A stretch of DNA of 64,000 nt from Candidatus Parcubacteria bacterium (GTDB lineage: Bacteria; Patescibacteriota; Patescibacteriia; Patescibacteriales; UBA12075). How positions within the stretch are numbered: position 1 is the stretch's first letter; each line of letters starts with the position of its first letter. The notes below the pieces were generated by a model, which was not told where the DNA came from, ran no database searches, and saw only the letters and a list, made by a program, of their open reading frames with translations. This document shows positions 1-64,000 of the stretch, in pieces. Position numbers and translations under genes: made by a program. The stretch is from positions 3,315 through 67,314 of the forward strand of contig JAGLJW010000022.1 in the NCBI GenBank assembly GCA_023142215.1, given 5' to 3'.

Positions 1-1415
1 TAATCATTACTGTCCAACATTGATAAATAATTATCAATTTCAATATACTCATTATCTTGAGAAATATTACTCCACATAGAATTATGAAATAAATTTTCTC
101 GCTCTTTTCTATCAAAAGATCCCATCCATCTTATATCACGATATTCCCTTTTTCCATAAAAACCTTTTATAAAAGATTTTGCTTTAAAATCAAAGCTAAT
201 GTTTTTATGCGATGTTGGAAGATATGAAATAATTTTTTCAATTATCTTTTTTCTAACAAACAAAGGTATCTTGTCGTAAAATTCAACCATCTTATGAGCA
301 ATAAATGTGTCATAGCCACAAAACAATTCATCTCCTCCGTCACCACCAAGCACAACTTTTACTTTAGAACTTGCAAAATTAGAAAGTAAATATGTCGGCA
401 GAATGGAAGAATCTGCTATTGGCTCATCTAATTGACTAGCTATTTTTGGAATTATTTCTAAACATTTTTTACTATCTAATATTTCCTCACTATGATCAGT
501 GCCTAAATATTTTGCAACTTGCCTTGCATAATTTGATTCATCAAAACTTGATTCCTTGAAACCAATAGAAAATGTTTTAATCTTTTTATTACTATTTCTT
601 TGAGCATAATAAGCTATCGCACTACTATCAATTCCACCACTTAAAAAAATACCCAAAGGAGCATCACTAATTAATCTTCGTTTTACAGCTAAATTAAATT
701 TTTTATCCAACTCTTTGACAGCATTGTCTAATTTAAAATCACAAGTACCATTATTAAATTTAATATTCCAGAATTTATTTATCTTTTCTTTCTGTCCGTC
801 AAAAACTAAAAAATTAGCTGGTTCTAATTTTTTTATATTTTTAAATATAGAATCTGGCGTAGGTACATATTCATACATTAAGTATTTATTCAAAACTTTC
901 AAATCTAATTCTTTTTTAAACAAAGGATATTTCAATATTGCTTTTACTTCAGAGGCAAAAATTAAATTATTTCCTAATAAAGAATAATACAAAGGTTTTT
1001 TTCCCATTCTATCTCGTGCTAAAATAATTTTAGATTTTCTTTTATCATAAATGGCAATAGCAAACATTCCATTCAATTTTTCAAAAACTCTTTCCCCTAT
1101 TTCCTCATATAAATGAATTATTACCTCTGTATCAGTATTGCTTTTAAAATTGTGTCTGCCTTTTAATTCTTCTCTTAAGTCCTTGAAATTATATATTTCA
1201 CCATTAAATACAAGCCAAACAGTATCATTTTCATTACTCATTGGCTGATGTCCAGCTAAACTTAAATCAATAATAGATAATCGCTTATGACCTAAACCCA
1301 CGTTTTTATCCACAAAAAAACCCTCATCATCGGGTCCTCGATGATGAAGTGTTTTTGTCATTTCTGACAGTGCATCTCTATTCCCTTTTCCAAAATAACC
1401 CGCAATACCACACAT
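1..1415 (-). CDS. asnB: Asparagine synthase (glutamine-hydrolysing); N-terminus in window, C-terminal end runs off the window start
   Basis: Absent from the ORF track because it has no in-window stop. My reverse-complement translation from the ATG at 1415-1413 gives MCGIAGYFGKGNRDALSEMTKTLHHRGPDDEGFFVDKNVGLGHKRLSIIDLS, a class-II Ntn amidotransferase start. A PP-loop SGGIDSS lies at about 621-641. Confidence 0.85.
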   Translation of the reverse strand, partial: MCGIAGYFGKGNRDALSEMTKTLHHRGPDDEGFFVDKNVGLGHKRLSIIDLSLAGHQPMSNENDTVWLVFNGEIYNFKDLREELKGRHNFKSNTDTEVIIHLYEEIGERVFEKLNGMFAIAIYDKRKSKIILARDRMGKKPLYYSLLGNNLIFASEVKAILKYPLFKKELDLKVLNKYLMYEYVPTPDSIFKNIKKLEPANFLVFDGQKEKINKFWNIKFNNGTCDFKLDNAVKELDKKFNLAVKRRLISDAPLGIFLSGGIDSSAIAYYAQRNSNKKIKTFSIGFKESSFDESNYARQVAKYLGTDHSEEILDSKKCLEIIPKIASQLDEPIADSSILPTYLLSNFASSKVKVVLGGDGGDELFCGYDTFIAHKMVEFYDKIPLFVRKKIIEKIISYLPTSHKNISFDFKAKSFIKGFYGKREYRDIRWMGSFDRKERENLFHNSMWSNISQDNEYIEIDNYLSMLDSND

Positions 1416-1421
1416 ATTTTT

Positions 1422-2156
1422 TTATTTTTCAGCGTAAATTAATAATGATCCTGAAATTTCTTTAACAATAGGAATTTTTTCCAAAAATATTAATGGAACC
1501 CCTAATATATCAACTAATAAACTAGGCATAATAGGATGTAAAAAATCAAAATTAATTACTTTTATATTTTTATATCCTAATTTTCTTAAAACTTTTTCCA
1601 ATCGCCATCGGAAAAAAGCTATTTCATCAGGCGAGTCACCCATCATCTTTTTTAACCATGGTATATTTTTTTGCAATGCTATTTGAGGATTCATCATATT
1701 TGGCTCCGTAAAAAATATTGACCCACCCACAATTAATTTATTGTATGATCTTTCTAAACATTTTTCATAATCAACATGATGCAAAACAGAGTTTCCTACC
1801 ACATTTGAAAAATAATTATTTGGCAAATTATCTAAAGTCTCCATATCCCCAATTTCTAATTTTACATTATGAAATTTTTTCAAATTGTTTTTTGCAATTT
1901 CCAATAAATGTGGTGACAAATCAATAGCTGTGATGCCTGCTTTTGTATTAGCTAAATTCTTTGTAAACTCCCCAGTGCCACATCCTAGTTCTAAAACCAT
2001 ACTATCTTCTGTTATTTTTCCCATTTCAACCATTAAATCAATTCTCCTTTTCACTCTAAATTTTCCCGCTTTCCCTGAATGTCCCCAAACCTTCTCAGCA
2101 TTTGATGATATTTTTTCTCCGTGCTTAATTTCATTTAATTTTCTTTCATTGTTCAT
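1422..2156 (-). CDS. Class I SAM-dependent methyltransferase
   Basis: 244-aa ORF with motif I VLELGCGTGEFT and a Methyltransf_11/25-like layout. Confidence 0.8.
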   Translation of the reverse strand: MNNERKLNEIKHGEKISSNAEKVWGHSGKAGKFRVKRRIDLMVEMGKITEDSMVLELGCGTGEFTKNLANTKAGITAIDLSPHLLEIAKNNLKKFHNVKLEIGDMETLDNLPNNYFSNVVGNSVLHHVDYEKCLERSYNKLIVGGSIFFTEPNMMNPQIALQKNIPWLKKMMGDSPDEIAFFRWRLEKVLRKLGYKNIKVINFDFLHPIMPSLLVDILGVPLIFLEKIPIVKEISGSLLIYAEK

Positions 2157-2161
2157 ATTTT

Positions 2162-3892
2162 TTAATTTAAAACTTCATATACCTCAACAAAAGGTCCACT
2201 TTTTTCAAGCTGAAGTAAGGTTCTCCATTTTAATGGATTATTTATATAATCTCCAACACCGCTATTAATTAAATTTTTATTTTTTGTTGGATAAAAAGTT
2301 TTAACTAACTTTATGTCATGATATTTTCTAACCTCATACAATACTTCCTCTGTTCTTTTCCTTGTTCTAATCATTGTTCTCTTTCCCTCTTCTCCAGCCG
2401 TCCAATAATCAACTATTATATATTTTGTTTCTCCTCCTCCAAGATTCTCGTATCGGTTATTACCAACATCAAAAAACAAATCGCTTCCGATATTTTCAAA
2501 CTTATCTCTATTTTCTATTATATAATTAATCTTATCAGAAGATTTTATACTATTTTCATTTTTATGGAACAGCGCTGCGTCATAAGACAATTGAGTTGTT
2601 AAATCGTAACTAAAAGAGTATACTACTTCATCTTTTCTAAGCTCATTCTCAATCCAATCAGTCGTTTCAATTAGAGTGTTATTATTTAATAGAGTCAACC
2701 ATTTAGCACTTACAAAGATTGATGGTAAAATCAAAAGAACTAAAATCAGATTTACAAATCTTTTGTTTATTTTTTTATCAATCAAAAAATCAGAGAAATT
2801 TGCAGCTGCAAACGGTACAAGTAAAACTAAAAAAACTAACAACCAGCGAGATACCTCTGGCCCAGAAATTACTGTTATCATTAAGAAATAATAAAACAAA
2901 AATCCTAATAATATATATCTATAATTTATATTTTTAAATATCTTTCTAAATTTTATAATAATTATCAATATAAATAAAGAAAGAAAAACAGGCTCTATGT
3001 AAGATATATCTCTAAAAACATAATAAAATCTTTCATACTTTCCAAGTGAAAATAATCCGATAGCCCCAGCATTTGAACAATAGCTCTCACTAACATTTCG
3101 AATCATTGAAATAATTCCTGAATAACTTGTAATATAAAAAAATAAAACTATAGGAGTGGAAACAAAAACTGATTTAAATACTGTTGATAAATTAAATTTA
3201 TTTCTATTAAAAATAAATCCTAAAATAGGAAAAATAAAAGAAGCTACCCCAATATAATGTATTGAAAAAGATAAAGATGAAAATATTAATGACAAATAAA
3301 AATAATTAAGAGTTTTGTTTTTCTCAAATTTTATTATAAAAAACAATGACAACACTAAAAAGAATATCATTCCATTATGTGCTTTTCCCCAGTGCGACAT
3401 AACTAAAGGAACTAAACTAAAAGCATAAGCTGTTGCTGCATAATAAGCACTTAATTTATTGGAACTAATCATTCTATAAATTTTATAAATTACATACACA
3501 GTTGCTGTTCCAAAAAAAACCGCATACCATCTAATCACTATATACAAATTACCAATACCATTCTGAACAAAATACTCTTTTAATTCAAAGACATTAAAAA
3601 TGCCTTCTCGTAAGGCTAAATAAATAATTCTAACAATAACAACAGGAAAATAAATAAAAGGCAAAAGAATTGGATATTGTGAAGATATTTCAAAAATATT
3701 CCTCGTCTGAATGAAATCCATTAAAGTAGTGATTCCATTCGTTTCGTCCCATATCAATCTCACATTAAATGGATAACCAAAATCTATTCCATAAAACCTA
3801 ACAAAAAAAGCAAACAATAAAATAAAAATCAAGAAAATATTTTCTTTTATTATTTTTGATATTTTTAAAAAATATTCTTTTAATTTTTTCAT
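2162..3892 (-). CDS. Polytopic membrane protein, GT-C (ArnT/PMT-like) glycosyltransferase candidate
   Basis: 576-aa ORF with more than 10 predicted hydrophobic helices followed by a soluble C-terminal domain of about 170 aa. It is embedded in the glycan cluster. Confidence 0.5.
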   Translation of the reverse strand: MKKLKEYFLKISKIIKENIFLIFILLFAFFVRFYGIDFGYPFNVRLIWDETNGITTLMDFIQTRNIFEISSQYPILLPFIYFPVVIVRIIYLALREGIFNVFELKEYFVQNGIGNLYIVIRWYAVFFGTATVYVIYKIYRMISSNKLSAYYAATAYAFSLVPLVMSHWGKAHNGMIFFLVLSLFFIIKFEKNKTLNYFYLSLIFSSLSFSIHYIGVASFIFPILGFIFNRNKFNLSTVFKSVFVSTPIVLFFYITSYSGIISMIRNVSESYCSNAGAIGLFSLGKYERFYYVFRDISYIEPVFLSLFILIIIIKFRKIFKNINYRYILLGFLFYYFLMITVISGPEVSRWLLVFLVLLVPFAAANFSDFLIDKKINKRFVNLILVLLILPSIFVSAKWLTLLNNNTLIETTDWIENELRKDEVVYSFSYDLTTQLSYDAALFHKNENSIKSSDKINYIIENRDKFENIGSDLFFDVGNNRYENLGGGETKYIIVDYWTAGEEGKRTMIRTRKRTEEVLYEVRKYHDIKLVKTFYPTKNKNLINSGVGDYINNPLKWRTLLQLEKSGPFVEVYEVLN

Positions 3893-3898
3893 AATAAA

Positions 3899-5383
3899 CT
3901 AAATAAACTTTATTTTTTTAATAGCAAATACTAACATTTTTAATAATATCCATCCATGTCTAAACCTAGATATATTAGTATCACCATAATCTCTAGCTTT
4001 ATATTTAATTGGAATTTCAATAAATTTTAAACTTAATTTTGAAGATCCGAATATTAAATCAAAATCACCAAAAGGATCAAATTCTCCAAAATATTTTCTA
4101 TTAGCTATTAATTTTTTATAATTGTTTTTTGAAATAACTTTTGTTCCACACAATGTATCTTTTATTCTCTGTCCAAGAAGCCAACTAAACATCAAAGAAA
4201 AAAACTTATTACCAATCATGTTTAAAGTTCTCATAGCCTCATCCTCCATTGGATAAACCAATCTAGATCCATTTATGTATTCTCCTTTTCCTGAGGCAAT
4301 TGCATTATAAAATTTAGGAAGATCCTCTGGCGGAACAGTCAAATCAGCATCTAATATCATAAGAATATCGCCATTAGCCATTTCAAAACCCTTTCTAACA
4401 GCATCCCCTTTACCTTTTCCGTCCTGTTTTGCATATTTGATATCGTAAACACTCTTATATTTTTCATAAACTCTCTTTATCTCCCCATATGTATCATCCC
4501 TTGAGTGACCTTCTATAAAAATTATCTCAATGTGTTTTCCAAAATTAGGCATCCTCTTTACAGCATTTTCTATATTTCCTTTTTCATTGCGAGCTGGGAT
4601 AATTATACTAGTTGAATATTCATTTTTGTCCTCATTGTTTTGTCTTGCTATTATATATCCCGTAAGACAAAAACTATTAATTATCGGCAACTGTGCTATA
4701 AATTTATTTATAAAATTTGAAATCAAAAAAATCTTTTTAGGAAACAAAAACCTTTTACCCTTCTTAATAACATCGTAATTTTCTATATACAGCAAATTAT
4801 TTACATCCCCACCATTCAACCAATTTAATCTTTTTTGTGGCATCTTTAAATTTAATTTTTCCGCTAATTTTAAAAATGGCGACCAAATAAAATTATGATA
4901 TGTTATTATTATTCTAGTGGATGGTTTTGAAACTTTTTTCAATTCTTGAAAAACTTTTTGTATATCCTCAAAATATCCTAATGTATCGGAAATAATAATA
5001 TAATCAAATTTTTCATCCAAAGTAATGTTTTCTGCATCCATTTGATAAAATTTTATATCTGGATAATGATTTTTAGCAATTTCTATCATTTTACTAGAAA
5101 TATCAATCCCCACTCCATGCTTTGGAGACAATTTATTCAATAAATAACCATCACCACAACCAATCTCTAAAATCTTGCTATTATTTAAAATATTATATTT
5201 AAAAAATTTAATTAAATCTTTATAATAATATTTGTTTTTATTTACAAATTTTATTCTATTTAAAGCAATTTTATCACTATGCTTCATTACTTCTTGTTTA
5301 TTCTTTGAAACCTTAAATTGTTTTGAATTGTTTTCACTATTGTTTAATTCCATAAAAGTCAAAATAAAATAATTTATTATCAA
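3899..5383 (-). CDS. Fusion protein: N-terminal SAM methyltransferase plus C-terminal GT2 (dolichyl-phosphate-sugar synthase-like) glycosyltransferase
   Basis: Methyltransferase motif ILEIGCGDGYLL. GT2 motifs IIIPARNEKGNIE and ILDADLT (DxD). The start is uncertain: the Met at 5353 (MELNNSE) would reduce the overlap with the upstream gene. Confidence 0.75.
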   Translation of the reverse strand: MIINYFILTFMELNNSENNSKQFKVSKNKQEVMKHSDKIALNRIKFVNKNKYYYKDLIKFFKYNILNNSKILEIGCGDGYLLNKLSPKHGVGIDISSKMIEIAKNHYPDIKFYQMDAENITLDEKFDYIIISDTLGYFEDIQKVFQELKKVSKPSTRIIITYHNFIWSPFLKLAEKLNLKMPQKRLNWLNGGDVNNLLYIENYDVIKKGKRFLFPKKIFLISNFINKFIAQLPIINSFCLTGYIIARQNNEDKNEYSTSIIIPARNEKGNIENAVKRMPNFGKHIEIIFIEGHSRDDTYGEIKRVYEKYKSVYDIKYAKQDGKGKGDAVRKGFEMANGDILMILDADLTVPPEDLPKFYNAIASGKGEYINGSRLVYPMEDEAMRTLNMIGNKFFSLMFSWLLGQRIKDTLCGTKVISKNNYKKLIANRKYFGEFDPFGDFDLIFGSSKLSLKFIEIPIKYKARDYGDTNISRFRHGWILLKMLVFAIKKIKFI

Positions 5384-6059
5384 TATTACAATTTATTTTA
5401 TCAATAAGACAGCTTTCTCCGAATACTGTTATTGAAAACCCTAAATCTTTTAATAACTTAAAATATTTTTCGGGATTCACACCTGCCTTGTTTAATCCAT
5501 ATGGCCAAAACTCTCCCATCATACTAACCTTTTTTAACTTATTTAAAATATTACTCATTCCCTTAACCGCATAATAGTCATATCCTTGAATATCAATTTT
5601 AACAAAATCAACTCTTTTTATTTTTAAATAATCATCAATTGAGATACACTGAACCTCTGTATAAAATCTGTTCTCACCACTATCGTAAGTTTGATGATCC
5701 ACATTTAAACTATTTGATTTATAAAGTTTTACATTTTTCGTTTCACTACCAACAGCCTTATTTAATAAAATCACATTACTTAATTTTTTTGTATTATTTT
5801 TTAATCTATTAAAATTTTCAATATCTGGTTCAAAAGCATATACTCTCCCATTCTTGCCAACTAATTTTGAGAATAAAATCGTATAAAAACCAATATTTGC
5901 ACCTATATCTAATACAACCATATCTGATTTGACATCTCTCTTTAATAATTTTATTTTGTCTCTATCACTAATTTCCTTATAAAAAAAATATAACGGTCTA
6001 TAGGCAATATAAAAATATTTAAATAATAAATTTCCCAATCTCAAAAAAAATAATTTCAT
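5337..6059 (-). CDS. FkbM-family methyltransferase
   Basis: 240 aa with VLDIGANIGFYT and YAFEP, typical of the FkbM family. Confidence 0.7.
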   Translation of the reverse strand: MKLFFLRLGNLLFKYFYIAYRPLYFFYKEISDRDKIKLLKRDVKSDMVVLDIGANIGFYTILFSKLVGKNGRVYAFEPDIENFNRLKNNTKKLSNVILLNKAVGSETKNVKLYKSNSLNVDHQTYDSGENRFYTEVQCISIDDYLKIKRVDFVKIDIQGYDYYAVKGMSNILNKLKKVSMMGEFWPYGLNKAGVNPEKYFKLLKDLGFSITVFGESCLIDKINCNIDNKLFYFDFYGIKQ

Positions 6060-7213
6060 AAATTTGTTTTATTTTCAATAAAATTAATTATACTTTTTGC
6101 CCTGCTCTCCCATGTAAATTTCTTTATTGCTTCATGAGCATTATATGCCATACTATTTGATAGATCTCTATCATCAATGACTCTTTCAACTCCTTTCAAT
6201 AAGCTTTGACTATCATCAGGTTTCACGAAAATACATTCATCATCTCCTGCTAGCTCTCTTATTGAAACTAAGTCACTCGCAATCATTGGTCTTTTACTTG
6301 CCATATACTCAAATACTTTCATTGGCGACATGAAATAATTATAATGATCGCCTGCGGGAAAAGGAGCAATAACCATATCAAAAGCCTTTAAATATTTTGG
6401 TATCACTGAATTTTTCATCCAGCCAACAAAAATAATTTTATCACTAACTCTTTCGCTATCAGCATATTTTTTATAATAATCAATATCTTCCTTATTTCCA
6501 CCAACCAAAACCAATTTATATTTTTCATCCAATTGCTTCATTGCCTGAATAGCCACATCAATCCCTTTTTCCATACCCATCGTTTTCAACATCCCAACAT
6601 ACCCAATTAAAATTTTGTTCTGCGGAAGCTTTAATTCTTTTCTAGCTTCTTCTTTCGTAATATCCAAATCAAATTTGGCAATATCTACACCGTTAGGATG
6701 AGATAATATTTTATCACTTTTTATATTAAATTTTTTCTCCAATTCAGTCTTTTTCCATTTATTCGTAGTTATAATACCACGCAATTTTTCAAATAACTGA
6801 CTAAATAACGATAATTTACTTCTTGGAAAATCATGCATATCAAAAAAAGAATTTTTCCTTATTTGACTAACAAAAAACATTAAATTTGCTTCATGTGATA
6901 AGATAATATCATCTTTTTTTGTAAATAACAATAAATAAATTAATAAAAAGAATAAATATGTATAAGTTTGAACCAAAAATGAAAATTTTCCCAACCGTAG
7001 CGGCATTATATCCAAACAAGGTAAAGTAATAATTGGAAATTCTTTTTCAGTACCGTAGAAACTAAACGGATTCTTTTTTATTTTATTAAATCTAAACGAT
7101 TTAATAATACACACATCAGCAAAATCACTTAAAGCACTACTAATTTTCATAGATTCTAATCCTTCTGCCTTTTCATTCGGAAATCGTGAATTTATAATAT
7201 AATAAATTTTCAT
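6056..7213 (-). CDS. GT4 (GT-B fold) glycosyltransferase
   Basis: 385 aa with a C-terminal EX7E-type motif, SPMKVFEYMASKRPMIASD. Confidence 0.75.
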   Translation of the reverse strand: MKIYYIINSRFPNEKAEGLESMKISSALSDFADVCIIKSFRFNKIKKNPFSFYGTEKEFPIITLPCLDIMPLRLGKFSFLVQTYTYLFFLLIYLLLFTKKDDIILSHEANLMFFVSQIRKNSFFDMHDFPRSKLSLFSQLFEKLRGIITTNKWKKTELEKKFNIKSDKILSHPNGVDIAKFDLDITKEEARKELKLPQNKILIGYVGMLKTMGMEKGIDVAIQAMKQLDEKYKLVLVGGNKEDIDYYKKYADSERVSDKIIFVGWMKNSVIPKYLKAFDMVIAPFPAGDHYNYFMSPMKVFEYMASKRPMIASDLVSIRELAGDDECIFVKPDDSQSLLKGVERVIDDRDLSNSMAYNAHEAIKKFTWESRAKSIINFIENKTNL

Positions 7214-7267
7214 AAAATTAAAATTATTTTTTCTTTAAACAAAGCAAATTAACTTAAGATAACATAT

Positions 7268-8011
7268 CTACTTTTCTCCAATTATTAAAAATCTAGCTGC
7301 TAAAAGTGTTGGCCAAGTTTTTTTTATAAAATCCCTAGAATCCTTAAAAAATGATTTTTTCCAAAATTCACCAAGGCTCTCTGATAATAATTCAGGCTCA
7401 ACTTGTACATTCTTAAAACCAGCCAAATCAAATGTTTCATATAAATTTTCTCTATTAAACATAGTTTTATGTCCCAAATTATACGGTCTTGGCGGATTAA
7501 ATCCTATTCTATCTTCATTATTAAAATGAGAAATTTTTCCCATCATTATTTCCATTCGGTATCTATAAAAAACAAAATTTGGAACCGTCGCTATACATCT
7601 TCCGCCCTTATTTAGTAAAGGATAAATTCTATCCTTTAAGACTATTATCGGATCAATTAAATGTTCTAAAACATCAGTCACAATTACAACATCAAAAGGA
7701 CCTAACACTTTTACTTCTTCTATGTCATCAATTTCAAAATTTAAATTAAATACTTTCAAATCTTTTTCTTTGCATATCGCCAATGCATCATCTGAAACAT
7801 CTACTCCGATTACATTGTTATTATTTTCCCTAATAGGCAACAAACATTTTCCAGTTCCACAACCAATATCAAGAACTTTTTTACCAGTACCAACAATGTT
7901 TGCAATTCCCACACCAAACTTATTACCTTCAGAATATTCCCCTTTTCCCGTTTTTAGAAATGAAGACCAGCCACTTTTGTATATATCTTTTATTACATCT
8001 TTTTTTGTCAT
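7268..8011 (-). CDS. Class I SAM-dependent methyltransferase
   Basis: Motif I VLDIGCGTGKC and post-I VIGVDVS. Confidence 0.8.
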   Translation of the reverse strand: MTKKDVIKDIYKSGWSSFLKTGKGEYSEGNKFGVGIANIVGTGKKVLDIGCGTGKCLLPIRENNNNVIGVDVSDDALAICKEKDLKVFNLNFEIDDIEEVKVLGPFDVVIVTDVLEHLIDPIIVLKDRIYPLLNKGGRCIATVPNFVFYRYRMEIMMGKISHFNNEDRIGFNPPRPYNLGHKTMFNRENLYETFDLAGFKNVQVEPELLSESLGEFWKKSFFKDSRDFIKKTWPTLLAARFLIIGEK

Positions 8012-8032
8012 ATTTTTAATTTTTATTATTAT

Positions 8033-8075
8033 GGGTCTGTCGCCAAACTACAGTTTTGGCATAAATTTTCAAGAT
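8033..8075 (-). repeat. Family-B intergenic motif, copy A (plus-strand core CTGTCGCCAAACTACAGTTTTGGCATAAATTTTCA)
   Basis: Near-identical to the copy at 54116-54160 and related to the copy at 31217-31260. It lies about 22 nt upstream of the start codon at 8011, in the same orientation relative to the downstream gene as the other copies. Confidence 0.6.
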
Positions 8076-8099
8076 TATTAATACATAATTAAGTTTAAA

Positions 8100-8741
8100 C
8101 TATTTCTCTTTAAGTAAAACCACAAACGATAAAGCAAATAAACCTGGAAAATATTTTGTTAGCATTTTCAAAAACTTTCCTATCATAATCTTATTTTCCC
8201 AAAAAGTATTCATTTTTAGCTCAACAATCTCTAGATTACAATTCTCAAACATCTTCATTAAATTTACATAATTGAACCAATAAACATGCCCCTTGTTAGG
8301 TCTATTATTTTCTGGAACATATCCCTTTAAAACCTGTAATCTTGCTGGCAATGAATTGAAGTTTGGGACACTAATAATTACATTTTGAGAAACTTTAGAT
8401 GCGTCTTTCAAAACTTTTTCTGGAAAAAATAAATGCTCAAGATTATCTAAAATAGTCACATACTCAAATTTATCAATTTGAAATTTGTCCACCCCTTCTC
8501 TTAAATCACCTAATACTACATTTAAATTTTTTTTTCTGCACTTCTCAACAGCCTTATCAGAAAAATCAATTCCATACCCTTCAATTCCCTTTTTTTTTAA
8601 TTTAGACAACAAATAACCATCTCCACACCCAAGATCTAAAACTTTTCCATCTTTTATCATTTCAAGTGTGGCTGAATGTCTAAATTGCATGTTCTGACTG
8701 CCACCAGACCATCTTTCATTTTCAAACTCTTTTTGACTCAT
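8100..8741 (-). CDS. Class I SAM-dependent methyltransferase (MetW-like size)
   Basis: Motif I VLDLGCGDGYLL and GIDFS. Confidence 0.8.
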   Translation of the reverse strand: MSQKEFENERWSGGSQNMQFRHSATLEMIKDGKVLDLGCGDGYLLSKLKKKGIEGYGIDFSDKAVEKCRKKNLNVVLGDLREGVDKFQIDKFEYVTILDNLEHLFFPEKVLKDASKVSQNVIISVPNFNSLPARLQVLKGYVPENNRPNKGHVYWFNYVNLMKMFENCNLEIVELKMNTFWENKIMIGKFLKMLTKYFPGLFALSFVVLLKEK

Positions 8742-9453
8742 TTTTTTTTGCTTTAATTATTACATAATCACCGAATATCCCAAACAAATGTTTTATAACT
8801 GGAATATAATTTATTCCCTCTTCTAATAGACAAATTGGTTTATATATTGCAAAGTTGACTTTTTTAAAATATCTACTAAAAAAGCCTTCATAATATATCT
8901 TTGTAATCTTCAAATTATTCTTTTTTAATGTTCTCAGTATATGTAAAAAAGAAAAAGAAAATTCTATACCATCAGGTGTAGGTTTAATTGATTTATTTTG
9001 CAACAAAAGACGAATAGAAATCGGTTCATAAAAAACAATAGATCCATTAGACTTTGTAACTCTTGAAGCTTCGGACATTGCAAGTTCTGTATTATACACA
9101 TGATGCAACGATGCAAAAAACATTGAACAATCAAAATAATCATTATCAAAAGGTAATTTTTCCATATCACCTTCAGTACATACATCCTCTTTATTTCTTT
9201 CATCAAGAACAGCTCTAGATATATCCAAGGCATAAATATTTGTTGTTATATTTTCTTCTCTTAAAATATTTGTCCAATTTCCTGCACCACCACCAATATC
9301 AAGAACCTTCTCATCACGACCAAATAACACTTTACATCTTTTTCTAAATAAATAAGTCTTCATAATTTTTGTTGGTTGCGACTTATACTTCTCTCCTTCT
9401 TTTGCTATCTTGTACTTTTCTATATTTAATTTTTTTGTATCAACTTTATCCAT
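8722..9453 (-). CDS. Class I SAM-dependent methyltransferase (type 11)
   Basis: VLDIGGGAGNWT and ALDIS. I trimmed the ORF-track start (9531) to the Met at 9453 (MDKVDTKKL), because the longer form overlaps the upstream GT4 gene by 73 nt. Confidence 0.7.
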   Translation of the reverse strand: MDKVDTKKLNIEKYKIAKEGEKYKSQPTKIMKTYLFRKRCKVLFGRDEKVLDIGGGAGNWTNILREENITTNIYALDISRAVLDERNKEDVCTEGDMEKLPFDNDYFDCSMFFASLHHVYNTELAMSEASRVTKSNGSIVFYEPISIRLLLQNKSIKPTPDGIEFSFSFLHILRTLKKNNLKITKIYYEGFFSRYFKKVNFAIYKPICLLEEGINYIPVIKHLFGIFGDYVIIKAKKNESKRV

Positions 9454-9458
9454 AAAAA

Positions 9459-10508
9459 TTATTCGGATATATTTACTATTTTTTTTATCAAACCAGGAAG
9501 ACTGTGATCTGTCTGAATCATCCTCCTCCAATCAACACCTAGCTCCTTCTTTTTATCACTATTCAAATTAAAAATTCCAGATATTTTTTTTGCCAATTCA
9601 ACACTATTCTTCTTTTCAAAATACAACATCTCTCTATAATCAAATAATAAATCTTCCATTAACGCCTCATTACATGTAACCACAGGAAGACCACAAGCCA
9701 TAGCCTCTAAACCAGCCTTATCTAAACTTCCTGTATGACTCAAATTTACAAATACTTCAGACGATTGCAAATACTCAACTATAGTATTATTTGATTTTGG
9801 ACCAAGAAAATTAACTATATAATTCAAATCATTTTCCTTGACATACTTCTTTAAATAACTATAATATCCTTCATCTTCTTCATTCAGTGGTCCACCAATT
9901 ATATCAAGCGAAAATTCTAAATAATCTTTTCTAATTATTTGAATTGCCTCAATTAAGGTTACATAATCTTTTACAGCAGAAATTCTTCCAGTCGTAATTA
10001 TTTTTCTTTTTTTTGGAATATTAGTAGCTTTAAAATAATCTACATCAATTCCGTGCCCAACAACATTGATTTTTTTACTAGATAATCTAAAACTCTTTTT
10101 AGATGCAGTAAAAATTTCATGGACAAATTTTTCAGCTAGTCTTAAATAAATATTCACATTTTTATGTGTATACCAAAGACTAATTTTTTTACCCATCAAT
10201 CTCCACAACGGACCACCTAATACTACATATTCAGGATTCATATGAACAAAAATCGCATCATAATCATTTTTCAATTTCCATATATATTTATAAAAAATTA
10301 AAATATACTTCAATCTCTTATTTCCCATCTCTTTTCCCAAGCTCAATACTTCAACATTATCAGAAAAATTGTATCTTCCCTTTTTCAAGCAAACTACTTT
10401 CACACTCTCACAATGATTTGAAAATTCGTTAATCCATCCATGAAAAAATCCCAAATCATCACCATCAATATTTACTTCCTGCGTAATAATTAATAATTTT
10501 TTTGACAT
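9459..10508 (-). CDS. GT4 glycosyltransferase
   Basis: 349 aa with GSLDKAGLEAMACGLPVVT, an EX7E-like GT-B C-terminal motif. Confidence 0.75.
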   Translation of the reverse strand: MSKKLLIITQEVNIDGDDLGFFHGWINEFSNHCESVKVVCLKKGRYNFSDNVEVLSLGKEMGNKRLKYILIFYKYIWKLKNDYDAIFVHMNPEYVVLGGPLWRLMGKKISLWYTHKNVNIYLRLAEKFVHEIFTASKKSFRLSSKKINVVGHGIDVDYFKATNIPKKRKIITTGRISAVKDYVTLIEAIQIIRKDYLEFSLDIIGGPLNEEDEGYYSYLKKYVKENDLNYIVNFLGPKSNNTIVEYLQSSEVFVNLSHTGSLDKAGLEAMACGLPVVTCNEALMEDLLFDYREMLYFEKKNSVELAKKISGIFNLNSDKKKELGVDWRRMIQTDHSLPGLIKKIVNISE

Positions 10509-10517
10509 ATACTAATA

Positions 10518-11564
10518 TTAAATCAAGCTTTTCAACTTTTCATATTTCTCATCAGATTTTTTAAAATAAGTCATCGCCCAATCTTTCTGCTCTTCTGTAA
10601 GTTTACTATTATTTTCAATCACCTCTCTCAATTCATTTTCATTAAATCCTGAAATAAATTTTGGTTTTTCATTAAAAATATGGTTATACAATCTTTCAAA
10701 TTTCACTATGCTATAAATAGATTTCATTATTCCACCATCAGTCGCTCCCTCCTTACAAACATTAATTTTTTCAAGTGAGTTTTTTATAAATTCTTTGCCA
10801 TACCTTAATAACAAGATTCTGCCTATACTCATTGCATCAAAACCAAAAACATAATCATTATCAGGATAAGTTTTTACATTAAAACCAGAAAGTAATAATT
10901 TTTCATTCGCAAAATCTGCAGTATCATAAGCTTTTTGTATTTTTGAGCTAGGTGGAAAAATTTTATATTCTGACTCTACACCAGTTGGTGACTCCAATTT
11001 AATTCTATTATCTAAAAATATTTTTCTATTAAAAATTATTGAATAAGAACCCATGGGCAAATATTCCTTGTCTTTAATTTTAAATTTCCACCAATAACGA
11101 GGAGACAAAGACACAACAGCAGTTTTGTCATTCTGAAATTTATCTAAAAAAGGAATAACATCTTTAAGCAAGTACTTATCATCATCACATAAATAAACAA
11201 TATCAGAATTTACATATTTCCTAATAAGATAATCTACTTTTTTACCATGATAAAAGTTCATAAATTTAATGTAATCACTTCCTTCAAACTTCTTCCTATC
11301 CATATCACCAATTGAATCAACTATTAAAAAATTCCATTTATCCTTATCTAAATTTTTCTGAACAAAATATAACCAAACTCTAGCATAATCCTCCGAAATA
11401 GAACAAGTCATTATTGTTGGCTTATTATTGTTTTTCTTATTTTTACCTAACAATACTCTCAAACTTGGTAAAACTACTTTTGGTGAACTATAAAAATAAT
11501 TAAACCATTTCACTGCCCTGGGAGCAATTATCCAAAAAGGTAAATCTTTTTTGTTTGTAAACAT
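10518..11564 (-). CDS. Hypothetical protein, possible GT-A-like glycosyltransferase
   Basis: 348-aa ORF tightly packed between GT4 genes. It has an acidic LCDDDKY (DXD-like) motif. I recognise no other signature. Confidence 0.3.
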   Translation of the reverse strand: MFTNKKDLPFWIIAPRAVKWFNYFYSSPKVVLPSLRVLLGKNKKNNNKPTIMTCSISEDYARVWLYFVQKNLDKDKWNFLIVDSIGDMDRKKFEGSDYIKFMNFYHGKKVDYLIRKYVNSDIVYLCDDDKYLLKDVIPFLDKFQNDKTAVVSLSPRYWWKFKIKDKEYLPMGSYSIIFNRKIFLDNRIKLESPTGVESEYKIFPPSSKIQKAYDTADFANEKLLLSGFNVKTYPDNDYVFGFDAMSIGRILLLRYGKEFIKNSLEKINVCKEGATDGGIMKSIYSIVKFERLYNHIFNEKPKFISGFNENELREVIENNSKLTEEQKDWAMTYFKKSDEKYEKLKSLI

Positions 11565-11568
11565 ATTT

Positions 11569-12687
11569 TTAATTTAATTCAAGGTATTTAAATATTTGAA
11601 GCTGAGCTTTATTCATTGTTTCTGTATTATATTTTTTTGAAAAATCTTCACTTATTTTACAGGACATACTCCTAAGTTTATCCTCATCATAAATCAATTT
11701 CCTTAGTTTATCACAAAATTCATCAACATTGCCCCCGTCTATCACATAACCACTTTCATCTTCTTTGATAATATTTCTTACCCCACTTACACGAGTCGTT
11801 ACTATTGGCAAACCTGCAGATGCAGCTTCCATAAACACCTTGGCAAATCCTTCATAATATGATGTTAATATAAAAATATCTGACTTTTGAAAATATTCAA
11901 TAATTTCTTCGTGCTTAACAAACTTAGTATATCTAACAAAATCATTTAGTCCTAATTTTTTAATTTCACTTTCTAAATATTCCCTCAAAGGTCCGTCACC
12001 TATAATCGTGAAAGTAATTTTTTTCTCCCCTGTCCTAATTCTGATTGTTTTAATAACATCAATAAGCATTTTTAAATTTTTCTGCTTCACTAATCTCCCT
12101 ACGTATAAAATATTTACTTTGTTATCTATATTTTCATACTTTCGATTAACACTGAATTTTTTAATATTTGACGGAATAACAGGTTTCCAAAACACCTTAT
12201 TCCTAAACACTTCTTTTAAATCATCAACCGTTTCATAACCATCAGTTTGAATAGCATTTGCCCTTTTGAAAACTATCTTACCAATCTTTTTATAGATTCT
12301 ATGGAAAAAAGACTCTTTCAACCAATATTTATCAAAAATATTTGTTCCAAACACTCCCACTAGTAATTTAATTTTTTTTCTAAACACCAAAAAATATCCA
12401 ACTAAACCAGTCAAAAATGGATCCTGCGTAATAATCAAATCAATATTTTTTTTCTTTATAATATCCCTACAAATAAAAAAAGAATCTAAAATATAAAAAT
12501 ATCTATTCAAAGAGCCAGTTGAATGGATAGATAATTGGTTTGATATTTTGTTTAAAAAATTTTTCTTTTTAGAAAAAACGACAATATCCAAACTATCCAA
12601 CATTTCTGAATACTTTATCATTCTCCTAATAGCATCATTGTCTCTTTTAAGAATATCACCGTCCAAGCTTATCATTAAAGTTTTCAT
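11569..12687 (-). CDS. GT4 glycosyltransferase
   Basis: YYEGFAKVFMEAASAGLPIVTT. Confidence 0.8.
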   Translation of the reverse strand: MKTLMISLDGDILKRDNDAIRRMIKYSEMLDSLDIVVFSKKKNFLNKISNQLSIHSTGSLNRYFYILDSFFICRDIIKKKNIDLIITQDPFLTGLVGYFLVFRKKIKLLVGVFGTNIFDKYWLKESFFHRIYKKIGKIVFKRANAIQTDGYETVDDLKEVFRNKVFWKPVIPSNIKKFSVNRKYENIDNKVNILYVGRLVKQKNLKMLIDVIKTIRIRTGEKKITFTIIGDGPLREYLESEIKKLGLNDFVRYTKFVKHEEIIEYFQKSDIFILTSYYEGFAKVFMEAASAGLPIVTTRVSGVRNIIKEDESGYVIDGGNVDEFCDKLRKLIYDEDKLRSMSCKISEDFSKKYNTETMNKAQLQIFKYLELN

Positions 12688-12691
12688 ACTT

Positions 12692-13837
12692 TTATTTCTT
12701 TAGTATTTCTACAATACTATTTATCATTACCCCCCTATGAAATTCATTTAAACTTTCTTTTGCTCTAGTTACTAAATTATAACTTTTCTCTTTATTTTTC
12801 CACAAATCAATAATGTTATTTTTAATTTTAACTTTATTGTTATACTCAACTAGAATACCATTTTTATTATTACTAATCAACTCAGAATTACCACCAACTT
12901 TTGTTGTAACAACTGGAATACCAACAAAAAATGCTTCAATAATTACATGAGATAAACCCTCATATCCCGTATTCAAAACAAACATTTCCGACGCTTTCAT
13001 ATATTTCAGAACATCAGGCTGTTTCTTGCTGGTTAAAATAAAAACCTCATTATTTAAATTTAAATCATCAATTTTAGACTCTAATTTTTCTTTATCAGGA
13101 CCATTCCCGACTATTAATAATTTAAAATTAGGATTTTCTTCAAGTAAATCAGGCATTAATTCTATCAATAATTCAAAACCTTTCCATGGAACTAATCTAC
13201 CGGAAGTCAATATTATATCACCTTCTAAATTTAATTCTTCTTTTACCTCCTTTTTTGACAAATTAAAATCTACCACATTAACTGAATTATAAATAACTTT
13301 TACTTTTTCTTCTTTTGCCCCCCATCCTACAACAATACTTTTTAAATATTCACTAGGAGTAATCACTAACTTAGCACTTTTAACTACACATTTCTGAATT
13401 TTTCGAAACAACTCAACTTTATAATTATACCTTATCTTCTGAAAATCGTCTAATAAATCTTCAACGCCAAATCTTTGTCTGCCTTGCTCCCAGGCATAGT
13501 CGCCAACTACTTTTAATAAATAATCTTTACCCGCCAACTTACAAGCCATGGTCGCTGGCAAACCTTCACTAACAGGTCCTTGAATGTAAATAACATCTGC
13601 CCATTTTCTTAATTTCCACACCTGACAAAAATATCTAAAATATCTAAAGACAACATTCCGTTTTCTGCTAATTTTATATATATCTTTGACCTCTTCATTA
13701 TCTCCATATGTTACTATTTTTACCTCAAATCCGTTTCTTGGCAATTCTTCTTGTAAAGTTTTAACATAAGTAGCAGGCCCACCAATGTCTGGCGGATAAA
13801 TTCCAGTTGCTATTAATATTTTTTTTGCTTTATTCAT
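12692..13837 (-). CDS. GT4 glycosyltransferase
   Basis: N-terminal GIYPPDIGGPATY and C-terminal GYEGLSHVIIEAFFVGIPVVTT. Confidence 0.8.
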   Translation of the reverse strand: MNKAKKILIATGIYPPDIGGPATYVKTLQEELPRNGFEVKIVTYGDNEEVKDIYKISRKRNVVFRYFRYFCQVWKLRKWADVIYIQGPVSEGLPATMACKLAGKDYLLKVVGDYAWEQGRQRFGVEDLLDDFQKIRYNYKVELFRKIQKCVVKSAKLVITPSEYLKSIVVGWGAKEEKVKVIYNSVNVVDFNLSKKEVKEELNLEGDIILTSGRLVPWKGFELLIELMPDLLEENPNFKLLIVGNGPDKEKLESKIDDLNLNNEVFILTSKKQPDVLKYMKASEMFVLNTGYEGLSHVIIEAFFVGIPVVTTKVGGNSELISNNKNGILVEYNNKVKIKNNIIDLWKNKEKSYNLVTRAKESLNEFHRGVMINSIVEILKK

Positions 13838-15042
13838 TTCAATAATTTTTTAAATAATTCTCTCATATCTTTAGAAATAATATTCCAATCATATTTTTGA
13901 ACAACCATTTCATAAGCATTTTTTACTATTTCATTTTTTAATTCTTTATCTTCTAATACTAATTTTATTTTTTTAGTAATATTTTTAGAATTATGCACTT
14001 TGCAAAAAACGCCTGTCGCTTTTTTATTTAAATTTTTTTCTTTATCAAAAAGAAAATCTACTATTCCTCCAACTGGCGTGGCTATCACGGGAATTTTTGT
14101 TGCCATTGCTTCAATAAATGAATTTCCCATTCCTTCTGAAAGCGAAGGTCGTATAAATACATCTGATATTTTTAAATATTTTGGCATTACTTCATGATTA
14201 ATCATTCCTAAAAATTTAACTCTTTCTTCAACTTTCTCTTCAGTTGCCAGTTTTTGTAATTTTTTTTTATCTGGGCCATCGCCTAAAATCAAAAATTTTA
14301 CATCATTTGATAAATATTTTAAAGATTTAATAACATCATCTATTCCATTTTTCTTAACTAAACGAGATGTTGTAATAATAAATTTATCACCAATTCTTTT
14401 ATTTAACTCATTTTTCAAACTATTAAGTTCATCTTGATCATATTCCTGACTAAAGTGCTTAACATTAACAGCATTCGGAATTACAATTGGCTCTCCTTTA
14501 AATTTCATACTTTTTCCAAAATCAGCTAAATACTTTGAAATTACTTGTAAACAATCAGCTCTTGTGAAAATTTGTTTGAACAAGGGATAAACAAATTTAA
14601 CTTTCTTTTTTATATAATCAATTGGATCACCTTCTTGCAATGTCAATAAATAAGGAACATTCGGATTTTTCTTTTTAAAAAACATTGCTGAAAAACCAGC
14701 ATAAGCAGCCATCATTGCCCAAATTCCACTATATGTATTTTTTCTATGAAGTGCTATTGCTTTTTTATATGCGATAAAAGGGAAAATTAATTTATTCAAT
14801 TTTAAAGGAAAATTAATTAAATCACTCATCTTAATTCCTTTTCTGGAGAAACCTATTCTATAAACGTTTATATTTCCAATTCTTTCAAATTTAGGCAAAT
14901 TACTATCAAACCTCAAAGTAATCATATCAAACTCAATATCAAAAATTCTATCAGTAATTTCTTTTAAAGCAATTTCAGCCCCTCCTAAATATGGATCATA
15001 GGTAGTAGAAAATATTAAAATTTTCTTTTTTTTGTCATTCAT
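13834..15042 (-). CDS. GT4 glycosyltransferase
   Basis: LSEGMGNSFIEAMATKIPVIATPVGG. It has a 4-nt overlap with the downstream gene. Confidence 0.8.
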   Translation of the reverse strand: MNDKKKKILIFSTTYDPYLGGAEIALKEITDRIFDIEFDMITLRFDSNLPKFERIGNINVYRIGFSRKGIKMSDLINFPLKLNKLIFPFIAYKKAIALHRKNTYSGIWAMMAAYAGFSAMFFKKKNPNVPYLLTLQEGDPIDYIKKKVKFVYPLFKQIFTRADCLQVISKYLADFGKSMKFKGEPIVIPNAVNVKHFSQEYDQDELNSLKNELNKRIGDKFIITTSRLVKKNGIDDVIKSLKYLSNDVKFLILGDGPDKKKLQKLATEEKVEERVKFLGMINHEVMPKYLKISDVFIRPSLSEGMGNSFIEAMATKIPVIATPVGGIVDFLFDKEKNLNKKATGVFCKVHNSKNITKKIKLVLEDKELKNEIVKNAYEMVVQKYDWNIISKDMRELFKKLLK

Positions 15043-15916
15043 CTGTATTTTTTATCTTTTCTATAAAATCTTTAATATTATTTTTAGATTCCCATCCTAG
15101 CTCTTTAATTTTACTGGTATTAATACGCGAAAATTTTCTATCGCCTTCTTTTGCTGGTGTCATAATAATTTCACCACCAAACATTTTCGCTATTTCTAAA
15201 ACAGAATATTCACATTTTGATCCAATGCAATAACCATCACCTTGCCCCTTTCCACCAACCTTGACTAATCCATCAACAATATCATCAACGTGCGTAAATA
15301 ATCTTCTTTGCGTTCCGGGAAACGTAACTGTTAATGGTTCTTTATTTTTATATTTTTTAATAAAAATACCAATTAAAGTAGCGTATTTTCCATCAGAAAT
15401 TTCACCCTGTCCGTAAACATTATAGAAATAAGTTATAGCATAATCAAGATTAAACCATTTACCATAATTATTTACAAGCTCAGTATTACTTGCTTTTGAC
15501 CAAGAATATGGCGTTTTATTTTGAGCTTCATCGGAATCATCAAATTCACCAAACTTTGTACTTGATCCAGCATAAATTAATCTAATATCCTTTTTTCTAC
15601 AATATTCCAATACAGCCATAGTCCCCAAAATATTAAAATCCAAAACTTTTTCAACATCATCAAAGCTTGTTAAAACACGAGAATATTCACCAAGATGATA
15701 AACTAAATCAATTTTTTCAGTTATTATTTTTTCAATATCTTTTGTATGACCATCAAAATAATTAACACCCTTGACATGATTATCTTTTTCCCCAGTAAAA
15801 TAATTATCTAAAGAAATTACAGAATTTCCCAATTTTAAAAAATACTCACACAAATGTGAACCAATAAAACCAGCTCCACCCGTAATTAATATCTTTTTAT
15901 TTTTTAATTGACTCAT
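15035..15916 (-). CDS. NAD-dependent sugar epimerase/dehydratase (extended SDR)
   Basis: KKILITGGAGFIGSHL Rossmann motif and a YSWSK (YxxxK) catalytic motif. I chose the start at the second Met (MSQLKNKK); the ORF-track start is 15934. Confidence 0.85.
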   Translation of the reverse strand: MSQLKNKKILITGGAGFIGSHLCEYFLKLGNSVISLDNYFTGEKDNHVKGVNYFDGHTKDIEKIITEKIDLVYHLGEYSRVLTSFDDVEKVLDFNILGTMAVLEYCRKKDIRLIYAGSSTKFGEFDDSDEAQNKTPYSWSKASNTELVNNYGKWFNLDYAITYFYNVYGQGEISDGKYATLIGIFIKKYKNKEPLTVTFPGTQRRLFTHVDDIVDGLVKVGGKGQGDGYCIGSKCEYSVLEIAKMFGGEIIMTPAKEGDRKFSRINTSKIKELGWESKNNIKDFIEKIKNTDE

Positions 15917-15943
15917 ATTACTCTCAAATATCATTCTTTAATG

Positions 15944-16030
15944 CGGAGAGAACGAGATTCGAACTCGTGGTACCTTTGACAGTACACACGCTTTCCAAGC
16001 GTGCGCCTTAAACCACTCGACCACCTCTCC
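15944..16030 (-). tRNA. tRNA-Ser (anticodon GGA), class II with long variable arm
   Basis: Hand-folded. Acceptor GGAGAGG/TCTCTCC, anticodon stem CACGC/GCGTG with loop TTGGAAA, variable arm GTAC...GTAC, T-arm ACGAG-TTCGAAT-CTCGT. No CCA is encoded. Confidence 0.9.
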
Positions 16031-16081
16031 TTAATAACAATTAACCATTAACTTTTAACAATTAACTATAATAGATTGGGG

Positions 16082-16138
16082 GTGTACAATTAGCGTTTGC
16101 TATAATTTCCATATTTTGTCAAAACACTAATTGTACAC
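16082..16138. repeat. Perfect 12-bp inverted repeat (GTGTACAATTAG ... CTAATTGTACAC) with a 33-nt spacer
   Basis: Read directly from the sequence. It lies between the tRNA-Ser 5' end and the stop of the AlbA_2 gene. No U-tract follows on either strand. Confidence 0.6.
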
Positions 16139-16155
16139 TCAGATCTAATAATATC

Positions 16156-17520
16156 TTACTCTAAAATTTTCCAATGTCCACCCTTCGCTGACCCAATTCT
16201 TTTCAATAAACCTTTTTTCTTTAATTTAGAAATATTTACTTCAATATTTTTAGTTGCAATTCCTATCTTTTTTGATAACTCAACTATTGAAGTATATTTA
16301 TTTCTATTTATTTCTGCTAAAATTTTACTTTGGTTTTCACCCACCTTTTCACCCACCTTTTCGCCCACCTTTTCACCCACCTTTTCACCCACCTTTTCAC
16401 CCACCTTCTTCATCTGTTCTCTTTTGTGAAAAATAACAACAAAAGCTTCTGAATATATTTTATATTCAGGCAACCCATTGCCGTTTTCGATACAATTCTC
16501 ATTTATTCGATAAAAACCACTTCCCCAGCTCTCAATCAATTTAACTTTTTTAAATATTTTAGATAATAATTTATTTCTTAAAATAGACCTTGTTTCTTTT
16601 CCAAGCTTACCAATATCTATTCCTTTGGTAAGTAGACCTGGACTCCAAATCTCTAATCTATCATTAAAAATTCTTATTTGAATATTTCCCGAATCAGAAT
16701 AATCTCTATGAACTATAGCATTAACAATCGCTTCTCTAAGTGCTTCTTCTGGATAGTCCCAAACCTCATCCCGTTGAGACTTGCCCGAAATAACAACTTC
16801 CATACTTATATGTCTTTTTACAAACTCCAAAATCTCGTCAACTGTATCTATATAAGGTGAATTAAAATCTTTCATATCGATAAATTTTGCCATCGTTTTT
16901 CCTTTAAACAAAGCTGCTTTAATCGTGAATTTTGAATAATCTTTATTTCTTGCAAAACATAAATACCCAGCATTCAACAAATTATCATCCTTAACTAACC
17001 CAATTTTTTTCAAAAAATCATATTCATCTTTATATTTTAACTTATAATACTCTTTATTAATCCTACTAATCAATTTTTCATCTAACTTAACATTTTTCAA
17101 AATTCCTCCATAAGAACTCTCATCAAAATTAGGTAAATCATATCTTTTTATCAATTCTCTAACTTTCTGGTTAGTTATTTTTTGATTTGTTTTACCAACT
17201 CTAACATAAGCCCGACCAAAAGCAAAAACTGGTTTATTATCTGATTCAGGTATTTCAACCTCCACTATTTCACCAGGACCATGCGTTAAAATGTTTATTG
17301 AGGGATAAAGTACCGGATCAGTATGATTTTTTATTTTATTAACTAAATCCTCAATAGTCCCTTTCCCTATCTCCATCCCCAAGGGTTCACTATCATCATT
17401 CATACCGATTATAAGCTTACCGCCTTTTTTATTAGCAAAAGCAACCAACGTTATAATTATCTCCTTCCATTCACTAAAAGAAGCTTTTAATTCTATTTTC
17501 TCTGATTCTTGATACATCAT
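16156..17520 (-). CDS. AlbA_2/Schlafen-type DNA-binding domain protein with HATPase_c_4-like core and C-terminal winged HTH (COG2865-like putative regulator)
   Basis: N-terminal ESEKIELKASF...VAFANKKGGKLIIG, central REAIVNAIVHRDY, C-terminal SIVELSKKIGIATKNIEVNISKLKKKGLLKRIG. Confidence 0.65.
   Translation of the reverse strand: MMYQESEKIELKASFSEWKEIIITLVAFANKKGGKLIIGMNDDSEPLGMEIGKGTIEDLVNKIKNHTDPVLYPSINILTHGPGEIVEVEIPESDNKPVFAFGRAYVRVGKTNQKITNQKVRELIKRYDLPNFDESSYGGILKNVKLDEKLISRINKEYYKLKYKDEYDFLKKIGLVKDDNLLNAGYLCFARNKDYSKFTIKAALFKGKTMAKFIDMKDFNSPYIDTVDEILEFVKRHISMEVVISGKSQRDEVWDYPEEALREAIVNAIVHRDYSDSGNIQIRIFNDRLEIWSPGLLTKGIDIGKLGKETRSILRNKLLSKIFKKVKLIESWGSGFYRINENCIENGNGLPEYKIYSEAFVVIFHKREQMKKVGEKVGEKVGEKVGEKVGEKVGENQSKILAEINRNKYTSIVELSKKIGIATKNIEVNISKLKKKGLLKRIGSAKGGHWKILE
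16334..16405 (-). repeat. 12-bp tandem repeat x6 (TTTTCACCCACC on the plus strand), encoding (VGEK)6 in frame
   Basis: Six head-to-tail units with one A>G variant, inside the AlbA_2 gene between the core and the wHTH. Confidence 0.95.
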
Positions 17521-17808
17521 AATTTCTGCTCAATAAACTCTTTAAAACTTGTTATCCTAATAATATCATCTGATTTAATTAAGAATGCTTGTACATCACG
17601 TACTAGTTCTTTCAGATTAACTGTTTCTAATTTCTTTAACAATTCTTTCTTTAATTCTTTTTTTTCTTAATAATTTAAAAATATATTTCCTGCCCACAAT
17701 GTCAACTATAAAAATACAAAAAATCCAACAAAGCTTTTCCTGGTTCTGCAATTTTATAAGATAATTTATATTTTTTAATTAATTTATATCCAATAAACTG
17801 TGCAAATT

Positions 17809-18573
17809 TTATTTTTCTAAATGTTTATCAATGATATTTATTAAGCCTTTTCTGTTATACCCAGCACTATCTATAAAATCTTCCATCGGAGAATCTCCTA
17901 TAATTTTTTCACCATTTATAAAACTAACTGGTACTCCTAAAATATATGCCTTTTCTGCCTTTTCTTTTTGCTCAACAATTTTATCCATATACTTCTCTTC
18001 CTTCATACATTGTTCATATTTTTCCATGTCAAGTCCAATACTTTTAGCGCTTTCTGCTCTTTTTTCTTCTCCAAAAATTCCATCTTCAATATTATATAGC
18101 TTATAATACATTTCCCAGAATTTATCTTGCTCAGCAGCACACTCTGATGCAATTGCTGACAAAATTGTATTTTGCTCAGATTTAAAATAAAAATGTCTAT
18201 ACGCAATTACAATGTCATCACCATATTTTTCTCTTACACTTTTAATAGTTTTAGCATAACTTGACGAAAATTTATTTTCAAAATCACCATAAACTACCAT
18301 TGTAACTTTTGCCTTTTTTAAGTCTCCCAAAATATGATCTGTATCATTAATATTAATAATAGACTCATCAGCATTCATATCTTTTGCCTGATTCATAATA
18401 TCCCTATTTAATGCTTTTAATTTTTCAGCTTCACTTAAATCTTTACTTACATTTTTATTATTTAATCCTTTTTTTATAACAATATTTTCAGGCTTGAAAG
18501 AATTAAAAAAATAAATTCCTGTTACAATAACAAGACACACAATTAAAATAATGTATAAATTTTTTTTACTCAT
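17809..18573 (-). CDS. DsbA-family thioredoxin-fold protein, membrane-anchored, catalytic CXXC replaced (NKFS)
   Basis: It aligns by eye with the paralog at 47799-48563: VVYGDFENKFSSSY versus VYFSDFKCDYCRDQ. It shares ECAAEQDKFWEMY versus RCAQDQDKFWEYH, and GVPVSFING versus GIPFVYVND. Confidence 0.7.
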   Translation of the reverse strand: MSKKNLYIILIVCLVIVTGIYFFNSFKPENIVIKKGLNNKNVSKDLSEAEKLKALNRDIMNQAKDMNADESIININDTDHILGDLKKAKVTMVVYGDFENKFSSSYAKTIKSVREKYGDDIVIAYRHFYFKSEQNTILSAIASECAAEQDKFWEMYYKLYNIEDGIFGEEKRAESAKSIGLDMEKYEQCMKEEKYMDKIVEQKEKAEKAYILGVPVSFINGEKIIGDSPMEDFIDSAGYNRKGLINIIDKHLEK

Positions 18574-18593
18574 ATTTTTTTATAGTTAATTAT

Positions 18594-20012
18594 TTATATA
18601 TTAGAACCAATTCTAAATAAAATCTTCTCATCTAATCTTTTTCCTATTATCTGAACACCAACTGGCATTTCTTTAACTTCCCCCATTGGAATTGAAATTG
18701 CTGGTAAACCAGCTAAAGATGCTGGAGATAGAAAAATATCTTCTAAATACATTTTTAATGGATCATCAACTTGTTGCCCAATTTTAAATGCAATATCTGG
18801 TTGAGTCGGAGTCATAATAGCATCAACTTTTTTGAGTTCACTATCTAATTCATCTTTTATTTTAGTTCGTACTTTCTGAGCCTGCAAATAATATGCATCA
18901 TAATAACCAGCACTAAGAGCGTAAGTACCAATCATTATTCTTCGCTTTGCCTCATCGCCAAATCCTTTGCCTCTACTTTTAGTATAAACTTCTAATAAAT
19001 TTTTAGCTTCTTTATCAGAAAATCCATAACGAATTCCATCAAAGCGTGCTAGATTTGAACTAATTTCACTTGGCGTAATAATGTAATAAACAGGAATTCC
19101 ATATTTTGCATGTGGCAATTCAATATCAATAATCTCAACTCCTTGTTCTCTCAATTTATCTAATAACTTATCAAAAACCTTTAAAATATTTTTATCTGTA
19201 TCTTTTATCAATTTTCGTGGTATCCCAATTTTTATTCTTTCAATACTCTTATTAATCATTTTACTATAGTCCCCAACTGGTTTATCTAAGGCTGTAAAAT
19301 CATTTTCTCCTGGTCCCGCAATTACACTTAAAACAATAGATGCATCTTCTACTGTTTTTGCAATTGGTCCTGGTACATCAGTTGAACTTGTCATAGAAAT
19401 AAGTCCGAAACGTGAACTTCTTCCATAAGTCGGTTTAAGCCCAACAACTCCACAAAAACTAGCTGGACATCTAATTGATCCTCCTGTATCTGTTCCGAGT
19501 GAAAAAATACACATATCATCTGCCACTGCCGCAGCAGATCCCGATGATGAACCACCAGGAACACGTGTATTATCAACTGGATTTAACGTAGCTCCATAAG
19601 CACTATTTTCACCACTAGCACCGTGTGCAAATTCATCCATATTTGCTTTTCCAAGCAAAACAGCTCCAGCTTTTTTTAACTTTTTTATAATAGTAGCATC
19701 ATAGGGTGCAATATAATTGTCTAGTATTTTTGAAGCTACAGTAGTACGAATTCCTTTTGTTAAAATAATATCTTTTGCAATATAAGGAATACCTAAAAGC
19801 TGTCCTGTTTCTCCATTTTTTCGTCGTTCATCAGCTTTTTCAGCTTCCTCTAAAGCCCCTGCTTCACAAACTGTAATTAAGGCATTAATTTTTGGATTTG
19901 TTTTTTTTATCCTACCCAAACAAGCCCGTGTCAATTCCACAGAAGTAATTTCCCCATCTTCAAGCTTAGCCTGTGCCTGTCTTATTGTTAATTGATTCAA
20001 ACTTTTTGACAT
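18594..20012 (-). CDS. gatA: Glu-tRNA(Gln)/Asp-tRNA(Asn) amidotransferase subunit A
   Basis: 472 aa with amidase signature GGSSSGSAAAVAD and the GatA-typical N-terminus. Confidence 0.95.
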   Translation of the reverse strand: MSKSLNQLTIRQAQAKLEDGEITSVELTRACLGRIKKTNPKINALITVCEAGALEEAEKADERRKNGETGQLLGIPYIAKDIILTKGIRTTVASKILDNYIAPYDATIIKKLKKAGAVLLGKANMDEFAHGASGENSAYGATLNPVDNTRVPGGSSSGSAAAVADDMCIFSLGTDTGGSIRCPASFCGVVGLKPTYGRSSRFGLISMTSSTDVPGPIAKTVEDASIVLSVIAGPGENDFTALDKPVGDYSKMINKSIERIKIGIPRKLIKDTDKNILKVFDKLLDKLREQGVEIIDIELPHAKYGIPVYYIITPSEISSNLARFDGIRYGFSDKEAKNLLEVYTKSRGKGFGDEAKRRIMIGTYALSAGYYDAYYLQAQKVRTKIKDELDSELKKVDAIMTPTQPDIAFKIGQQVDDPLKMYLEDIFLSPASLAGLPAISIPMGEVKEMPVGVQIIGKRLDEKILFRIGSNI

Positions 20013-20030
20013 ATCTCTACTACATTATAC

Positions 20031-20078
20031 ATGTGTTATGTGTTATGTGTTATGTGTTATGTGTTATGTGTTATGTGA
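20031..20078. repeat. Heptanucleotide tandem repeat (ATGTGTT), about 6.9 copies, in the gatC-gatA spacer
   Basis: Read directly: ATGTGTT x6 followed by ATGTGA. Confidence 0.95.
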
Positions 20079-20079
20079 A

Positions 20080-20370
20080 TCAAAGAATTCTTCTCACTTT
20101 CACCTGTCCATCCTCTAACTCAGGTGCTTGATTTAATGCATTTTGTCTTTCTTCATCATCCCAAACTTTTACCTCATCTTCACGATAAACATTTTCAAGA
20201 CCCGTAACTTGGGCTGTTGGCTCAACACCTTCAACATCAACTTCAGATAATTGATCAATATAGCTCAAAATATCAGAAAGTTGATTTCCATATTTTTCTT
20301 TTTCTTCTTCAGATAAATCCAATCTAGCCAAATCAGCTATCTTTTGAATCTCCTCTTTTTCTAACTTCAT
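20080..20370 (-). CDS. gatC: Glu-tRNA(Gln)/Asp-tRNA(Asn) amidotransferase subunit C
   Basis: 96 aa with IQKIADLARLDLSEEEKEKY...LSYIDQL. It ends on TGA. Confidence 0.9.
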   Translation of the reverse strand: MKLEKEEIQKIADLARLDLSEEEKEKYGNQLSDILSYIDQLSEVDVEGVEPTAQVTGLENVYREDEVKVWDDEERQNALNQAPELEDGQVKVRRIL

Positions 20371-20380
20371 ATAATAAAAA

Positions 20381-22543
<2,163 letters not shown>

Positions 22544-22614
22544 CTATCATTTTATCTCGCAAAAAATAATAATTAGAAAACTTAACATTATAATTACAGT
22601 ATTAATTATTTTTT

Positions 22615-23082
22615 TTATTGCCAAGACAATTCAACTGTTCTTTTAATATCATGAAATCTTCCTTTATTTATTAACGTCATAACACCACTCACTAGATTAT
22701 ATTTATATTCTATTTCATAATAATATTCAATATCAATACCTAATAATTGCTCAGAGTCTACACAAGAATAAGCAGCATCACAAGCATTAACTGTTGAACT
22801 ATCATTTGCATTACCAGTAAAGCAAACTTCACAATCATCAGTATTTAATATCAATGTCTCAATAATTCCACCACTCCTTCTTGTTTCATATAAAATTTTT
22901 TCTGCTCCTGCCTCTGCTGCAAAATATGCTTTTGCTGATTCAACTTGGGTTTGACTAATTTTTATTCCACTATTTACAATATTACTGGAAATAATAACAG
23001 CAATCAAAACGCTGAACAATAAAGTTGATACAATCATTATTGAAATACTTCCTCTATTATCTTGTACAATTTTTTTATACAT
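22615..23082 (-). CDS. PilX-like minor pilus protein (N-terminal hydrophobic helix, no E5)
   Basis: 155 aa with GSISIMIVSTLLFSVLIAVII. It is the last gene of the minor-pilin string. The call rests on position and topology only. Confidence 0.4.
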   Translation of the reverse strand: MYKKIVQDNRGSISIMIVSTLLFSVLIAVIISSNIVNSGIKISQTQVESAKAYFAAEAGAEKILYETRRSGGIIETLILNTDDCEVCFTGNANDSSTVNACDAAYSCVDSEQLLGIDIEYYYEIEYKYNLVSGVMTLINKGRFHDIKRTVELSWQ

Positions 23083-23093
23083 TAACTTTATAA

Positions 23094-23699
23094 TTAATAT
23101 GAATAATATCTTGCCGACACTGTGGTTTGCATTGTTAATTTATTCACAAATCCACCAGTAGTTATTTCATAATCCATTTTTATTGTTACTTTTGGTTGTA
23201 CAGAATAATCAGTTGAATCAACAACTTTAAATTTTAAATCTGTTATTTTAACACTTTCTGGCAACATTAGACCATTTGCAGAATTTGTTCCATCTTCCAT
23301 AATTCTTTCAATCTTAAAATTTCCAGTATCTAAGGAATACTTCACACATTCTTTGTCTTTGTTTTTAAAATATAATTCAGTGCCAGTAACATTCCCTATA
23401 TTATTATCAACATGAAACACTCTATTTGGATTAACTCCTACAGTTAAAGCATACCGCGTATCACTACAAATATTTGTAAATCTTTTAGCCATTCTAATTT
23501 CTTTACTAATAACCTCAAAAAGATATCTAATACTTTCCTGTCCATTTTGTCCTCCAATAATTTTTTTTTGTCCTATTAATACTTGTTGAAATATTAAGGA
23601 TGATAAAGTAATAACCACAACAAAAATAGATAAGGCTACAATTATCTCAGTAATAGAATATCCTAATTGATTTTTTATTTCTCTCATGTTTATTTCCAA
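23094..23699 (-). CDS. Minor pilin with prepilin-type N-terminal cleavage/methylation motif (PilW-like by position)
   Basis: KNQLG|YSITEIIVALSIFVVV. Confidence 0.55.
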   Translation of the reverse strand: MEINMREIKNQLGYSITEIIVALSIFVVVITLSSLIFQQVLIGQKKIIGGQNGQESIRYLFEVISKEIRMAKRFTNICSDTRYALTVGVNPNRVFHVDNNIGNVTGTELYFKNKDKECVKYSLDTGNFKIERIMEDGTNSANGLMLPESVKITDLKFKVVDSTDYSVQPKVTIKMDYEITTGGFVNKLTMQTTVSARYYSY

Positions 23700-24250
23700 T
23701 TAAACAACATTGTTTTTATTGTATAATTATGAATTATATTATTTTGCGTCCATTGTACTTCTGATGTTAATTTTAAACTTTCTTCATCACCATCACCTTC
23801 AATATCATTTTCCAAAACAGTGATTAATCTTGAAAATGGTGTTGTTGTACCAGTATTATCATGATTATAAAAACCATTTTTTATATACAATTTAGCACCT
23901 GAAGCATTTATAATATTTACACTACCGTCAATTCCTATCTCTTGAATTATATAATTGTTACCATTTGCAACTTGTAAAATATCATCTGCACCACCAGAAA
24001 CTGTTCCTTCCCGCCAATCATTATCATCAATCCAATTCTGGTCTCTAATATTTCTAAGCAATTCAACTCCTTCCTGTGCTAGCATTGAAGCTATTAATTT
24101 ATTTTTTGTATAATTTTGTATTTGGATGTTTTGAATTAATAGACTAGATAATCCAACTACTCCAATTGCAAGGATAGACAAAGCAAAAAGCACTTCAATT
24201 ATTGAAAAACCTTCTTGCTTTGAATTAAACTGGAAAAATTTACTCAACAT
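23690..24250 (-). CDS. Minor pilin (PilV-like)
   Basis: KQEG|FSIIEVLFALSILAIGVVGL. Confidence 0.6.
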   Translation of the reverse strand: MLSKFFQFNSKQEGFSIIEVLFALSILAIGVVGLSSLLIQNIQIQNYTKNKLIASMLAQEGVELLRNIRDQNWIDDNDWREGTVSGGADDILQVANGNNYIIQEIGIDGSVNIINASGAKLYIKNGFYNHDNTGTTTPFSRLITVLENDIEGDGDEESLKLTSEVQWTQNNIIHNYTIKTMLFNWK

Positions 24251-24863
24251 CTATTAAGCCAAAATTATTAAACTTGATTATTTTAATTTCACCTTTTGTA
24301 TTTTGAATTTCAACATTTGAAAAATTTGGTGTAGTATTTGCCGTAGCACTACAATTTGTACTACCTGTCACAATAACTTTAGGCACTGGTGGTTTATAAA
24401 CTAATGATGTTTCATCACAATTTTGATTAGCAACCATGCTAGCACCTACTGGATACCAATTATTTTTTACGATAATTCCTTTCGGTAATATTATCAATTC
24501 ATAATCTTCATCACCATCACTACCATCACCGTCACCATCACCATCGTAAGTACCATTATCATTCATGTCAGCAAAAATAATTAATTTATTATTATTTGTA
24601 ATATCAAAATAAATACCCCATCCACCATCTGGAATATTGCCAGAAACATCCTCTTTGGAAGCTAAAGCATAATTCTGCACTCTTCTGATATTACTCACTA
24701 TCTCTTGAGTTGCCATATTTAAATTAGCACTTTTCCTATACTGATTATAATTTATTAAAAAAACAGAAGTAATCACGACTATAACACCAACACTTACCAG
24801 TAGCTCAACAAGCGTAAAACCTCCTTTTTGTGTTATTAATTTGTACTTATTATAATTTTTCAT
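24240..24863 (-). CDS. Minor pilin (FimT/GspH-like) with an acidic DG-rich insert
   Basis: QKGG|FTLVELLVSVGVIVVI. The insert reads ADMNDNGTYDGDGDGDGSDGDEDYE. Confidence 0.55.
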   Translation of the reverse strand: MKNYNKYKLITQKGGFTLVELLVSVGVIVVITSVFLINYNQYRKSANLNMATQEIVSNIRRVQNYALASKEDVSGNIPDGGWGIYFDITNNNKLIIFADMNDNGTYDGDGDGDGSDGDEDYELIILPKGIIVKNNWYPVGASMVANQNCDETSLVYKPPVPKVIVTGSTNCSATANTTPNFSNVEIQNTKGEIKIIKFNNFGLIDVE

Positions 24864-25678
24864 TAATAAAGAAGATTAAAATACCAATTACTTATTCTTT
24901 CTCCCCAAAATAAAGTAATTATTGCTGAAGTTGTTAAAAAAATTCCCATTGGAACTTTAGAGCCCCATTCTTTTTTCTGCTTAATAATTAAACTGATCCC
25001 TATTATCGAACCCAAAATATAAGCTATTATTAAAGCAATGATAATATTCGGCCAACCCAAAATAATACCTAGTAAAAAACCAAGACGAATATCTCCTCCG
25101 CCAATCCATCTCCCATTAGAAATAATAAATTGAATTAGAAAGAAACCTCCACCAACAGTTGCAGCAAGTAACATTCCACTCCAGCTCACACCAAGAATTA
25201 AATTACTTATAAATATAATGAAAATTGCAGGTAATGTAATTTTATCTAAAATTAGATACCACCGAAGATCATAAACAAAAATAATAATTAATATTGAAAT
25301 AACAAAAAAATCTCTAAACATATAACTCATAGCCTGTAACTCATAACATTCATTCGTATTAAAATAAAAAGAAACTGCAAATAACAAAGCTGTTACAAAT
25401 TCAACTATTGGATATTGCATTGAAATATTCGTTTTACAATTTCGGCATTTTGCTTTTAAAATAATATAGCTAATTAGTGGAATATTATCATACCAAACAA
25501 TTTTTTTGTTACATTTGCAACAATGTGATCTATTCCATAATCCTTCACCAGTATGTAATCGCCAAATTAAACAATTTAAAAAAGAACCTATTATTAGGCC
25601 AAAGATAAAAATATAACATAAAAGTAATATTTGCATAAAATTATTAGAACTGTCACCGAACATCACATTACATTCCAC
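24863..25678 (-). CDS. pilD: Prepilin peptidase/N-methyltransferase (A24 family)
   Basis: Cys box CCKCNKKI...CRNCK, polytopic membrane layout, and active-site-like IGGGDIRLG. The start may be the Met at 25663. Confidence 0.85.
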   Translation of the reverse strand: MECNVMFGDSSNNFMQILLLCYIFIFGLIIGSFLNCLIWRLHTGEGLWNRSHCCKCNKKIVWYDNIPLISYIILKAKCRNCKTNISMQYPIVEFVTALLFAVSFYFNTNECYELQAMSYMFRDFFVISILIIIFVYDLRWYLILDKITLPAIFIIFISNLILGVSWSGMLLAATVGGGFFLIQFIISNGRWIGGGDIRLGFLLGIILGWPNIIIALIIAYILGSIIGISLIIKQKKEWGSKVPMGIFLTTSAIITLFWGERISNWYFNLLY

Positions 25679-26102
25679 TTGGAGTCGCTATATGAGCACC
25701 TTTATTTAATCCTGAAGAATTTCCTTCAAGTGAATATTTTATTTCATACCAAGTCGCATTATCTTGCCCTAAAGCACATCTGTATTCACCAGAGCCTATG
25801 CATGGTATATAATAATAAGCTGAACCATTTGGATCTGAAGGCACATTTGCTAAATAAACTGCACCATCACACTCATGACCGCTGATACTATTGCCAGCAT
25901 TAACAGCAATAGGATATTTATTACAATTATAATAATAAAGTGATAAAGCACTTTTGATTATAGAAATATCAGCCACACGCTTCATGTCTCTAGTATCTCT
26001 TCTGGCATTATTTAAAGCAACAACAGCAAAAGCTGCTATTATTCCAAAAATGGACAAAGCTACCAATAATTCCATTAAAGTAAAACCTGCTTGTTTTTTC
26101 AT
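25668..26102 (-). CDS. Type IV pilin/pseudopilin (second pilin)
   Basis: KKQAG|FTLMELLVALSIFGIIAA, with 4 Cys in the C-terminal half. Confidence 0.75.
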   Translation of the reverse strand: MKKQAGFTLMELLVALSIFGIIAAFAVVALNNARRDTRDMKRVADISIIKSALSLYYYNCNKYPIAVNAGNSISGHECDGAVYLANVPSDPNGSAYYYIPCIGSGEYRCALGQDNATWYEIKYSLEGNSSGLNKGAHIATPSGM

Positions 26103-26174
26103 AGAAATATATTCAAATTGATAATATTACTTTTATTATATCAAATATTTCAATTAATTAAAAGACCCCTAAAT

Positions 26175-26260
26175 ACCATCATAATTGATAAAACACCAAT
26201 AACAGCTAACAATTAATAATTTAAAACCGTAAAACCTTTTTGTTTATAATTTTCTTTCAT
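26175..26260 (-). pseudogene. Remnant of a pilin N-terminus
   Basis: The minus strand reads ATG AAA GAA AAT TAT AAA CAA AAA GGT TTT ACG GTT TTA AAT TAT TAA (MKENYKQKGFTVLNY*). Out-of-frame LLAVIGVLSIM-like codons follow. Compare pilA, MKKFNNKGFTLIELLVVIAIIGVLSTM. Confidence 0.45.
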
Positions 26261-26289
26261 ATTTATATTATAACATAATTTTTTATATT

Positions 26290-26320
26290 AAAAAACACAG
26301 TCCTCTCTCAAGAACTGTGT
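26290..26320 (-). terminator. Rho-independent terminator downstream of pilA
   Basis: The minus strand has ACACAGT-loop-ACTGTGT followed by TTTTTT. It lies 15 nt after the pilA stop. Confidence 0.65.
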
Positions 26321-26334
26321 TTTGTATAAAAAAA

Positions 26335-26892
26335 CTATAACGATGTTCCTAGACAAAAAGTTGGTCCATTAACACCATCAACATCACCAGCAATAGCATC
26401 AGTACAATTAACAACTGCACTTGGAATAGCACCGTCGCTGCAAACACACTCAGCAACAACATAACTAGTAGTAACTCCGTCCATATCTCCCTCAAAAGTT
26501 TTAGCAGTTGCTTCTGCAACCGCTGCTATTAAATAATCAGCAGTCGTACCATCTCTACAATAACAAAATCTTCTATTAGCATCTCCAGATGGATCATCAG
26601 GCATACCACCTTGGATATAACTTCCAATAAGTGCTTGCAAGGATGTTCCAACGGTACCATCACCCCAATCATCACCCAATGTAATAGTAATAGCTGGTGG
26701 ATTACCAGTATCAGCAATATACATTTCAACAGCTGTTCTGATTGAATTTACAGCTGTAATTCTCTTAGTATCTCTAGCCTTTTCTTGAGCAGATCTAACA
26801 TTAATAATCGCCATAGTTGATAAAACACCGATAATAGCAATTACAACTAATAATTCAATCAAAGTAAAACCTTTATTATTAAATTTTTTCAT
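26335..26892 (-). CDS. pilA: Major type IV pilin
   Basis: MKKFNNKG|FTLIELLVVIAIIGVLSTMAI. A strong SD (AAGGATGG) lies upstream. It has its own terminator, visibly less AT-rich codon usage than its neighbours, and 6 Cys in the C-terminal part. Confidence 0.8.
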   Translation of the reverse strand: MKKFNNKGFTLIELLVVIAIIGVLSTMAIINVRSAQEKARDTKRITAVNSIRTAVEMYIADTGNPPAITITLGDDWGDGTVGTSLQALIGSYIQGGMPDDPSGDANRRFCYCRDGTTADYLIAAVAEATAKTFEGDMDGVTTSYVVAECVCSDGAIPSAVVNCTDAIAGDVDGVNGPTFCLGTSL

Positions 26893-27070
26893 TCATTTTT
26901 CACCATCCTTTCTATTATTTCATAATTCTTTTTGGCTTAATTCTAGAAATTAAAACAACAAGAAATGTGAGAAATCAATTAAAAATTAAAATATAAACCT
27001 CAACAATTAGATATTTCAAAAATACTATTTTTTAATTTTTATATTTTAATTTTCAAACTTAGTTATCCAC

Positions 27071-27105
27071 ATTATACCATGAATTGACAAAAGTTTAAAA
27101 TTAAA
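27071..27105 (-). promoter_or_regulatory. Candidate pilA promoter (extended -10, TGGTATAAT on the minus strand)
   Basis: The plus strand reads ATTATACCA at 27071-27079. A weak -35 (TTTAAA) lies 17 nt upstream. This would give a leader of about 175 nt. Confidence 0.3.
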
Positions 27106-28311
27106 TTAAAAACTTTGTGTTACTTGAAGCATTGGCATAAAAATTGAAGCTACCATAAAACCAACACTAAGACCCATTACAATCATAATAACTGGCTCCA
27201 TTAAACTCATTAAATTATCAGTAATATTGTTAATTTCACGAGAATAAAAATCTGTAATTCTCCCTAATACAGTATCTAATCTACCTGTTTTTTCACCGAC
27301 ACCTATCATGTGCGAAACCATTCTTGGAACTTCTTTGTGGTCAATGAACACACTAGAGATTGAAGCACCATCTTCAATTTTAGTTCTAGTTTCTAGAATA
27401 ATTGTTCTGTAAACATCATTACTCACTACATCACCAGCAATACCTAATGCCTTATTAATTGTTACTCCACCAACTAAAAGAGTTGACATTGAACGAGTAA
27501 ATCTGACTAAATAAATTCTGCTAAAAAGCTTTCCGAAAATTGGTAATTTTAATAAAACATGATCACAAATTTTTCTCCCCGTTGGTGATTTAAAAAACAT
27601 TCTCGTTAAAACAATAACAGCAACAACCACAACTAACACTAACCACCAAAAAGCTATCAAAAAGTCTGAAGCTGCTACCATTATTTTAGTTGTTATCGGT
27701 AACTCTGCCCCATTTAAATCAAGCATTTTTGTGAGCTCAGGAACTACAAAAATCATCATTAATACTCCAATTATTAACATGGCTACAATTACAAAAATCG
27801 GATAAATCATAGCACCTTTAATCTTACTAGTCATGTCGTAATCTTTTTCGAGCTCATCAGCTAAATAATTTAAAACTTCATCCAACTTACCAGACGTTTC
27901 ACCAGATCTAACAATACTTATATAAAAACTAGAAAAAATATCTTTCTTTTTCTCTAAAGCATCAGACAATCGTTCACCATTATCAACATCATCTGCAATC
28001 TCAAGAATAATCATTTTAAACTTTTTATTATCTGTTTGTTCAACTAAAAGACGTAAAGCATTTACTAAAGCAACACTAGCAGAAATCAAAACAGAAAATT
28101 GTCTAGTAAAAATTACAAGCTCTTTTGTACCAACTCTTTGTAAAAATAAATCAATATTTTTTATTCCTCTATGTTTCTGCTCCACTAAAGAAATGACTAC
28201 TAAACCTTTTTCACGAATTACATCCGCTGCAATAGCTTCTGAATTAGCTTCTACGAATCCAGAAATTGATTTATTTTTATCTTTTAGTGCTTTATATTTA
28301 TAAATTGGCAT
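27106..28311 (-). CDS. pilC: Type IV pilus platform protein (GspF/PilC family)
   Basis: 401 aa with two GspF repeats, each carrying the GE(T/K)(S/T)G.LD motif (SGETSGKLDEVL and VGEKTGRLDTVL), and 3 TM segments. Confidence 0.9.
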   Translation of the reverse strand: MPIYKYKALKDKNKSISGFVEANSEAIAADVIREKGLVVISLVEQKHRGIKNIDLFLQRVGTKELVIFTRQFSVLISASVALVNALRLLVEQTDNKKFKMIILEIADDVDNGERLSDALEKKKDIFSSFYISIVRSGETSGKLDEVLNYLADELEKDYDMTSKIKGAMIYPIFVIVAMLIIGVLMMIFVVPELTKMLDLNGAELPITTKIMVAASDFLIAFWWLVLVVVVAVIVLTRMFFKSPTGRKICDHVLLKLPIFGKLFSRIYLVRFTRSMSTLLVGGVTINKALGIAGDVVSNDVYRTIILETRTKIEDGASISSVFIDHKEVPRMVSHMIGVGEKTGRLDTVLGRITDFYSREINNITDNLMSLMEPVIMIVMGLSVGFMVASIFMPMLQVTQSF

Positions 28312-28395
28312 TGAATCACAAAATTGTCATTTCTAATTGAATTCAGGATAAACTTAGTGTTTATTCCTCGCAATGACAAAGATTATATATTAAAT

Positions 28396-29412
28396 TTATA
28401 TCTCACCATTCTTTATAAGTGTATCAATTGATTTTTTCATACTTCTCATTCCATCATTACCGGAAGATTCTATTACATTTTTAATTTGGTTTAATTTCCC
28501 TTCCCTTATTAAAGATTTTATGGCTGAATTATTTATTAATAATTCATAAGCCATTACCATTTCTCCGCCCACTTTTGGAAATAAATCTTGGACTAATATA
28601 CCCTGCAAAACATCAGCTAAACAATATCTTGCAGCTTCTTTTGACATTGTTTTGTAAGATGCACTTAAAATTCTTTCCAAAACATTTACAGAGTTATTAC
28701 TGTTTAGTTCTAAAATTACCAATGAATTTCCAGCAGCTAAATTCATAATTATAGGCATAGCTGAATTAAAATCTTGCTCAATGCTTGAAACATAAATCAA
28801 ATCAACATCTTCTTCAAGACAATAAGAAAGAGCGGAAGAAAAAGAATTTGAGTCTATACCAACTTGTCTTTGATTAATAACAGATTTTTGACTAATAAAA
28901 ATTTGCTCAATTGGATCTTCAATAGTGATAATATACTTATATTGTTCCCTGTTTATTTTATCAATAAAAGAAGCAATGGTTGATGTCTTTCCAGATGAAA
29001 AAGGTCCAACAACAACAATTAAACCAGATTTCAAACTAACAAAGTCAGTAAATGATGTTGGTAAATTTAGTTCATTCAATTGTCTTATGCTATGAGGAAT
29101 TAAATAAAAAGAGATAGTTGGTAAATTTTTTTGAAAAAATACATTTATTCTAAAACGTAAACCACCAGGAAAATCACGCACCAAAACAACCTCTTTTTCT
29201 CTTTCAATGCTTTTCCATTCTTCATCACTAACAATAGAATTAACAATGCCAGTTAAAGTTTCACGACTAATTATTTCTTCATTCTCCATCGCCAAAAGTT
29301 CACCGTTAACTCTAATCATTGGAAAACTTCCAATTGATAAACGTAAACTGGTAGATTTTTTTCTAACAGCCTCTGATAATATTTTGTTTATAAATATTGA
29401 TATAACTTCCAT
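28396..29412 (-). CDS. PilT-like hexameric ATPase paralog with degenerate catalytic boxes
   Basis: PilT-like length. It has FPMIRVNG, Walker A GPFSSGKTS and Asp box IEDPIE. However, the Walker-B region reads DLIYVSSIEQD and the His box reads AAGNSLVILELNS. Confidence 0.7.
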   Translation of the reverse strand: MEVISIFINKILSEAVRKKSTSLRLSIGSFPMIRVNGELLAMENEEIISRETLTGIVNSIVSDEEWKSIEREKEVVLVRDFPGGLRFRINVFFQKNLPTISFYLIPHSIRQLNELNLPTSFTDFVSLKSGLIVVVGPFSSGKTSTIASFIDKINREQYKYIITIEDPIEQIFISQKSVINQRQVGIDSNSFSSALSYCLEEDVDLIYVSSIEQDFNSAMPIIMNLAAGNSLVILELNSNNSVNVLERILSASYKTMSKEAARYCLADVLQGILVQDLFPKVGGEMVMAYELLINNSAIKSLIREGKLNQIKNVIESSGNDGMRSMKKSIDTLIKNGEI

Positions 29413-29432
29413 TTTAACTAAAAAATAAATAA

Positions 29433-31172
29433 TTAATCTTTCATAACTCTTAAAATTTCATCAATAGTTGTGAAACCTTGCAAGACTTTAATTATACCGT
29501 CCTGCTTCATTGTGATATATTTTTGACTATCATTAACATCTTCAATCGTAATATTTTTTTTACCCTCTGCTATTAAACTTTTTATTTTTTTATTAATATC
29601 TAAAACTTCAACAATAGAAATACGACCAATATATCCACTATTACCACAACTATTACAACCTTTGCCTTTATAATGTTTTAAATTTTTAAAATCAATATCC
29701 TTCACCATTTTTTTGATATAATCTCTACCAATCGTTTCTATATTTTCATTAATCTCTTGCATCATCTTTTCTGGAATTTTAAGCTCTTCTTTACACTTTG
29801 GACAAATTCTTCTAGCTAATCTTTGGGCTATGATCGTATTAAGAGTTGAACTAATTAGAAATGGTTCCACTCCCATATCAACAAAACGAGGAATACTCCC
29901 GATAGCACTGGTGGTATGCAAAGTTGATAAAACGGAATGACCCGTTAATGCAGCGTGAATAGCCAACTCGGCTGTTTCTTCATCACGAATCTCTCCAACC
30001 ATAATAACATCTGGATCTTGACGTAAAAAAGATCGCAAACCAGCTGCAAAAGTATAACCGATTTCAGGTTTAATTTGAGATTGATTAACTCCTTTCATTT
30101 GATACTCAACTGGATCTTCAAGTGTAGAAATATTTATCTTATCTTTATTAATAATTCCTAAAACTGAAAATAGAGTTGTTGATTTACCGCTTCCTGTTGG
30201 ACCAGTCACAAGCATCATACCTTCGGTTTTTTTTAAATTATTAATAACCACATCATATTGTATACCTTGAAAACCTAAATCTTCAAGTTTAGGTGCTCCT
30301 TTATCTGTATTTAAAATTCTCATTACTACTTTTTCAGTTTTTATAAGTGGTAAAATTGAAACACGAAAATCAACATCTTTATCATTAATAGTTATACGAA
30401 TTCTTCCATCTTGTGGAATTCTGGTTTCATCTAATTTTAAACCTGCCATAACTTTAATACGAGCCACAATAGCATTATGGACACTTCTTGGTAACACTAA
30501 AGAGGTTCTAAGAATTCCATCAACACGATAACGTACCCTTGTTTCTCTTTGCAAAGGTTCTATGTGAATATCACTTGCCCCACCTTCAACTGCCTGACGA
30601 ATAATTACCGTTACAATTTTAGTAACAGGTGCACTTTTTGACACATTTTTAGCCTTTACCTCCGCCTCTTCTTTCTCTTCTAAAATTAACGCTTCATCTT
30701 CTTCCCTCCTTTGAAGAGCACTTGATAATTCATTGTCAAGAATCTTATATTGCTTAAAAACATTATTAAAACTATCAATTGAAATTACATAAAAATCAAC
30801 ATGCAAACCTCCTCCTTTGGCTAAAAAATCCACCGCCTCAATTGCTTTAAAATTATCAGGATCTGTAATACCTATTTTTATTATACCACTACTTCTAGAA
30901 AAACAAACAATTTTATAATTTTTTGCAACATCAGATGATATTACATTCAGAATCAATGGATCAACCTGCTCTTCAAGTAAACTAACATAAGGCATATGAA
31001 AAATCTCTGCTTTTAGTTTTGCTAATTCTTCGGTCTGTAAAAGCTTTTTATTAACAATAATATTATCAAATTCTTCACCACCACTTATTAACTCATCAAT
31101 TTCTTTTATTTTTTCATCATCAACTAAACCTTTATCTTTTAATATTTTTAATATTTTTACTTTTTTTTGCAT
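29433..31172 (-). CDS. pilB: Type IV pilus assembly ATPase (GspE/PilB family)
   Basis: T2SE N-terminal domain, Walker A GPTGSGKSTT, EDPVEY, DPDVIMVGEIRD, TGHSVLSTLHT, and tetra-Cys CPKC...CNSC. Confidence 0.9.
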   Translation of the reverse strand: MQKKVKILKILKDKGLVDDEKIKEIDELISGGEEFDNIIVNKKLLQTEELAKLKAEIFHMPYVSLLEEQVDPLILNVISSDVAKNYKIVCFSRSSGIIKIGITDPDNFKAIEAVDFLAKGGGLHVDFYVISIDSFNNVFKQYKILDNELSSALQRREEDEALILEEKEEAEVKAKNVSKSAPVTKIVTVIIRQAVEGGASDIHIEPLQRETRVRYRVDGILRTSLVLPRSVHNAIVARIKVMAGLKLDETRIPQDGRIRITINDKDVDFRVSILPLIKTEKVVMRILNTDKGAPKLEDLGFQGIQYDVVINNLKKTEGMMLVTGPTGSGKSTTLFSVLGIINKDKINISTLEDPVEYQMKGVNQSQIKPEIGYTFAAGLRSFLRQDPDVIMVGEIRDEETAELAIHAALTGHSVLSTLHTTSAIGSIPRFVDMGVEPFLISSTLNTIIAQRLARRICPKCKEELKIPEKMMQEINENIETIGRDYIKKMVKDIDFKNLKHYKGKGCNSCGNSGYIGRISIVEVLDINKKIKSLIAEGKKNITIEDVNDSQKYITMKQDGIIKVLQGFTTIDEILRVMKD

Positions 31173-31216
31173 TGTAATAAATTCTTATTATTATGATAAA
31201 TAATACAACGATACAT

Positions 31217-31260
31217 AGGAACTGTCGCCAAATGTCAGCTTAGACATAAATTTTCAGATT
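31217..31260 (-). repeat. Family-B intergenic motif, copy B
   Basis: The plus strand reads GGAACTGTCGCCAAATGTCAGCTTAGACATAAATTTTCAGATTT. It lies about 45 nt upstream of the pilB start. Confidence 0.55.
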
Positions 31261-31310
31261 TTAACAAATTGGTATTTGATGATAATCCTAAACATTAGAA
31301 TTTTAAACTT

Positions 31311-32240
31311 TTAATCAATAAGATCTACTTTATCAACTGTGCCAATTTCATCAACTCTTTTATAAAGAATGCTATTTATTTCTGTTGGTTCCTCTAATCT
31401 TTCTGTTTCTTTTTTATTTAATCCAAATGGATATTTATTTCCAATTTCTAATTTACCTAAATCATCTAATTCCACGTCAATTTCTTCTAAACTTTTAAAT
31501 TTATTAGAACTCAAAACATCAAGATTTAACACTTCCCGCTTATTTCCACCTTCAATTCCTTTGACAATTAAATCTTTATCTTTAAAATAATACGTATTAA
31601 TTGATAAACTTACTTGATTACCAGAAAAAGAAACTGATTGAATATCCATCAATCTTAAATTATTCTCTAACTCAGCTAGTAAACTTTTCAAACTATCATA
31701 ATCAACACCGGAAATTGATATATCCAGGTTAATTATGCCAATGTTTTCACGAATACTTTTTTGAAAATTATCTTCATCTTCACCTTGACTAGCATTAGAA
31801 ACGCCTACATCATTAATTGAAATTGAGTCAAGTATAAGTCCCATTCCTCCATGTATCTGTCCTTCAATGATTTTACCTTCAATGATTTCTTCCATCCATG
31901 GAAAAAACTTCTCAATATTTAATTTATCGGGAACAATGTTTATTATTTTTTCCTTATCCGTCCTATCAATACGTTCATAACTTTTTTTGTAACGCTCAAG
32001 ACTTAAAATATTAATACAAATATCATTCTGTTTTTTTTTCTCTGACATACTTAAAGACAATTGTTTTTCGCTTATACTGTTAAATTTTGGTTTCAAAATA
32101 AAAAAATACGAGAATACTAAAGCTATCACAAAAACAGATAAGATAAGATAACTATAATATCCAGAAAAAAACATAGCTAAGAACTTTGATATTTTTTTAT
32201 TTTTTTGAAAATTACCAATCATCTTTATAATTATTCCCAA
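31311..32240 (-). CDS. Bitopic membrane protein, PilO-like by position
   Basis: 309 aa with a single TM (YSYLILSVFVIALVFSYFFIL). It follows the PilN-like gene with a 10-nt overlap. I recognise no sequence signature. Confidence 0.3.
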   Translation of the reverse strand: MGIIIKMIGNFQKNKKISKFLAMFFSGYYSYLILSVFVIALVFSYFFILKPKFNSISEKQLSLSMSEKKKQNDICINILSLERYKKSYERIDRTDKEKIINIVPDKLNIEKFFPWMEEIIEGKIIEGQIHGGMGLILDSISINDVGVSNASQGEDEDNFQKSIRENIGIINLDISISGVDYDSLKSLLAELENNLRLMDIQSVSFSGNQVSLSINTYYFKDKDLIVKGIEGGNKREVLNLDVLSSNKFKSLEEIDVELDDLGKLEIGNKYPFGLNKKETERLEEPTEINSILYKRVDEIGTVDKVDLID

Positions 32241-33187
32241 TTTATATCTTCAACATTTACTTCTTTCTTGTTGATTATATTTTTATCTTGAATTATTTTT
32301 TCATAATCATTTATTTTTACCTCATCGTCACTTTTGTAAAAAACATTATTATCAACAACAAAATTAACAACAAAATTTACACTACTTGTAACGTCACCAT
32401 CAATATTTTTAATTTGTTCTAACTCGCCCTGTGTCGCTTCCACATCAGAAATAAACTCACCACGTCTTAACACACGTAGTTGATTAGGAATATCTTTATA
32501 TTCTGTAGCCTTAACAGTAAAATTATACTTATTATTACCTATATTTCCATTATAGGAAGCGACATCTCCATAATATACATTGTTTAAAGTATTGTCCTCT
32601 ATTTCTTTAAAAAAATTAGTCCAATAAATGTGTTTATCTAAATACAATTTCACTATTCCAGCTCTTCTTCTAAATACATCCACTTCAACAATTGATTTTT
32701 TAATTTCTTTAAATTTGTTATTTAGTTTTAAGGTTTCTTTTGATAATTTTTCAGCTTCATCACTGGCCTTTTTGGAAACACTGTTAATTCCATAATAAGA
32801 ACCTCCAACTAAAACAAAAAATATAAAAATATAAACTATTGAAATAATAATATTCTTCTGCCAATCAATATAAACTACAACTTCATTTTTAATCAAATTT
32901 GTCTGAATTACACCAGACGATCTCCATTTTTTAACTTTTTCTACTAACTTTTCTTTACGCGAACTTATTTTCTTAAAAGAAGAATCTTCCTGCACGCTAG
33001 GTGAATTCTCTTTTTTCTTCTGCTCGTTTTTTAAGCTTTCATTATAATTTTTGATATATTCCTTATTTTCTTTATTTCTTGCAAAATAATCTTGCTTTTT
33101 CCTTTTTTTTCTTTTTAAAAATCCAAAAATTCCTTTAGAATTTTTGTTTTCAATATTATTATCAACATTATTATCAATAAAATTCAT
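32231..33187 (-). CDS. Bitopic membrane protein, PilN-like by position, with a long K/E-rich cytoplasmic N-terminus
   Basis: 318 aa with a single TM (IIISIVYIFIFFVLVGGSYYGI). It lies directly downstream of pilM. Confidence 0.35.
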   Translation of the reverse strand: MNFIDNNVDNNIENKNSKGIFGFLKRKKRKKQDYFARNKENKEYIKNYNESLKNEQKKKENSPSVQEDSSFKKISSRKEKLVEKVKKWRSSGVIQTNLIKNEVVVYIDWQKNIIISIVYIFIFFVLVGGSYYGINSVSKKASDEAEKLSKETLKLNNKFKEIKKSIVEVDVFRRRAGIVKLYLDKHIYWTNFFKEIEDNTLNNVYYGDVASYNGNIGNNKYNFTVKATEYKDIPNQLRVLRRGEFISDVEATQGELEQIKNIDGDVTSSVNFVVNFVVDNNVFYKSDDEVKINDYEKIIQDKNIINKKEVNVEDINWE

Positions 33188-33211
33188 TTTTTTAGATTAT
33201 TAATAAATTTT

Positions 33212-34249
33212 CTACTTATCAAAACCTCTCATTGCTAATCCAATAGAAACAGCCATTTTAGCCCCAATCTCATTCAATAAAGGTTTTATTTCTTCTGGAC
33301 ATAATACTCTCGCCCACGGATTACCTATAATAACATTAATATCAAGCTCACTGCTTAAATAGTCAACCAAGCCAGATAATAATGAAGAACCACCAGATAA
33401 AATAATTTTTTCAACTTTTTTATCTCCCTTTTCAAAAAGTTCTATAGCGTATCTTATTTCATTTACTACAGGACTAATAGTATCTTTAATTGTTTGCGGA
33501 ATAACATCAGAGCTAGAATCCATTGAATTAATCCCGAGATCATATTTAAATTGTTCTGCTCGTTCTAGACCAATATTCAAATTATTTTGAATAGCTCTTG
33601 TTATTGTCTCACCTCCTGTATCAATACTTCTTGAAAAAACAGGAATACCATTATCAACTATTGAAACATCGCTAGTCGTAGCACCAATTTCAACTAAAGC
33701 AATTGAAGATTCATCATTACCAACAATTGACCGAACCAAAGAAAAAGTCTCTGTTTCTAAAAACAATAAATTCATTTTAGCCTCTTTGAAAATTTCCATC
33801 TGTTTATTAACCAAAGATCTTGGGGCTCCAATTAATAATATTCTATTACCCTTTTCATCTGAATTATTTTTCAATTCTCGCCAATCAATACTCATTTCTT
33901 CAAGTGGAAGTGGAATTACTTTTTTCGCCTCCCAGTGAACTGCTGAATCAAAATCTTTTTTTGGAATATCAGGAAGATTAATGATGGAAGAAAAAACTGA
34001 AAAAGTTGGCAAAGCAGAAACTACATTTCGAGATTTAATCCCAGATCTGCCACAAATTTCATTAATTATTTTGGCTATATATTTAACATCATTCTTCCAA
34101 TCAATATTATTATTGCTAATGTTTTCACTAAAACCATAACTAACAAGTTTTGGTCTTGATCTTTCTTTTTTTAATTCCACAATTTTTATTCCGCTTGTAC
34201 CAATATCAATACCAACATAACTTGTAGATGTTGAAGAAAAAAAACCCAT
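33212..34249 (-). CDS. pilM: Type IV pilus assembly protein PilM (actin-like ATPase fold)
   Basis: VGIDIGTSGIKIVEL, IGATTSDVSIV and LSGGSSLLSGL. Confidence 0.85.
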   Translation of the reverse strand: MGFFSSTSTSYVGIDIGTSGIKIVELKKERSRPKLVSYGFSENISNNNIDWKNDVKYIAKIINEICGRSGIKSRNVVSALPTFSVFSSIINLPDIPKKDFDSAVHWEAKKVIPLPLEEMSIDWRELKNNSDEKGNRILLIGAPRSLVNKQMEIFKEAKMNLLFLETETFSLVRSIVGNDESSIALVEIGATTSDVSIVDNGIPVFSRSIDTGGETITRAIQNNLNIGLERAEQFKYDLGINSMDSSSDVIPQTIKDTISPVVNEIRYAIELFEKGDKKVEKIILSGGSSLLSGLVDYLSSELDINVIIGNPWARVLCPEEIKPLLNEIGAKMAVSIGLAMRGFDK

Positions 34250-34256
34250 AAAAATT

Positions 34257-34284
34257 TTGAGTTTATATTATTTTGAGTTATAAT
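34257..34284 (+). promoter_or_regulatory. Candidate sigma70-type promoter for the TolB-like/comFC unit
   Basis: TTGAGT (34257-34262), 16-nt spacer, TATAAT (34279-34284). It lies 50 nt upstream of the ATG at 34335. Confidence 0.4.
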
Positions 34285-34334
34285 ATAAATATTAAGTTAT
34301 TCACATATTTATTTATTTATAATTATAACACAAA

Positions 34335-35579
34335 ATGAACTTTTTTACCAAATACAAAAAAATCTTTTTAATCATTGGTTTCGTTATCATCTCAGTCGCA
34401 TGGGGCTATATATTATACATCCTATTCTTCAAAACTGCTGACATTACTCCAACAGAAAAATCAAAAGATGATTCTGAATTTATCAGTAATTTACCAAATG
34501 CTGCTGATGGATCTGGAAATATAATTCCCGATAAATCCGATATAGCTAAACCATCATTTACAACAACACCTATTAAAGAACAAGAGCCTGATAGAGTTGC
34601 TAGAGGTAAAGAAACAGAAATAACCAAATTAAACGATAGTCCATCCATTGGCATTACTATTGATAAATATGGATCAAAAATTCAATATTACAATCAGGAT
34701 GACAAAAAATTCTATACTGTTGATAAAAAAGGAAATATTAAAAAATTATCAGACAAAGTCTTTCATGATGTTGAAAAAATAATTTGGTCACCTGCAAAAG
34801 ATAAAGCTATACTAGAATATCCAGATGGATCTAACATCGTTTACAATTTTGAAACAGATAAACAAGTAACTCTTCCAAAACATTGGGAAAATTTTAGTTT
34901 TTCAGCAAACGGCGACAAACTAGTTATGAAAAGTATTGGTCTTGGAAATGAAAATAAATGGTTAGCAATTACAAATGATGATGGATCAAAAAGTAAAAAA
35001 ATTGAACCAATCGGTGTTAATGCAGACAAGGTAATACCATCTTGGTCGCCGAACAATCAATCTATTGCTATGTATATTGAAGGAAAAGATTTTAATCGTC
35101 AAGAAGTTTATTTTGTAGGATTAAATGGAGAAAATTTTAAATCAACAATAATTGAAGGAAGAGGATTTGAACCACTTTGGGCACCCAACGGCGATAGACT
35201 ACTTTACAGTGTATATTCAACAGACAATAATTTGAAACCAAAACTCTGGATTGTTGATGCCCAAGGCGAGTCAATCGGCAACAGAAGAACAGATCTTAAC
35301 ATGGAAACATGGGCACATAAATGTACTTTCTCAGGATCCCATTCTTTGTACTGTGCCGTGCCTGAATCCTTAGAGGAGGGAGCAGGAGTTTTCCCAGAAT
35401 TATCTGAGCATACTAATGATAGACTTTATAAAATAGATACAAATACTGGCATAAAAAAGTTAATTGCTATTCCTGATGGTGAGTATAATATCTCAAAACT
35501 AATTATTTCAGATGGCGAAAGAGAAGCATTCTTCACAGATGCCAAAACTCAAACAATTCATAAAATTCGGTTAAAATAA
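34335..35579 (+). CDS. Membrane-anchored TolB-like beta-propeller (PD40/WD40-like repeats)
   Basis: N-terminal TM. Repeated motifs: WSPAKDKAILEY, FSANGDKLVMKS, PSWSPNNQSIAMY and LWAPNGDRLLYS. Confidence 0.6.
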   Translation: MNFFTKYKKIFLIIGFVIISVAWGYILYILFFKTADITPTEKSKDDSEFISNLPNAADGSGNIIPDKSDIAKPSFTTTPIKEQEPDRVARGKETEITKLNDSPSIGITIDKYGSKIQYYNQDDKKFYTVDKKGNIKKLSDKVFHDVEKIIWSPAKDKAILEYPDGSNIVYNFETDKQVTLPKHWENFSFSANGDKLVMKSIGLGNENKWLAITNDDGSKSKKIEPIGVNADKVIPSWSPNNQSIAMYIEGKDFNRQEVYFVGLNGENFKSTIIEGRGFEPLWAPNGDRLLYSVYSTDNNLKPKLWIVDAQGESIGNRRTDLNMETWAHKCTFSGSHSLYCAVPESLEEGAGVFPELSEHTNDRLYKIDTNTGIKKLIAIPDGEYNISKLIISDGEREAFFTDAKTQTIHKIRLK

Positions 35580-35610
35580 AATTAGCAAAAAGACTAAAAT
35601 TTCACTCGCA

Positions 35611-36399
35611 ATGGTATTTGGCAACAATCTCAAGACAATGGCTTATAAATCATTAATAATAAAATTAAAAAATCACACTAAAATATTGTGTGATTTTTTA
35701 ACTGATATTTTATTTCCGATTACTTGTATAGAGTGTAATAAAAAGAATGTTTGGTTTTGTGATAGTTGTTTTAATAAATTAAAACTAAATCTTAATCAAA
35801 AATGTTTAATCTGTAATCGTAAAAGTGAATATGGAAAAATTTGTAAGTCACATAAAAAATATTTAACAGGAGTTTTAATAGCTAGTGAATACAAAAACAA
35901 AACTTTAAGAAATATAATTAAAACATTTAAATATAATTTTATTACTGATCTCCGTTATCCACTCTCAAAATTTCTTTCCATCTTCTTGCTTCACCAAATC
36001 AGAAAAACCGAAATAGACAATACTTCCCCATTAAATTTTTTATTAGAAAAAGATACAATTTTTATCCCAATTCCTCTTCATAAAAAACGCCTACGGTGGC
36101 GACAATTCAATCAAGCTGAATTATTACTAAATATGTTTACAAATCATTTACCAATAAACACTAATACTGAAAATTTAATCAGAATTAAATATCAAAAACC
36201 ACAAGCCAAACTTAAAAAACATAAAAGACAGCAAAATATTAAAAATAGCTTTTTGTGGAATGGAGAAAATTTAAAAGATAAAACTATCATTTTAATTGAT
36301 GATGTAGTTACGTCTGGATCAACATTGGAAGAATGTGCAAAAATTTTAAAAAATAATAATGCTAAAAAAATTTGGGGATTGGTTTTGGCTAAAGGTTAA
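35611..36399 (+). CDS. comFC: ComF-family phosphoribosyltransferase-domain competence protein
   Basis: N-terminal Cys4 (CIECNKK...CDSCFNKL) and C-terminal PRTase motif IILIDDVVTSGSTLEE. Confidence 0.8.
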   Translation: MVFGNNLKTMAYKSLIIKLKNHTKILCDFLTDILFPITCIECNKKNVWFCDSCFNKLKLNLNQKCLICNRKSEYGKICKSHKKYLTGVLIASEYKNKTLRNIIKTFKYNFITDLRYPLSKFLSIFLLHQIRKTEIDNTSPLNFLLEKDTIFIPIPLHKKRLRWRQFNQAELLLNMFTNHLPINTNTENLIRIKYQKPQAKLKKHKRQQNIKNSFLWNGENLKDKTIILIDDVVTSGSTLEECAKILKNNNAKKIWGLVLAKG

Positions 36400-36504
36400 A
36401 ATAAATCAAAAAACCTATCATATATACAATTTTATTTGTGGATAACTTTTTTATTTTATAATATTTTTCAACAATTTGATAGAATCTAAACTAATATTAG
36501 TCAT

Positions 36505-36533
36505 TTGACATATTATTTGTGTATGCTATTATA
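36505..36533 (+). promoter_or_regulatory. Near-consensus sigma70-type promoter in an intergenic region
   Basis: TTGACA (36505-36510), 17-nt spacer, ATTATA (36528-36533). TATTAT with a 16-nt spacer is an alternative. The predicted start coincides with the foot of the long hairpin. Confidence 0.5.
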
Positions 36534-36538
36534 TTAAT

Positions 36539-36706
36539 AAGGATTGAGAGTTGATTAAAGTTTTACGGGAATAGAGTTTAGAGCTGATGAGTATAGTTTT
36601 GCTTCTTACTTAAAGAATTAAAACCATACTCACCAACAAAAAACTCTATACACAAACCCAAACAAAACTTCAACCAACACAAACACTCAATCCTTTTTTC
36701 TTTTTT
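36539..36706 (+). ncRNA. Candidate structured sRNA: rod-like imperfect hairpin of about 155 nt plus U-tract (6S-RNA-like architecture)
   Basis: Hand-folded helices: 36539-48/36686-95 (10 bp), 36558-64/36664-70 (7 bp), 36567-69/36657-59, 36571-79/36641-49 (9 bp), and 36589-600/36620-31 (11 of 12). An internal loop lies at 36580-88/36632-40. The apical stem is TTCTT/AAGAA. TTTTTTCTTTTTT follows. Confidence 0.35.
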
Positions 36707-36721
36707 AAAAAGTTTTATAAT

Positions 36722-36750
36722 AAAAAAGGCTCATGTAAGCCTTTTTTTTT
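36722..36750. terminator. Bidirectional intrinsic terminator-like hairpin
   Basis: AAAAAAGGCT-CATGTA-AGCCTTTTTTTTT: a 6-bp GC-containing stem flanked by an A-tract and a T-tract. Confidence 0.5.
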
Positions 36751-36859
36751 GTATGTTACTCTCCTATAAAATTGAATGTTGGTATTATTTTAAAAATTTA
36801 ATATCATTTCCAAAACATGAAAAAAAATAAAATTCACTGAATCTAAAAAAGTATTGAGA

Positions 36860-37480
36860 CTAATTATTTTTTTGTGATAATTTTGGATTTATAAGTTCTA
36901 AAACTTTTGGAATTCTTTTGAAATCCTTAATTAAAACTTCTCGCATTGAACCGTTATAAAGTGCTGCTGCTGGATGATATAGAACATAAAAAATCTGTTC
37001 ATCTGGCAATGAATCCTGTTTACTTGATTTAGAAAATTCTCTACGCAAAGCTTTTCCGTGAACTTCAGATATTCTTTGACCTGGCAAAAATTTTTCCAAA
37101 GAGTGTCTTCCTAAAGTAATAATAAGATCTGGTTTAATAAGATTTATCTGCTTTTCTAACCATGCCCAACAAATATCTTTTTCCTTTGGAAGCGGATCTC
37201 TATTACTGGGCGGACGGCATTTCACCATATTAGCTATATAAATATCTTCTCTTTTTAATTTTATAATTGAAAGCATTTCATCAAGAAATTTTCCAGCCGC
37301 TCCCACAAAAGGTTTGCCAGTTTCATCTTCCTTTTTCCCTGGACCTTCTCCAATAAAAACAATCCTAGCATCTGCCGAACCCTCTCCTGGGACCACTTGA
37401 TTACAAGTCTTTCTTAATTCACATTTAGAGCAAGACAACATTTCTTTATTTAATTTTTCAAGCTCTTCTGTTTTGTTCAT
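36860..37480 (-). CDS. Uracil-DNA glycosylase, family 4
   Basis: CSKCELRKTC, VPGEGSADARIVFIGEGPGKKEDETGKPFVGAAG, and YHPAAALY. Confidence 0.85.
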   Translation of the reverse strand: MNKTEELEKLNKEMLSCSKCELRKTCNQVVPGEGSADARIVFIGEGPGKKEDETGKPFVGAAGKFLDEMLSIIKLKREDIYIANMVKCRPPSNRDPLPKEKDICWAWLEKQINLIKPDLIITLGRHSLEKFLPGQRISEVHGKALRREFSKSSKQDSLPDEQIFYVLYHPAAALYNGSMREVLIKDFKRIPKVLELINPKLSQKNN

Positions 37481-37547
37481 AGAATTTTAAAATTTAAGTA
37501 TTAATTATTTAATATTTAACATTTAACCAATATTCAAACAATTTTTA

Positions 37548-37823
37548 GTAACTGCTCACTGACCTTAAGGTGTCATTCCCCGATCAAGTCAAGGACAGGC
37601 TCTGAGCGATAGCCAAAGGATCCCGATAATTATGCAACATTGCATCAACAACGGGATTCTTCAACTACACTGCGTTTCGTTCAGAATGACAATTTCCTGT
37701 GTCATCCTGGAGCTAGAGCGATAGGATCCCATAAATTACGCGACATTGTATAATCAATAAAATTCTATCACTACGCATTCGCTCCGTTCCAGAATGACAC
37801 CTTTGCAGTCAGTGAGGAGTTAC
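37548..37823. mobile_element. Non-autonomous MITE-like element (276 bp) with 16-bp terminal inverted repeats and an 8-bp target-site duplication
   Basis: TIRs: GTAACTGCTCACTGAC (37548-63) and GTCAGTGAGGAGTTAC (37808-23), matching 15 of 16. AATTTTTA flanks both ends directly (37540-47 and 37824-31). The interior has four GTCAT(T/C)C...GAT(A/C)C-type units in alternating orientation and is visibly GC-richer than the flanks. Confidence 0.6.
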
Positions 37824-37834
37824 AATTTTTACTA

Positions 37835-37861
37835 TTGACTTTTGTAAAATTATGTTATAAT
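37835..37861 (+). promoter_or_regulatory. Orphan promoter with extended -10 (TGTTATAAT)
   Basis: TTGACT (37835-40), 15-nt spacer, TG-T-TATAAT (37853-61). No ORF lies downstream. A T9 run lies at about 37915-37923. Confidence 0.3.
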
Positions 37862-38043
37862 ATATAAATATTAAGACGAAAAGGGTCCCTGCAATCGCGA
37901 GATTAATGGCCTCCTTTTTTTTATTTAAATTCAATACGATGTTTTATATTAACAAGGTAATCAAAGTATTTTCTTGTTATTTTTTTATACAAAGACGATG
38001 CAAAATAGACAAATGAACAATAATTAATAAAACAGAAAAAGAA

Positions 38044-38289
38044 TTATAATTTTTTCTTAATGTCTTCCCAAGTTACTTGAGTAATTGTCTCAATTTCTTT
38101 TAAAAGATATTTTAAAACATTTTTACTAATTTTACCTTGTATGACTATTGATTTTTGATTCTTTTCAAATGTAGCTTTTATATGACTTCCCTTGCCTCCC
38201 TTTTTACTAACACTAAAACCCAAACTAGTTAATGCCTTAACTAGTTTATCCCTATTTAATTCACTTGGTAATTCACTAAACGATGGCAT
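38044..38289 (-). CDS. hicA: HicA-family (YcfA-like) mRNA interferase toxin
   Basis: From the Met at 38289: MPSFSELPSELNRDKLVKALTSLGFSVSKKGGKGSHIKATF, which fits the LVKAL..GF...GSH pattern. The ORF-track N-terminal extension overlaps the antitoxin and is probably not translated. Confidence 0.6.
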   Translation of the reverse strand: MPSFSELPSELNRDKLVKALTSLGFSVSKKGGKGSHIKATFEKNQKSIVIQGKISKNVLKYLLKEIETITQVTWEDIKKKL

Positions 38290-38593
38290 ACTGATGTTGC
38301 ACTTGCCCAACCTTATGCAAACCTGCCATCTTTTTATAAGAAGATGGCACTTCAAAGGATGTTAAAATAGCATCTTCTATATTTTTATCTAATTCTTCTT
38401 GAGTTTTAGCAGATGTAATAATTGAACCATGTCTAAAATTTGTACTAATAGCAATTATTTCACCGTCCTCCTTTTTAAATTCAAAATTAATAGGCTCATT
38501 AAACCTAAAATATTTTTTTAATTCCAAGTACTCAACAGGAACAGAATTACCGTTCAGCAATTTCACCAAATGATCTTTTACTTGTTTTAACAT
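38276..38593 (-). CDS. hicB: HicB-like antitoxin (UPF0150-type N-terminal domain only)
   Basis: ISTNFRHGSIITSAKTQEELDKNIEDAILTSFE fits the HicB G..t.G.T.eEa..n..eAi pattern. It has a 14-nt overlap with hicA. No RHH/HTH tail is visible. Confidence 0.5.
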   Translation of the reverse strand: MLKQVKDHLVKLLNGNSVPVEYLELKKYFRFNEPINFEFKKEDGEIIAISTNFRHGSIITSAKTQEELDKNIEDAILTSFEVPSSYKKMAGLHKVGQVQHQYAIV

Positions 38594-38842
38594 ATTATTT
38601 AATATTAACTATATTGAATTAATACTTTAATACACATCTTATTGTATGTCAATATTATAACACAAATAGAACAAAAGATAAAAATTGTAAGTGTGGATAT
38701 ATAAATGAAATAGATTTAATAAAACAACCACAAAAATGTATTGATAAAATAGATATTAAAAAAAACGCCTATGAAAAACAAAATAAAATCTGATATAAGG
38801 CGGTTTAAAAAATTTCAAAGCATGGTAACAGATAAAAATAAC

Positions 38843-38869
38843 AATATCGACGTGAATGACGTCGATATT
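38843..38869 (-). terminator. Perfect 11-bp inverted repeat (AATATCGACGT-GAATG-ACGTCGATATT), possible terminator of the KAP operon
   Basis: Read directly. On the minus strand it is followed by GTTATTTTTATC. It lies about 400 nt downstream of the last operon gene. Confidence 0.3.
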
Positions 38870-39264
38870 AGAAACTATGCTAAAATTTTTATTAAAAGAG
38901 GAAGAAATTGAAAAAAAAGAAAATTGCTTAATTGTTTGAATGGTAAAATATTGCTTGAAAACAAAAATATCCAAATTAAAAAAAATTAAAAAGGAATATT
39001 TTCTACTTTAATTTCTTCCACATCGTTTTTATCTTCATCTTCACAATCTTCATAATCATCAACATCTTCATTAGTTATTTCAGCCGAATATCTATTAATT
39101 GCTTCTTTGTATAGTTCTATCAACCTCTCTTTTGAATCGTCCTTTATCACTTAAAAATTGGTCAAATTTATTGTATATATTTTCATATATTATCTAAATA
39201 TATGCAAATTTAAATAGATTGGTTTCACAAATCACAATATGTTGATATTGATTAATTGTTAATA

Positions 39265-40026
39265 CTAACGGTTAGCTTTTCCAACGAAATTTGTAAATTT
39301 TCTACTTTCAACTAAAACAGGCATATCCTCCAATTTTTCCAATAATGCACCTTTTAAACAATAACCTGAACCAAATAAATTTGTATCACACCAATGCGTT
39401 CTAGGATTTTGAATACGCTCTCTATGAACAACTTCTGGCACCCAATTTGTATTTATCCATCCATGTCTTAATAACGCCAAAGTAAGATCTTCAGACTCAT
39501 CATAAGCAACAATTAACAAAAAAAGAGCTGACAAACTTTTTAGTATATTATAAAAATTGGCATCTTTATAATTATCTAGTCTATTATGTTTAAGTTTATT
39601 ATAAACAGTCCACCATTCTTCTTTTTCTCTATAATCTTTATACGGTGTTATTATACAATTTGGATAAACAGAATAGATATATAAAATAACCTGATATTTC
39701 TCTAATTCTAATTGATTAAAAATATTCAATTCAAAATCGATTATATTTAATGATGTTATTTTTCTTTCAATTTGTTTGCCCTTTTCATCTAAAACTTTTG
39801 CCTTTCTTTTTATTCCAACTTTTCCTTGTCCTAAAATATATCTAGACATTGAATCTATTAAACCGCATATATCCAGAAATAAACTAACTAATTCTGGCGA
39901 CCAAACGTTTTTATTAATTTCATTATATGGTATTACTTTTAAAAAATTCAAAAGCCTTTCTTCAAAATCATTATAACTTGAAAAAACAAATTCTATATCT
40001 TCTGGCTTCCAAAGTTTTTTACGCAT
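39265..40026 (-). CDS. Hypothetical protein (third gene of the KAP-NTPase operon)
   Basis: 253-aa ORF lying 42 nt downstream of the 106-aa gene. It has a conspicuous EEWWTVYNKLKHNRLDNYKDANFYNILKSLSALFLL block, which I cannot assign to a family with confidence. Confidence 0.55.
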   Translation of the reverse strand: MRKKLWKPEDIEFVFSSYNDFEERLLNFLKVIPYNEINKNVWSPELVSLFLDICGLIDSMSRYILGQGKVGIKRKAKVLDEKGKQIERKITSLNIIDFELNIFNQLELEKYQVILYIYSVYPNCIITPYKDYREKEEWWTVYNKLKHNRLDNYKDANFYNILKSLSALFLLIVAYDESEDLTLALLRHGWINTNWVPEVVHRERIQNPRTHWCDTNLFGSGYCLKGALLEKLEDMPVLVESRKFTNFVGKANR

Positions 40027-40068
40027 ACTACTTTTTACTTTTAATTATTATATAAACAATTACTATAA

Positions 40069-40389
40069 CTATTCTTCTCTTACTGCAATAAATTTTCTTA
40101 AACTATCTGTCGAATAACACACTTTGCCCATAATTTTTAGCCCGTCAGAATCTAACACTATTTCATTTATAAAGCTATTGTCTTTTGAGTACATACTATC
40201 AATACTATTAATCATGTTATCTAGACGAAATTGTTCAAATAGTTTGGTGGTATTTTCGACATCTATATTAAACATTCCTAGAAATGTCCTACTAATATAG
40301 ACCTCTAACTTACCATCATCAACCAGAAACAAAAGCTTAAAACCATCTCGCCCTGGCTCAGTTATATCTTTTATAAATTCGATTTTCAT
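40069..40389 (-). CDS. Hypothetical small protein (second gene of the KAP-NTPase operon)
   Basis: 106-aa ORF lying 8 nt downstream of the KAP gene. No motif recognised. Confidence 0.5.
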   Translation of the reverse strand: MKIEFIKDITEPGRDGFKLLFLVDDGKLEVYISRTFLGMFNIDVENTTKLFEQFRLDNMINSIDSMYSKDNSFINEIVLDSDGLKIMGKVCYSTDSLRKFIAVREE

Positions 40390-40397
40390 ATTTTTAT

Positions 40398-41615
40398 TTA
40401 AAAAATATTTATATCTAAATACTGATTAGGAATCATACACATGTCACTAAAAACTAAAGGCAAAATACTATCATCATGTTTTTCAAAATAGAAAGAATTC
40501 GGTGGAGACTGTTTTTTTTTAATACTGTTTAAACCTATCATGTACAAAACACTTTTTTCCCACGCTAAATCAGTACTTAAACTAATCTTATTATTCATGT
40601 TTACAATGTAACGATCGCTTCTATCAAGTTGACCCTCATGTTTTAAAAATTCCAAAAAAGAAAAGACTAAAAACACCCTTATGTCAAATTTACTTCTTTT
40701 TTCATCATCAAAATTATTAAACGCCAAATTAGCATTCCTTATTACATGTTTTATATCTCTAATAGTTAAATGATATTTTTTAGCAACATATTGCAATATA
40801 AAATTAATATGCTTACACCAATTTGAATCTTTTTGTTGACAAAAAAATGATTCATCAAATAGTTGTTCAATAAAATTAATAAAATCAACATCATTCAAAG
40901 TCAATATTTTTGAAAAATCTAATACTTTTCTATATGAGGCACTGGCATTTTCATTAATATAATTATCTTTTGCTATTGGAATAATTGCATGAACAATTCT
41001 ACCTTCAAAATTATTTTCTGATAAAAAATATTTTAAAGTTTCCAAAAAGAAAATTCCTTTGTCACCTGACCTATCAATATCCTCAACTATAAAATATATT
41101 TTCTTATATTTTTTATCAATTTCATTTATTAAATATTTAAATATTTCTTGTACTTCGAAAACTCTTTTTGCTGGAGATTTTTTAAATATATAAACAAATT
41201 TATCGACGACATTTATTCCCTCCAAATTATCAGATATTCCAGAAAGTACATCTGTGGCTAAATCAAATATTTTTGATTTTATTTCTTTACCATCAATTTT
41301 TTTCACAATAGCTTTATGCTTTCCAAATTTTTGAGCCACTTCCAAAATAAATCCTTCCCATAACTCATTCCTTTCAGGAAATTTCCAAGCATCAAAATTA
41401 ATCCAAAGTTCATCGGCTTTTGCCTTATTTGCAATATTATCAAGCAAAGTACTTTTACCACAACCGAAATCACCTATCAATCCAAAAATGCTATTTCTAT
41501 CAACATTATCAATCTTTTCTTTAAGATCTATACGAGCAACCGAAAAATCTAACAAATCATTAACCTTGTATGTCTCTTCTAATAAATCTAAATTTTTTAT
41601 AAAACCATTCTGCAT
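40398..41615 (-). CDS. KAP-family P-loop NTPase (no transmembrane insert)
   Basis: Walker A GLIGDFGCGKSTLLDNI, then the KAP-typical INFDAWKFPERNELWEGFILEV, then Walker B IYFIVEDIDR. Confidence 0.75.
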   Translation of the reverse strand: MQNGFIKNLDLLEETYKVNDLLDFSVARIDLKEKIDNVDRNSIFGLIGDFGCGKSTLLDNIANKAKADELWINFDAWKFPERNELWEGFILEVAQKFGKHKAIVKKIDGKEIKSKIFDLATDVLSGISDNLEGINVVDKFVYIFKKSPAKRVFEVQEIFKYLINEIDKKYKKIYFIVEDIDRSGDKGIFFLETLKYFLSENNFEGRIVHAIIPIAKDNYINENASASYRKVLDFSKILTLNDVDFINFIEQLFDESFFCQQKDSNWCKHINFILQYVAKKYHLTIRDIKHVIRNANLAFNNFDDEKRSKFDIRVFLVFSFLEFLKHEGQLDRSDRYIVNMNNKISLSTDLAWEKSVLYMIGLNSIKKKQSPPNSFYFEKHDDSILPLVFSDMCMIPNQYLDINIF

Positions 41616-41628
41616 TTTTTCACTTTTA

Positions 41629-41650
41629 GTGTATTATACAAGTATAACAC
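41629..41650 (-). promoter_or_regulatory. Candidate promoter/operator of the KAP operon
   Basis: The minus strand reads GTGTTATACTTGTATAATACAC. This is a TATAAT -10 (plus-strand 41633-38) embedded in an imperfect palindrome (GTGTTATAC / GTATAA-ACAC), 17 nt upstream of the ATG at 41615. Confidence 0.35.
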
Positions 41651-41720
41651 TTGCTGATCTTGCAGAATCTCTGTAAGAACTAGGCAAATTTTTTTTGCTT
41701 AATTTTATAAACAATCAACT

Positions 41721-42176
41721 TTAATCATTTTTCTCCTCAACAATCTCCAACCTTTCAATCCCATGCTCATCCAATTCTTCCCAATACTTTTCAAGAAAGG
41801 GGTGATCTTTTTCTATTCTTTCCTTAATATCCATTTTTTCAATTTCTTTACAACTATAAGCTCTATAAAAATCACGCATAGCTAAACGACTAGCAAGTTC
41901 TTCCGAAAGAGTGTCGTTATCATAATAATCAATAAAATCCATAACATCACCCTCTTCTAATTCAAGTGAAGGATAAATTTCTTTACCATCCTCATCAACA
42001 TATTTTTCCATTCCAAATTTTTTAGCAAAAGAAAAAATATATTTTTCTAAATCTTTATATTCTTTTATTTGCTCATCTCCTTTTGCATCAGACCTCACAC
42101 CATTAACTACCCAATTGCCAATATATGACATTTTTATTAAAACTTCAAATTGTTTTTTTGTAAAATTAATTTTCAT
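41721..42176 (-). CDS. Hypothetical acidic protein
   Basis: 151-aa ORF lying 5 nt downstream of dinD. No motif recognised. Confidence 0.5.
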   Translation of the reverse strand: MKINFTKKQFEVLIKMSYIGNWVVNGVRSDAKGDEQIKEYKDLEKYIFSFAKKFGMEKYVDEDGKEIYPSLELEEGDVMDFIDYYDNDTLSEELASRLAMRDFYRAYSCKEIEKMDIKERIEKDHPFLEKYWEELDEHGIERLEIVEEKND

Positions 42177-42181
42177 ATTTT

Positions 42182-43024
42182 TTATTTCTTAATCTTCTTA
42201 TCACTCTTTAAACTTTTCTTCTCCTCACTTTTGAGTTTTCTTTCAACCTTCTTCACATCTTCATTTGGAAATAAATCTTCCGGAACAATATCACGAGAAA
42301 TTAAAGTTTTTCTTACTGTTTTATTATTTATAATATGCTCTTTTGAAATCTCACTCTCAGTCTCTATCTCTTTGTTCTTGACATTAAAAATAGTAATCTC
42401 TGTTGCAAAATCTTTTGCTTTAAGCAAAATTGTAGGCATAAAATCAGCTAAAGGTTTATTATTCTTAATATCCCATCTACCCTTCATCTGTCTAGTTGTC
42501 TTGTTAAATAAAGCCTTATCACCCTTACTACGAATAATTGCAAAATTTTCATTCCCACTAGTCTGCTCAAAAATAACTTGAGAAAGTTCTTTCTCTGTCT
42601 CTGCTAACTTATATCTTGATTGAACCCTCTCAACTTCCAACAATCTCTGCTCTATAATTTCCGCTTTTCTAGTTTGAACTGCAAAATAAGTTTGAGCAAA
42701 AGCAATTTCTTCTTTCTTACTATCTCCATTTTGTGCAATCAAATAACAGGCATATCTTGAAAGCATTAAATCATCTATATCTTTTTGTGCAGTCTTAGGC
42801 ATTTCTATCGTTTTGTTAACGTCAACAAAATGATCAGATATAGTTTGTTTAGATATCTCACATGCTACTTTAGCTTTATTTACAACTTTCAAAAAGTTTC
42901 TCCATTCTGTATAGCCCAATAAATATTGTAAATCTCTTGCTAACCAAAATTCAACACCATCATCAGTTTTATGCGCAAAAGATTCAAAGTTTCCTGTTAA
43001 TGATTGTATAAATTTTCTTTCCAT
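42182..43024 (-). CDS. dinD: DNA-damage-inducible protein D homolog
   Basis: FWLARDLQYLLGYTEWRNFLKVVNKAKVACE resembles E. coli DinD (WSARQLGKLLGYSEYRHFIPVLTRAKEACE, as I recall it). Confidence 0.7.
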   Translation of the reverse strand: MERKFIQSLTGNFESFAHKTDDGVEFWLARDLQYLLGYTEWRNFLKVVNKAKVACEISKQTISDHFVDVNKTIEMPKTAQKDIDDLMLSRYACYLIAQNGDSKKEEIAFAQTYFAVQTRKAEIIEQRLLEVERVQSRYKLAETEKELSQVIFEQTSGNENFAIIRSKGDKALFNKTTRQMKGRWDIKNNKPLADFMPTILLKAKDFATEITIFNVKNKEIETESEISKEHIINNKTVRKTLISRDIVPEDLFPNEDVKKVERKLKSEEKKSLKSDKKIKK

Positions 43025-43118
43025 TATATCTAAAATTAATTTACATTGCTTTTATTACCATTAGTATATATTAATAACTGAATAATTACAATAAAATGCG
43101 TTAATCCACCTAATAAAA

Positions 43119-43157
43119 GGATTGTCGCCCAATAATTAAGCAAGTATAAATAAATTT
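43119..43157 (-). repeat. Diverged family-B motif, copy D
   Basis: The plus strand reads GGATTGTCGCCCAATAATTAAGCAAGTATAAATAAATTT. It shares TGTCGCC.AA and ATAAAT..ATTT with copies A-C. It lies about 95 nt upstream of dinD in the same orientation. Confidence 0.3.
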
Positions 43158-43183
43158 AATTAAAAACATAAACATAATCAACT

Positions 43184-43209
43184 AAAAAACTCCCTTTCGG
43201 AAGTTTTTT
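43184..43209 (-). terminator. Intrinsic terminator after the tRNA-Ser pair
   Basis: The minus strand reads AAAAAA-CTTCC-GAAA-GGGAG-TTTTTT: a 5-bp stem with one G-U pair, a GAAA tetraloop and a U-tract. Confidence 0.55.
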
Positions 43210-43215
43210 AATATG

Positions 43216-43302
43216 CGGAGAGAGAGGGATTCGAACCCTCGAGGAGCGTTAACCCCTACATCCTTAGCAGGGATGCGCTTTCAACCACTCAGCCATCTCT
43301 CC
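43216..43302 (-). tRNA. tRNA-Ser (anticodon GCU)
   Basis: Hand-folded. Acceptor GGAGAGA/TCTCTCC, anticodon stem CATCC/GGATG with loop CTGCTAA, long variable arm, T-arm GAGGG-TTCGAAT-CCCTC. Confidence 0.9.
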
Positions 43303-43324
43303 AATGGTTAAATTTATATCAATG

Positions 43325-43411
43325 CGGAGAGAGTGGGATTCGAACCCACGGTAGGCTTACACCCACAACGGTTTTCAAGACCGTCGCCTTCAACCGCTCA
43401 GCCATCTCTCC
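43325..43411 (-). tRNA. tRNA-Ser (anticodon UGA)
   Basis: Hand-folded. Acceptor GGAGAGA/TCTCTCC, anticodon stem ACGGT/ACCGT with loop CTTGAAA, long variable arm, T-arm GTGGG-TTCGAAT-CCCAC. Confidence 0.9.
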
Positions 43412-43511
43412 GCATTGATATAAATTTTGTTTTTTAATTAACTATAAATACTATTTTAGTTCGTTAAGGTTTTTCAAAATAAAAAAGCACTTCTGAAATT
43501 ACTATGTTTTG

Positions 43512-43520
43512 TGCTATAAT
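43512..43520 (+). promoter_or_regulatory. Extended -10 element (TGCTATAAT) upstream of the 161-aa membrane protein gene
   Basis: Read directly. It lies 35 nt upstream of the ATG at 43555. The -35 is poor. Confidence 0.3.
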
Positions 43521-43554
43521 AAATATATAAAAAACTAACTAATTTGTCAACTAT

Positions 43555-44040
43555 ATGGAAAATCAAACAGACTTAAATCAAATGTCTTGGGAAATCCAAG
43601 AATACGAAACTCATAAAAAAAGTAAAAAATGGTATATTATAGCTAGTATTATTGCAATATTATCAATTATTTATGCTATTGCAGTTGATAATATACTATT
43701 TATTATAATAATTGTTTTGTCCACAATTATTATAATAATGCGAGACAAAGATAAAATAGGCAAAATATTAGTTATTATAGATCAAGATGGTATTCATGTT
43801 GGGCAAAAATCTTATAGTTTTGATGAATTTAAAACCTTTGTGGTGCTATATAAGCCAAAACAAAATATTAAAAATATATACTTAGAATATAAAAATCCTA
43901 TTAAACAACGGCTATCAATTCCTATTCTCAATATGGACCCCTTGCTAATTCGTAAATTTTTGTTAAAATATATTGACGAAGATTTAGATAGAACAAATAG
44001 ACCTCTTTCCGAAGAATTAACTGCAATATTTAAGTTGTAA
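43555..44040 (+). CDS. Hypothetical membrane protein
   Basis: 161-aa ORF with two adjacent hydrophobic helices (WYIIASIIAILSIIYAIAV and ILFIIIIVLSTIIIIM). Confidence 0.5.
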   Translation: MENQTDLNQMSWEIQEYETHKKSKKWYIIASIIAILSIIYAIAVDNILFIIIIVLSTIIIIMRDKDKIGKILVIIDQDGIHVGQKSYSFDEFKTFVVLYKPKQNIKNIYLEYKNPIKQRLSIPILNMDPLLIRKFLLKYIDEDLDRTNRPLSEELTAIFKL

Positions 44041-44098
44041 TATTCTTAAAAATTTAAATACTAAACTCAAATGTATAATTAACATTTTTAGTTTTTTA

Positions 44099-44170
44099 GT
44101 TCCCATAGTTTAATGGATAAAACACAAGATTGCGGATCTTGTAATCTAGGTTCGATTCCTAGTGGGGACA
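44099..44170 (+). tRNA. tRNA-Arg (anticodon GCG)
   Basis: Hand-folded, 72 nt. Acceptor GTTCCCA/TGGGGAC, D-stem GTTT/AAAC, anticodon stem CAAGA/TCTTG with loop TTGCGGA, T-arm CTAGG-TTCGATT-CCTAG, discriminator A. Confidence 0.8.
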
Positions 44171-44174
44171 CAAT

Positions 44175-46241
44175 ATGTATTATCTCACAACAAAAATAGA
44201 AGATATAAATAGAGTTGGTGTCACTACAGCCAAAAGATTGAAACTTCTAAATATAAAAACAATCCAAGACCTGCTTTATCACTTCCCTTTTAGGTATGAA
44301 GATTATAGTCAAATTACCGATATTAAAGATGTTCAAATTGGAACATCTGTTAATATAATCGGACAAATTGAACTTATTCAAAAAAAACGAAGCCCACACA
44401 AAAAAATGTATATTGTGGAAGCTTTAATTTTAGATAGCAATGACAACAAAATAAAAGCTATCTGGTTCAATCAACCATTTATTGTAAAAAATATAAAAAT
44501 TGGTGATACAGTTTCCTTGACTGGAAAAATTAGTCAAGATTATACTGGTCCGATACTTAAGTCACCGAATTATGAAAAAATTTATAATAAACAAACATCA
44601 CCACAAGGAATCACTCCGATTTATCACCTCACAGCAAACTTAACTCAAAAACAAATCAGTTATTTAATTAAACAAGTTATTGATACAGTAAATAGTATTG
44701 AAGATTTTTTGCCAGAAAATATTCAAAAATCACAAAATTTTCTATCTCTTCCTGAAACGATTAAAGCTATTCATAGACCAAAAGATTTTAATGAGCTAGA
44801 AAAAGCCCGTAAACGTTTAGCTTTTGATGAACTTTTTTTAACACAACTACAATCACAAATTATTAAAAAAGATTTAAAATCTAACACCAGCCACAGTATT
44901 ACTTTTTCAGAAAAAGAAACTAAAAAATTCGTTAAATCACTTCCATTCAAACTTACTGATGATCAAAAAAAATCTGCTTGGGTTATACTTAAAGATTTAG
45001 AAAAAAGTAAACCAATGTCACGTTTACTTGAAGGAGATGTTGGTAGCGGAAAAACAATCACTTCGGTAATTGCAACTTTAAATGTAGCTTTAAATGGCTA
45101 TCAGTCTGTAATTATGGTACCAACAGAGATTTTAGCAATACAACATTACGAATCAATTTCTAAAGATTTAAAAGATTTTAATATTGAAATCGGGCTTTTT
45201 ACAAGAAATAAAAAAATTTATAATCAACAATCTACAACTAAAAAGAAAATAACTGAGGCTATTAAAAATGGAGCAGTTGATATTATTATTGGAACCCATG
45301 CTCTAATTCAAGAAACAATTAATTTTAAGAACTTAGCTTTAGCAATAATTGATGAACAACATCGCTTTGGAGTTGAACAACGAAAAACTTTAATTAATAA
45401 ATCTGATAACAAGAACATAACACCTCATCTACTCTCAATGACAGCTACTCCAATTCCACGATCATTAGCTTTAGTTATTTATGGCGATCTTGATATTTCT
45501 ATCATTAAAGAAATGCCGAAAAACCGTAAACCAATTATTACAAATGCAGTAAAAGAAAACAAAAGAAAAGAAGCCTATGATTTTATTCGTAAAGAAATAA
45601 AAAATGGACAACAAGCTTTTGTAGTTTGTCCGTTGATTGATGAATCAGAAAAATTAGAAGCTAAATCAGTAAAAGAAGTTTTTGAACGACTTAAAAAAGT
45701 TTTTCCTAGTTTGAAAATTGCCATACTACACGGAAAACTTAAAGCAAAAGAAAAAGAAAAAACCATGGATGATTTTTTAAAAAATAAAATTAATATTTTA
45801 GTTTCAACTTCTGTAATTGAAGTTGGAATAGATATACCAAATTCAACAATTATGTTAATTGAAGATGCTGATCGTTTTGGATTAGCACAGCTTCATCAAT
45901 TCCGTGGCAGAGTTGGTCGTGGCAAACATCAATCATATTGTTTTCTTTTTTCAGATAATAATTCAGAAAAAGTTCGTGAAAGATTGTCTGCTTTGGAGAA
46001 ATATAACAATGGATTAGATTTGGCAAAAATTGATTTAAAACAAAGAGGACCAGGAGAAGTATATGGAATAAATCAAAAAGGTTTTCCTGAATTTAAAATG
46101 GCAAATATTTTTGACCACCTTTTAATAAAATCAGCTCAAGATGAAGCCATAAATCTTCTTAAACTCAATCCGAATCTTGAAAATTTACCAATATTAAAGA
46201 AAAGATTAGACAATTGGAACAAAAACATTCATCTTGAATAA
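44175..46241 (+). CDS. recG: ATP-dependent DNA helicase RecG
   Basis: N-terminal VGVTTAKRLKLLNIKTIQDLLYHFPFRYEDY, Walker A GDVGSGKT, DEQHRFG, and QFRGRVGRG. Confidence 0.9.
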   Translation: MYYLTTKIEDINRVGVTTAKRLKLLNIKTIQDLLYHFPFRYEDYSQITDIKDVQIGTSVNIIGQIELIQKKRSPHKKMYIVEALILDSNDNKIKAIWFNQPFIVKNIKIGDTVSLTGKISQDYTGPILKSPNYEKIYNKQTSPQGITPIYHLTANLTQKQISYLIKQVIDTVNSIEDFLPENIQKSQNFLSLPETIKAIHRPKDFNELEKARKRLAFDELFLTQLQSQIIKKDLKSNTSHSITFSEKETKKFVKSLPFKLTDDQKKSAWVILKDLEKSKPMSRLLEGDVGSGKTITSVIATLNVALNGYQSVIMVPTEILAIQHYESISKDLKDFNIEIGLFTRNKKIYNQQSTTKKKITEAIKNGAVDIIIGTHALIQETINFKNLALAIIDEQHRFGVEQRKTLINKSDNKNITPHLLSMTATPIPRSLALVIYGDLDISIIKEMPKNRKPIITNAVKENKRKEAYDFIRKEIKNGQQAFVVCPLIDESEKLEAKSVKEVFERLKKVFPSLKIAILHGKLKAKEKEKTMDDFLKNKINILVSTSVIEVGIDIPNSTIMLIEDADRFGLAQLHQFRGRVGRGKHQSYCFLFSDNNSEKVRERLSALEKYNNGLDLAKIDLKQRGPGEVYGINQKGFPEFKMANIFDHLLIKSAQDEAINLLKLNPNLENLPILKKRLDNWNKNIHLE

Positions 46242-46306
46242 GACATAATCAAAGTATCATCATGGAGCCGACAGATTTTAAAACAAAGCGAATGCTACAC
46301 CCCACT

Positions 46307-46462
46307 GTCATTCTGGAACGAAGCGAATGCGTAGTGATAGAATCTCGTTGATTACGCAACCTTGCATAATTCATAAGATCCTATCGCTCTAGCTCCAGGA
46401 TGACAATATGTATTTGTATTGCGTAATTCATAGGATCCTATCGCTCTAGCTCCAGGATGACA
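46307..46462. repeat. REP/BIME-like mosaic of the same units found inside the MITE
   Basis: 46307-46404 is an inverted, highly similar copy of 37701-37798 (GTCATTCTGGAACGAAGCGAATGCGTAGTGATAGAAT...GATCCTATCGCTCTAGCTCCAGGATGAC). A further GGATCCTATCGCTCTAGCTCCAGGATGACA unit lies at 46433-46462. It fills the convergent recG/radA spacer. Confidence 0.65.
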
Positions 46463-46471
46463 ACATTCTCA

Positions 46472-47815
46472 TTATAACAAATTTATAATATTGTCTAATT
46501 TTTTAATTTTATTCAACTTAATTTTTTTCGCGACTAAATCCATATCTGGCATAATGACTTGTTTAAAACCAAGTTTTGTAATTTCTGTTAATCTTTCTTT
46601 TATTTTTGCTACTCTTCTAACTTCACCGCCTAAACCAACTTCTCCAAAAACTACCGTATCAACACTCATACCTCTATTTAACATAGCCGAAGTAATAGCC
46701 ATACAAACTGCTAGATCTAATGCCGTATCATTTATCTTTGCACCACCGACAATATTTAATATTACATCTTGATTAATCAAATTTAACCCTACTCGTTTCG
46801 TAAGCACAGCAGTCAATACTTGCAAGCGATTTAAATCAAATCCAGAAGCTTTACGCTGAGGATAACCAAATACTGTTTTAGTTACCAAGGCCTGAACTTC
46901 AACTAAAAATGGTCTTGTGCCTTCCATGACGCAACTTGTAATTGAACCAGGTAAAATTTCATTTTTTTCTTCTAAAAATATTTGAGATGGATTTAATACT
47001 TCTTTAAATCCACTTGAAGTCATTTCAAAAATTCCCATTTCATTTACTGAACCAAAACGATTTTTTTTAGCTCTTAAATAACGATAATCGTGTGCTCTGT
47101 CGCTTTCAAGGTGAATTACAGTATCCACCATGTGTTCTAGAGTTTTTGGACCAGCAATTTGTCCGTCTTTTGTAATATGTCCAGCAAGAATTACAGAAAT
47201 ATCACCACTTTTTGCAAGCTCTAAAAATTTAGCCGTACAGGCTCTAATCTGATTAACACTTCCAATATCAGAAGGAGATTCTCCAGAATATATAGTTTGA
47301 ATTGAATCAATGATAACAAGCGACGGAGATTCTTTTTTTATTGCTGATATAATTTTTTCTGTATTAATTTCAGAAATAAAATTAATATTTTCTGTATTAC
47401 AATTGAGTCTAACCAAACGAGCTTTAACCTGTGCAGCAGATTCTTCACCGCTGATATATATAACGCCTTTTTCAGAAACAGCATCAGCAATTTGAGCTAA
47501 TATCGTTGATTTTCCTATTCCTGGTTCACCTGAAATTAAAATTAAAGAACCAGGAACAATTCCGCCACCAAAAACACGATCCACTTCTTCAATTCCTATT
47601 TTTATTCTTTTTAATTTTTGCGACTCAATATCACCTAAATTTATTACTTTAGCAGGAACAACAGAATCTAATTTCTTTTTCTCTTGTATCCTTTCATCAA
47701 TTACCTCTTCTTGCAATGTGCCCCAAGATCCACATTCTAAACAACGCCCACTCCATTTCTGGAACTGGGCATCGCATTTTGTACATATAAATAATTGTTT
47801 AACTTTTCTCTTCAT
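46472..47815 (-). CDS. radA: DNA repair/recombination protein RadA (Sms)
   Basis: Zn finger CTKCDAQF...CLECGSWG, Walker A GEPGIGKST, KNRFG motif and a Lon-protease-like C-terminal domain. Confidence 0.95.
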   Translation of the reverse strand: MKRKVKQLFICTKCDAQFQKWSGRCLECGSWGTLQEEVIDERIQEKKKLDSVVPAKVINLGDIESQKLKRIKIGIEEVDRVFGGGIVPGSLILISGEPGIGKSTILAQIADAVSEKGVIYISGEESAAQVKARLVRLNCNTENINFISEINTEKIISAIKKESPSLVIIDSIQTIYSGESPSDIGSVNQIRACTAKFLELAKSGDISVILAGHITKDGQIAGPKTLEHMVDTVIHLESDRAHDYRYLRAKKNRFGSVNEMGIFEMTSSGFKEVLNPSQIFLEEKNEILPGSITSCVMEGTRPFLVEVQALVTKTVFGYPQRKASGFDLNRLQVLTAVLTKRVGLNLINQDVILNIVGGAKINDTALDLAVCMAITSAMLNRGMSVDTVVFGEVGLGGEVRRVAKIKERLTEITKLGFKQVIMPDMDLVAKKIKLNKIKKLDNIINLL

Positions 47816-48563
47816 TCTGTTTTAATTCAATCTCAATAATTTTTTCTAAATCTTCAAAATTAATTGTTCCAAATATTTCCTGATCATTAACATAAACAAA
47901 AGGAATTCCAGTAATATCCAAAGCATTAGCCTCAAGTATATTATCTCGTATTCTTGTTCGTCCACGTTCTTCATCTAAACATTTTTCAAACTCAGATACA
48001 TCTAAATTTAATTGCTTAGCAAGCGATAAAAATATTCCCTTACTTAAACTATTATTATTTTCAAAAAGCAAGTCATGATACTCCCAAAACTTATCTTGAT
48101 CTTGAGCACATCTGCCAGCCAAACTCGCTCTATATTGTTCAGAAGTAATTTTACTATCTGGATAATCTTTCCAAATTATTCTAACATTATCTTTATATTT
48201 TTCAATAATTTTATTTAAAACTTTTTCTTGATCTCTACAATAATCACATTTAAAATCAGAAAAATAGACTATATTTACAACTGCTTCATAATTTCCAATA
48301 CTAGGATCTAAATTAGTAATAATAGGACCTCTTAACATATCTCTAAGTTGTGGATTTCTAGTTATGAAAGGATCTTGACGAAAATTTTCATTTAAATAAT
48401 AAGTACCATCTAAATTTTTCTCAACTTTTTGTACTTTATTAAAATAAATTATTTGATTTAAATTTAAAAAAACACCAGATAAAAATATAATAATAAAAGC
48501 CGAAATAGATGCAATTACAAAAATAGAGCTAGAAAATTTTTCTTTTTTAAAAAAATTATACAT
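47799..48563 (-). CDS. DsbA-family thiol:disulfide oxidoreductase, membrane-anchored, intact CDYC active site
   Basis: N-terminal TM, FSDFKCDYCRDQ (CXXC), and GIPFVYVND (cis-Pro loop region). Its last 17 nt overlap the radA start. Confidence 0.75.
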   Translation of the reverse strand: MYNFFKKEKFSSSIFVIASISAFIIIFLSGVFLNLNQIIYFNKVQKVEKNLDGTYYLNENFRQDPFITRNPQLRDMLRGPIITNLDPSIGNYEAVVNIVYFSDFKCDYCRDQEKVLNKIIEKYKDNVRIIWKDYPDSKITSEQYRASLAGRCAQDQDKFWEYHDLLFENNNSLSKGIFLSLAKQLNLDVSEFEKCLDEERGRTRIRDNILEANALDITGIPFVYVNDQEIFGTINFEDLEKIIEIELKQNEEKS

Positions 48564-48586
48564 AAAAATTATATATATTTAATAAT

Positions 48587-49216
48587 TTATTCATTTTTAT
48601 CTTTCCAATAAGCTTCATCAATTTTCCACATTTTTCCATCTTTAATCAAATTGATTAATATGCTTTGACTATAAGCCTTATCGGTATTATTTTTCGTAAC
48701 TAAAGCTTCTTTTCTTCTTGTGCTTATCAAAATACTAGCATAACCAATATTATCGTCAAATTTTCTTACATCAGTAGATATTGCTTTAGTAATTACGCCA
48801 TAATATACTGAAGTGTCAATATTTTTTGCTCTTTGTTCATCCACATAATTCCTTGCCCATTTCCTCATTCTATCACTCATAAAAGTTTCTAAACTTGTAA
48901 TATTATCATAATTTGCCTGATTAGAATAGCTTCCGAATCTTTCCGCAAAAGATATAGCAATTTGAACTACGTCTCTTTCACTCATTTCTTTCTTAATGGG
49001 CTTAATCACTTTTGGTTTTTGTACTTCTTTAGGTTTTGAATCACTTTCTATTATTCCTTTTTTTACTATTTTGTCCGCTTCAATAGGTTGTCTCGTATCT
49101 TCATGCCCAACTGGTTTTTTACTTAAAAAATAATAAATTAATCCTATAGCAATTATTAAAAAAATAAATGCTCCTGCTATTATGATTATACGTTGTCGTT
49201 GTTTTTGTTTATCCAT
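48587..49216 (-). CDS. Bitopic membrane protein; VirB8-like (NTF2-like) candidate by size, topology and position
   Basis: 209 aa with an N-terminal TM (IIIIAGAFIFLIIAIGLIYYFL) and an ectodomain of about 120 aa. It lies immediately downstream of VirB4. No sequence signature is claimed. Confidence 0.3.
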   Translation of the reverse strand: MDKQKQRQRIIIIAGAFIFLIIAIGLIYYFLSKKPVGHEDTRQPIEADKIVKKGIIESDSKPKEVQKPKVIKPIKKEMSERDVVQIAISFAERFGSYSNQANYDNITSLETFMSDRMRKWARNYVDEQRAKNIDTSVYYGVITKAISTDVRKFDDNIGYASILISTRRKEALVTKNNTDKAYSQSILINLIKDGKMWKIDEAYWKDKNE

Positions 49217-49253
49217 ATTGTTTTCAAATATTTATATTAAAATTCATAATTCA

Positions 49254-51176
49254 TTATATATCCATATCTTCAACACCCTCTAACGCCTTATCGTCACTAA
49301 TAGTTGCAGCAAATTCTTTTTTTGCTTCTTCAATAGCTAATAACTGTCTTGGATCAGATGTTATTAACTGATCTTCAGTGTATGAAGCAACCACTTTTAT
49401 GGCTGCATGTTTACTCCCTGCAAAAAATATTCCCTCTCCAACTCCACACTCAAGCAACAAATACTTTTCACCTTCTGTCAATAAGAATGTTTTTTGCACC
49501 AAATCAATTGAAGCTGAAGATTGTTTCAATAAAAGTTGTAAAGATGAATTTGTTACAATTGCCTGTCCGTATGGCGAAGTTAAAAAATCATTAACATCCT
49601 GAGTAATTGTAGTAACACCTAAGTAATATTTACGGCACCGTTTTACTAAAGCAAAAATAAATTTAGCACTGTCTTCGTGTTGCATCAACCACCAAGCTTC
49701 ATCAATTACCAAAATTCTCTTTCTCATCTCACTTCTAACAACATTCCAAATATAATTAACAATAGAATAAATTGCCAATGGTCTAAGCTCATCTTCTAAA
49801 TCTCGTACTGAAAAACAAACTAACTTATTATTCATTTCCACATTCGTTGGATTATTAAATAAACCAGCAAAAGTACCTTGTGTATATTTTAATAAACGTA
49901 AAGACAAACTCTCGCCGCCCTCCATTCCCTCTAAAATATCTTGAAAATCTTGCATAATAGGTGCTTCAATACTAGCTAAATCAACATCGGCAGTAATATC
50001 TTTTTTTGCATAAGTTTCCAATAAAGCTCTATCAATAATAGAATCTTCTTCGTGATTTAAATCACCAAGCATTAATCTTATTAAACCTTTCACTGTAATC
50101 ACAGCACTTCTAATAATATCAGCTGGCCTAGAATCGTCTCCAATTGAACGAGGCAAATCAAATGGATTAACCTTAGCATCAGAAGAAAGAGACAAATTGA
50201 TGTATGTTCCACCAACAGCGTCAGAAAGATGTTTATACTCATATTCAGGATCAATAATAATCACTTCTGTACCAGTCATTAATGCTCGTAAAATTTCTAA
50301 TTTTATGGCATAACTTTTACCAGCACCTGATGTTGCAAACACAACAGAATTGGCATTCTGTAAGCTGAATCTGTCAAACAAAATTAAACTATTATTATGT
50401 CTATTAATACCATACAAGACACCTGTATCAGAAGTTAATTCAGAAGAAATAAAGGGAAATGACGAAGCAACAGGAGAAGAATTCATATTTGAATTAATAA
50501 ATAATTCATCATTACAAAGAGGTAGCGTTGAATTAAATCCTTGTTCGGCTTGATAAAGTACTTTTCTTGAATAAACTAGACGAGAACCAAAAATATTTTC
50601 CACATCTATTGTTAAAATATCAAGATCTTCCTTTTTATTTGAATAAACTGTTACATATAAACCAAACTGGAAAAATCTTTCAATTCCCTGTGTTAAAGCA
50701 TCTCTCAAGGCTTCAATATCGCGAAGAGCTGTTTCGGATAATGGATCACGAGCAGCACCTTTCTCTGCATTTCCAATAATTTCAGCCTCAAGAGTACCAA
50801 CCTTTTTCTTCAACTGCTTTAACACAATCGCTGTCTTTATTGGATAAAAAAACATGGCAATATCAAAAGTTGTATTTAAATTAATAACTGGCGCAAACCA
50901 ACCAACACTAATATAACGCGGATATGTAATAACAAAAATTGTTCTAACAAAAACACCAGATAAAACAAGATGATCAGTGGAAATTTTCATGCTCGCGGGA
51001 GCAATCAAATCTTTTATCATCACTGTACCTCTACGATACATTTTCTCTTCTTCAATAAATCTCTTAGTTTCCCGTGCTGAAACATTAATAACTTTTTCTT
51101 GTTCAGCTTTTTTACTATTTTCTACTTTCTGTTTTAACTTATCTTCTTTTTTAATTTGACTCGGTTGAAATGCCAT
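49254..51176 (-). CDS. virB4: VirB4/TrbE/TcpF-type type IV secretion ATPase, C-terminal 640-aa part
   Basis: IAPASMKIS...RTIFVITYPRYISVGWFAPVINL, Walker A ATSGAGKSYAIK, and Walker B ILVIDEAWWLM. Confidence 0.8.
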   Translation of the reverse strand: MAFQPSQIKKEDKLKQKVENSKKAEQEKVINVSARETKRFIEEEKMYRRGTVMIKDLIAPASMKISTDHLVLSGVFVRTIFVITYPRYISVGWFAPVINLNTTFDIAMFFYPIKTAIVLKQLKKKVGTLEAEIIGNAEKGAARDPLSETALRDIEALRDALTQGIERFFQFGLYVTVYSNKKEDLDILTIDVENIFGSRLVYSRKVLYQAEQGFNSTLPLCNDELFINSNMNSSPVASSFPFISSELTSDTGVLYGINRHNNSLILFDRFSLQNANSVVFATSGAGKSYAIKLEILRALMTGTEVIIIDPEYEYKHLSDAVGGTYINLSLSSDAKVNPFDLPRSIGDDSRPADIIRSAVITVKGLIRLMLGDLNHEEDSIIDRALLETYAKKDITADVDLASIEAPIMQDFQDILEGMEGGESLSLRLLKYTQGTFAGLFNNPTNVEMNNKLVCFSVRDLEDELRPLAIYSIVNYIWNVVRSEMRKRILVIDEAWWLMQHEDSAKFIFALVKRCRKYYLGVTTITQDVNDFLTSPYGQAIVTNSSLQLLLKQSSASIDLVQKTFLLTEGEKYLLLECGVGEGIFFAGSKHAAIKVVASYTEDQLITSDPRQLLAIEEAKKEFAATISDDKALEGVEDMDI

Positions 51177-51179
51177 AAA

Positions 51180-51869
51180 TTATTTTACAACTTTTAATTG
51201 ATTAATATCAACTAATTTTTGATTCTTTGATGTTTCTGGATTATATGAATTATAATAAAGTTCAATTAAGCTCTGTGTGTCAAGTTGTACTGAATGTAAA
51301 CCGATAGAACCTAAACCATTTTGCACCCTAGTAACACGGGTCATCATCTTTACCTTTCTTTTCTTAAACTTTTTCTCTTTCATTCTAATTATAATAGCAG
51401 GTTTAAATAACTCTGAAAATCTATTTACAAATGATTTTTGATTATCAGTCAAAGGATTATATGGAATTGCCACATAAAATCTCTTGTTCATTATGCTACT
51501 TATTGAAACTAATTCATTAATATATTGAATGTATTCAGACGTTTGCATTTTTAACAATTCATTAGTTTGCTCTTTTTCTTTCTCTTCTAATTCTTTTAAA
51601 TATCTCTCAATATTCAATTCACGAGATTGAATCACAATCTGTATAGGAAATTCAACACTATTTAAAAAACCAACATAGGCAGAAATTGTTGCATTTTGTT
51701 CATCTTCATTTTTTAAAGAAAAATTTATACTAGAAACTAAAAGGATTGCCCTAAGTGTTCCATCACGCATGACAACAACGTCTTCTTTTATTTCAGAAAT
51801 ATCCAAAAACTGCTGAGTTGTTGTACTTATATGTTTTCTAGCTAATTTTTGCTTTTTGTCACTACTCAT
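51180..51869 (-). CDS. virB4: VirB4 N-terminal domain encoded as a separate 229-aa ORF, in frame with the ATPase part
   Basis: TTQQFLDISEIKEDVVVMRDGTLRAILLVSSINFSLKNEDEQNATISAYVGFLNSVEFPIQIVIQS fits the N-terminal pattern of Gram-positive VirB4 proteins (Orf16/TcpF/PrgJ-like). Its stop at 51182-51180 is followed by one codon (TTT) and then the ATG at 51176-51174, all in one frame. Confidence 0.55.
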   Translation of the reverse strand: MSSDKKQKLARKHISTTTQQFLDISEIKEDVVVMRDGTLRAILLVSSINFSLKNEDEQNATISAYVGFLNSVEFPIQIVIQSRELNIERYLKELEEKEKEQTNELLKMQTSEYIQYINELVSISSIMNKRFYVAIPYNPLTDNQKSFVNRFSELFKPAIIIRMKEKKFKKRKVKMMTRVTRVQNGLGSIGLHSVQLDTQSLIELYYNSYNPETSKNQKLVDINQLKVVK

Positions 51870-51914
51870 TAAATATTTTACACATGAATAACATTAATAA
51901 ATATTATTCATGTT

Positions 51915-52394
51915 CTAAATTTTTTTATTATGTAAACTAATTTTAGTTTCGTCATCTTTTTCTCCTTTATATACACCTTGAGTGTCAACCATTAATGCCA
52001 ACTCATTTAATCTTGATGATGTACGTGTTCTATCATCATTAATAACCTCAACTTTAACATTTTCTATAGCATCACTATTTTCTACATTGTCTTTTCCGAA
52101 CGAATTATTCCATACTCTAGTTTTTGGACTTTTATTAGTTTGTATAAAATTTAATACAAAATAATGAAAAGGCATTTCATCAACTTTATAAAATGCAAAA
52201 ATAGCAGAAATAATTAATTCTGGAATTACAATAGCTAAAAAAGTTGAAAAATAAGTAAGTTTATATACTGCAGCAGCAAATAAAACAGCACCAATCATAA
52301 TTAAAAATTGTCTAGTCGTAATAGGCCCTAAAATTTTATCTTCAACATCAATAAATTGTGGTACTGTAAATTGTTGCATAATTATTTGACTCAC
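51915..52394 (-). CDS. PrgI-family (VirB3-like) small membrane protein
   Basis: QQFTVPQFIDVEDKILGPITTRQFLIMIGAVLFAAAVY matches the PrgI-family N-terminal pattern, followed by a second TM. Confidence 0.6.
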   Translation of the reverse strand: MSQIIMQQFTVPQFIDVEDKILGPITTRQFLIMIGAVLFAAAVYKLTYFSTFLAIVIPELIISAIFAFYKVDEMPFHYFVLNFIQTNKSPKTRVWNNSFGKDNVENSDAIENVKVEVINDDRTRTSSRLNELALMVDTQGVYKGEKDDETKISLHNKKI

Positions 52395-52436
52395 TAACTA
52401 GTATTAATTAGTAAATGCTAAACATTATAAATATTA

Positions 52437-54095
52437 TTAAAAACGTAATTCCCTATTTAAATCCATTATAGCCCGAAATTCTTCTTTTGTTAAGACATCT
52501 TCACTATTTTTTTGCTTTTCATTAATAACAATATCAACCTCAACTTTTTTATTAATAGCCTCATTTCCTAGACCAATATACATCATGTTAATAGGGCTCT
52601 TCCGCCATGCCTTAATTCCAATTAATCTTTGTCCATAACCATCTCGCTCTAAAATACTAACTTTTTCTTTTATTTTTTGGGTGCATTTTCTAGTATCAAC
52701 TCCCAATCTCCTAAATATAACCAAATCCATTTCTTTAAGTTCATCAATTGGACCCATTAACTTTGGCACCTGCTTCACATCAGACACCTTTTTTGTATTA
52801 ATTGGAGAAACCTGTCTAACATTAATTACATTTTCTCTTGAAAATTCTTGATTTTTAACAAGTTGCTCTTCTTTTACACTTTGAATTCCTCCATCACTTT
52901 CTTCAACTTCTTTTTTATCTTCAATATTATTATCTACTTTATTTTTTTTCTCTGTTTGATCTACAACTTGATTATTTTTTTCAACTAACTTTTCTTTATT
53001 TCTTTCTAATTCTTTTAATTGACTTTGATTATTTTCTGTTTTATTTTTCAATTTAGTATAATCATATTCCACATCTCGATCCATGGAACTTAAAGCCTCT
53101 AATAAATCAACATCTTTCTTTTTGTTTATACTCCGACCATCATCTTCAATGATGGATGAATACTCTTTTAAATTGTTTTTTTTGTCAGAAATTATTTTTT
53201 TCGTAACTCTAACGCCATCAAGTTCATTTAAAATTAAATCAATTAATTGAGAATTAAAACTAAGACCTCCAAATTCTGGCGATTTTCCTAAAGACTCAAT
53301 AGTTGTAATTCTATTTCTCACCCCACGTAAATAAGTTCTTAAAATCTGTTCAAAACGAGTTTTAAGCTCACTTGAAGCAAAACTAATTTTTAGCTCACTA
53401 ATTACATTCTGTATTTTTTGTTCAACCTTATCTTTTAAATTACTTTTGTCTTTAATTACTTTAACTACTTCATGCTCAACACTATTATCTTTTCCAATAT
53501 CAATATCCAAATCCTTTACCAAATGTACTTCTTCATTGTTGCTAATAATTTTTTCAGAAATAACTTCTTCTTTAATATCGTTACTTTTCGGCAAAGGTGA
53601 TAAAATTTTATTTTTAAGCTCTTTACTATCCTGAGTTGGAACAGAATCAATTTTAGTAATTATTTTTGGTCTTACTAAAACTATTTTTTCTTTTTCAGTT
53701 TTTTCCGTATAATTAACATCTTTCTTTAAACTGTTTTTTAAAAATTCTGCCGCTAATGGTTCACTAGCATCTTTTTTTATTTCTAAATTATCATTGTAAT
53801 TTTCTTTTAACTCATCTCTTATACCTAAATATGATAAAACATCTTTAAATATCTTTTCTTTTAATTCAAGAAATAGCTTTTCAGCTCGCTCGTCACTCAA
53901 ATCATTCTCAAACATAAAATAACCTTTCAATTTACTAAAAGGTATATCTTTTATCATTACACGCATTATTATAATTGCCAAATTAACTTTATAACGTTTT
54001 TCAATATCATTCACAACAGCCATTGCTTTCTCATCTGAAACTTTGCCCCTAATTTCATCTGGCAATTTATTAAATTTTTGTAATATTACAAGCAT
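52437..54095 (-). CDS. Hypothetical K/E-rich protein; N-terminal ~90 aa paralogous to the 335-aa neighbour
   Basis: 552-aa ORF. The N-terminus KFNKLPDEIRGKVSDE...KRYKVNL...VLSYL parallels KFNELPAYVKLTVDSE...KKYKVNL...VLSCL in the ORF at 54217-55224. Confidence 0.55.
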   Translation of the reverse strand: MLVILQKFNKLPDEIRGKVSDEKAMAVVNDIEKRYKVNLAIIIMRVMIKDIPFSKLKGYFMFENDLSDERAEKLFLELKEKIFKDVLSYLGIRDELKENYNDNLEIKKDASEPLAAEFLKNSLKKDVNYTEKTEKEKIVLVRPKIITKIDSVPTQDSKELKNKILSPLPKSNDIKEEVISEKIISNNEEVHLVKDLDIDIGKDNSVEHEVVKVIKDKSNLKDKVEQKIQNVISELKISFASSELKTRFEQILRTYLRGVRNRITTIESLGKSPEFGGLSFNSQLIDLILNELDGVRVTKKIISDKKNNLKEYSSIIEDDGRSINKKKDVDLLEALSSMDRDVEYDYTKLKNKTENNQSQLKELERNKEKLVEKNNQVVDQTEKKNKVDNNIEDKKEVEESDGGIQSVKEEQLVKNQEFSRENVINVRQVSPINTKKVSDVKQVPKLMGPIDELKEMDLVIFRRLGVDTRKCTQKIKEKVSILERDGYGQRLIGIKAWRKSPINMMYIGLGNEAINKKVEVDIVINEKQKNSEDVLTKEEFRAIMDLNRELRF

Positions 54096-54115
54096 TTTTA
54101 TTGTTAATAATTATC

Positions 54116-54190
54116 AGGGGTTTGTCGGCAAACTACAGTTTTGGCATAAATTTTCAGATTTCGGTCATGCTGTAGTTTGGCAACAGACCC
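54116..54190 (-). repeat. Family-B motif, copy C: full 75-bp version with ~21-bp terminal inverted repeats
   Basis: GGGGTTTGTCGGCAAACTACAG ... CTGTAGTTTGGCAACAGACCC. The left half is near-identical to copy A. It lies about 21 nt upstream of the start at 54095. Confidence 0.6.
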
Positions 54191-54216
54191 ATCATGACCA
54201 TAATTCTATAATCAAA

Positions 54217-55224
54217 CTACGCTTCAGTTTCTTTCTTTTTTATCTCTTCAAAGATAGCTGAATATTCTAATGTGCCTGGTTTGTATTTTTTAAGCATTAT
54301 CTTAAGACCCTCAATCTCTTTTTTGTAAGTAATTTCTTCATTAATAACCTCAGATTCTAAAGTGCCTTGTTCATAATTTAATTTTTCTTTTTTAAGCTCA
54401 TTAATCTTTTTCTCTTCTTCAGATTTTACATTACTAAAAGTTATTGAATCGTTTGAGCCATATTCAACAGGAAAAATTTCCCAATCATCAACATTATCAG
54501 AAAGCATACTTTCTGGAAAAAATTTTATATTTCTATAAAGTAATAATAATTTTTTAAGCAAATCCTTTTCATCTTTATCTAACTTCTTCGCGTTTTCCGA
54601 TTCAGTCATATACTTCATTAAAACAATATTATCAAACATCACGGTTCCATTTTGCTTTATAAAATCTTTTAACCAATTTGAAACTGTTGGAGATTTTGGT
54701 TTTTCTTCTAAACTAAATTTTTTGTTTGTTAATCTTTCTTGATTTTGATATAGCTCTTTTTCGGCCTTGTTTACAAAACTTTGATCTTCAGTTAAAACCA
54801 AAAGAATCTGAAAATTTATTTCATCAAGAATTTCATTGGGATTATTAATTTCATTAATTAAATCTTTATTTAAAATACCTAATATAATATTTTTTATTTC
54901 TCCATTTTTTATTTCATTTTTTTCAGGATCTGGTAATAAAAATCTTAAACGCTTTTCAAGACATGATAAAACCGACTCTCTAAATTCATCTGCAATAATT
55001 TTTGCCTCTTCTGGCTCTTTTTCAAATTCATTGACTATATAATTCTCTATTCCGTCATAGTCCAACTCATTTGTAACAATAAAAAACAACAACACAAACA
55101 AATTTACTTTATATTTTTTGTTTAAAAAAGTTATTTTACTCTTTATTACCTCACTATCAACTGTTAACTTAACATAAGCAGGTAATTCATTAAACTTTTC
55201 AACTGTCCTTTCTATGTTTGTCAT
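54217..55224 (-). CDS. Hypothetical acidic protein; N-terminal domain paralogous to the 552-aa neighbour
   Basis: 335-aa ORF that starts 3 nt after the stop of the VirB6-like gene. Confidence 0.55.
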   Translation of the reverse strand: MTNIERTVEKFNELPAYVKLTVDSEVIKSKITFLNKKYKVNLFVLLFFIVTNELDYDGIENYIVNEFEKEPEEAKIIADEFRESVLSCLEKRLRFLLPDPEKNEIKNGEIKNIILGILNKDLINEINNPNEILDEINFQILLVLTEDQSFVNKAEKELYQNQERLTNKKFSLEEKPKSPTVSNWLKDFIKQNGTVMFDNIVLMKYMTESENAKKLDKDEKDLLKKLLLLYRNIKFFPESMLSDNVDDWEIFPVEYGSNDSITFSNVKSEEEKKINELKKEKLNYEQGTLESEVINEEITYKKEIEGLKIMLKKYKPGTLEYSAIFEEIKKKETEA

Positions 55225-55227
55225 ATT

Positions 55228-57645
55228 TTAGTTTTTAATTACTTTTGTTTTATAATTATCAATATGCTCTGCTGTATCTTCATTATGTGCTTTTAATTTA
55301 TTCAAAACATCTTTTACGGAATCCATTGCAGCCGTATTAATACCACCTAACTCTGCAGCAACTATTCCTTGTTTGTAACCAAGAACACTTTTCATTTCTT
55401 TTGTACTTAAATTTTCACCATTACTTTGCCTAGTGTGTAATGCGGACAATTCTTTCGTTAAATTCTTAACTGCTTTAACTGATTGCTCTGAACCGTTAGA
55501 CATTTCTTCAAACAATTTTTTCTGAGTCCCTGTCTGCCCCTCACTGCTATATGTCGCACTTTGCGAAAATAAAGCACCCTCGCCTCCTCTGGCAATAGAC
55601 TCTATTCGTTTTTCAACTATTTCATTTTCTTTATTTGCCTGTTTTTGAACATTCATCATCATTGAATTGACATGATATCCTTCAAACATACTACTTGGTT
55701 TCTTCATTCCTCCCAAATCTTCTCTATGCTTTTTCCTTGAATCTTCTTGGTCAAATAGAGAACTACGTTTAATTTCTCCTCTTTTTGCGTCTGTGTCATT
55801 TTTAATCTTTCCAACCTCTACATCTTTACCTGCCATAACATTAATATGAGATTCTAAATCAATATTAATATCTTCCATTTCTTTATTAAAATCTTTCAAA
55901 ATCTCATTTTTGGCCCATTCAAATTTCTCTGGCTCGGATTTATATTCTGTATTTGCATTATTTATTGCATTATCTCTTCTGTTCCCAGCTACTATCATAT
56001 TTTTACCAACTTCAGTCATTTTTGCTTGCATACTAGGCAATCTAGACAAATCATTATTTCTACTAAAATTAATTTTATCTATATCTTCTTTTTCTTTGCC
56101 TTTAATACTTTCAATCTTTTCATCTTTTAATTTTTTAGAATCATTAACATCGCTATCATATTCATTAACTTTTTTCTTATAATTAGAAGCTTTTTTTGCT
56201 CTATATATATTAAAAGCAGCTGCTCCGCCTAATGCTAAACCAGCCAAAGGATTTACAGCAGTTGCAACTGCTGCTGCACCAGCAACTTGTCCTGTATGTT
56301 TAAGTGTTTTGCCTGTTTTGCTATCAGCAAAATTCGCTGCAGCATCACGAATATTTTTACGTGTTTTATCACCCATACCAAGTTTCTGACCTACGGCACC
56401 CATGTTTGATCTAAGAGATTTAGCTCGTGCATCATGCACATCAGAACTCCAATTTCTCATAAGTTTACCTCTACTTGAATCTTTACTTGTTGCCATCACT
56501 CCAACTCCAAGTGCAGCAGATCCTGCCACCTGCCCACTTCTTTTTAATATCTGTCCAGGCATTTTTGAAAGTATTGTTTTCCCTTGCCCAATCGCACCAA
56601 GCCCTTTTCCTGCTACACCACCAACAGCTCCACCCATTTCTGAGGCAACTTTTAAACCTCCAACAAGCATTCCAATAGCAATTAAAAAAGGAATAAAACT
56701 TGTCTCACTCATCATAGCATGTTGACCAGCCTGAAGACCTGTGCTAGCATCTCCAACAATTTTTTTAGCTATGTCTTGCTTTGCAGTTTGTCCAATAATT
56801 AATGCTAACCATAAAAAGAATACCAATATCGGACCAATAACTACATTCTTTACAAACTCATCACTCCATTTGCTAAAATATTTTTGACCGCCCGGAAAGC
56901 CATAAAGCATAAAAGCCAATGGTGACAAAACAACATAAATCCAAAGCATTACTATTCTAAAAATTAAAGTAACCAAAATAACTAAAAGGACAACTGCTCC
57001 TATAGCTACAAATATCAAAGACACTATCAAACCACCAGTAACCTCCCAAAATTTGACGGCCTCCGCGGAAAAACCTTTTGTCTTTATCATTTCTATATAC
57101 TTATCAACACCTAAAGACTGAATAAATGAAGCTCCTGTACTTCCGATTGGATCTGCAAAAAAAACCATTAAGAACTGAGAAATATCAATTACAAAACCAC
57201 AAATTGACTTTGAATAATTAACTAAAAAAGCCATTAATATTAATTTGGGTAATGCTTTTTTAACAGTGTAACCTTCAATCCTAAGTATTGTTGAAAAAGC
57301 AATTATCACCATTGCTAATATGAAAAACATATTTGCAAAATTTAATATTTGAGTCCAGGCTAAAATAATACTTTTTTCTCCAATAAAATCATTATAGTTA
57401 ATTAACAAAATTATTGATTTTATAGCCAAAGTCAAAAACCAACCAAATACTATTAAGCCAAGCTGTGCTATATAAGCAAAAATTGTTAATACACCATTTT
57501 GTACAGTATTTATTATCTTGCTATCAGGCTCATCTGCCGCTTGAATACAAGAAATATCAATAAAAATATTGTAAAAAACAAAAACAAATAAAAAAACTAT
57601 TAATAGTATCTTTTTATTATTTATTTTTAAAAATATTTTTTTCAT
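55228..57645 (-). CDS. Polytopic membrane protein, VirB6/TrbL-like candidate, with a long hydrophilic C-terminal half
   Basis: 805 aa with a signal-like N-terminus (ILLIVFLFVFVFYNIFIDISCIQAADEP) and about 7-8 hydrophobic helices in the first ~400 aa, then a Gly/Ala-rich and K/E-rich coiled region. The call rests on topology and locus context. Confidence 0.45.
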   Translation of the reverse strand: MKKIFLKINNKKILLIVFLFVFVFYNIFIDISCIQAADEPDSKIINTVQNGVLTIFAYIAQLGLIVFGWFLTLAIKSIILLINYNDFIGEKSIILAWTQILNFANMFFILAMVIIAFSTILRIEGYTVKKALPKLILMAFLVNYSKSICGFVIDISQFLMVFFADPIGSTGASFIQSLGVDKYIEMIKTKGFSAEAVKFWEVTGGLIVSLIFVAIGAVVLLVILVTLIFRIVMLWIYVVLSPLAFMLYGFPGGQKYFSKWSDEFVKNVVIGPILVFFLWLALIIGQTAKQDIAKKIVGDASTGLQAGQHAMMSETSFIPFLIAIGMLVGGLKVASEMGGAVGGVAGKGLGAIGQGKTILSKMPGQILKRSGQVAGSAALGVGVMATSKDSSRGKLMRNWSSDVHDARAKSLRSNMGAVGQKLGMGDKTRKNIRDAAANFADSKTGKTLKHTGQVAGAAAVATAVNPLAGLALGGAAAFNIYRAKKASNYKKKVNEYDSDVNDSKKLKDEKIESIKGKEKEDIDKINFSRNNDLSRLPSMQAKMTEVGKNMIVAGNRRDNAINNANTEYKSEPEKFEWAKNEILKDFNKEMEDINIDLESHINVMAGKDVEVGKIKNDTDAKRGEIKRSSLFDQEDSRKKHREDLGGMKKPSSMFEGYHVNSMMMNVQKQANKENEIVEKRIESIARGGEGALFSQSATYSSEGQTGTQKKLFEEMSNGSEQSVKAVKNLTKELSALHTRQSNGENLSTKEMKSVLGYKQGIVAAELGGINTAAMDSVKDVLNKLKAHNEDTAEHIDNYKTKVIKN

Positions 57646-57659
57646 TATTTTTTTAAAAT

Positions 57660-58277
57660 TTAGTTAAATATCCAACCAAATATTTTTTTACCTATCCAAG
57701 GAAGTGGTCCACCACTTTTCGCCATATCTACAGTAGTTTCTATGGCTGTTTCTTTTGTAGCTTCTATAATGACATCCGCTGAATGTGCAAACATATATAC
57801 AACTATTATTATAATAGTAATAATAGCCATAAAGAAAAGTGCAAGCAATAAATCTAAAAGCGCTATTCCTATTTTATCACCTAATCTTAATTTAACTTTA
57901 TTACTAAAACAAGATCCTGCAGCTACTACATGTAATCCAATAAAACCAGGAACAAATCCCATAAACGACGCTGTAAGTATCCATAACTTATTCATCAAAA
58001 CGCCAGTTGACTTCTTTTTTAATTTATTCGCACCAAGACTTTTTTCTAATAAAACCTTTTTTGACTTAATTATTCTCTCTGATGCTTTTCTTCCTTCTTG
58101 AATTGATTTATTTTTATTAACTGCTGTAATCTGTTCTCTGATATCATTATTTACAACATTTTGTTCTTGCTCTCTTCTTTCGCTAGCTCGTTCTTCTTGT
58201 ATTTGGCTAGAAACTTTATTTTCATGATTAAAAAATAATAATCTCTCATCTATAGAATTGAACGAATTATTTGACAT
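57660..58277 (-). CDS. Hypothetical membrane protein (hydrophilic N-terminal ~100 aa plus two TM helices)
   Basis: 205-aa ORF with LWILTASFMGFVPGFIGLHVVAAG and IALLDLLLALFFMAIITIIIIVVYMF. A VirB2-like role is possible but unsupported. Confidence 0.5.
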   Translation of the reverse strand: MSNNSFNSIDERLLFFNHENKVSSQIQEERASERREQEQNVVNNDIREQITAVNKNKSIQEGRKASERIIKSKKVLLEKSLGANKLKKKSTGVLMNKLWILTASFMGFVPGFIGLHVVAAGSCFSNKVKLRLGDKIGIALLDLLLALFFMAIITIIIIVVYMFAHSADVIIEATKETAIETTVDMAKSGGPLPWIGKKIFGWIFN

Positions 58278-58285
58278 AGTTTTTA

Positions 58286-61200
58286 TTAATTTTCTGCAAC
58301 AATAATATAAACATCAGACTCTACATAACTATCTTCACAAATATCAGTTACTACTGGACAATGATCATCCATTCCACAAATACCACCATAAACACCAGCT
58401 AGATTACGACATTGTTTTCTTGGTAAGCATGGTCTTGTATTAATACCTTCGCTACACCAACCCCAATTATCCATTATTTTTACTTTTGGCTTAACAATAC
58501 AATAATTCAATGTAGGAGCCACTGGTAATGTTATGGTTGATGCACCACCAAAATTAGGTGCTACCATATTTCCAGCATCAGCACAATAAATAATGTTCTC
58601 CTCTAAGGTACCCTGATCTACAGAATGTTGTGATTTTAAATCCCAATAACTATATAAATGATAAAAAGAGTGCGGATTGTTAGCATTAGATCTATCACGC
58701 ATTTCAACGCCTGTTACAACAGTTCTATTGCTATCTCCCCAGTCAACAGAATATAATATTAAAGGCAACTGTTGACTATTAACAATACTATTAAATGTAA
58801 GATTCACAAAACCATTTTTATGTAAAGTAGTGTTCACATTTAATCCATTTAATTTAATATTTCTTATTTCTGGTGGATAAGCACAATATTCAATTGGAGA
58901 CAACTCTCTAGTGGAACTAGCACATACATTAATCGGAGGAGACCATTCAGGCACAGACGAATCAGGTAAATATCTTAATGTATTTGACACACAATCACCA
59001 CCACCTGGAGCACAATAATTATCTCCTGGCGTTAAACTACTATCACATAAAATGTCAACATTGGTCCCTGTGGCACATTTAGCTAATACGTTAGGAATAC
59101 AATTCCCGCCAGGACAACAAGCCATATTAATATCAGCGGGACATCCCCAACCATTGATTGACGTTCCTACACCATTAGTATCAAAACATCCGAGACAGTC
59201 ACCAACACACTCTGCACCAATTAATTCCCCAGCATCACAATAATTACCAGCTGGTATTACACATGTACTGTCAGGACATTGCGGAGCACAACCTCCCTGC
59301 ATAATATCTCCATTATTAGTACCACCAATACATTCGTAAGTCTGATTCCATGTCCAATGACCGTAGCTTTGTGCAAAAAGTTTTTTCAAGGCACTTTCAG
59401 CTTCAATGGTAGTTGTATATGGATTTACTTGATAAACATTAACAAATTCCTGCGGAATTTTACAATCACCAGTTGTTCCAATACAAGCATAAGGGCTTCC
59501 TGCTCTCGCTTTAAGAGCAGGAAGATCAACAACTAATGGCTGAAATCCTGGAAGATTTTCATTACTATCCCATTCATGTGGATTAGAAACTACACTCCAA
59601 TAATCTTGAGATTTATAGTCAACTGGAGGAACAATAGAGCCAAACGGATTATAATCTGTAGAATAAGTATAATTAAGAAAAGGCACCATATAATCACTTC
59701 CTTTATAAACTCGCCCACTCCAAAATTTATTTTTCCCCGTTGAGGTTACTAGCTGTACAATTTTATCACAATAATCATCTCTGGCATAAATTTGAACTCT
59801 GCCACCAGGACACATACAATATCCATTAGAATTTACAAATTTAATACTAGTTAAATAATCATCATTATTAAAATAAAAAGTACCTGTTATATTACCAACT
59901 GTTACTGGTATAGCAGGATCATCTCCTGGATCATTAAAAGTCCAATTACCGCTACCATGCTTCCCACAATGATTTTTATGTGCACAATGAGTATATTCCA
60001 TAAAAATATTAACACTATGCAATTTCCATCTCTTTATATACTCCTCTGGTTTTAAGTCAAAAATTACACTTACCACCTTACTATTCACAAAAACTCTATT
60101 AACCATTAACTGAGATCGACCTATAGCAAGTTGACAATAATAAACAGGAAATCTGTCTAAATATCCAGCCCCTTCTTCAATCCCTTCTCCTTTTACCTTA
60201 TCAATAGGATACCAAAGTAAACATGTATCTTTATCTCCTGGATATTTGTCATATTCTAAACAATAACCATGCCAACCTTTTTTCATAATACCTGAGTCTT
60301 CATAATAATTACAAGAAAGTGCATTACCTTCAGGATAAAGACGACAAGATTGTTCAACATATTCTTCGAAAACACTTGTACTTATTTTTTTTGTAGCTAA
60401 AACAGGACGTATTTTCATATCATCAATATAAACATTTCCAACACACGAATCACCTCTCGCCTCAATAGGAAAAATACCACCACCACCAAAAGTACAACCC
60501 CAAGCGGTAGTATCTAAATTAGTAACTCCACGAGACGCACATGTAGCATTTGGAGAAAATGCCCTGTTTAATGGATCAGTACAATTCGGATCCGGACCAG
60601 CAACTTTTTGGCAACACTGTGCAGAAAGATAAATTTTACCATAGCCTGTTATTTTAATCTTCTTTGTATTACCACCAACGATAAACTTAATTTGTTCTTC
60701 AGTCCAGTCAAGCCCTCCTTGGAAATTAATACCACATCCATTATACCAAGTTTGTTTTTGTTCATCACCATTCTGATTTACACATTGAATTAAATCAACA
60801 CCTGAACCAGGATGTGCACTACTTCCAACTGGCGTACCAGTAGCACTAAAAGTTGAAATGAGCAGTGAAAGAACTAAAGTATCAACACCATCTCCTTTTT
60901 TAAAATTTAAAGTATTTGCTTTAACTGAAAGGGTATATTCTGCACCTGGTTCAACATCTATGAATTCAGAAACAATATCGCCCTCTGCTGGAGAATACTT
61001 TAGAAAAGATTCCCCCGAAACAGGATAATCAATACCTTCAACCTGAGCAGAATATGGATTATTAATTACTGAAAATTTATTTTCATTCCAACCTTGCTGT
61101 GCTGATAGCCAACCAACAGGATAAAAATCTGCACCATACAATTCAAAATTTCCATTTGATATCATCGCAATTTCACCAAGTTGTTCCATGTTTCCTAAGG

Positions 61201-64000
61201 GATATAAATCAGACTCCAATGAACCATCTTTTAGTCCAACTTTGCTATAACCAGAATAATTAGCATATTTACCAGAATATGGCAAAACATAACTTTGATT
61301 TTCTTTTTTAGTTAATTCAAAGCTATCACAATTACCTTCATTGTCTAAACTATTACATAAACTAATATCAAAACATTTGTTGCCGCCATCATCATCATCT
61401 TTTAAATAACTTCTACAGGCTAGCCAAGACTCACAAGCCCTATCTGGACTGACTTTAAATAAAGCGTTAGAATCACAATTACCTGGAGTACAACTTTGTG
61501 GTGAAAGATTAATAATGTCCGCATCATAAATTAACTCCGCATAATTCAAACCACTAAAAGCTCTTTCATTAAATAAAACACACCCTTCATTTATATTTAC
61601 AACACCATTACAACTTGTTCTGTCCACTTCTTGTTTTAATTGATATTCAATGATAAGTTCTTTAAGAATTACTTCTGACCCATTATTGTGTGCTGTATTT
61701 GTAACTAACATTGTAGCCATGCCACCATTTTGAACATAAAAGACAGAACCTGAAACAACGCCTCCAACATTAACAAAACCGACAGAATTTAAAGAATTAT
61801 CATCTTGCAAATGGAAGATAGGAGCAAAAGTAACAGTAGCTGTATTCACGCCAGCAACACTTATTTTATATAAAGTATTGTCTTTTAGATACACAGTCTG
61901 ATTACCAGCAACCGTCCAACCATCAGACTGACCATTAACATCAAGATCTTGTGAAAAATCACTATTAAATAAAATATTAGAGCTAAAACTTGCAGCAGAA
62001 TCAACATATTCAGTACAACCAGATTCTGATATTGGACATAAACCTACCCAATCATTTGTAGGCTGACCTATTTTAACACCATTATATCCAAAAGTTTTAT
62101 TATAAGCTATATTAGGAGCACATTCAATATCAGTTTTATTATCCTCCAAGATACAGCTATGAAAACACATCCCCGCAATACATTTATTGTAAGTATTGAC
62201 ACCACCACAATCTGAATCTGAATCACACACTATTGGTAATATTGGATTATTACAATCTGTATGTTTTAAGCAATAATTCGTTTCTTGCAAATTACCAATA
62301 GCATTAAAATCAATTACACCATTATCGGCTGCACCTGCACCAAACCCATCATCACATCTTTTTACTCGTTTGGTATACCAATCTTGCCCCGTATTATCAC
62401 TATAACCTTTACGATGCTCACAAATTTTATCACCTGGATTTATAAAATACGTTTCACCTTCAGTCTCGCTGAGCCAACTTTCACAACCTTCATAACCACC
62501 CATACACAAAATACTATTATAAATATCTGGATCATTAATTAAATAAGTATTTTTATGAACTTCTTGTCCATCATAATTTACAACTTGACCTAATCGTTCA
62601 CATCCTTTTTCAGTTTCAAAACAAGATTTTTCTGGATTATAAACCACATATACAAATTTATCTTTTTGCGTAGTTTGACTCATAGTTACAACGGTACCTG
62701 TTGCTATTGAATTATGAGTATCAATCATCATTTCACAACCAATAGAAGAATCCTGACAAAGTTGGTCAAATCTTCTTAAATAAGAAATATCACTATCCCT
62801 ATCATAATAACCAGCGCAACCTAAATTCCATTCTGGTCCTTGATATTCATCAAAAATATCATCATAACAAGAATCAGGAATTTGTGATGAATTTTTAATA
62901 AGATAATATCTGTCAGAAATAGCTATTAAACGAATACTGTCAATATGAAATCCCGTATTAGCACCAATATAAAGCATCTCACCTGTAGTACTAGCTATAT
63001 AAGTACTGCTAGCATTATTAAAATCATCTAAATTAAACTCATAAAATCTCCATTCTCCAGCCTTTAAAGTCTTACTTTCTATTCCACCTAAATTAAAAGA
63101 AATATATTTATCTGGATTAGCTGGATCTGTACCAAAACGAATATAATCAAAGTTTCCAGAAACTCCAGCAGGCTTAGCTAAAAAACTAATTATATAAGCT
63201 TGGTTTGTTTGTACAATATTACTAACATTTTTAGAAGTTAGATTAATACCACCAACACTTAAAGAACTTTCACCAGAAACTAATGAATCAGCTGTTATAG
63301 CACCATTACTCCATCCAGATACATGACCAGATTCAAAATCATCCTCAATAATTACTTTTACATTTGCTCCTAGATTTCCACTATATTCACGACAACCATC
63401 TTGACTTGCACTACACATCTCACCCTCTCTTGGAATTGCCAAATAAATACAAGATTGATGAATCACATCCCAATATCCACCATTTATACAAGAAATACAT
63501 TCACCAGAAACTCCCGAACTTTGCCAACATTTATCACTACCTTGAGAAAGATTATTATCGCATGCTAAACCACCATTACAATCCACGCTAGCAACCGAAG
63601 GGTCAACATTAACCTCAGTTCGTCTATAGGGATGACAATCATTGGAACAAGTTATAGTATGATGAACAAATTTATAGGCAATATCACCATTCTGATTATA
63701 AAACTCACGACACATTGGATTAGTTAATAAATCATACGTTGAACTAGCACACGTTTGCCCTTTGTAATAATTACTATACACTTCAGGATAATTACTGCCA
63801 TCGTCCTCCAAAACATGAGAAACAATCTGTAAACCAGATTCAGCCGAACCTTCCCATGTATAAAAAATAGAACAATTTACATTCGGAATAACTTCAGAGG
63901 TAGTAGTACATTGCTTCATGTATGTATAATACTCAATGTTTTCACCGCCATCATCTACAGCATCTAAATTAGTAAATTGATCACAACCAGCCGCTTCCGA
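58286..64000 (-). CDS. Giant cysteine-rich extracellular protein with three CBM4_9-like jelly-roll modules; 5' end lies beyond the window
   Basis: The ORF track starts it at the Met at 63919. The 27 codons upstream (SEAAGCDQFTNLDAVDDGGENIEYYTY) are in frame with no stop, so the ORF is open to nt 64000. I counted about 89 Cys in the 1877 listed residues by hand. Lectin-like blocks: IEDDFESGHVSGW...FHIDSIRL, NSDFSQDLDVNGQSDGW, and ISNGNFELYGADFYPVGW...VYIDDMKIRPV. Confidence 0.8.
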   Translation of the reverse strand, partial: SEAAGCDQFTNLDAVDDGGENIEYYTYMKQCTTTSEVIPNVNCSIFYTWEGSAESGLQIVSHVLEDDGSNYPEVYSNYYKGQTCASSTYDLLTNPMCREFYNQNGDIAYKFVHHTITCSNDCHPYRRTEVNVDPSVASVDCNGGLACDNNLSQGSDKCWQSSGVSGECISCINGGYWDVIHQSCIYLAIPREGEMCSASQDGCREYSGNLGANVKVIIEDDFESGHVSGWSNGAITADSLVSGESSLSVGGINLTSKNVSNIVQTNQAYIISFLAKPAGVSGNFDYIRFGTDPANPDKYISFNLGGIESKTLKAGEWRFYEFNLDDFNNASSTYIASTTGEMLYIGANTGFHIDSIRLIAISDRYYLIKNSSQIPDSCYDDIFDEYQGPEWNLGCAGYYDRDSDISYLRRFDQLCQDSSIGCEMMIDTHNSIATGTVVTMSQTTQKDKFVYVVYNPEKSCFETEKGCERLGQVVNYDGQEVHKNTYLINDPDIYNSILCMGGYEGCESWLSETEGETYFINPGDKICEHRKGYSDNTGQDWYTKRVKRCDDGFGAGAADNGVIDFNAIGNLQETNYCLKHTDCNNPILPIVCDSDSDCGGVNTYNKCIAGMCFHSCILEDNKTDIECAPNIAYNKTFGYNGVKIGQPTNDWVGLCPISESGCTEYVDSAASFSSNILFNSDFSQDLDVNGQSDGWTVAGNQTVYLKDNTLYKISVAGVNTATVTFAPIFHLQDDNSLNSVGFVNVGGVVSGSVFYVQNGGMATMLVTNTAHNNGSEVILKELIIEYQLKQEVDRTSCNGVVNINEGCVLFNERAFSGLNYAELIYDADIINLSPQSCTPGNCDSNALFKVSPDRACESWLACRSYLKDDDDGGNKCFDISLCNSLDNEGNCDSFELTKKENQSYVLPYSGKYANYSGYSKVGLKDGSLESDLYPLGNMEQLGEIAMISNGNFELYGADFYPVGWLSAQQGWNENKFSVINNPYSAQVEGIDYPVSGESFLKYSPAEGDIVSEFIDVEPGAEYTLSVKANTLNFKKGDGVDTLVLSLLISTFSATGTPVGSSAHPGSGVDLIQCVNQNGDEQKQTWYNGCGINFQGGLDWTEEQIKFIVGGNTKKIKITGYGKIYLSAQCCQKVAGPDPNCTDPLNRAFSPNATCASRGVTNLDTTAWGCTFGGGGIFPIEARGDSCVGNVYIDDMKIRPVLATKKISTSVFEEYVEQSCRLYPEGNALSCNYYEDSGIMKKGWHGYCLEYDKYPGDKDTCLLWYPIDKVKGEGIEEGAGYLDRFPVYYCQLAIGRSQLMVNRVFVNSKVVSVIFDLKPEEYIKRWKLHSVNIFMEYTHCAHKNHCGKHGSGNWTFNDPGDDPAIPVTVGNITGTFYFNNDDYLTSIKFVNSNGYCMCPGGRVQIYARDDYCDKIVQLVTSTGKNKFWSGRVYKGSDYMVPFLNYTYSTDYNPFGSIVPPVDYKSQDYWSVVSNPHEWDSNENLPGFQPLVVDLPALKARAGSPYACIGTTGDCKIPQEFVNVYQVNPYTTTIEAESALKKLFAQSYGHWTWNQTYECIGGTNNGDIMQGGCAPQCPDSTCVIPAGNYCDAGELIGAECVGDCLGCFDTNGVGTSINGWGCPADINMACCPGGNCIPNVLAKCATGTNVDILCDSSLTPGDNYCAPGGGDCVSNTLRYLPDSSVPEWSPPINVCASSTRELSPIEYCAYPPEIRNIKLNGLNVNTTLHKNGFVNLTFNSIVNSQQLPLILYSVDWGDSNRTVVTGVEMRDRSNANNPHSFYHLYSYWDLKSQHSVDQGTLEENIIYCADAGNMVAPNFGGASTITLPVAPTLNYCIVKPKVKIMDNWGWCSEGINTRPCLPRKQCRNLAGVYGGICGMDDHCPVVTDICEDSYVESDVYIIVAEN

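Follow-up and report, generated by a model that had tools for sequence, protein, structure and literature searches.

The KAP-family NTPase gene, the 106-aa ORF and the 253-aa gene that lie in tandem in a Candidatus Parcubacteria genome are probably a chance grouping and not one system: a KAP gene of a kind usually found with restriction-modification (R-M) genes, an orphan small gene and a widespread, unannotated, independently moving gene stand side by side. In the reading that we favour, with a probability of about 60%, the locus would be an accessory patch of around 5.7 kb composed of independent, individually mobile genes of the defence-island type, rather than a dedicated three-gene system. 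This patch would lie between housekeeping genes and two tRNA-Ser genes. Its features are listed below by their positions in the window, that is, the whole stretch of 64,000 nt that was analysed.

38044..38593, minus strand: two overlapping ORFs that close the patch at its far end, encoding a marginal HicA-like protein and, upstream, a 105-aa protein (Pfam)
38842..38870, minus strand: terminator-like hairpin downstream of the 54-aa ORF, the first such site past the 253-aa gene
38986..39150, minus strand: very acidic 54-aa ORF without family match
39265..40026, minus strand: 253-aa member of a large, unannotated stand-alone family, termed fam253 (cluster search, AF2)
39266..40044, minus strand: the 253-aa gene plus 18 nt upstream, the sole DNA segment common to the window and the closest relative, L016 (blastn)
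40069..40389, minus strand: orphan 106-aa ORF, acidic, pI 4.75 (self-hit only; ORF length)
40398..41615, minus strand: short KAP-family P-loop NTPase of 405 aa without transmembrane (TM) segment (Pfam KAP_NTPase, 40.9 bits)
41629..41650, minus strand: TATAAT within an imperfect palindrome (9-bp stem, one bulge), 17 nt upstream of the KAP start codon (read from the sequence)
41721..42176, minus strand: acidic 151-aa ORF without family match, starting 5 nt past dinD and 105 nt upstream of the KAP gene
42182..43024, minus strand: DinD homolog with Bro-N domain (NCBIfam DinD, 353.8 bits; Pfam Bro-N)
43181..43212, minus strand: terminator-like hairpin just downstream of tRNA-Ser, the upstream limit of a co-directional run of six genes
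43215..43411, minus strand: two tandem tRNA-Ser genes (GCT, TGA), border of the accessory patch (ARAGORN, Rfam)

An earlier, sequence-only reading had proposed the trio as the operon of a candidate novel defence module. The ORF sizes (405, 106 and 253 aa) and spacing on which it was built were borne out, the three genes being co-directional on the minus strand with gaps of 8 nt between the KAP and 106-aa genes and of 42 nt between the 106-aa and 253-aa genes. A terminator scan returned no terminator-like site between the three. Co-transcription of the trio with the dinD, 151-aa and 54-aa ORFs may well occur, and it would reflect the tight packing of genes in this genome, not a conserved functional unit. 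With regard to the promoter with which the operon had also been credited, the TATAAT and its palindrome do exist, but they are not statistically notable: TATAAT occurs at 2.9 per kb in the window, the promoter scan did not flag the site at 41629-41650, and promoter-like sites were not enriched (29 found versus 31.9 expected in shuffles). The palindrome is a possible candidate for a promoter or operator.

The proposal of a conserved three-gene system failed on co-occurrence, since the trio does not appear together in other genomes. Among the approximately 100 loci carrying relatives of the 253-aa protein, any KAP gene was found nearby in only four independent ones (the window, L129, L075 and L082/L096), and KAP subfamily, gene order and orientation differ in each. 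For the close 253-aa family, the five further independent loci were all devoid of KAP genes, and among about 60 other loci with a short KAP a single one contained a fam253 gene. In the comparison with PADLOC (v2.0) that had been suggested as a check, no two proteins of the trio matched one named system; the KAP protein gave weak P-loop matches only, and the 106-aa and 253-aa proteins gave none.

The same four adjacencies could speak for a loose sensor-effector pair: the effector-less KAP would be the one to detect infection and would thereupon license the 253-aa protein, acting as an enzyme in trans, while the 106-aa protein would serve as an adaptor or inhibitor particular to this lineage. 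We regard this arrangement as improbable. A modular, repeatedly re-assembled pairing would account for the variation in gene order and KAP subtype, and it is in line with the missing effector domain of the KAP protein, with the tight spacing and lack of an internal terminator in the window, with locus L129, where fam253 precedes a short KAP by 41 nt in the same orientation, and with the order fam253, 4-TM protein, classical KAP in L075. In addition, KAP_NTPase heads the census of fam253 neighbours as the commonest Pfam family at the ±1 and ±2 positions (3 of 279 genes), and because KAP genes are rare, some functional affinity is possible. Against the pair, TIR_2, HNH, AAA_21 and methylases appear beside fam253 almost as often, the other gene is missing in more than 95% of fam253 loci and in more than 95% of short-KAP loci, and the KAP-adjacent fam253 genes form no dedicated clade. 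Orientation is even divergent in L082, the two genes of L129 may simply share an hsdS-hsdR cargo slot that also holds Abi_C and DUF3800, and the nearest relative of the 253-aa gene of the window carries that gene alone.

The assignment of the 405-aa protein to the KAP NTPases was confirmed. Its match to Pfam KAP_NTPase (PF07693) spans residues 33-204 (cutoff, 20 bits), a domain also carried by most of its homologs, which amount to more than 175 clusters. The Walker A motif, the FDAW block, the DIDR Walker B motif and the lack of a TM segment had all been read correctly: in an alignment of 25 family members, the window protein included, GxGKST, FDAW and EDIDRS are invariant (G51, G53, K54, S55, T56, F74, D75, W77, E178, D179, I180, D181 and R182), and the maximal 19-residue Kyte-Doolittle score is 0.99. 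The AF2 model (pLDDT 84, pTM 0.79) shows an NTPase core, a lid made of helices and, at the C terminus, an alpha/beta module, with a low-confidence helical insert at residues 111-145 and no TM-like insert. In the fold search, which returned NTPase architectures only, the whole model aligned with ORC/Cdc6, NSF, RdrA and Avs3, and thus leaves no room for a separate effector domain; none was recognisable. The protein would therewith be a self-contained P-loop NTPase switch with intact binding and hydrolysis motifs, an ORC/STAND-like core and no enzymatic effector domain.

The short KAPs are a family of NTPases of about 400 aa that is recurrently embedded in Type I R-M operons in a PrrC-type layout. 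Their neighbours (138 in 53 loci) are dominated by R-M genes (Methylase_S, 7; HSDR_N, 5; ResIII, 5) and also include GmrSD, Mrr_cat and methylases. The KAP gene lies between hsdS and hsdR of a Type I system in L101, L107, L110, L124 and L129, and in the first four of these loci the order hsdM-hsdS-KAP-hsdR is repeated with gaps of at most 10 nt. The KAP gene of the window has no hsd genes alongside, its flanks being the 151-aa ORF with DinD on one side and the 106-aa ORF on the other. No short KAP was found in IMG/VR. A relaxed hmmsearch ruled out that the genes of about 250-270 aa tightly coupled to short KAPs are cryptic members of fam253.

PrrC is an anticodon nuclease of a Type Ic R-M operon, in which an ABC-type NTPase is joined to a HEPN anticodon-nuclease domain. 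In PrrC/EcoprrI, the NTPase is embedded in a Type I R-M operon (PMC3632139). The relatives of the window KAP share with it the insertion of a P-loop NTPase gene between hsdS and hsdR, which suggests an NTPase monitoring or backing up the R-M complex. The differences are that the family is KAP-type, that no nuclease domain was detected in it (no Pfam HEPN match and only NTPases in the fold search), and that the window copy resides outside any hsdS/hsdR slot.

As single genes, KAP NTPases conferred Walker-B-dependent phage resistance, the proteins tested being EF_KAP and three metagenomic KAPs (PMC12632615). The window KAP resembles these in having a KAP_NTPase domain whose Walker motifs are intact, a C-terminal region in which no known domain is present and a location among mobile or defence genes. 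EF_KAP has two N-terminal TM helices and an extra region of 322 aa (PMC12632615), and by this description the window protein is set apart from it as shorter (405 aa) and TM-less, its C-terminal half looking like an ORC/STAND-type lid and a small alpha/beta module rather than an added effector. Serine recombinases, the marker gene of that study (PMC12632615), are also present in the fam253-carrying loci L001 and L002. By analogy with PrrC and the phage-protective KAPs, the window KAP would most likely serve anti-phage immunity as a sensor or switch that depends on NTP.

TM helices within or flanking the NTPase domain are typical of many KAPs, although they are not universal. In Tmn, described by Gao et al. 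in 2020, and in the classical prokaryotic KAPs described by Aravind et al. in 2004, such helices reportedly interrupt the NTPase domain or are joined to it. The window KAP shares with these proteins the superfamily, Walker A, the F/Y-D/N-A-W block, the DExD-R Walker B motif and a sporadic distribution resembling that of horizontally transferred genes, and differs from them in being TM-less. Tmn was rejected as an identity, both a PADLOC match and a TM segment being absent. The likeness to QatA and PifA is weak and confined to the P-loop region, and the window KAP is much shorter than either. QatABCD was rejected on scores of 18.9 bits (PADLOC QatA) and 16.7 bits against a cutoff of 600 (NCBIfam QatA), with no QatB, QatC (QueC-like) or QatD (TatD) neighbours, and PifA on a PADLOC match of 20.2 bits covering only positions 41-193 of the 720 in the profile.

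The 253-aa protein belongs to a large group, with 9 close clusters and 1,923 representative clusters at E<=1e-3 (clusters at 50% identity). With the subgroup alignment A3, 394 hits were obtained among 185,579 GTDB species genomes, in both Bacteria and Archaea, together with 14 IMG/VR contigs; the close-family alignment A1 gave zero loci in either collection. Using tblastn, the protein had no match in phage GenBank records and only 4 weak ones in plasmids, and its AF2 model retrieved from BFVD a single uncharacterised phage homolog (a fragment). The window and L016 are 84% identical over 781 nt, with no homology beyond, and the restriction of homology to the 253-aa gene and 18 nt upstream points to a single-gene cassette. 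The neighbours of the close homologs are AIPR/GmrSD/methylase genes, serine recombinases, a Gp49-HTH toxin-antitoxin pair and Fic_N, KAP being absent. No conserved neighbour family emerged from 88 fam253 loci, the largest neighbour cluster comprising 6 loci at variable positions. The 253-aa gene would accordingly be pictured as a single-gene cassette that travels between variable regions rich in defence genes, in bacteria and archaea as well as in phages.

The WW-containing block highlighted in the sequence-only reading proved to be real: WW..YN.LKH.R is the most conserved part of the family, with W138 and W139 invariant and N143, K146 and H147 at 90% or more in 48 diverse members. Conserved residues of the 253-aa protein comprise E22, WSP42-44, D58-S59..R62, P128, W138-W139, Y142-N143, K146-H147 and R149. 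The guess of a HEPN-like or other nuclease attached to this block was left unconfirmed, as the Rx4-6H motif is absent, with no conserved Arg 4-6 residues before H147, and as Pfam HEPN matches (0 of 48 members) and a PDB fold match are lacking. Neither a PDB sequence-profile search with the 48 members (nothing at E<=10) nor Foldseek of the AF2 model against PDB (zero fold matches) revealed HEPN similarity, although small helical bundles are easily missed by such searches. None of the 48 members matched Pfam, nor did PADLOC return anything meaningful for them. The protein is mostly alpha-helical (pTM 0.82) and resembles HEPN-type Abi proteins (AbiD/F, AbiJ, AbiV, Abi_C) in being small, helical and stand-alone, in its patchy occurrence in defence-rich regions and in a conserved His/Arg/Lys block on a helix; it differs in that this block is N-x-x-K-H-x-R and not Rx4-6H, with Pfam HEPN/Abi matches in 0 of 48 members and no fold match. 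Judged by the motifs and folds of these families, a lytic-transglycosylase, MazG, HD, RES or ART-like identity seems unlikely for the conserved residues.

With its conserved residues (E, D/S..R and N..KH.R) carried on a helical scaffold, the 253-aa protein may, with low certainty, be an enzyme, and it could be an effector or toxin directed at nucleic acids. A further step would be to see in fam253 an immune effector or toxin of a new, single-gene type, with E...D/S..R...N-x-x-K-H-x-R as its catalytic site and wired in some lineages to effector-less KAPs, the window being one instance; we give this an outside chance. A short KAP without effector might need a partner in trans, which counts against the reading of independent cassettes.

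That the 106-aa and 253-aa proteins have no recognisable family was confirmed, neither giving a significant match in Pfam, NCBIfam, PHROGs or PADLOC. For the 106-aa protein, no homolog was found among 5.8 billion proteins (self-hit only), nor any tblastn match in the 168 fetched loci. An ORF of this length is unlikely to arise by chance, because only about 2 stop-free runs of 106 codons are expected in the whole shuffled window versus 68 observed; it is probably a real gene, and would be a lineage-specific orphan. Its pI of 4.75, compared to 8.18 for the 253-aa protein, and the 42-nt gap between the two could instead point to a toxin-antitoxin-like or toxin-immunity pair, with a basic 253-aa toxin, an acidic, rapidly swapped neutraliser and an unrelated KAP. 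Close homologs with a tightly linked, non-homologous small neighbour fit this idea (156 aa with a 5-nt gap in L002, 196 aa with a 1-nt gap in L005 and an overlapping 202 aa in L003). We nevertheless consider it quite improbable, given that these neighbours are dissimilar to each other and vary in position, that the cassette shared with L016 leaves out the 106-aa gene, that genes of this genome are generally tightly spaced, and that a tightly coupled same-strand neighbour is absent in 54 of the 88 fam253 loci. Like the other neighbour results for the fetched loci, this count is based on crude ORF calling (longest ORF, greedy selection) in contigs of which many are short.

With regard to the setting, the accessory, defence-island character of the patch was upheld. 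The predicted dinD was confirmed by its NCBIfam score, and its product matches the PADLOC single-gene defence candidate PDC-S13 (2.6e-111), while neighbours of the KAP relatives and of the 253-aa relatives include R-M, Abi, GmrSD, TIR and AIPR genes. The tandem tRNA genes were likewise recovered, as two tRNA-Ser, and the Rfam scan showed nothing but tRNAs. The hicBA pair stood in part: HicA_toxin scores marginally (26.5 bits against a cutoff of 27), whereas the 105-aa partner taken for HicB has zero Pfam matches. A repeat of about 100 nt with inverted copies around 8.6 kb away may be the element described as a MITE. A search for direct repeats of the 3' end of tRNA-Ser, which as att-like sites would delimit an integrated island, found none.

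A defence function of the locus is plausible, and for the KAP subfamily and fam253 this rests on their neighbourhoods. The genes might alternatively have no role in immunity and either derive from the cargo of a mobile element that has decayed or be accessory genes of this lineage with some other role, since serine recombinases and transposases lie near several loci and the neighbours of fam253 include housekeeping genes (adenosine deaminase, tRNA synthetase, glycosyltransferases). The chances of this are slim in view of how strongly the KAP family is associated with R-M, the richness of fam253 neighbourhoods in defence genes and the published anti-phage activity of KAPs (PMC12632615).

With the trio no longer taken for a system, a false lead is removed. 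A compact, TM-less KAP family that repeatedly occupies the hsdS-hsdR slot of Type I R-M operons, in the layout of PrrC, suggests that restriction systems may have a second type of NTPase as a guard. The most interesting item left is fam253, a widespread family of about 230-250 aa without Pfam or PADLOC annotation or solved-structure match. Its members also occur in CPR bacteria, which have reduced genomes and a poorly known repertoire of immune genes. If validated, the short-KAP family or fam253 could add a new entry to the catalogues of defence systems.

Neighbouring minus-strand genes for a KAP NTPase, a 106-aa protein and a 253-aa protein had been proposed, in a sequence-only reading, as a new defence or abortive-infection module. 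The three ORFs (NCBI tags KAI92_01970, 01975 and 01980; from a Candidatus Parcubacteria bacterium, ~29% G+C) matched the proposed coordinates and gaps exactly, with spacings of 8 nt (405/106 aa) and 42 nt (106/253 aa), and they lie within a stretch of six genes read in one direction (dinD, 151 aa, KAP, 106 aa, 253 aa, 54 aa).

40398-41615, minus strand: KAP NTPase ORF, 405 aa (ORF call and Pfam)
40069-40389, minus strand: 106-aa ORF (ORF call)
39265-40026, minus strand: 253-aa ORF (ORF call)
43181-43212 and 38842-38870: terminator-like hairpins bracketing the six-gene run, the sole such sites there

An ORF of 106 codons would seldom arise by chance at the composition of the window (~2 expected with the whole window shuffled vs 68 observed). 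The TATAAT within an imperfect palindrome upstream of the trio is present, but carries little weight as promoter evidence, since TATAAT occurs 2.9 times per kb in the window and promoter-like sites there were not enriched over shuffled sequence.

The trio was not a conserved unit in the compared genomes, and the three-gene operon is not supported as a novel system. Close relatives of the 253-aa protein formed nine clusters only, and no KAP gene was found near them on any of five contigs, with neighbours read from crude ORF calls on fetched contigs, many of them short.

Layouts of five close loci (relative of the 253-aa protein in square brackets)
L001: HTH, EcoRI-type methylase, AIPR, GmrSD/HNH, [252 aa], 141 aa; serine recombinase present
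L002: serine recombinases, 156 aa, [255 aa]
L003: [323 aa], 202 aa
L005: Gp49/HTH TA pair, 196 aa, [248 aa]
L016: 69 aa, [253 aa], Fic_N

The 106-aa protein matched only itself among 5.8 billion proteins and gave zero tblastn matches in all 168 fetched loci; the small neighbours in the close loci were unrelated to it and to one another. DNA common to the window and L016, which encodes the nearest relative (81% protein identity), runs from 39266 to 40044 only, i.e., the gene plus 18 nt (84% identity, 781 nt), and so restricted a match indicates that the 253-aa gene is an autonomous single-gene cassette. Large serine recombinases lie beside two of the five close loci (L001, 3-1604; L002, 1-2225), which fits their published use as markers of defence cargo (PMC12632615).

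The assignment of the 405-aa protein held up: Pfam KAP_NTPase scored 40.9 bits against a cutoff of 20, GxGKST (Walker A), FDAW and EDIDRS (Walker B) showed no variation among 25 aligned family members, and any hydrophobic segment, hence any TM segment, was lacking. Homologs of ~400 aa ("short KAP") formed >175 clusters in many phyla. Across the 59 short-KAP loci examined, the recurrent neighbours were HsdS directly before KAP (-1) and HsdR directly after it (+1), no more than 10 nt away; the hsdM-hsdS-KAP-hsdR layout was seen in L101, L107, L110 and L124 and partly in L100 and L108. Among 138 neighbours at +-1/+-2 (53 loci), the commonest Pfam families were Methylase_S (7), HSDR_N (5), ResIII (5) and SWI2_SNF2 (4), followed by N6_Mtase, N6_N4_Mtase, GmrSD, Mrr_cat, NYN and DUF3800. 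The hsd layout resembles that of PrrC, an earlier example of an NTPase whose gene lies inside a Type I R-M operon (reviewed in PMC3632139), whereas the window KAP differs in having no adjoining hsd genes. The AF2 model (pLDDT 84) aligned over its full length with ORC/Cdc6, NSF, RdrA and Avs3, by which the C-terminal half looks like a lid plus a small alpha/beta module rather than an added effector. A 2025 preprint (PMC12632615) demonstrated Walker-B-dependent phage resistance from single genes for KAP NTPases whose C-terminal regions are uncharacterised. The window KAP belongs to the already known defence-associated KAP NTPases, as an R-M-linked, TM-less subtype.

Other genes tightly coupled to short KAP were considered as cryptic relatives of the 253-aa protein and rejected, the neighbours being heterogeneous and outside that family. 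In L009 (6231-6671), a 146-aa gene 3 nt after short KAP, overlapping hsdS, carries an R-x4-H motif (RDAASH) and could encode a minimal HEPN. Contig L011 (ENA ctg5808_3x_l, 1499-11314) holds three paralogous short-KAP genes; interspersed among them are three genes for GmrSD, two dienelactone-hydrolase-like ones and a Type III R-M system, and the homolog list contained two more paralogs encoded on this contig.

The defence-island reading of the patch was reasonable. The DinD homolog (42182-43024) matched PDC-S13 (2.6e-111), which PADLOC lists as a single-gene candidate, and also a portion of a model for a Type I specificity subunit; an acidic 151-aa ORF without family match (41721-42176) begins 5 nt past it and could be its partner. 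The proposed hicBA (38044-38593) was a weak call, with HicA_toxin at 26.5 bits against a cutoff of 27 and no HicB match for the upstream 105-aa ORF; as listed, the two ORFs overlap by 80 nt. Downstream of the HicA-like gene, an intergenic ~100-nt repeat (37700-37799) without Rfam match has inverted copies directly after recG (46306-46405, 87%/100 nt; 46421-46462, 95%/42 nt), and may be what had been called a MITE. A perfect 23-nt inverted repeat (43310-43332/43405-43427) flanks tRNA-Ser(TGA), reaching ~12 nt past the acceptor-stem ends on both sides, and an intergenic hairpin (36571-36649; 37-nt arms, 78% complementary, 5-nt loop) follows the ORF at 35611-36399.

The large family around the 253-aa protein, fam253, adjoined a KAP-family NTPase at four independent loci. 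These are the window; L129 (hsdM, hsdS, Abi_C, fam253, short KAP, DUF3800, 164 aa, hsdR); L075 (fam253, a 4-TM protein, then classical KAP); and L082/L096 (classical KAP, divergent from fam253). KAP_NTPase was also the top Pfam family among its near neighbours (3/279 genes). A loose sensor-effector affinity would account for these adjacencies, but appears improbable: KAP subfamily, gene order, orientation and spacing differed at every locus, the KAP-adjacent genes fall inside a large subclade mostly without KAP, the window gene's own subclade is otherwise entirely without it, and in L129 both genes occupy one multi-gene cargo slot. We read the adjacency as co-residence in defence islands. The L129 slot (4529-8487) lies between hsdS and hsdR of a Type I R-M operon and holds five cargo genes, in effect a mini defence island within the operon; its KAP-DUF3800 pair recurs in L153 (78% identity). 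At the sequence level, the observation is confirmed and a conserved three-gene system is not supported.

The WW..YN.LKH.R block singled out in the 253-aa protein is real and forms the core of fam253, which comprised 1,923 clusters at E<=1e-3, 282 of them at E<=1e-10 (profile search, 1.84 billion representative proteins). Nearly all members are 220-260 aa long, and fam253 is therefore a stand-alone domain. In GTDB species genomes, a pattern scan picked up 394 relatives across phyla of Bacteria and Archaea, and 14 IMG/VR contigs carried members. No Pfam, meaningful PADLOC or PDB sequence match was obtained for 48 diverse members; Foldseek matched the mostly helical AlphaFold model (pTM 0.82) to nothing in the PDB and to a single BFVD entry, an uncharacterised phage homolog. 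Over 88 loci there was no conserved neighbour family (the biggest cluster spanned six loci, at variable positions), and 54 lacked a tightly coupled same-strand neighbour. Flanks in the Pfam and PADLOC censuses were heterogeneous and rich in defence and mobility families (N6_Mtase, Eco57I, Methylase_S, DpnI, TIR_2, AAA_21, HNH, AIPR, SLATT_4, bSEFIR, mad2/3, PDC candidates, an integrase), with housekeeping genes intermixed; annotated plasmid examples lie close to Abi, TIGR02391, DUF4238, IS and integrase genes. The conserved polar residues (E22; D58/S59/R62; N143/K146/H147/R149) suggest an enzyme, but fam253 lacks the Rx4-6H motif of HEPN proteins. fam253 is a sizeable unannotated family that merits follow-up in its own right.

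Follow-up and report, generated by a model that had tools for sequence, protein, structure and literature searches.

T4SS of Patescibacteria

T4SSs of Patescibacteria have been described in two recent studies (Wang et al., 2023, Cell, PMC10633639; Quinonero-Coronel et al., 2025, Microb Genom, PMC12102498), and a ComB-like import function has been proposed for them (PMC11665869). In the published systems VirB4 forms a clade nested in MPF-FATA and is accompanied by a separate TrsD, PrgI and VirB6; VirB8 is found mostly in the class ABY1, and relaxase and T4CP are lacking (PMC12102498). The loci of ABY1 also carry radA, recG and comF (PMC12102498). The T4SS is essential in Southlakia, one of the Saccharibacteria (PMC10633639) and the one species tested, yet according to the literature the role of these systems is completely unknown.

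We consider here a locus in a 64-kb stretch of DNA, referred to below as the window. The locus is an intact copy of the chromosomal, non-conjugative Patescibacteria T4SS of the ABY1 type that is already described. A preliminary description of the same DNA had taken it for an undescribed system, which the published work contradicts; its placing of the gene string, the Gram-positive-like gene order and the origin in CPR were all borne out. The only feature of the locus for which we found no description is a conserved giant Cys-rich protein, predicted to lie at the surface, whose gene adjoins that of the channel protein. Taken as a whole, the locus is best explained as the known Patescibacteria translocon combined with a putative host-contact module formed by the giant protein, a reading to which we assign a probability of roughly 75%.

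Organisation of the locus

The gene string occupies positions 46472–64000, where all genes lie on the minus strand, co-directional and tightly packed. In order of transcription its features are:

58286–64000, minus strand: C-terminal 1,904 aa of the giant Cys-rich protein (ORF open to base 64000)
57660–58277, minus strand: 2-TM protein, 205 aa (TM prediction; hydrophilic N-terminus and two C-terminal TM helices)
55228–57645, minus strand: VirB6/TrbL-like polytopic protein, 805 aa (weak TrbL match and topology)
54217–55224, minus strand: soluble acidic protein of 335 aa with no TM segment (module A)
54113–54195, minus strand: stem-loop in the sole sizeable gap (121 bp), at the boundary of modules A and B
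52437–54095, minus strand: soluble protein of 552 aa, first gene of module B
51915–52394, minus strand: PrgI/VirB3-like 2-TM protein (PF12666, 46.6 bits; cutoff 27)
51180–51869, minus strand: TrsD/TraC-like protein, 229 aa (NF041427 TrsD, 4.5e-6)
49254–51176, minus strand: VirB4 ATPase (NF045971, CD1110 family, 348.6 bits; cutoff 325)
48587–49216, minus strand: VirB8-like bitopic protein, 209 aa (N-terminal TM helix and NTF2-like domain)
47799–48563, minus strand: DsbA-like thiol-disulfide oxidoreductase, membrane-anchored (Thioredoxin_4 1e-26, DSBA 1e-19)
46472–47815, minus strand: RadA/Sms recombination helicase, which closes the string (TIGR00416, 526 bits; cutoff 403)

Spacing within the string ranges from an overlap of 17 bp (dsbA with the start of radA) to a gap of 45 bp, with the 121 bp between the modules as the single exception; the giant, 2-TM and VirB6 genes are spaced by 8–14 bp. 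The stem-loop in the large gap is an inverted repeat of 26 nt that is 81% complementary, with a predicted RNA fold of -33.3 kcal/mol (z = -4.2; 0 of 200 shuffles equally stable), and is possibly an attenuator or processing site. The remaining inverted repeats of the string are short and AT-rich. Scans for promoter and terminator consensus sequences gave no excess above shuffles and were thus uninformative in this AT-rich DNA.

The T4SS string is surrounded by housekeeping genes, and base composition is uniform over the window (GC 26–34%). The roughly 1.4 kb of L001 sequence that precedes the giant gene encodes a TSP3-repeat protein and a Na/Ca exchanger and nothing else. At 3–8 kb from the cluster there are tRNAs, a HicA-like gene and genes for a Bro-N protein and a KAP NTPase. 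The preliminary description had reported that conjugation genes are missing, and this proved correct: Pfam scans of window ORFs of at least 100 aa revealed no VirD4, relaxase or integrase in the 64 kb, and the 1.4 kb upstream of the giant gene holds no relaxase, T4CP or integrase. Nor was an oriT or a replication module found in either.

The ATPase module

The cluster falls into two modules that can occur apart, one with the giant protein and VirB6 (A) and one with the ATPase (B). The VirB4 of module B has both Walker motifs intact (A, ATSGAGKS; B, ILVIDE), matches P-loop_TraG at 6e-27 and, judged by its NCBIfam family, is of the MPF-FATA/CD1110 type. It is 74–81% identical to orthologues from Falkowbacteria/ABY1 and 28–35% identical to VirB4 of Firmicutes/Actinobacteria plasmids, and on these identity levels, rather than on a tree, it probably falls into the published Patescibacteria clade. 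The TrsD-like protein also matches residues 90–284 of VirB4_plasma, the N-terminal part, at 1.8e-10, and its orthologues match PF26593 (TraC-like); going by these profiles, it is a free-standing homologue of the N-terminal region of VirB4. The two genes had earlier been read as a VirB4 in two in-frame pieces, which is mistaken, as they are the known ancestral pair of TrsD and VirB4. Stop-codon recoding and a pseudogene are ruled out: in 39/39 relatives a stop codon separates the ORFs of TrsD and VirB4, and in 22 of these the two lie in different frames.

The PrgI/VirB3-like protein has two TM helices, and its position is kept in 48 of the 80 loci compared. The VirB8-like protein was recognised by a fold search because sequence searches gave no match: there was no Pfam match, and the family profile returned only noise against PDB sequences. 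Its AF2 model (pLDDT 86.5) has CagV, TraM, PrgL, TraH, TcpC, TraE, VirB8 and DotI as top Foldseek matches, with TM-scores of up to 0.74 when normalised by target length, and the 209-aa protein is accordingly modelled with a VirB8-family fold. No VirB2, VirB7, VirB9 or VirB10 envelope parts were detected at the locus by Pfam and profile scans. The encoded machine is a minimal monoderm membrane translocon made up of VirB4, the TrsD-like protein, PrgI, a probable extended VirB6/TrbL and the VirB8-fold protein. Of the identities first proposed, those of VirB4 (NF045971), PrgI (PF12666), the VirB8-like protein (Foldseek), DsbA (CDYC) and RadA (TIGR00416) all hold.

The 552-aa protein at the head of the module is conserved in 50/80 loci and has no family match in profile searches. 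It shares an N-terminal domain of ~80 aa with the 335-aa protein of module A (BLASTP E=2e-6, residues 5–82), and the two, earlier called paralogous unknowns, are related over this domain but not beyond it.

The VirB6-like protein and its companions

Module A comprises the small TSP3-repeat membrane protein, the giant protein, the 2-TM protein, VirB6 and the 335-aa protein, and these genes keep together even where the ATPase module lies elsewhere in the genome. The 805-aa protein has about 8 TM helices in its first 470 aa, followed by a hydrophilic C-terminal extension of ~330 aa, and is probably an "extended VirB6" channel protein, although the window copy falls below the Pfam TrbL threshold (E=0.0012, 19 bits, cutoff 25.9). 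TrbL was found in 7 of 28 VirB6-like homologues (best 1.3e-6), with a weak PF19590 (TrbL_3) match on one, in L089, while the family profile gave only coiled-coil and low-complexity matches to the C-terminal extension when searched against PDB. The VirB6/TrbL-like identity suggested earlier is consistent with the topology and with these homologues.

Directly 5' of VirB6, nearly all loci encode an equivalent 2-TM protein (about 180–260 aa, with a like layout), and the family has conserved motifs in alignment. The window copy has no Pfam family match, and the protein is best viewed as a putative lineage-specific T4SS accessory protein. A VirB2/TrbC pilin identity gained no support, as Pfam scans of 28 positional homologues found nothing. 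On the other side of VirB6, the 335-aa protein has a tblastn match in 62/80 loci, invariably just 3' of VirB6, and remains with it where the cluster is split; profile searches gave no family match for this protein.

The giant cysteine-rich protein

The giant protein, first described as longer than 1,900 aa, is 2,854 aa in full, its gene being complete on L001 with a start about 2.9 kb past the end of the window. Cysteine accounts for 90 of the 1,904 aa within the window (4.7%), against 0.87% in the other 45 window ORFs, and 74 of the 118 Cys of the protein are conserved, each in at least 80% of 60 homologues. The lone hydrophobic segment of the protein, at its N-terminus, may be an export signal. 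The CBM-like modules reported at the outset are present as CBM_4_9 in 13/17 homologues (best 2.8e-9) and are sub-threshold in the window copy (E=0.0046). These features suggest that the protein is secreted or held in the membrane by its N-terminus, is stabilised by cysteines and carries beta-sandwich modules like CBM_4_9.

The N-terminal ~600 aa form a conserved domain of their own, the most conserved part of the protein. The family is large, with >1,100 clusters at 50% identity, and full-length orthologues are widespread; orthologues are only ~30–45% identical. A sequence search against PDB, a search against plasmids and a Pfam scan of the N-terminal 991 aa gave no matches, and an AF2 model of the N-terminal domain (residues 36–700, 15-sequence MSA) reached a pLDDT of 39 and was unusable. 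No earlier description of the family was found in the literature; the large proteins of ABY1 in PMC11809585 are of the FhaB type and unrelated.

DsbA, RadA and conservation of the cluster

A VirB6-like relative is encoded by 442 species-representative genomes, and gene order is conserved over 80 loci. A giant homologue lies 5' of VirB6 in 44/50 loci, and at all five loci in which the neighbours of a giant homologue were followed (5/5) the 2-TM, VirB6-like and ~300-aa proteins come next, directly or past one or two inserted genes. At the other end of the string, radA comes straight after the VirB8-like gene, or after it and an intervening dsbA, in 32/34 loci. Synteny in relatives, as originally predicted, is upheld for the giant gene and radA but not for dsbA: the VirB8-like gene and radA have it between them in just 14/32 loci. 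The DsbA-like protein, with its CDYC at residue 106, is the only CxxC-bearing one of its kind in the window, and its gene is an optional member of the string, not the fixed one it was taken for. RadA has its zinc ribbon, Walker A and KNRFG motifs all present.

It could be argued that only the T4SS core is real and that the giant protein, DsbA and RadA are mere neighbours, kept together by slow rearrangement and operon compaction in tiny genomes. The absence of dsbA from over half of the loci fits this explanation, as does the nature of radA, a universal housekeeping repair gene (TIGR00416 equivalog) that could be in the operon for no other reason than genome compactness; KsgA and LeuRS are further housekeeping genes kept as neighbours among the relatives' loci. 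In addition, all genomes compared belong to one class-level lineage, and the tie between the giant protein and the T4SS is one of synteny. However, the giant gene stays beside the 2-TM and VirB6 genes even at broken or insertion-bearing clusters, among orthologues as divergent as those described above, and the three genes are packed to within 8–14 bp. In most loci the start of radA overlaps dsbA or sits 11–50 bp after the VirB8-like gene, and the enrichment of radA, recG and comF was noted independently by the published survey (PMC12102498). We regard the bystander explanation as unlikely.

Proposed function of the locus

Two further genes on the opposite strand bear on function:

44175–46241, plus strand: RecG helicase (RecG_wedge 5e-25, DEAD, Helicase_C, RecG_dom3_C), convergent with radA
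35611–36399, plus strand: ComF-like phosphoribosyltransferase-domain protein (Pribosyltran 4.7e-9 at the C-terminus)

Under the preferred reading, a known translocon with a host-contact module, the giant protein would be exported by Sec via its N-terminal signal or anchor, and would fold oxidatively outside the membrane, through the neighbouring CDYC DsbA in those loci that encode it. Outside the cell it may bind glycans and act as the host-contact part of the machine, attached to VirB6 and the 2-TM protein. Such a part would stand in for the VirB2 pili found in other Patescibacteria or for the adhesins that Gram-positive conjugation systems use. At the site of contact, VirB4, TrsD, PrgI and VirB8 would power the transfer of macromolecules across the epibiont membrane. 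Our guess as to the cargo tilts to nucleic-acid uptake and processing because of the conserved, predicted co-transcribed radA and the nearby recG, comF and type IV pilus cluster. A more specific proposal, that the giant, TSP3-repeat, 2-TM and 335-aa proteins are the unrecognised extracellular working part of the ABY1 T4SS and define a new sub-architecture of "extended VirB6 + giant exoprotein", is put forward tentatively, at odds somewhat short of even. If true, the giant protein would be a disulfide-stabilised glycan-binding structure for host contact or conduit that replaces the VirB2 pilus or the Gram-positive adhesins.

A machine dedicated to the import of host or environmental DNA, like H. 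pylori ComB or archaeal Ced, with RadA, RecG and ComF processing the DNA for recombination or nucleotide salvage, would share with ComB the lack of T4CP and relaxase. The predicted co-transcription of radA in 32/34 loci, the presence of recG, the ComF-like gene and a type IV pilus cluster within the same 25 kb, a partial, weak match of VirB4 to CedB (4.5e-11) and the earlier proposal of ComB-like import (PMC11665869) are all in keeping with such a role. However, in the sole Patescibacterium tested genetically, ComEC and T4P are required for competence, and the essentiality of the T4SS does not depend on ComEC. Loss of comEC in Southlakia abolished competence and left viability unaffected, so the essential role of its T4SS is not transformation. 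Furthermore, no DNA-binding component was identified within the cluster, the VirB2/7/9/10 parts of ComB are absent, and sequence does not reveal which way transport runs. Import as the dedicated function of the locus is in our judgement doubtful.

Export of effectors or other proteins by which the host cell is lysed or manipulated, a function proposed for Saccharibacteria, is improbable. Wang et al., 2023 read the missing relaxase and coupling protein as a sign of protein export or an alternative role (PMC10633639), effector delivery is mentioned in a PNAS perspective, and protein exporters that lack a T4CP are known, e.g. Ptl and Brucella VirB (PMC12102498). Nevertheless, neither candidate effectors nor a coupling protein were found in the 64 kb, and the neighbourhood is enriched in DNA-processing rather than toxin/immunity functions. 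The giant protein is probably not itself a T4SS substrate, as it has its own Sec-type N-terminus. Finally, an ordinary integrative conjugative element or plasmid remnant, with relaxase, VirD4 and integrase beyond the window, is highly implausible: the VirB4 family is otherwise found on Gram-positive conjugative elements, and the Bro-N, KAP NTPase, HicA-like and tRNA genes nearby could be taken to fit, but dozens of species share the cluster in one chromosomal context, GC content is uniform, no mobility gene was found in the window or in the 1.4 kb upstream of the giant gene, and only 15 of 2,474 Patescibacteria virB4 genes have a relaxase nearby (PMC12102498).

Comparison with known systems

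The closest relatives are the T4SSs of ABY1 Patescibacteria, with which the locus has in common a VirB4 of MPF-FATA ancestry, a separate TrsD, PrgI/VirB3, a probable VirB6 and a VirB8-like protein, a chromosomal location without relaxase or T4CP nearby, and radA, recG and comF as neighbours. The giant CBM protein, the 2-TM and TSP3-repeat proteins, the two soluble proteins and the frequent DsbA are absent from the published descriptions in so far as these were accessible to us, and the accessible part of the supplements of PMC12102498 has no entries for DsbA, Thioredoxin_4, radA or CBM. A VirB2-like pilin array is reported for Saccharimonadia/Microgenomatia, whereas none was detected at this locus by Pfam.

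Gram-positive MPF-FATA systems (prgH-I-J-K-L of pCF10, trsC-D-E of pGO1/pSK41 and the CD1110 family of CTn2) share the gene order VirB6-like...VirB3-(TrsD)-VirB4-VirB8-like, a CD1110-family VirB4 above the NCBIfam cutoff, the PrgI family and an NTF2 fold like that of PrgL/TraM/TcpC. Unlike them, the locus is without relaxase, T4CP (PcfC/TcpA), VirB1-type hydrolase (PrgK/TrsG) and PrgB-type adhesin, it is not on a mobile element, and its VirB4 shows only the 28–35% identity to plasmid homologues given above. H. pylori ComB and archaeal Ced likewise have a VirB4-family ATPase without relaxase or coupling protein, and both are functionally tied to recombination, Ced also to type IV pili. ComB, however, uses VirB2/7/9/10 for the outer membrane and Ced uses CedA/A1/A2, and neither has a giant Cys-rich partner.

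The locus does not amount to a new system; the giant family is a concrete and widespread candidate for the part that the ABY1 systems still lack outside the cell or at the point of host contact, and together with the two-module cluster it offers specific targets for structural and metatranscriptomic studies. For the giant protein the nearest parallels are PrgB of pCF10 and the FhaB-domain exoproteins of Patescibacterium danicum (PMC11809585), which are also very large, exported and presumed to act in cell-cell contact, and are similarly found in small epibiont genomes or in a T4SS neighbourhood. There is no sequence relationship to either; the giant family has its own N-terminal domain, 74 conserved Cys and CBM_4_9, and, unlike the FhaB proteins of Patescibacterium danicum, it is widespread as full-length orthologues.

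Composition of the gene string

Eleven co-directional ORFs, all on the minus strand, occupy positions 46472-64000 of the window and are separated by anything from a 17-bp overlap to 45 bp, the sole exception being a 121-bp gap at 54096-54216. The gene string was confirmed as the preliminary description had observed it, and it encodes the components that make up a minimal monoderm type IV secretion system (T4SS) translocon. The giant ORF, last in the string by coordinate, is open as far as base 64000, and its full 2,854-aa product was read from an identical contig, L001 (ENA ERZ23498485). GC content is 26-34% along the whole window, nearly all genes lie on the minus strand, and GC skew is strongly negative over the full 64 kb (-0.04 to -0.45). 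Downstream of the giant gene, the proteins are as follows.

205-aa (2-TM) protein: hydrophilic N-terminus, two transmembrane (TM) helices at the C-terminal side
805-aa VirB6-like protein: ~8 predicted TM helices, then a ~330-aa hydrophilic tail
unk335 and unk552 (335 and 552 aa): soluble; a ~80-aa N-terminal domain is all that they share
PrgI/VirB3: PF12666 at 46.6 bits (cutoff 27); two TM helices
229-aa ORF ahead of VirB4: TrsD/TraD, 4.5e-6; also matches the N-terminal part of mycoplasma VirB4
VirB4: VirB4-like ATPase of the NCBIfam CD1110 family at 348.6 bits (cutoff 325); both Walker motifs, A and B, intact
209-aa bitopic protein: TM helix and NTF2-like domain (AF2 model from 34 sequences, pLDDT 86.5)
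DsbA-like protein: Thioredoxin_4 1e-26, DSBA 1e-19; membrane-anchored; CDYC
RadA/Sms: TIGR00416 at 526 bits; carries a zinc ribbon, Walker A and the KNRFG motif

The TrbL match of the 805-aa protein reaches only E=0.0012 in the window copy; TrbL is matched in 7 of 28 homologues (best 1.3e-6), and TrbL_3 weakly in one orthologue. A family match by sequence was sought for the 209-aa protein and not found, and the best PDB structure matches of its model are from the VirB8 family (CagV, TraM, PrgL, TraH, TcpC, TraE, VirB8 and DotI), with TM-scores of up to 0.74 when normalised by target length. Family searches with unk335 and unk552 gave no match.

VirB4 had been taken to lie in two in-frame pieces, which are really a TrsD and VirB4 pair. 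In all 39 related loci a stop codon ends the TrsD-like gene, which is followed by VirB4 as an ORF of its own; the two share a frame in 17 loci and differ in frame in 22. The division is therefore an ancestral one, and it is by coincidence that both are in frame in the window. Orthologues of the TrsD-like ORF match Pfam TraC-like PF26593. The arrangement is known from pGO1-type systems and, among the T4SS components of Patescibacteria, is reported to be the most abundant (PMC12102498).

Conservation of gene order

The VirB6-like protein (window copy KAI92_02060 at NCBI, "Candidatus Parcubacteria bacterium", 92-kb contig) has hundreds of homologues, with a relative in 442 genomes when one genome per GTDB species was scanned. 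Gene order was compared at the best 80 loci of these 442 genomes, many of them from Ca. Falkowbacteria or BM507, both of class ABY1. Searches by tblastn with all cluster proteins returned a single order: TSP3 protein, giant, [2-TM protein], VirB6, unk335, unk552, PrgI, TrsD, VirB4, VirB8-like, (DsbA), RadA. Divergence puts the 2-TM protein beyond the reach of tblastn, and it was compared by position, size, topology and motifs; a 180-260-aa protein with its topology, and with motifs in common, lies just upstream of VirB6 nearly everywhere. Among the 50 loci with 9 kb or more of sequence upstream, 44 have the giant gene, and in 32 of 34 the VirB8-like gene is followed by radA, a near-universal operonic linkage within the lineage. 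The synteny expected of the string thus holds for the giant gene and radA but less so for dsbA, which intervenes between the VirB8-like gene and radA in only 14 of 32 loci.

The cluster is organised as two modules. In several genomes the string is broken after unk335, its two parts being either set 6-8 kb apart by an insertion or separated altogether; TSP3-giant-2TM-VirB6-unk335 then remains one block and unk552-PrgI-TrsD-VirB4-VirB8-radA lies elsewhere. The break point corresponds to the only large gap in the window's string, where a stable, relatively GC-rich stem-loop (54113-54195, minus strand; -33.3 kcal/mol, z = -4.2), possibly an attenuator or processing site, marks the exact point at which the modules part in other genomes. 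Look-ups from five diverse giant homologues gave the 2-TM protein, the VirB6-like protein and a ~300-aa protein as the next genes in 5/5, directly or past one or two inserted genes.

In some species the cluster has taken up 6-8 kb insertions or single genes (response regulator, Kelch beta-propeller protein, ORF6N, PDDEXK_3), which fall at module boundaries every time. They lie between the VirB6 and unk552 homologues at loci L021, L029, L040, L050, L052, L074 and L084, and at 18541-20827 of L085.

Of the 24 loci that extend far enough upstream, ~20 have, directly before the giant gene, a gene for a membrane protein of ~230 aa that carries bacterial TSP3 (Ca-binding) repeats (L001 722-1405, L009, L013, L020, L088, L089 and others). 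Further upstream are KsgA and LeuRS in 4/5 look-ups; in the window's own genome, L001 carries only the TSP3 protein (227 aa) and, instead, a Na/Ca exchanger.

The giant Cys-rich protein

Full-length homologues number at least 350, measure 2,200-3,150 aa and are in every case annotated as hypothetical. A profile of the N-terminal 665 aa gathered 1,830 clusters at 50% identity (1,136 at E<=1e-30), and its top matches are all giants or giant fragments with the domain at the N-terminus. The N-terminal ~600 aa are the most conserved stretch (identity up to 74%), and 74 of 118 cysteines are shared by 80% or more of the 60 homologues compared. CBM_4_9 occurs in 13 of 17 members, Laminin_G_3 in one and MAM in one. 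Because a single N-terminal hydrophobic segment is followed by an A-x-A-like site, export via Sec is expected. In the genome, this giant, Cys-rich, putatively CBM-bearing protein is linked to VirB6 tightly and anciently. Searches of PDB, Pfam and plasmids found no relative of its N-terminal domain, and AF2 gave no usable model of it.

RGD motifs matter in CagL, a T4SS pilus adhesin. A near-invariant V-R-G-D-Y motif lies within the most conserved N-terminal domain (residues 356-360 of the full-length protein P0121, ~1.8 kb past base 64000), and is probably structural.

Genomic neighbourhood

The absence of VirD4, relaxase, VirB11, VirB1-type hydrolase and integrase from the window, noted previously, agrees with Pfam searches covering all ORFs of 100 aa or longer in the window, which found none of these (nor TcpA). 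The context of the string is chromosomal and non-mobile, and includes the following features.

1422-15934, minus strand: GT4 and GT2 glycosyltransferases, SAM methyltransferases, PMT_2-like, NAD-dependent epimerase; product presumably a surface glycan
22615-34249, minus strand: complete type IV pilus cluster 12 kb from the string (PilM, two unknowns, PilB, PilT, PilC, several N-methyl pilins, prepilin peptidase)
35611-36399: ComF-like gene, between pilus cluster and string
36860-37480: UDG, likewise between them
Small islet: HicA-like gene, KAP NTPase, Bro-N protein
tRNA genes: three, plus a fourth, tRNA-Ser, at 15.9 kb
RecG, convergent with radA
GatA and LigA, also in the window

A ~100-nt structured intergenic repeat lies at 37700-37799 (plus strand), 46306-46405 and 46419-46466 (both minus strand); its 29-mer TGTCATCCTGGAGCTAGAGCGATAGGATC has 3 exact copies against 0 expected, and Rfam gave no match. 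Inverted copies flank an 8.5-kb segment holding the islet genes, three tRNAs and recG, and the repeat may be a REP/MITE-like element, or may mark where an inverted or inserted segment ends. The radA/recG spacer folds at z = -3.9.

A second DsbA-like paralogue (17809-18573, minus strand), 29% identical to the DsbA of the T4SS string, reads DFENKF where the latter has DFKCDYC. Having lost CxxC, this paralogue is probably inactive in redox reactions, and the only competent DsbA in the window would then be the one with CDYC at 47799-48563.

Function and comparison with published Patescibacteria T4SS

We suggest that the giant protein would be the host-contact part of the machine, folded oxidatively outside the cell, by the adjacent CDYC DsbA where dsbA is present, and that VirB4, TrsD, PrgI and VirB8 would energise the transfer of a macromolecule. 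DNA-processing neighbours point weakly to nucleic-acid uptake, to be weighed against Southlakia, a Saccharibacteria member in which T4SS essentiality is independent of ComEC-mediated competence.

The preliminary description had proposed an undescribed cell-contact/DNA-transfer apparatus. Its T4SS core lacking conjugation genes stands, but its central claim of novelty fails, since such systems are already published. In a survey of 3,035 Patescibacteria genomes, 2,425 VirB4 form a monophyletic clade nested in MPF-FATA, with TrsD, PrgI/VirB3 and VirB6 genes near virB4, VirB8 homologues almost exclusively in ABY1, and a relaxase beside virB4 in 15 cases only (Quinonero-Coronel et al., 2025; PMC12102498). 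The Saccharibacteria T4SS is essential and has no recognisable coupling or relaxase protein (Wang et al., 2023). ComB-like import is likewise in print: reviews call the function of the Patescibacteria T4SS unknown and raise both effector delivery and ComB-like uptake. These published T4SS descriptions make no mention of the giant Cys-rich protein, DsbA or other accessory genes, and literature searches gave no description of the giant family; the large ABY1 exoproteins of PMC11809585 are FhaB-type and unrelated. The locus is a further member of the known ABY1-type Patescibacteria T4SS, within which the conserved giant-protein/VirB6 module, judged on synteny, appears to be what remains new and is a worthwhile lead for specialists.

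Follow-up and report, generated by a model that had tools for sequence, protein, structure and literature searches.

An ordinary stop codon separates predicted trsD-like and short virB4 genes in a putative chromosomal T4SS cluster of Candidatus Parcubacteria

Introduction

Does a single in-frame TAA codon interrupt the virB4 gene of a Candidatus Parcubacteria bacterium, or does it end one gene directly before the next one begins? The question is raised by a stretch of DNA of 64,000 nucleotides (GCA_023142215.1 JAGLJW010000022.1:3315-67314; hereafter the window, with positions counted from its first nucleotide), in which an ORF of 229 aa (51180..51869) and an ORF of 640 aa (49254..51176) share one frame on the minus strand. 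An earlier interpretation made without database searches, here called the sequence-only reading, had treated the two ORFs as a single virB4 gene interrupted by a stop codon, and had offered four explanations: a recent nonsense mutation in a decaying system, a functional split with tightly coupled re-initiation, programmed stop read-through, and an assembly or sequencing error.

Recently, the distribution of T4SS genes across Patescibacteria was surveyed by Quiñonero-Coronel et al. (2025; PMC12102498). In that survey, homologues of VirB4, TrsD, PrgI/VirB3 and VirB6 are widespread in the group, and TrsD, described as a remote homologue of the N-terminal portion of VirB4, usually adjoins VirB4. 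TrsD is presented there as the most abundant T4SS component in Patescibacteria: of 2272 homologues, 1664 were associated with VirB4. Among the genes listed as essential is the one for the TrsD of Ca. Southlakia epibionticum ML1. For the homology between TrsD and VirB4 the survey cites Guglielmini et al. (2014; PMC4027160), in the main text of which the word TrsD is absent; the homology statement is therefore attributed here to PMC12102498 alone. Since the adjacency of TrsD and VirB4 is reported in PMC12102498, the feature has already been described; in the available part of the text, neither the junction geometry nor a description as a "split VirB4" was found.

The two ORFs are very probably separate, functional genes of a Patescibacteria (CPR) chromosomal T4SS, the first encoding a TrsD-like protein of 229 aa and the second a short VirB4/TrsE-type ATPase of 640 aa. 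The evidence for this explanation is set out below, together with that bearing on its alternatives.

The junction and its sequence context

On the minus strand, positions 51190-51171 read GTT GTA AAA TAA TTT ATG GCA. Within this sequence, the TAA that ends the trsD-like gene occupies 51182-51180, the TTT at 51177..51179 forms a 3-nt intergenic spacer (6 nt in the closest relative), and the ATG that begins virB4 occupies 51176-51174. The TAA is an ordinary stop codon, and the ATG 3 nt downstream is an ordinary virB4 start. Among the 50 long ORFs of the window, 36 terminate with TAA, which is therefore the usual stop codon of this genome and has not been reassigned. Furthermore, the arrangement occurs a second time in the window, at 55222-55230, where TAA, one codon (AAT) and ATG stand between unrelated ORFs of 805 and 335 aa. 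The geometry of the junction is no more than would be expected by chance.

The two encoded proteins

The 640-aa ORF (49254..51176, minus strand) is complete and has its own ATG. In the Pfam search it matched P-loop_TraG at 6.4e-27 (94.7 bits against a cutoff of 25.8), with additional matches to AAA_10 and DUF87, and its score against NCBIfam NF045971, the CD1110-family VirB4-like ATPase, was 348.6 bits, above the cutoff of 325. Both a Walker A motif (SGAGKS) and a Walker B motif (LVIDEAW) are present. In comparisons with solved structures, residues 247-606 were similar to the VirB4 C-terminal domain 4AG5 (5.2e-47), and residues 275-580 to residues 445-740 of TrwK (about 3e-07). The first ~45 residues are K/E-rich and variable among relatives. 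By its P-loop/Walker motifs as well as by the curated cutoffs, the product is a VirB4/TraC-type T4SS ATPase, and the gene can be designated virB4 or trsE-like, the latter on the basis of its similarity to TrsE of plasmid pGO1.

The 229-aa ORF (51180..51869, minus strand) was characterized through sequence profiles, hhalign, Foldseek and precomputed annotation. The protein aligned with positions 90-284 of the 894 positions of NCBIfam VirB4_plasma (1.8e-10) and with positions 8-143 of the 201 positions of NCBIfam NF041427 (TrsD/TraD), in the latter case with 26.6 bits (E 4.5e-06), which does not reach the family cutoff of 200. The protein is a remote TrsD homologue outside the narrow staphylococcal NF041427 subfamily. 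In the broader usage of PMC12102498, a TrsD-like protein is one of about 200-230 aa that has remote homology to the N-terminal portion of VirB4 and is encoded directly upstream of a VirB4-like ATPase gene, and the 229-aa protein fits this definition. Precomputed annotation assigns PF26593 (TraC-like) to an identical protein and to all of its best 120 homologues. A Pfam scan of the ORF gave no significant match even at E up to 10, the local copy of Pfam apparently being one without PF26593, and a literature search on PF26593 found nothing. In addition, the proteins of two relatives match PF11130 (TraC_F_IV) below its cutoff.

When an alignment profile of the N-terminal half was compared with PDB sequences, the matches were at chance level alone, and VirB4 was found by fold comparison only. 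The 229-aa protein was modelled with AlphaFold2 at moderate confidence, the mean pLDDT being 64.5 and values in the tail (residues 213-229) lying below 50. In a Foldseek search of the PDB with this model, each of the 14 best matches was a TrwK/VirB4 chain from the R388 system, at probabilities of 0.97-1.00; the matches are moderate (E about 1e-3 to 4e-2, query-normalised TM-score 0.36-0.44) and are reported by chain rather than by aligned region of TrwK. In homology, the protein corresponds to the N-proximal part of VirB4 proteins made as one chain, and the 640-aa ORF is its complement. Its present label, "hypothetical protein", could be replaced by TrsD-like or VirB4 N-terminal-domain-like protein.

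Up to this point the sequence-only reading holds well. Its description of the junction (TAA, TTT and ATG in the same frame) and of the ORF sizes was accurate when re-read on the minus strand. Its view of the 640-aa ORF as the remainder of VirB4, including Walker A and B, agrees with Pfam, NCBIfam and the motifs, and its likening of the 229-aa ORF to the N-terminal domain of Gram-positive VirB4 proteins agrees with the VirB4_plasma match, the Foldseek matches to TrwK/VirB4 and the collinearity with a Bacillus mycoides protein described below.

Gene neighbourhood

Directly upstream of the trsD-like gene lies a PrgI-family (VirB3-like) gene (51915..52394, minus strand), which was recognized by Pfam PrgI (5.1e-12) and by synteny, so that the order in the window is PrgI-family/VirB3-like, TrsD-like, VirB4. 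Two further genes of the cluster, of 552 aa and 335 aa (52437..55224, minus strand), have no Pfam or NCBIfam match, and genes of 552 aa and 320 aa take the same positions in the closest relative. The 805-aa ORF (55228..57645, minus strand) encodes a candidate VirB6/TrbL-like membrane protein; it matches Pfam TrbL weakly, short of the cutoff (0.0012), and the closest relative's orthologue likewise matches TrbL_3 weakly. Downstream of virB4, a 209-aa ORF and a gene for a DsbA-like thioredoxin-fold protein (47799..49216, minus strand) are kept beside virB4 in the closest relative, where the whole cluster is syntenic. The T4SS genes adjoining the pair are intact. Housekeeping neighbours of the cluster comprise RadA, DsbA, RecG, UDG and tRNAs.

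With predicted VirB4, TrsD, PrgI/VirB3 and VirB6-like products in a chromosomal context, the cluster has the composition expected of a Patescibacteria-type chromosomal T4SS. Its gene set and order are those given for such systems in PMC12102498, with no substantive difference. The genes of the window are packed tightly.

Conservation of the split in related genomes

A database search with the 229-aa protein gave 6433 homologues. Each of the best 120 is a stand-alone protein (224-243 aa, 64-79% identity), and they originate from MAGs of Parcubacteria, Falkowbacteria and other Patescibacteria. For a comparison at the level of the locus, 80 related Patescibacteria loci were retrieved and both halves were mapped onto each of them. 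Two separate ORFs, split at a homologous position, were found in all 80, with constant adjacency and order. The N-terminal ORF, which varies in length from 221 to 257 aa, ends at a homologous ...QLRVxE* in every locus, and the separate C-terminal ORF, of 620-652 aa where complete, starts with a conserved M-F-N/E-P-x-Q or, more broadly, M-F/A-x-P-x-Q. Both ORFs are complete in 59 of the loci. When the two halves were joined into an 869-aa query, the best 120 matches contained no fused protein; all were of 613-663 aa and covered at most 74% of the query. Since a search with the joined halves would rank a fused relative first and none was returned, no close relative is fused.

The division is ancient, being common to all close relatives examined and to conjugative plasmids of monoderms such as pGO1. 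The sequence-only reading, which had taken VirB4 for one interrupted gene, had proposed an alignment of orthologues and had named consistently separate proteins in relatives as the outcome that would speak against it. The relatives proved not to be contiguous: all 80 encode two proteins, with variable spacers and in three frames.

Comparison with known split and fused systems

The closest parallel to this arrangement in a described plasmid is offered by pGO1 of Staphylococcus aureus (MPF_FATA class), in which a gene in the VirB3 position is followed by trsD (227 aa), a 14-nt spacer and a gene for a 672-aa DUF87 protein, TrsE; the order in the window is the same. TrsD of pGO1 matched the N-half profile with an hhalign probability of 83% (E 8.7e-6), and TrsE aligned with the 640-aa protein nearly end to end (residues 22-595 against 7-617, 5e-44). 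Taken together, the TrsD match and the near end-to-end alignment of TrsE indicate that the split point is the same in pGO1. The similarity between the proteins of pGO1 and those of the window is remote, at about 25-26% identity. TrsD and TrsE of pGO1 are the equivalents of TraD and TraE of pSK41. pGO1 encodes relaxases and is conjugative, whereas the window locus stands among chromosomal housekeeping genes (RadA, RecG, UDG, tRNAs). Plasmids of Pontibacillus and Geobacillus also carry a split pair, which in Geobacillus pGspE55-1 directly follows a PrgI-family gene, in the order seen in the window. The TrsD/VirB4 pair is thus an ordinary arrangement that is already known from pGO1-type plasmids and, since 2025, from Patescibacteria (PMC12102498).

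Single-chain VirB4 proteins differ from the window and its relatives in that the N-proximal module is joined covalently, as in B. mycoides, the Mbov_0397 family and TrwK, instead of being a separate polypeptide. On the VirB4 of Mollicutes ICEs (NCBIfam VirB4_plasma, 894 positions; Mbov_0397 family), the N-half covers positions 90-284 and the C-half positions 256-892. On a fused 831-aa DUF87 VirB4 from a Bacillus mycoides plasmid, residues 17-154 of the N-half correspond to 26-170 (5e-13, 28% identity) and residues 54-611 of the C-half to 243-818 (1e-68). For TrwK of R388, the picture is one of a C-terminal ATPase domain that matches solved VirB4 structures and a moderate similarity of the N-half model to TrwK. 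By these alignments, the pair in the window is collinear with the fused VirB4 of some other monoderm plasmids, with almost no overlap between the halves. The two proteins are divided within a charged, probably flexible linker of low conservation, the tail of the N-half having low pLDDT and the start of the C-half being K/E-rich.

This collinearity supports a testable idea, namely that the TrsD-like protein is the N-proximal module of VirB4 acting in trans. Given the collinear homology and the synteny, it would supply as a separate polypeptide what fused VirB4 proteins carry in cis. VirB3 is known to anchor VirB4, as summarised in PMC12102498. The N-proximal module probably helps to attach the ATPase hexamer to PrgI, the VirB3-like protein encoded just upstream, and hence to the membrane translocon.

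Alternatively, the TrsD-like protein could be an independent accessory factor of the T4SS, perhaps a regulator or an assembly chaperone, that shares only ancestry with the VirB4 N-terminus. PMC12102498 assigns no function to TrsD and places the TrsD homologues of Gracilibacteria mostly away from virB4, and the protein resembles VirB4 N-termini only remotely (28% identity, or similarity at the profile level), all of which would suit such a role. Against it stand the complementarity of the halves, their collinearity with fused proteins almost free of overlap, and an adjacency and order that are the same in all 80 loci, in pGO1 and in the Pontibacillus and Geobacillus plasmids. An independent factor is accordingly considered unlikely.

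Spacing, reading frame and translation

Under the preferred explanation of two separate genes, translation of virB4 would begin in one of two ways: ribosomes would initiate there independently, with no Shine-Dalgarno sequence, as is usual in this genome, or those that terminate 3 nt upstream would re-initiate. A Shine-Dalgarno-like motif was found at just 2 of the 50 long ORFs of the window, and the virB4 start has an A/T-rich context like those of other window ORFs, which makes independent initiation of this kind plausible. Among the 80 loci, the spacer between the two ORFs has a median of about 20 nt and extends from an overlap of a few bases to +192 nt. With spacers of such length in relatives, re-initiation may take place here and is not a conserved requirement. 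The N-terminal ORF ends with TAA, TAG or TGA, and the frame relations 0, 1 and 2 occur in 32, 23 and 25 loci, respectively, a distribution that does not differ significantly from uniform (chi-square ~1.7, 2 df). Because the spacers vary and all three frames occur in relatives, the in-frame layout of the window is incidental. The relatives as a group have kept neither tight coupling nor a common frame. Of the functional split with tightly coupled re-initiation that had been proposed, the split itself stands, as an ancient one like that of pGO1 TrsD/TrsE, and the conserved tight coupling does not, given spacers of up to 192 nt.

The closest relative, whose N-half and C-half are 79% and 86% identical to those of the window, has TAA at the same codon, followed in frame by a 6-nt spacer (TAA TTT TTT ATG). 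It is conceivable, and quite improbable, that the in-frame spacing of 3-6 nt in these two genomes lets their sub-lineage use re-initiation or rare read-through, whether to hold TrsD and VirB4 at a 1:1 stoichiometry or to yield a minor fused isoform, and that, more broadly, TrsD is a detachable N-terminal module of VirB4, the separate expression of which would let the cell control how the ATPase docks at the PrgI/VirB3 translocon.

A programmed read-through or a reassignment of the stop, giving a fused VirB4 of 871 aa as a regular product, is highly improbable. A recoding site should retain its in-frame relation and the context of its stop, and by the division of frames (32/23/25) and the use of all three stop codons among the loci this junction is not such a site. 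The in-frame layout shared by the window and its closest relative, and the nominal lead of frame 0 (32 of 80), are what read-through would predict; yet frame 0 is not significantly enriched, the ORFs are out of frame in 48 of the 80 loci and many spacers are long. Furthermore, read-through is contradicted by the frequency of TAA as a stop in the window (36 of 50 long ORFs), by the same TAA, codon and ATG between unrelated genes at 55222-55230, and by the lack of a fused protein among the best 120 matches to the joined query.

Selection on the two genes

If a recent nonsense mutation had truncated a virB4 of 870 aa and the system were decaying, uninterrupted orthologues and relaxed selection would be expected. 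The former are missing among close relatives: the split is present at the homologous position in all 80 loci and in the best 120 matches to either half, the ORFs of 48 loci lie in different frames, and the C-terminal ORF has its own conserved start (M-F/A-x-P-x-Q). As for selection, a comparison of both halves, which had been suggested at the outset, was made with the closest relative, and pN and pS are given instead of a dN/dS ratio because synonymous sites are saturated at this distance. The value of pN was 0.13 for the N-half and 0.09 for the C-half, with pS at ~0.8. Low pN beside saturated pS indicates that both genes are under strong purifying selection, and the adjoining T4SS genes are intact. 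The pair is not a pseudogene. Although the ORFs are in frame with just TAA TTT between them, and fused VirB4 proteins of about 830-890 aa are known from other monoderm elements, the conserved split and the selection on both genes leave a recent mutation hardly credible. In annotation, the pair should be flagged neither as a pseudogene nor as a recoding site.

A false stop introduced by sequencing or assembly is likewise hardly credible, as the N-terminal ORF of every relative ends at the same position, the closest relative, sequenced in independent runs, also carries TAA at this codon, and proteins identical to the 229-aa and 640-aa products are each found on two contigs in the database.

Gene boundaries and start contexts in the window

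The in-frame junction between the trsD-like gene and virB4 has a counterpart of identical geometry elsewhere in the window. At 55222-55230, on the minus strand, a TAA stop is again followed by one sense codon (AAT) and then an ATG in the same frame, and the genes that flank it, an 805-aa VirB6/TrbL-like ORF and a 335-aa ORF, are unrelated to each other. Since the same geometry recurs at this second site, a boundary consisting of TAA, one codon and ATG is a routine type in this compact genome. Start contexts were surveyed across the whole window in the 50 ORFs that reach 150 aa or more. A Shine-Dalgarno-like motif precedes only two of these, A/T-rich contexts being found in its place. The minus strand holds 46 of these 50 ORFs, GC skew is strongly negative over most of the window, and the G+C content lies at 26-34%.

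The gene pair in other genomes

Both forms of VirB4 are present among plasmids of Bacillota, namely a fused protein (831 aa) and a split arrangement composed of a TrsD-like protein and an ATPase of 620-670 aa. The fused form is carried by the Bacillus mycoides plasmid NZ_CP036106 (L083), which was compared with three further plasmid loci (L081, L082 and L084).

Among the relatives, short tandem repeats were observed in the trsD-virB4 intergenic spacer, directly after the trsD-like stop, at L056, L027, L050, L010, L012, L019, L040 and L053. The repeat unit is CGCATAA, in many copies, at L056, while L027 carries TCGTATT-like units and L050 TTAGTTAA-like units.

Many contigs bearing the Patescibacteria-type pair (L010-L012, L017, L026 and others) are titled 'uncultured Gammaproteobacteria bacterium' in public records, and one (L057) is titled 'Nanoarchaeota archaeon'. 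Such titles seem to stem from mislabelling or mis-binning.

Other features of the window

At the head of the type IV secretion cluster, a 1877-aa ORF (58286-63919, minus strand) returned no match in a Pfam search; it could encode a large surface protein or one associated with type IV secretion. Elsewhere, a gene for a KAP-family P-loop NTPase lies at 40398-41615 and one for a BRO-N domain protein at 42182-43024, next to two tRNA-Ser genes (43215-43302 and 43324-43411), followed by tRNA-Arg (44099-44171) and recG. The region 40398-43411 may be a small islet, mobile or concerned with defence, at a tRNA site.

Follow-up and report, generated by a model that had tools for sequence, protein, structure and literature searches.

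Type IV secretion systems (T4SS) of Patescibacteria have been described as chromosomal, relaxase-less, monoderm-type clusters, as in Southlakia epibionticum (SEML1_0006-0019; Quinonero-Coronel et al. 2025), and are marked by arrays of VirB2-like pilins; in a Saccharibacterium the T4SS was essential for epibiotic growth (PMC10633639). The PrgB-type adhesins of Gram-positive conjugative MPF-FATA systems such as that of pCF10 bind polymers and promote contact (PMC12102498), and a phylum-wide survey reported no adhesin and no PrgB homologue in type IV secretion loci of Patescibacteria (PMC12102498). Very large predicted surface proteins, proposed to act in host attachment, are known from Patescibacterium danicum (FhaB/DUF2341 giants) and Vampirococcus lugosii (PMC11809585, PMC8080830), have no full-length homologues elsewhere and have no reported T4SS link. 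In Rickettsiales, a very large hydrophilic extracellular mass is fused to an extended VirB6 (e.g. Anaplasma VirB6-4, 4,322 aa; PMC7648143, PMC12857230).

The locus analyzed here lies in a window of 64,000 nucleotides, by which we mean the whole stretch of DNA presented. It is likewise chromosomal, relaxase-less and monoderm-type, and shares with the S. epibionticum cluster VirB4, PrgI/VirB3, a putative VirB6 and a TrsD/TraC-like protein. A giant Cys-rich lead gene with carbohydrate-binding-module (CBM)-like domains and an in-operon DsbA find no mention in the Patescibacteria T4SS literature searched, and the giant gene's family is without description there. Like PrgB, the giant product (P0001) is a large exported protein encoded with monoderm-type VirB4, PrgI/VirB3 and VirB6-like proteins; the likeness is a functional analogy, in that it would bind polymers of a partner cell and promote contact, and no adhesin or Ig-like domain homology (Pfam, NCBIfam, PDB) and no fold relationship to PrgB were detected. 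Unlike PrgB, P0001 is Cys-rich with CBM-like domains, and an LPxTG-like motif was found in only one of 120 relatives. Its hydrophilic mass sits at the VirB6 position as in Rickettsiales, but as a separate Sec-exported protein beside an extended VirB6-like protein of 805 aa rather than as a fusion. The giants of P. danicum and Vampirococcus, together with giant proteins of Omnitrophota, are different families; the former two differ in domain content, and against their isolation stands full-length conservation of the P0001 family in ~1,200 clusters, syntenic with the T4SS.

The full-length gene and its operon

The earlier note described a minus-strand open reading frame at 58286..63919, 1,877 aa counted from the first in-window Met, and supposed that this frame, which stays open without a stop up to nt 64000, belonged to a larger protein with its signal peptide off-window. 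Both suppositions hold. On L001, a longer contig from this population (two mismatches in 12 kb), the frame is intact and the true gene measures 8,565 nt, or 2,854 aa (L001:1428-9992; NCBI entry 'hypothetical protein KAI92_02070, Candidatus Parcubacteria bacterium'). The in-window part is thus the last two-thirds of the 2,854 residues, with the stop codon at 58286-58288 and the start and signal sequence ~2.85 kb past the window edge. The N-terminus, MYNFLKNRIFKIGIIVFIIFGFVFFLGNKKMVSADA, resembles a signal peptide, with a positively charged n-region, a 19-residue hydrophobic core and VSA|DA as read from the sequence, and is predicted to be a Sec-type signal sequence. An N-terminal hydrophobic segment is present in 99 of 105 full-length relatives and a further TM-like segment in 8 of the 105. 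No membrane or sortase anchor was found in P0001 beyond the signal sequence, so that its retention on the cell is an assumption.

The genomic context had been overlooked in the earlier note. The giant gene heads, as a conserved feature, a type IV secretion operon whose genes lie tightly packed on one strand, in the order giant gene, small membrane protein, extended VirB6-like protein, two unknowns, PrgI/VirB3, TraC-like protein, VirB4, small membrane protein and DsbA, with successive intergenic gaps of 8, 14, 3, 121, 42, 45, 3, 37, 23 and -17 nt (Table 1). The VirB6-like protein has ~8 hydrophobic segments followed by a ~475-aa hydrophilic tail and matches Pfam TrbL below threshold (E 1.2e-3, 19 bits against a cut-off of 25.9); a Falkowbacteria orthologue gives a weak match to TrbL_3. 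DsbA has a CDYC active site and is the last gene in the cluster, a position that it keeps in Falkowbacteria loci. Of 57 related loci, 53 have a VirB6-like gene downstream of the giant gene and in the same orientation; VirB4 is no more than 10 kb away in 24 of 36, and a 227-aa gene lies upstream in 42 of 53. Gene order is identical in Falkowbacteria at 38% identity, and the arrangement is retained down to ~25% identity across ~80 species-level loci. VirB4 and PrgI/VirB3 exceed their Pfam cut-offs, in keeping with a T4SS of monoderm (MPF-FATA-like) type, and the giant gene is a stable member of the cluster, although operon membership is linkage and not physical association.

Table 1. Features of the giant gene and of the operon that it leads, in window coordinates; aa positions refer to P0001
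Feature	Position	Strand	Basis
Exported giant protein P0001, C-terminal 1,904 codons (aa 951-2854)	58286..64000	-	ORF and L001 contig
Small beta-rich conserved domain, aa ~991-1070	63641..63880	-	AF2 pLDDT about 75
Jelly roll 1, Cys-free, aa 1154-1327	62870..63391	-	CBM_4_9 sub-threshold, profile, AF2 pLDDT 70-90
Cys-rich spacer 1, aa 1328-1612	62015..62869	-	Cys conservation; AF2 confidence low
Jelly roll 2, Cys-free, aa 1613-1746	61613..62014	-	AF2 pLDDT 61-83, all-beta
Cys-rich spacer 2, aa 1747-1841	61328..61612	-	Conserved Cys 1747/1757, 1806/1812, 1826/1832/1841
Jelly roll 3, aa 1842-2135	60446..61327	-	Profile vs CBM70, CBM16, CBM4; AF2 pLDDT 61-84
Conserved Cys-containing module, aa ~2160-2250	60101..60373	-	CRLYP...SC...GYCLEYD...CLLWYP
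Cys-dense insertion, lineage-specific, aa ~2500-2640	58931..59353	-	Occupancy 0.17-0.49 among 70 relatives
Conserved C-terminal domain, aa 2636-2812	58415..58945	-	Motifs QQLPL, VDWGD, NPHSxYHLYSYWD, KDNWGWC
Small membrane protein, 205 aa, two hydrophobic segments	57660..58277	-	Position conserved, sequence not
Extended VirB6/TrbL-like polytopic membrane protein, 805 aa	55228..57645	-	Pfam TrbL sub-threshold, hydrophobic segments
Two conserved genes, 335 aa and 552 aa, function not assigned	52437..55224	-	Gene-order conservation
PrgI/VirB3-like protein	51915..52394	-	Pfam PF12666, 46.6 bits vs 27 cut-off
229-aa protein	51180..51869	-	TraC-like match on Falkowbacteria orthologue
VirB4-type ATPase	49254..51176	-	Pfam P-loop_TraG, E 6e-27, 94.7 bits vs 25.8 cut-off
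209-aa protein, N-terminal hydrophobic segment	48587..49216	-	Conserved after VirB4
Membrane-anchored DsbA-like thiol:disulfide oxidoreductase	47799..48563	-	Pfam Thioredoxin_4 E 1e-26, DSBA E 1e-19

Jelly rolls and cysteine-rich spacers

The hand count of about 89 Cys in the earlier note proved exact: the 1,877-aa frame holds 89 (4.74%), compared with a mean of 0.87% in the 47 other ORFs of 100 aa or more on the minus strand of the window. The three Cys-poor blocks that it had picked out correspond to computed Cys-free stretches at 177-350, 636-769 and 865-1045 (numbered from the Met at 63919). Chance does not explain them: when 89 Cys were scattered at random over 1,877 positions 100,000 times, the frequency of three gaps of 135 residues or more was 7e-5 (P about 7e-5).

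The earlier note read these blocks as lectin-like jelly rolls of CBM4_9 type. Modules of the CBM4/9/22 group (PF02018, galactose-binding-domain-like fold; e.g. CBM22 of Paenibacillus barcinonensis Xyn10C, PDB 4xup/4xuo) are beta jelly rolls of ~150-175 residues with an N-x-[SDG]-F-E...G-W start and a [FY]-[IF]-D-D-[IV] end, and P0001 carries four jelly rolls like them, three in-window and one off-window. The hallmarks N/D-F-E...GW and [FY]-I-D-[DS]-x-[KR] are present. The family profile searched against PDB matched CBM22 4xup (E 2e-5, listed under jelly roll 1) and, under jelly roll 3, CBM70 4d0q (E 1.2e-4), CBM16 and CBM4 (1gui, E 2e-3), and jelly roll 2 was matched at 2e-3 by an HMM of the off-window jelly roll. 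An AF2 model of the in-window region, built with a 31-sequence alignment, was all-beta over the three blocks with pLDDT 61-90, and by Foldseek it matched CBM22 4xup_E with TM 0.71, E 3e-8 and 165 columns, a match to the whole model without a query range and not assignable to one jelly roll. Next came CBM16, a porphyran CBM and toxin receptor-binding domains, and among 90 PDB matches at E <= 1e-3 the top-ranked were mostly CBMs and CBM-like receptor-binding domains. Identification of the blocks as CBM4/9/22-type jelly rolls is therefore supported by profile-to-PDB search and predicted fold; their lectin activity is putative and unproven. The Pfam check that the earlier note proposed came out below threshold: CBM_4_9 (PF02018) reached 17.7 bits with the window fragment and 13.6 with the full protein against a gathering threshold of 25.9, while the PDB profile similarity is significant. 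A precomputed PF02018 match, of strength not given, was found in 60 of the 120 relatives listed and is described as 'faint' for P0027. Two further sets of Foldseek matches were discarded, one to eukaryotic Elapor1 (rmsd 27 A, resting on low-confidence regions) and one to viral phage tails and tail fibres, which had very high rmsd and was read as a generic multi-jelly-roll likeness and not as a sign of phage descent.

The P0001 jelly rolls differ from described CBM4/9/22 modules in having no recognizable glycoside hydrolase attached, in their four copies with conserved disulfide-type hairpins between, in the Cys-stapled loop insertions of the third copy, and in the protein's own Pfam score, which lies below the cut-off. 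The reading of the third block is refined: the alignment shows a jelly roll interrupted by lineage-specific Cys-bearing loops (aa ~2023-2040 and ~2075-2130), with its final strand, GNVYIDDMKIRP, following both.

Among 70 relatives at 35-50% identity, 74 of the 118 Cys of P0001 are at least 80% conserved, an even number that falls mostly into closely spaced pairs 4-13 residues apart, with 32 consecutive conserved pairs at a spacing of up to 13 residues. Such pairs flank each jelly roll and include a repeated C-x5-GC-x-aromatic hairpin, present nine times as C-x5-GC-x-[YFWLM], with conserved copies in spacer 1 at aa 1365, 1410, 1449 and 1605. A hairpin CSASQDGCREY lies ahead of jelly roll 1. Other conserved pairs (981/993, 1034/1047, 1068/1072) lie at the small beta-rich domain. 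The pairing is the pattern expected of disulfide staples, which remain putative. The Cys-dense strings quoted in the earlier note as examples of Cys at short, irregular spacing are all present in the frame: ECVGDCLGCFD and MACCPGGNCIP sit in the insertion at aa ~2500-2640, which is common to few relatives, and the third string sits in a spacer 1 insertion (CDSDSDCGG...CFHSC) common to ~30%. The stapling proposed there is consistent with the conserved close pairs, and the densest runs are lineage-specific loop insertions.

The full protein gave only sub-threshold matches in Pfam, NCBIfam and PHROGs (CBM_4_9, GtfA_EBD, GTA_spike_fiber), and the C-terminal domain at aa 2636-2812 had no Pfam or PDB sequence match; a PKD-like fold considered for its VDWGD/HLYSYWD motifs was unsupported by a Pfam scan of 18 members and by the profile against PDB. 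The Cys-rich spacers modeled with pLDDT below 50 (31-sequence alignment). The N-terminal 665 aa, predicted to form mainly long helices, had a mean AF2 pLDDT of 48.8 (39-sequence alignment) and no Foldseek match (best E 2.3), and this N-terminal region is the protein's most conserved part, with column identity of 55-73% over aa 100-600 versus 25-35% in jelly-roll cores. The family comprises ~1,200 clusters at 50% identity, all unannotated and from Falkowbacteria-type Patescibacteria, with a constant member length of about 2.4-3.1 k aa and Cys-rich loop insertions that are lineage-specific. The earlier note had suggested looking for hypervariability; between samples of this population none was seen, over four contigs that differ from the window by 0-2 nt.

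Possible roles of the giant protein

The giant protein is the best candidate so far for host-cell recognition by this T4SS, a function that we infer. The adhesin or host-recognition reading of the earlier note is strengthened because the gene leads a conserved T4SS operon that also encodes DsbA. Overall the best explanation, to which we give a probability of roughly 0.55, is a disulfide-rigidified multi-lectin arm that is docked to the T4SS and binds the host envelope. Export by Sec would come first, after which the membrane-anchored DsbA of the operon would form disulfides and so stiffen a long multi-lectin arm outside the cell. Docking of this arm onto the secretion machine would fall to the conserved N-terminal region, most plausibly with the VirB6-like protein's large extracellular portion or with the small membrane proteins as partner. 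The less conserved jelly rolls and lineage-specific Cys-stapled loops would bind glycans or other polymers of the host envelope and in this way bring the type IV secretion channel into place on the host. The protein would take the role of PrgB-type adhesins or VirB2/VirB5 pili, being homologous to none of these. N-terminal docking is purely something we infer, because the N-terminal 665 aa and the Cys-rich spacers gave no confident model. Quinone-based respiration is generally absent in Patescibacteria, as noted for Saccharibacteria (PMC10633639); this bears on re-oxidation of DsbA and was counted against the explanation.

An alternative explanation could be that P0001 is a structural part of the T4SS, an extracellular stalk, cap or conduit that bridges the cell wall and the space up to the host, replacing the VirB2 pilus arrays of other Patescibacteria classes and using jelly rolls as scaffold modules rather than specific lectins. 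A giant gene directly upstream of the VirB6-like gene in 53 of 57 loci, an N-terminal region that is the most conserved (55-73% identity) and constant length across ~1,200 clusters are consistent with this, as is the abundance of VirB2 arrays mainly in Saccharimonadia and Microgenomatia (PMC12102498), but Pfam, NCBIfam, PDB sequence and fold searches gave no similarity to known T4SS structural proteins, nothing points to oligomerization or a channel, and variable jelly-roll loop insertions suit recognition better than scaffolding; we regard this explanation as rather unlikely. It is also conceivable, with clearly small probability, that the protein is an exported enzyme degrading or remodeling cell walls or polysaccharides, either as a VirB1 stand-in or as a factor breaching the host wall, whose conserved N- or C-terminal domain would be catalytic and whose CBM-like domains would target the substrate. 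CBM4/9/22 modules are typically attached to glycoside hydrolases, the top PDB matches are to CBMs that belong to xylanases, a laminarinase and a hyaluronate lyase, VirB1 homologues seldom adjoin VirB4 in most Patescibacteria classes (PMC12102498), and both conserved terminal domains are without assignment in the Pfam, PDB and Foldseek searches. Against it, the N-terminal region is predicted to consist mainly of long helices, and searches of Pfam, NCBIfam and PHROGs and the profile search of PDB turned up no catalytic family.

The protein could also belong to a general coat of the cell surface, or one resembling an S-layer, and adjoin the T4SS through shared regulation or history rather than function. 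In favor of this, Patescibacteria often have large surface proteins, for which the usual reading is a generic adhesin (PMC8080830, PMC11809585), and the Sec signal would allow export with no need of type IV secretion. It seems improbable given a gene order held to ~25% identity over ~80 species-level loci with operon-like spacing, which is unusual for functionally unrelated genes of streamlined genomes. Two binary-toxin B components, iota-toxin Ib and CDTb, were matched in fold through their receptor-binding domains, as were domains of the Cry and Vip toxins, at E about 1e-4 to 1e-5; this could suggest a toxin-like or effector protein delivered to the host, with the jelly rolls as receptor-binding domains. 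That is very improbable: the matches span only ~160 residues, within the CBM-like jelly roll that these proteins have in common, the Pfam, NCBIfam and PDB profile searches showed neither a pore-forming nor an enzymatic toxin domain, and a Sec signal with very strong family-wide conservation is atypical of effectors.

Possible implications for host range

The T4SS is the one envelope machine with proven essentiality for epibiotic growth in a cultivated Patescibacterium, and a large unannotated family here supplies a conserved, exported and putatively multi-lectin protein that heads a T4SS operon in a major uncultured lineage. A more specific proposal, possible but doubtful as a whole, is that the Falkowbacteria-type (ABY1-like) T4SS acquired a dedicated giant extracellular subunit of ~300 kDa, in which disulfides would rigidify a chain of lectin-like jelly rolls and a conserved N-terminal domain of novel fold would dock it to the machine. 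The subunit would replace the VirB2/VirB5 pilus or PrgB adhesin and set host choice. If P0001 is the arm that docks the system to its host, the variable jelly-roll loops may become predictors of host range, tagged jelly rolls could serve as reagents to fish out or stain unknown hosts in environmental samples, and the N-terminal domain would be a structural target for learning how monoderm T4SS span two cell envelopes. If the dedicated-subunit proposal were true, the protein would represent a new class of T4SS component and the first sequence-level handle on the host range of an uncultured class.

The full-length gene and its operon

The frame is open on the minus strand from 64000 to the stop at 58286-58288, as the earlier note had it, and its expectation of a larger protein with a signal peptide beyond the window was borne out on a 16.7-kb contig of the same population (L001), reached via the 205-aa neighbour protein and differing from the window at 2 nt over 12 kb. 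There the gene spans 8,565 nt and its product, P0001, has 2,854 aa (in NCBI [quoted passage not shown]), so the window part is P0001 aa 951-2854; P0001 numbering equals that counted from the Met at 63919 plus 977. The N-terminus, MYNFLKNRIFKIGIIVFIIFGFVFFLGNKKMVSADA/FGG, combines a basic n-region and a long hydrophobic core with a V-S-A site, and by inspection is a putative Sec-type signal. A similar hydrophobic segment begins 99 of 105 full-length relatives. A search for TM-like segments and LPxTG-like motifs identified no membrane or cell-wall anchor, further TM-like segments occurring in only 8 of the 105 and an LPxTG-like motif in only 1 of the best 120 of 222 relatives.

Genes around the giant gene and in the type IV pilus cluster (window coordinates unless L001 is named)
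Feature	Position	Strand	Remarks
227-aa gene	L001:722-1405, just past window edge, immediately upstream of giant gene		orthologues in loci L005-L086
205-aa protein	1st downstream of giant gene	same as giant gene	two hydrophobic segments
805-aa protein	2nd downstream	same	~8 hydrophobic segments and ~475-aa hydrophilic tail; TrbL/VirB6, sub-threshold
335-aa and 552-aa proteins	3rd, 4th downstream	same	without assignment
PrgI/VirB3	5th downstream	same	46.6 bits, above cut-off
229-aa protein	6th downstream	same	
VirB4-type ATPase	7th downstream	same	P-loop_TraG, E 6e-27
209-aa protein	8th downstream	same	N-terminal hydrophobic segment
DsbA-like protein	9th downstream	same	membrane-anchored; Thioredoxin_4, E 1e-26; CDYC active site
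PilM	33212-34249	minus	
PilB-type ATPase	29433-31172	minus	
PilT-like ATPase	28396-29412	minus	
PilC	27106-28311	minus	
Prepilin peptidase	24863-25678	minus	9 Cys
Several prepilins	within 22615-34249	minus	GFTL[IVM]ELLV N-termini; 2.6-3.2% Cys

Intergenic gaps along the operon are 8, 14, 3, 121, 42, 45, 3, 37 and 23 nt, and the DsbA gene shares 17 nt (47799-47815) with the start of radA, so that the secretion cluster may be co-transcribed into this housekeeping gene. The 227-aa protein encoded upstream carries a single membrane anchor (aa 35-65) together with two TSP3-type calcium-binding repeats, DSDSDGLSDYDE and DTDSDGILDKDE; since its gene occupies this upstream position in 42 of 53 related loci, it is probably part of the same operon. 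A Falkowbacteria orthologue (38% identity) retains exactly this order, including the upstream 227-aa gene and the terminal DsbA, and its homologue of the 229-aa protein draws a TraC-like call. Synteny was surveyed in 81 species-level loci. Of the 57 whose downstream sequence reaches 3.5 kb or more, 53 have a VirB6-like gene following the giant gene on its strand. VirB4 is found no more than 10 kb away in 24 of 36; in at least a few of the remainder, L007, L020 and L034 among them, cluster genes extend far downstream and VirB4 may fall beyond the fetched flank. Linkage is kept even where the C-terminal domain is only ~25% identical (L076, L079-L084, L086). Rather than an orphan adhesin, the giant gene is the conserved first member of this type IV secretion operon across a large uncultured lineage.

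The locus is chromosomal. LigA, RecG and RadA share the window with a complete cluster of type IV pilus genes (22615-34249, minus strand), and the window therefore holds both envelope machines implicated in epibiosis. G+C is 33-34% in the giant gene region (58001-64000) against 26-30% over most of the window, a difference that is probably compositional (the protein is rich in Gly, Cys and Asp) rather than a sign of transfer. GC skew is strongly negative across the whole window, whose minus strand carries nearly all of the genes.

Cysteine pairs and jelly rolls

From the first in-window Met the ORF has 1,877 aa and exactly 89 Cys (4.74%), the mean in the 47 other minus-strand ORFs of at least 100 aa being 0.87%. 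Cys-free stretches occur at residues 177-350, 636-769 and 865-1045 from that Met. When 89 Cys are placed at random in 1,877 positions the largest gap averages 104 residues, and because three gaps of at least 135 residues arose in only 7 of 100,000 such trials, the alternation of Cys-rich and Cys-free segments, like the hand count of about 89 Cys, holds as the earlier note described it. An alignment of 70 sequences, with relatives at 35-50% identity, shows conservation in at least 80% of sequences for 74 (an even number) of the 118 Cys in P0001, and 32 consecutive conserved pairs are spaced at most 13 residues apart. A hairpin-like motif, C-x5-GC-x-[YFWLM] (e.g. CDMLDDGCHEF, CSASQDGCREY, CPISESGCTEY), accounts for nine of the pairs. 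Four of its copies (aa 621, 677, 1146, 1605) lie directly ahead of the off-window jelly roll (block 0) and of the first two in the window (blocks 1 and 2), with the others inside Cys-rich spacers. Unlike these short-range pairs, the densest runs previously quoted are, judged by the alignment, no family trait: ECVGDCLGCFD and MACCPGGNCIP sit in an insertion (aa ~2500-2640) with occupancy 0.17-0.49, and CDSDSDCGG...CFHSC is common to ~30% of relatives. Column identity peaks in the N-terminal region beyond the window (0.55-0.73, aa 100-600), drops to 0.4-0.5 in the Cys spacers, and reaches its minimum in jelly-roll cores (0.25-0.35) and insertions. The third stretch, noted before as merely Cys-sparse, proves to be a jelly roll (block 3) whose Cys come from lineage-specific loop insertions at aa ~2023-2040 and ~2075-2130, its final strand, GNVYIDDMKIRP, being C-terminal to both.

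Assignment of the Cys-free blocks to CBM4_9-like jelly rolls agrees with several lines of evidence. The suggested check for CBM_4_9 or laminin-G models succeeded in part: the CBM_4_9 match of P0001 itself is sub-threshold (17.7 vs 25.9 bits), but among the best 120 of 222 relatives 60 carry a precomputed PF02018 match and a few Laminin_G_3 or MAM instead. An HMM of block 0 (aa 690-840) picks up block 1 (3e-6) as well as block 2 (2e-3), so these blocks are paralogous. When the family profile was searched against PDB sequences, blocks 0 and 1 matched CBM22 of Xyn10C (4xup, E 2e-5) and block 3 matched CBM70 of hyaluronate lyase (4d0q, E 1.2e-4); CBM4 of laminarinase (1gui, E 2e-3) and CBM16 were further matches. 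An AlphaFold2 model of aa 951-2030 from 31 sequences was poor overall (mean pLDDT 57.8) and below 50 in the Cys-rich spacers, with blocks 1, 2 and 3 all-beta at pLDDT 70-90, 61-83 and 61-84. Foldseek gave 90 PDB matches at E <=1e-3, belonging to the whole model and not assignable to single blocks, led by CBM22 (4xup_E, E 3e-8, target TM 0.71, 165 columns), then a porphyran-binding CBM, CBM16, CBM4 and, from iota-toxin Ib, CDTb and Cry/Vip toxins, CBM-like receptor-binding domains. On profile and model grounds the jelly-roll assignment is sound and the blocks are CBM-like by fold, with carbohydrate binding putative.

Two thirds of the protein, its best-conserved part included, are without confident structure. 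The N-terminal 665 aa (39 sequences, mean pLDDT 48.8) were modeled with long helices at aa ~57-310 and pLDDT above 70 only at aa ~355-455, and had no Foldseek match. No Pfam or PDB sequence match was found for the conserved C-terminal domain (aa 2636-2812). For the full protein PHROGs returned none, and NCBIfam only a sub-threshold GTA_spike_fiber match on block 0.

Distribution of the family

A word-indexed search found 222 relatives, of which the best 120 (E <1e-140, almost all 2.4-3.1 k aa) are named solely "hypothetical protein" and come from Parcubacteria, Falkowbacteria, Magasanikbacteria and "Patescibacteria group" bins. In an exhaustive search of cluster representatives at 50% identity, 1,201 proteins passed E <=1e-3 and 819 of these also passed E <=1e-30. 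Scanning one genome per species placed the C-terminal domain in 139 species, with records titled Falkowbacteria, Uhrbacteria, Kerfeldbacteria, Buchananbacteria and Parcubacteria; NCBI taxonomy sets Falkowbacteria within the Parcubacteria group of the Patescibacteria group, and these candidate phyla presumably fall in GTDB class ABY1.

Several variants were seen. Some distant relatives (L072, L076, L077, L080) have two adjacent ORFs of ~1,400-1,600 aa each before the VirB6-like gene, which could be a true two-gene version or an assembly or frameshift artefact, and two ORFs exceed the norm by ~1,000 aa (3,809 aa in L062, 3,482 aa in L085). Many TPA metagenome bins titled "uncultured Gammaproteobacteria bacterium" (L014, L015, L017, L018, L020, L032 and ~20 more) carry a Patescibacteria-type locus with giant gene and VirB6/VirB4, one of them (L017) encoding exactly the family protein P0025; the taxonomy in these titles seems to be a placeholder or wrong. 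In Falkowbacteria bin B7_G4 (QMNH01) the family C-terminal domain is encoded on each of three separate contigs (L016, L038, L044), which suggests paralogues or a strain mixture.

Possible role in host recognition

Epibiotic growth of Southlakia epibionticum requires an essential type IV secretion cluster that resembles Gram-positive conjugative systems, lacks relaxase and coupling protein, and has an array of VirB2-like pilins (PMC10633639). A survey of Patescibacteria described a VirB4 clade sister to MPF-FATA, catalogued homologues of VirB3, VirB6, TrsD, VirB1, VirB8 and VirB2, and stated that "No adhesins, such as the MPF-FATA PrgB, were detected" (PMC12102498); a 2025 review gives the same picture (PMC12857230). 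Neither a giant Cys-rich protein bearing CBMs nor a DsbA encoded within the operon is mentioned for these loci in the published surveys of Patescibacteria type IV secretion that we consulted. The giant proteins reported from Patescibacterium danicum (FhaB/DUF2341 domains, without full-length homologues), Vampirococcus lugosii and Omnitrophota belong to different families.

What is described here is an exported protein of ~300 kDa, with conserved Cys pairs framing its four CBM-like jelly rolls, linked at the operon level to a monoderm type IV secretion system and DsbA. Its conservation falls off from a strongly conserved N-terminus to the variable loops of the jelly rolls. By analogy it may be the host-binding arm of that system, a reading to which we give a probability of about 0.55; it would work like PrgB or the VirB2/VirB5 pilus, yet belongs to neither family. 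After Sec export, DsbA would oxidise the Cys pairs to yield a rigid, protease-resistant extracellular arm, docked on the machine via the conserved N-terminal region, with the extended VirB6-like protein and small membrane proteins as obvious candidate partners, and the jelly rolls would bind host-envelope polymers and keep the channel on the host. One weak point of this reading is the re-oxidation of DsbA, as the organism is expected to lack quinone-based respiration. The protein could instead be built into the machine as an extracellular stalk or conduit, which we consider unlikely. A wall-degrading enzyme targeted by its CBMs, with a catalytic domain that went unrecognised, is more doubtful, a generic surface coat protein is improbable, and a toxin-like effector very improbable indeed.

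The suggestion of an adhesin or host-recognition factor is thus supported, as a candidate function and as far as testable, by fold, export signal and operon context. We rate the giant protein as a candidate type IV secretion-associated surface recognition protein of unusual, non-homologous architecture. What is new with respect to the published surveys consulted is a conserved giant lead gene of a type IV secretion operon in a large uncultured lineage.
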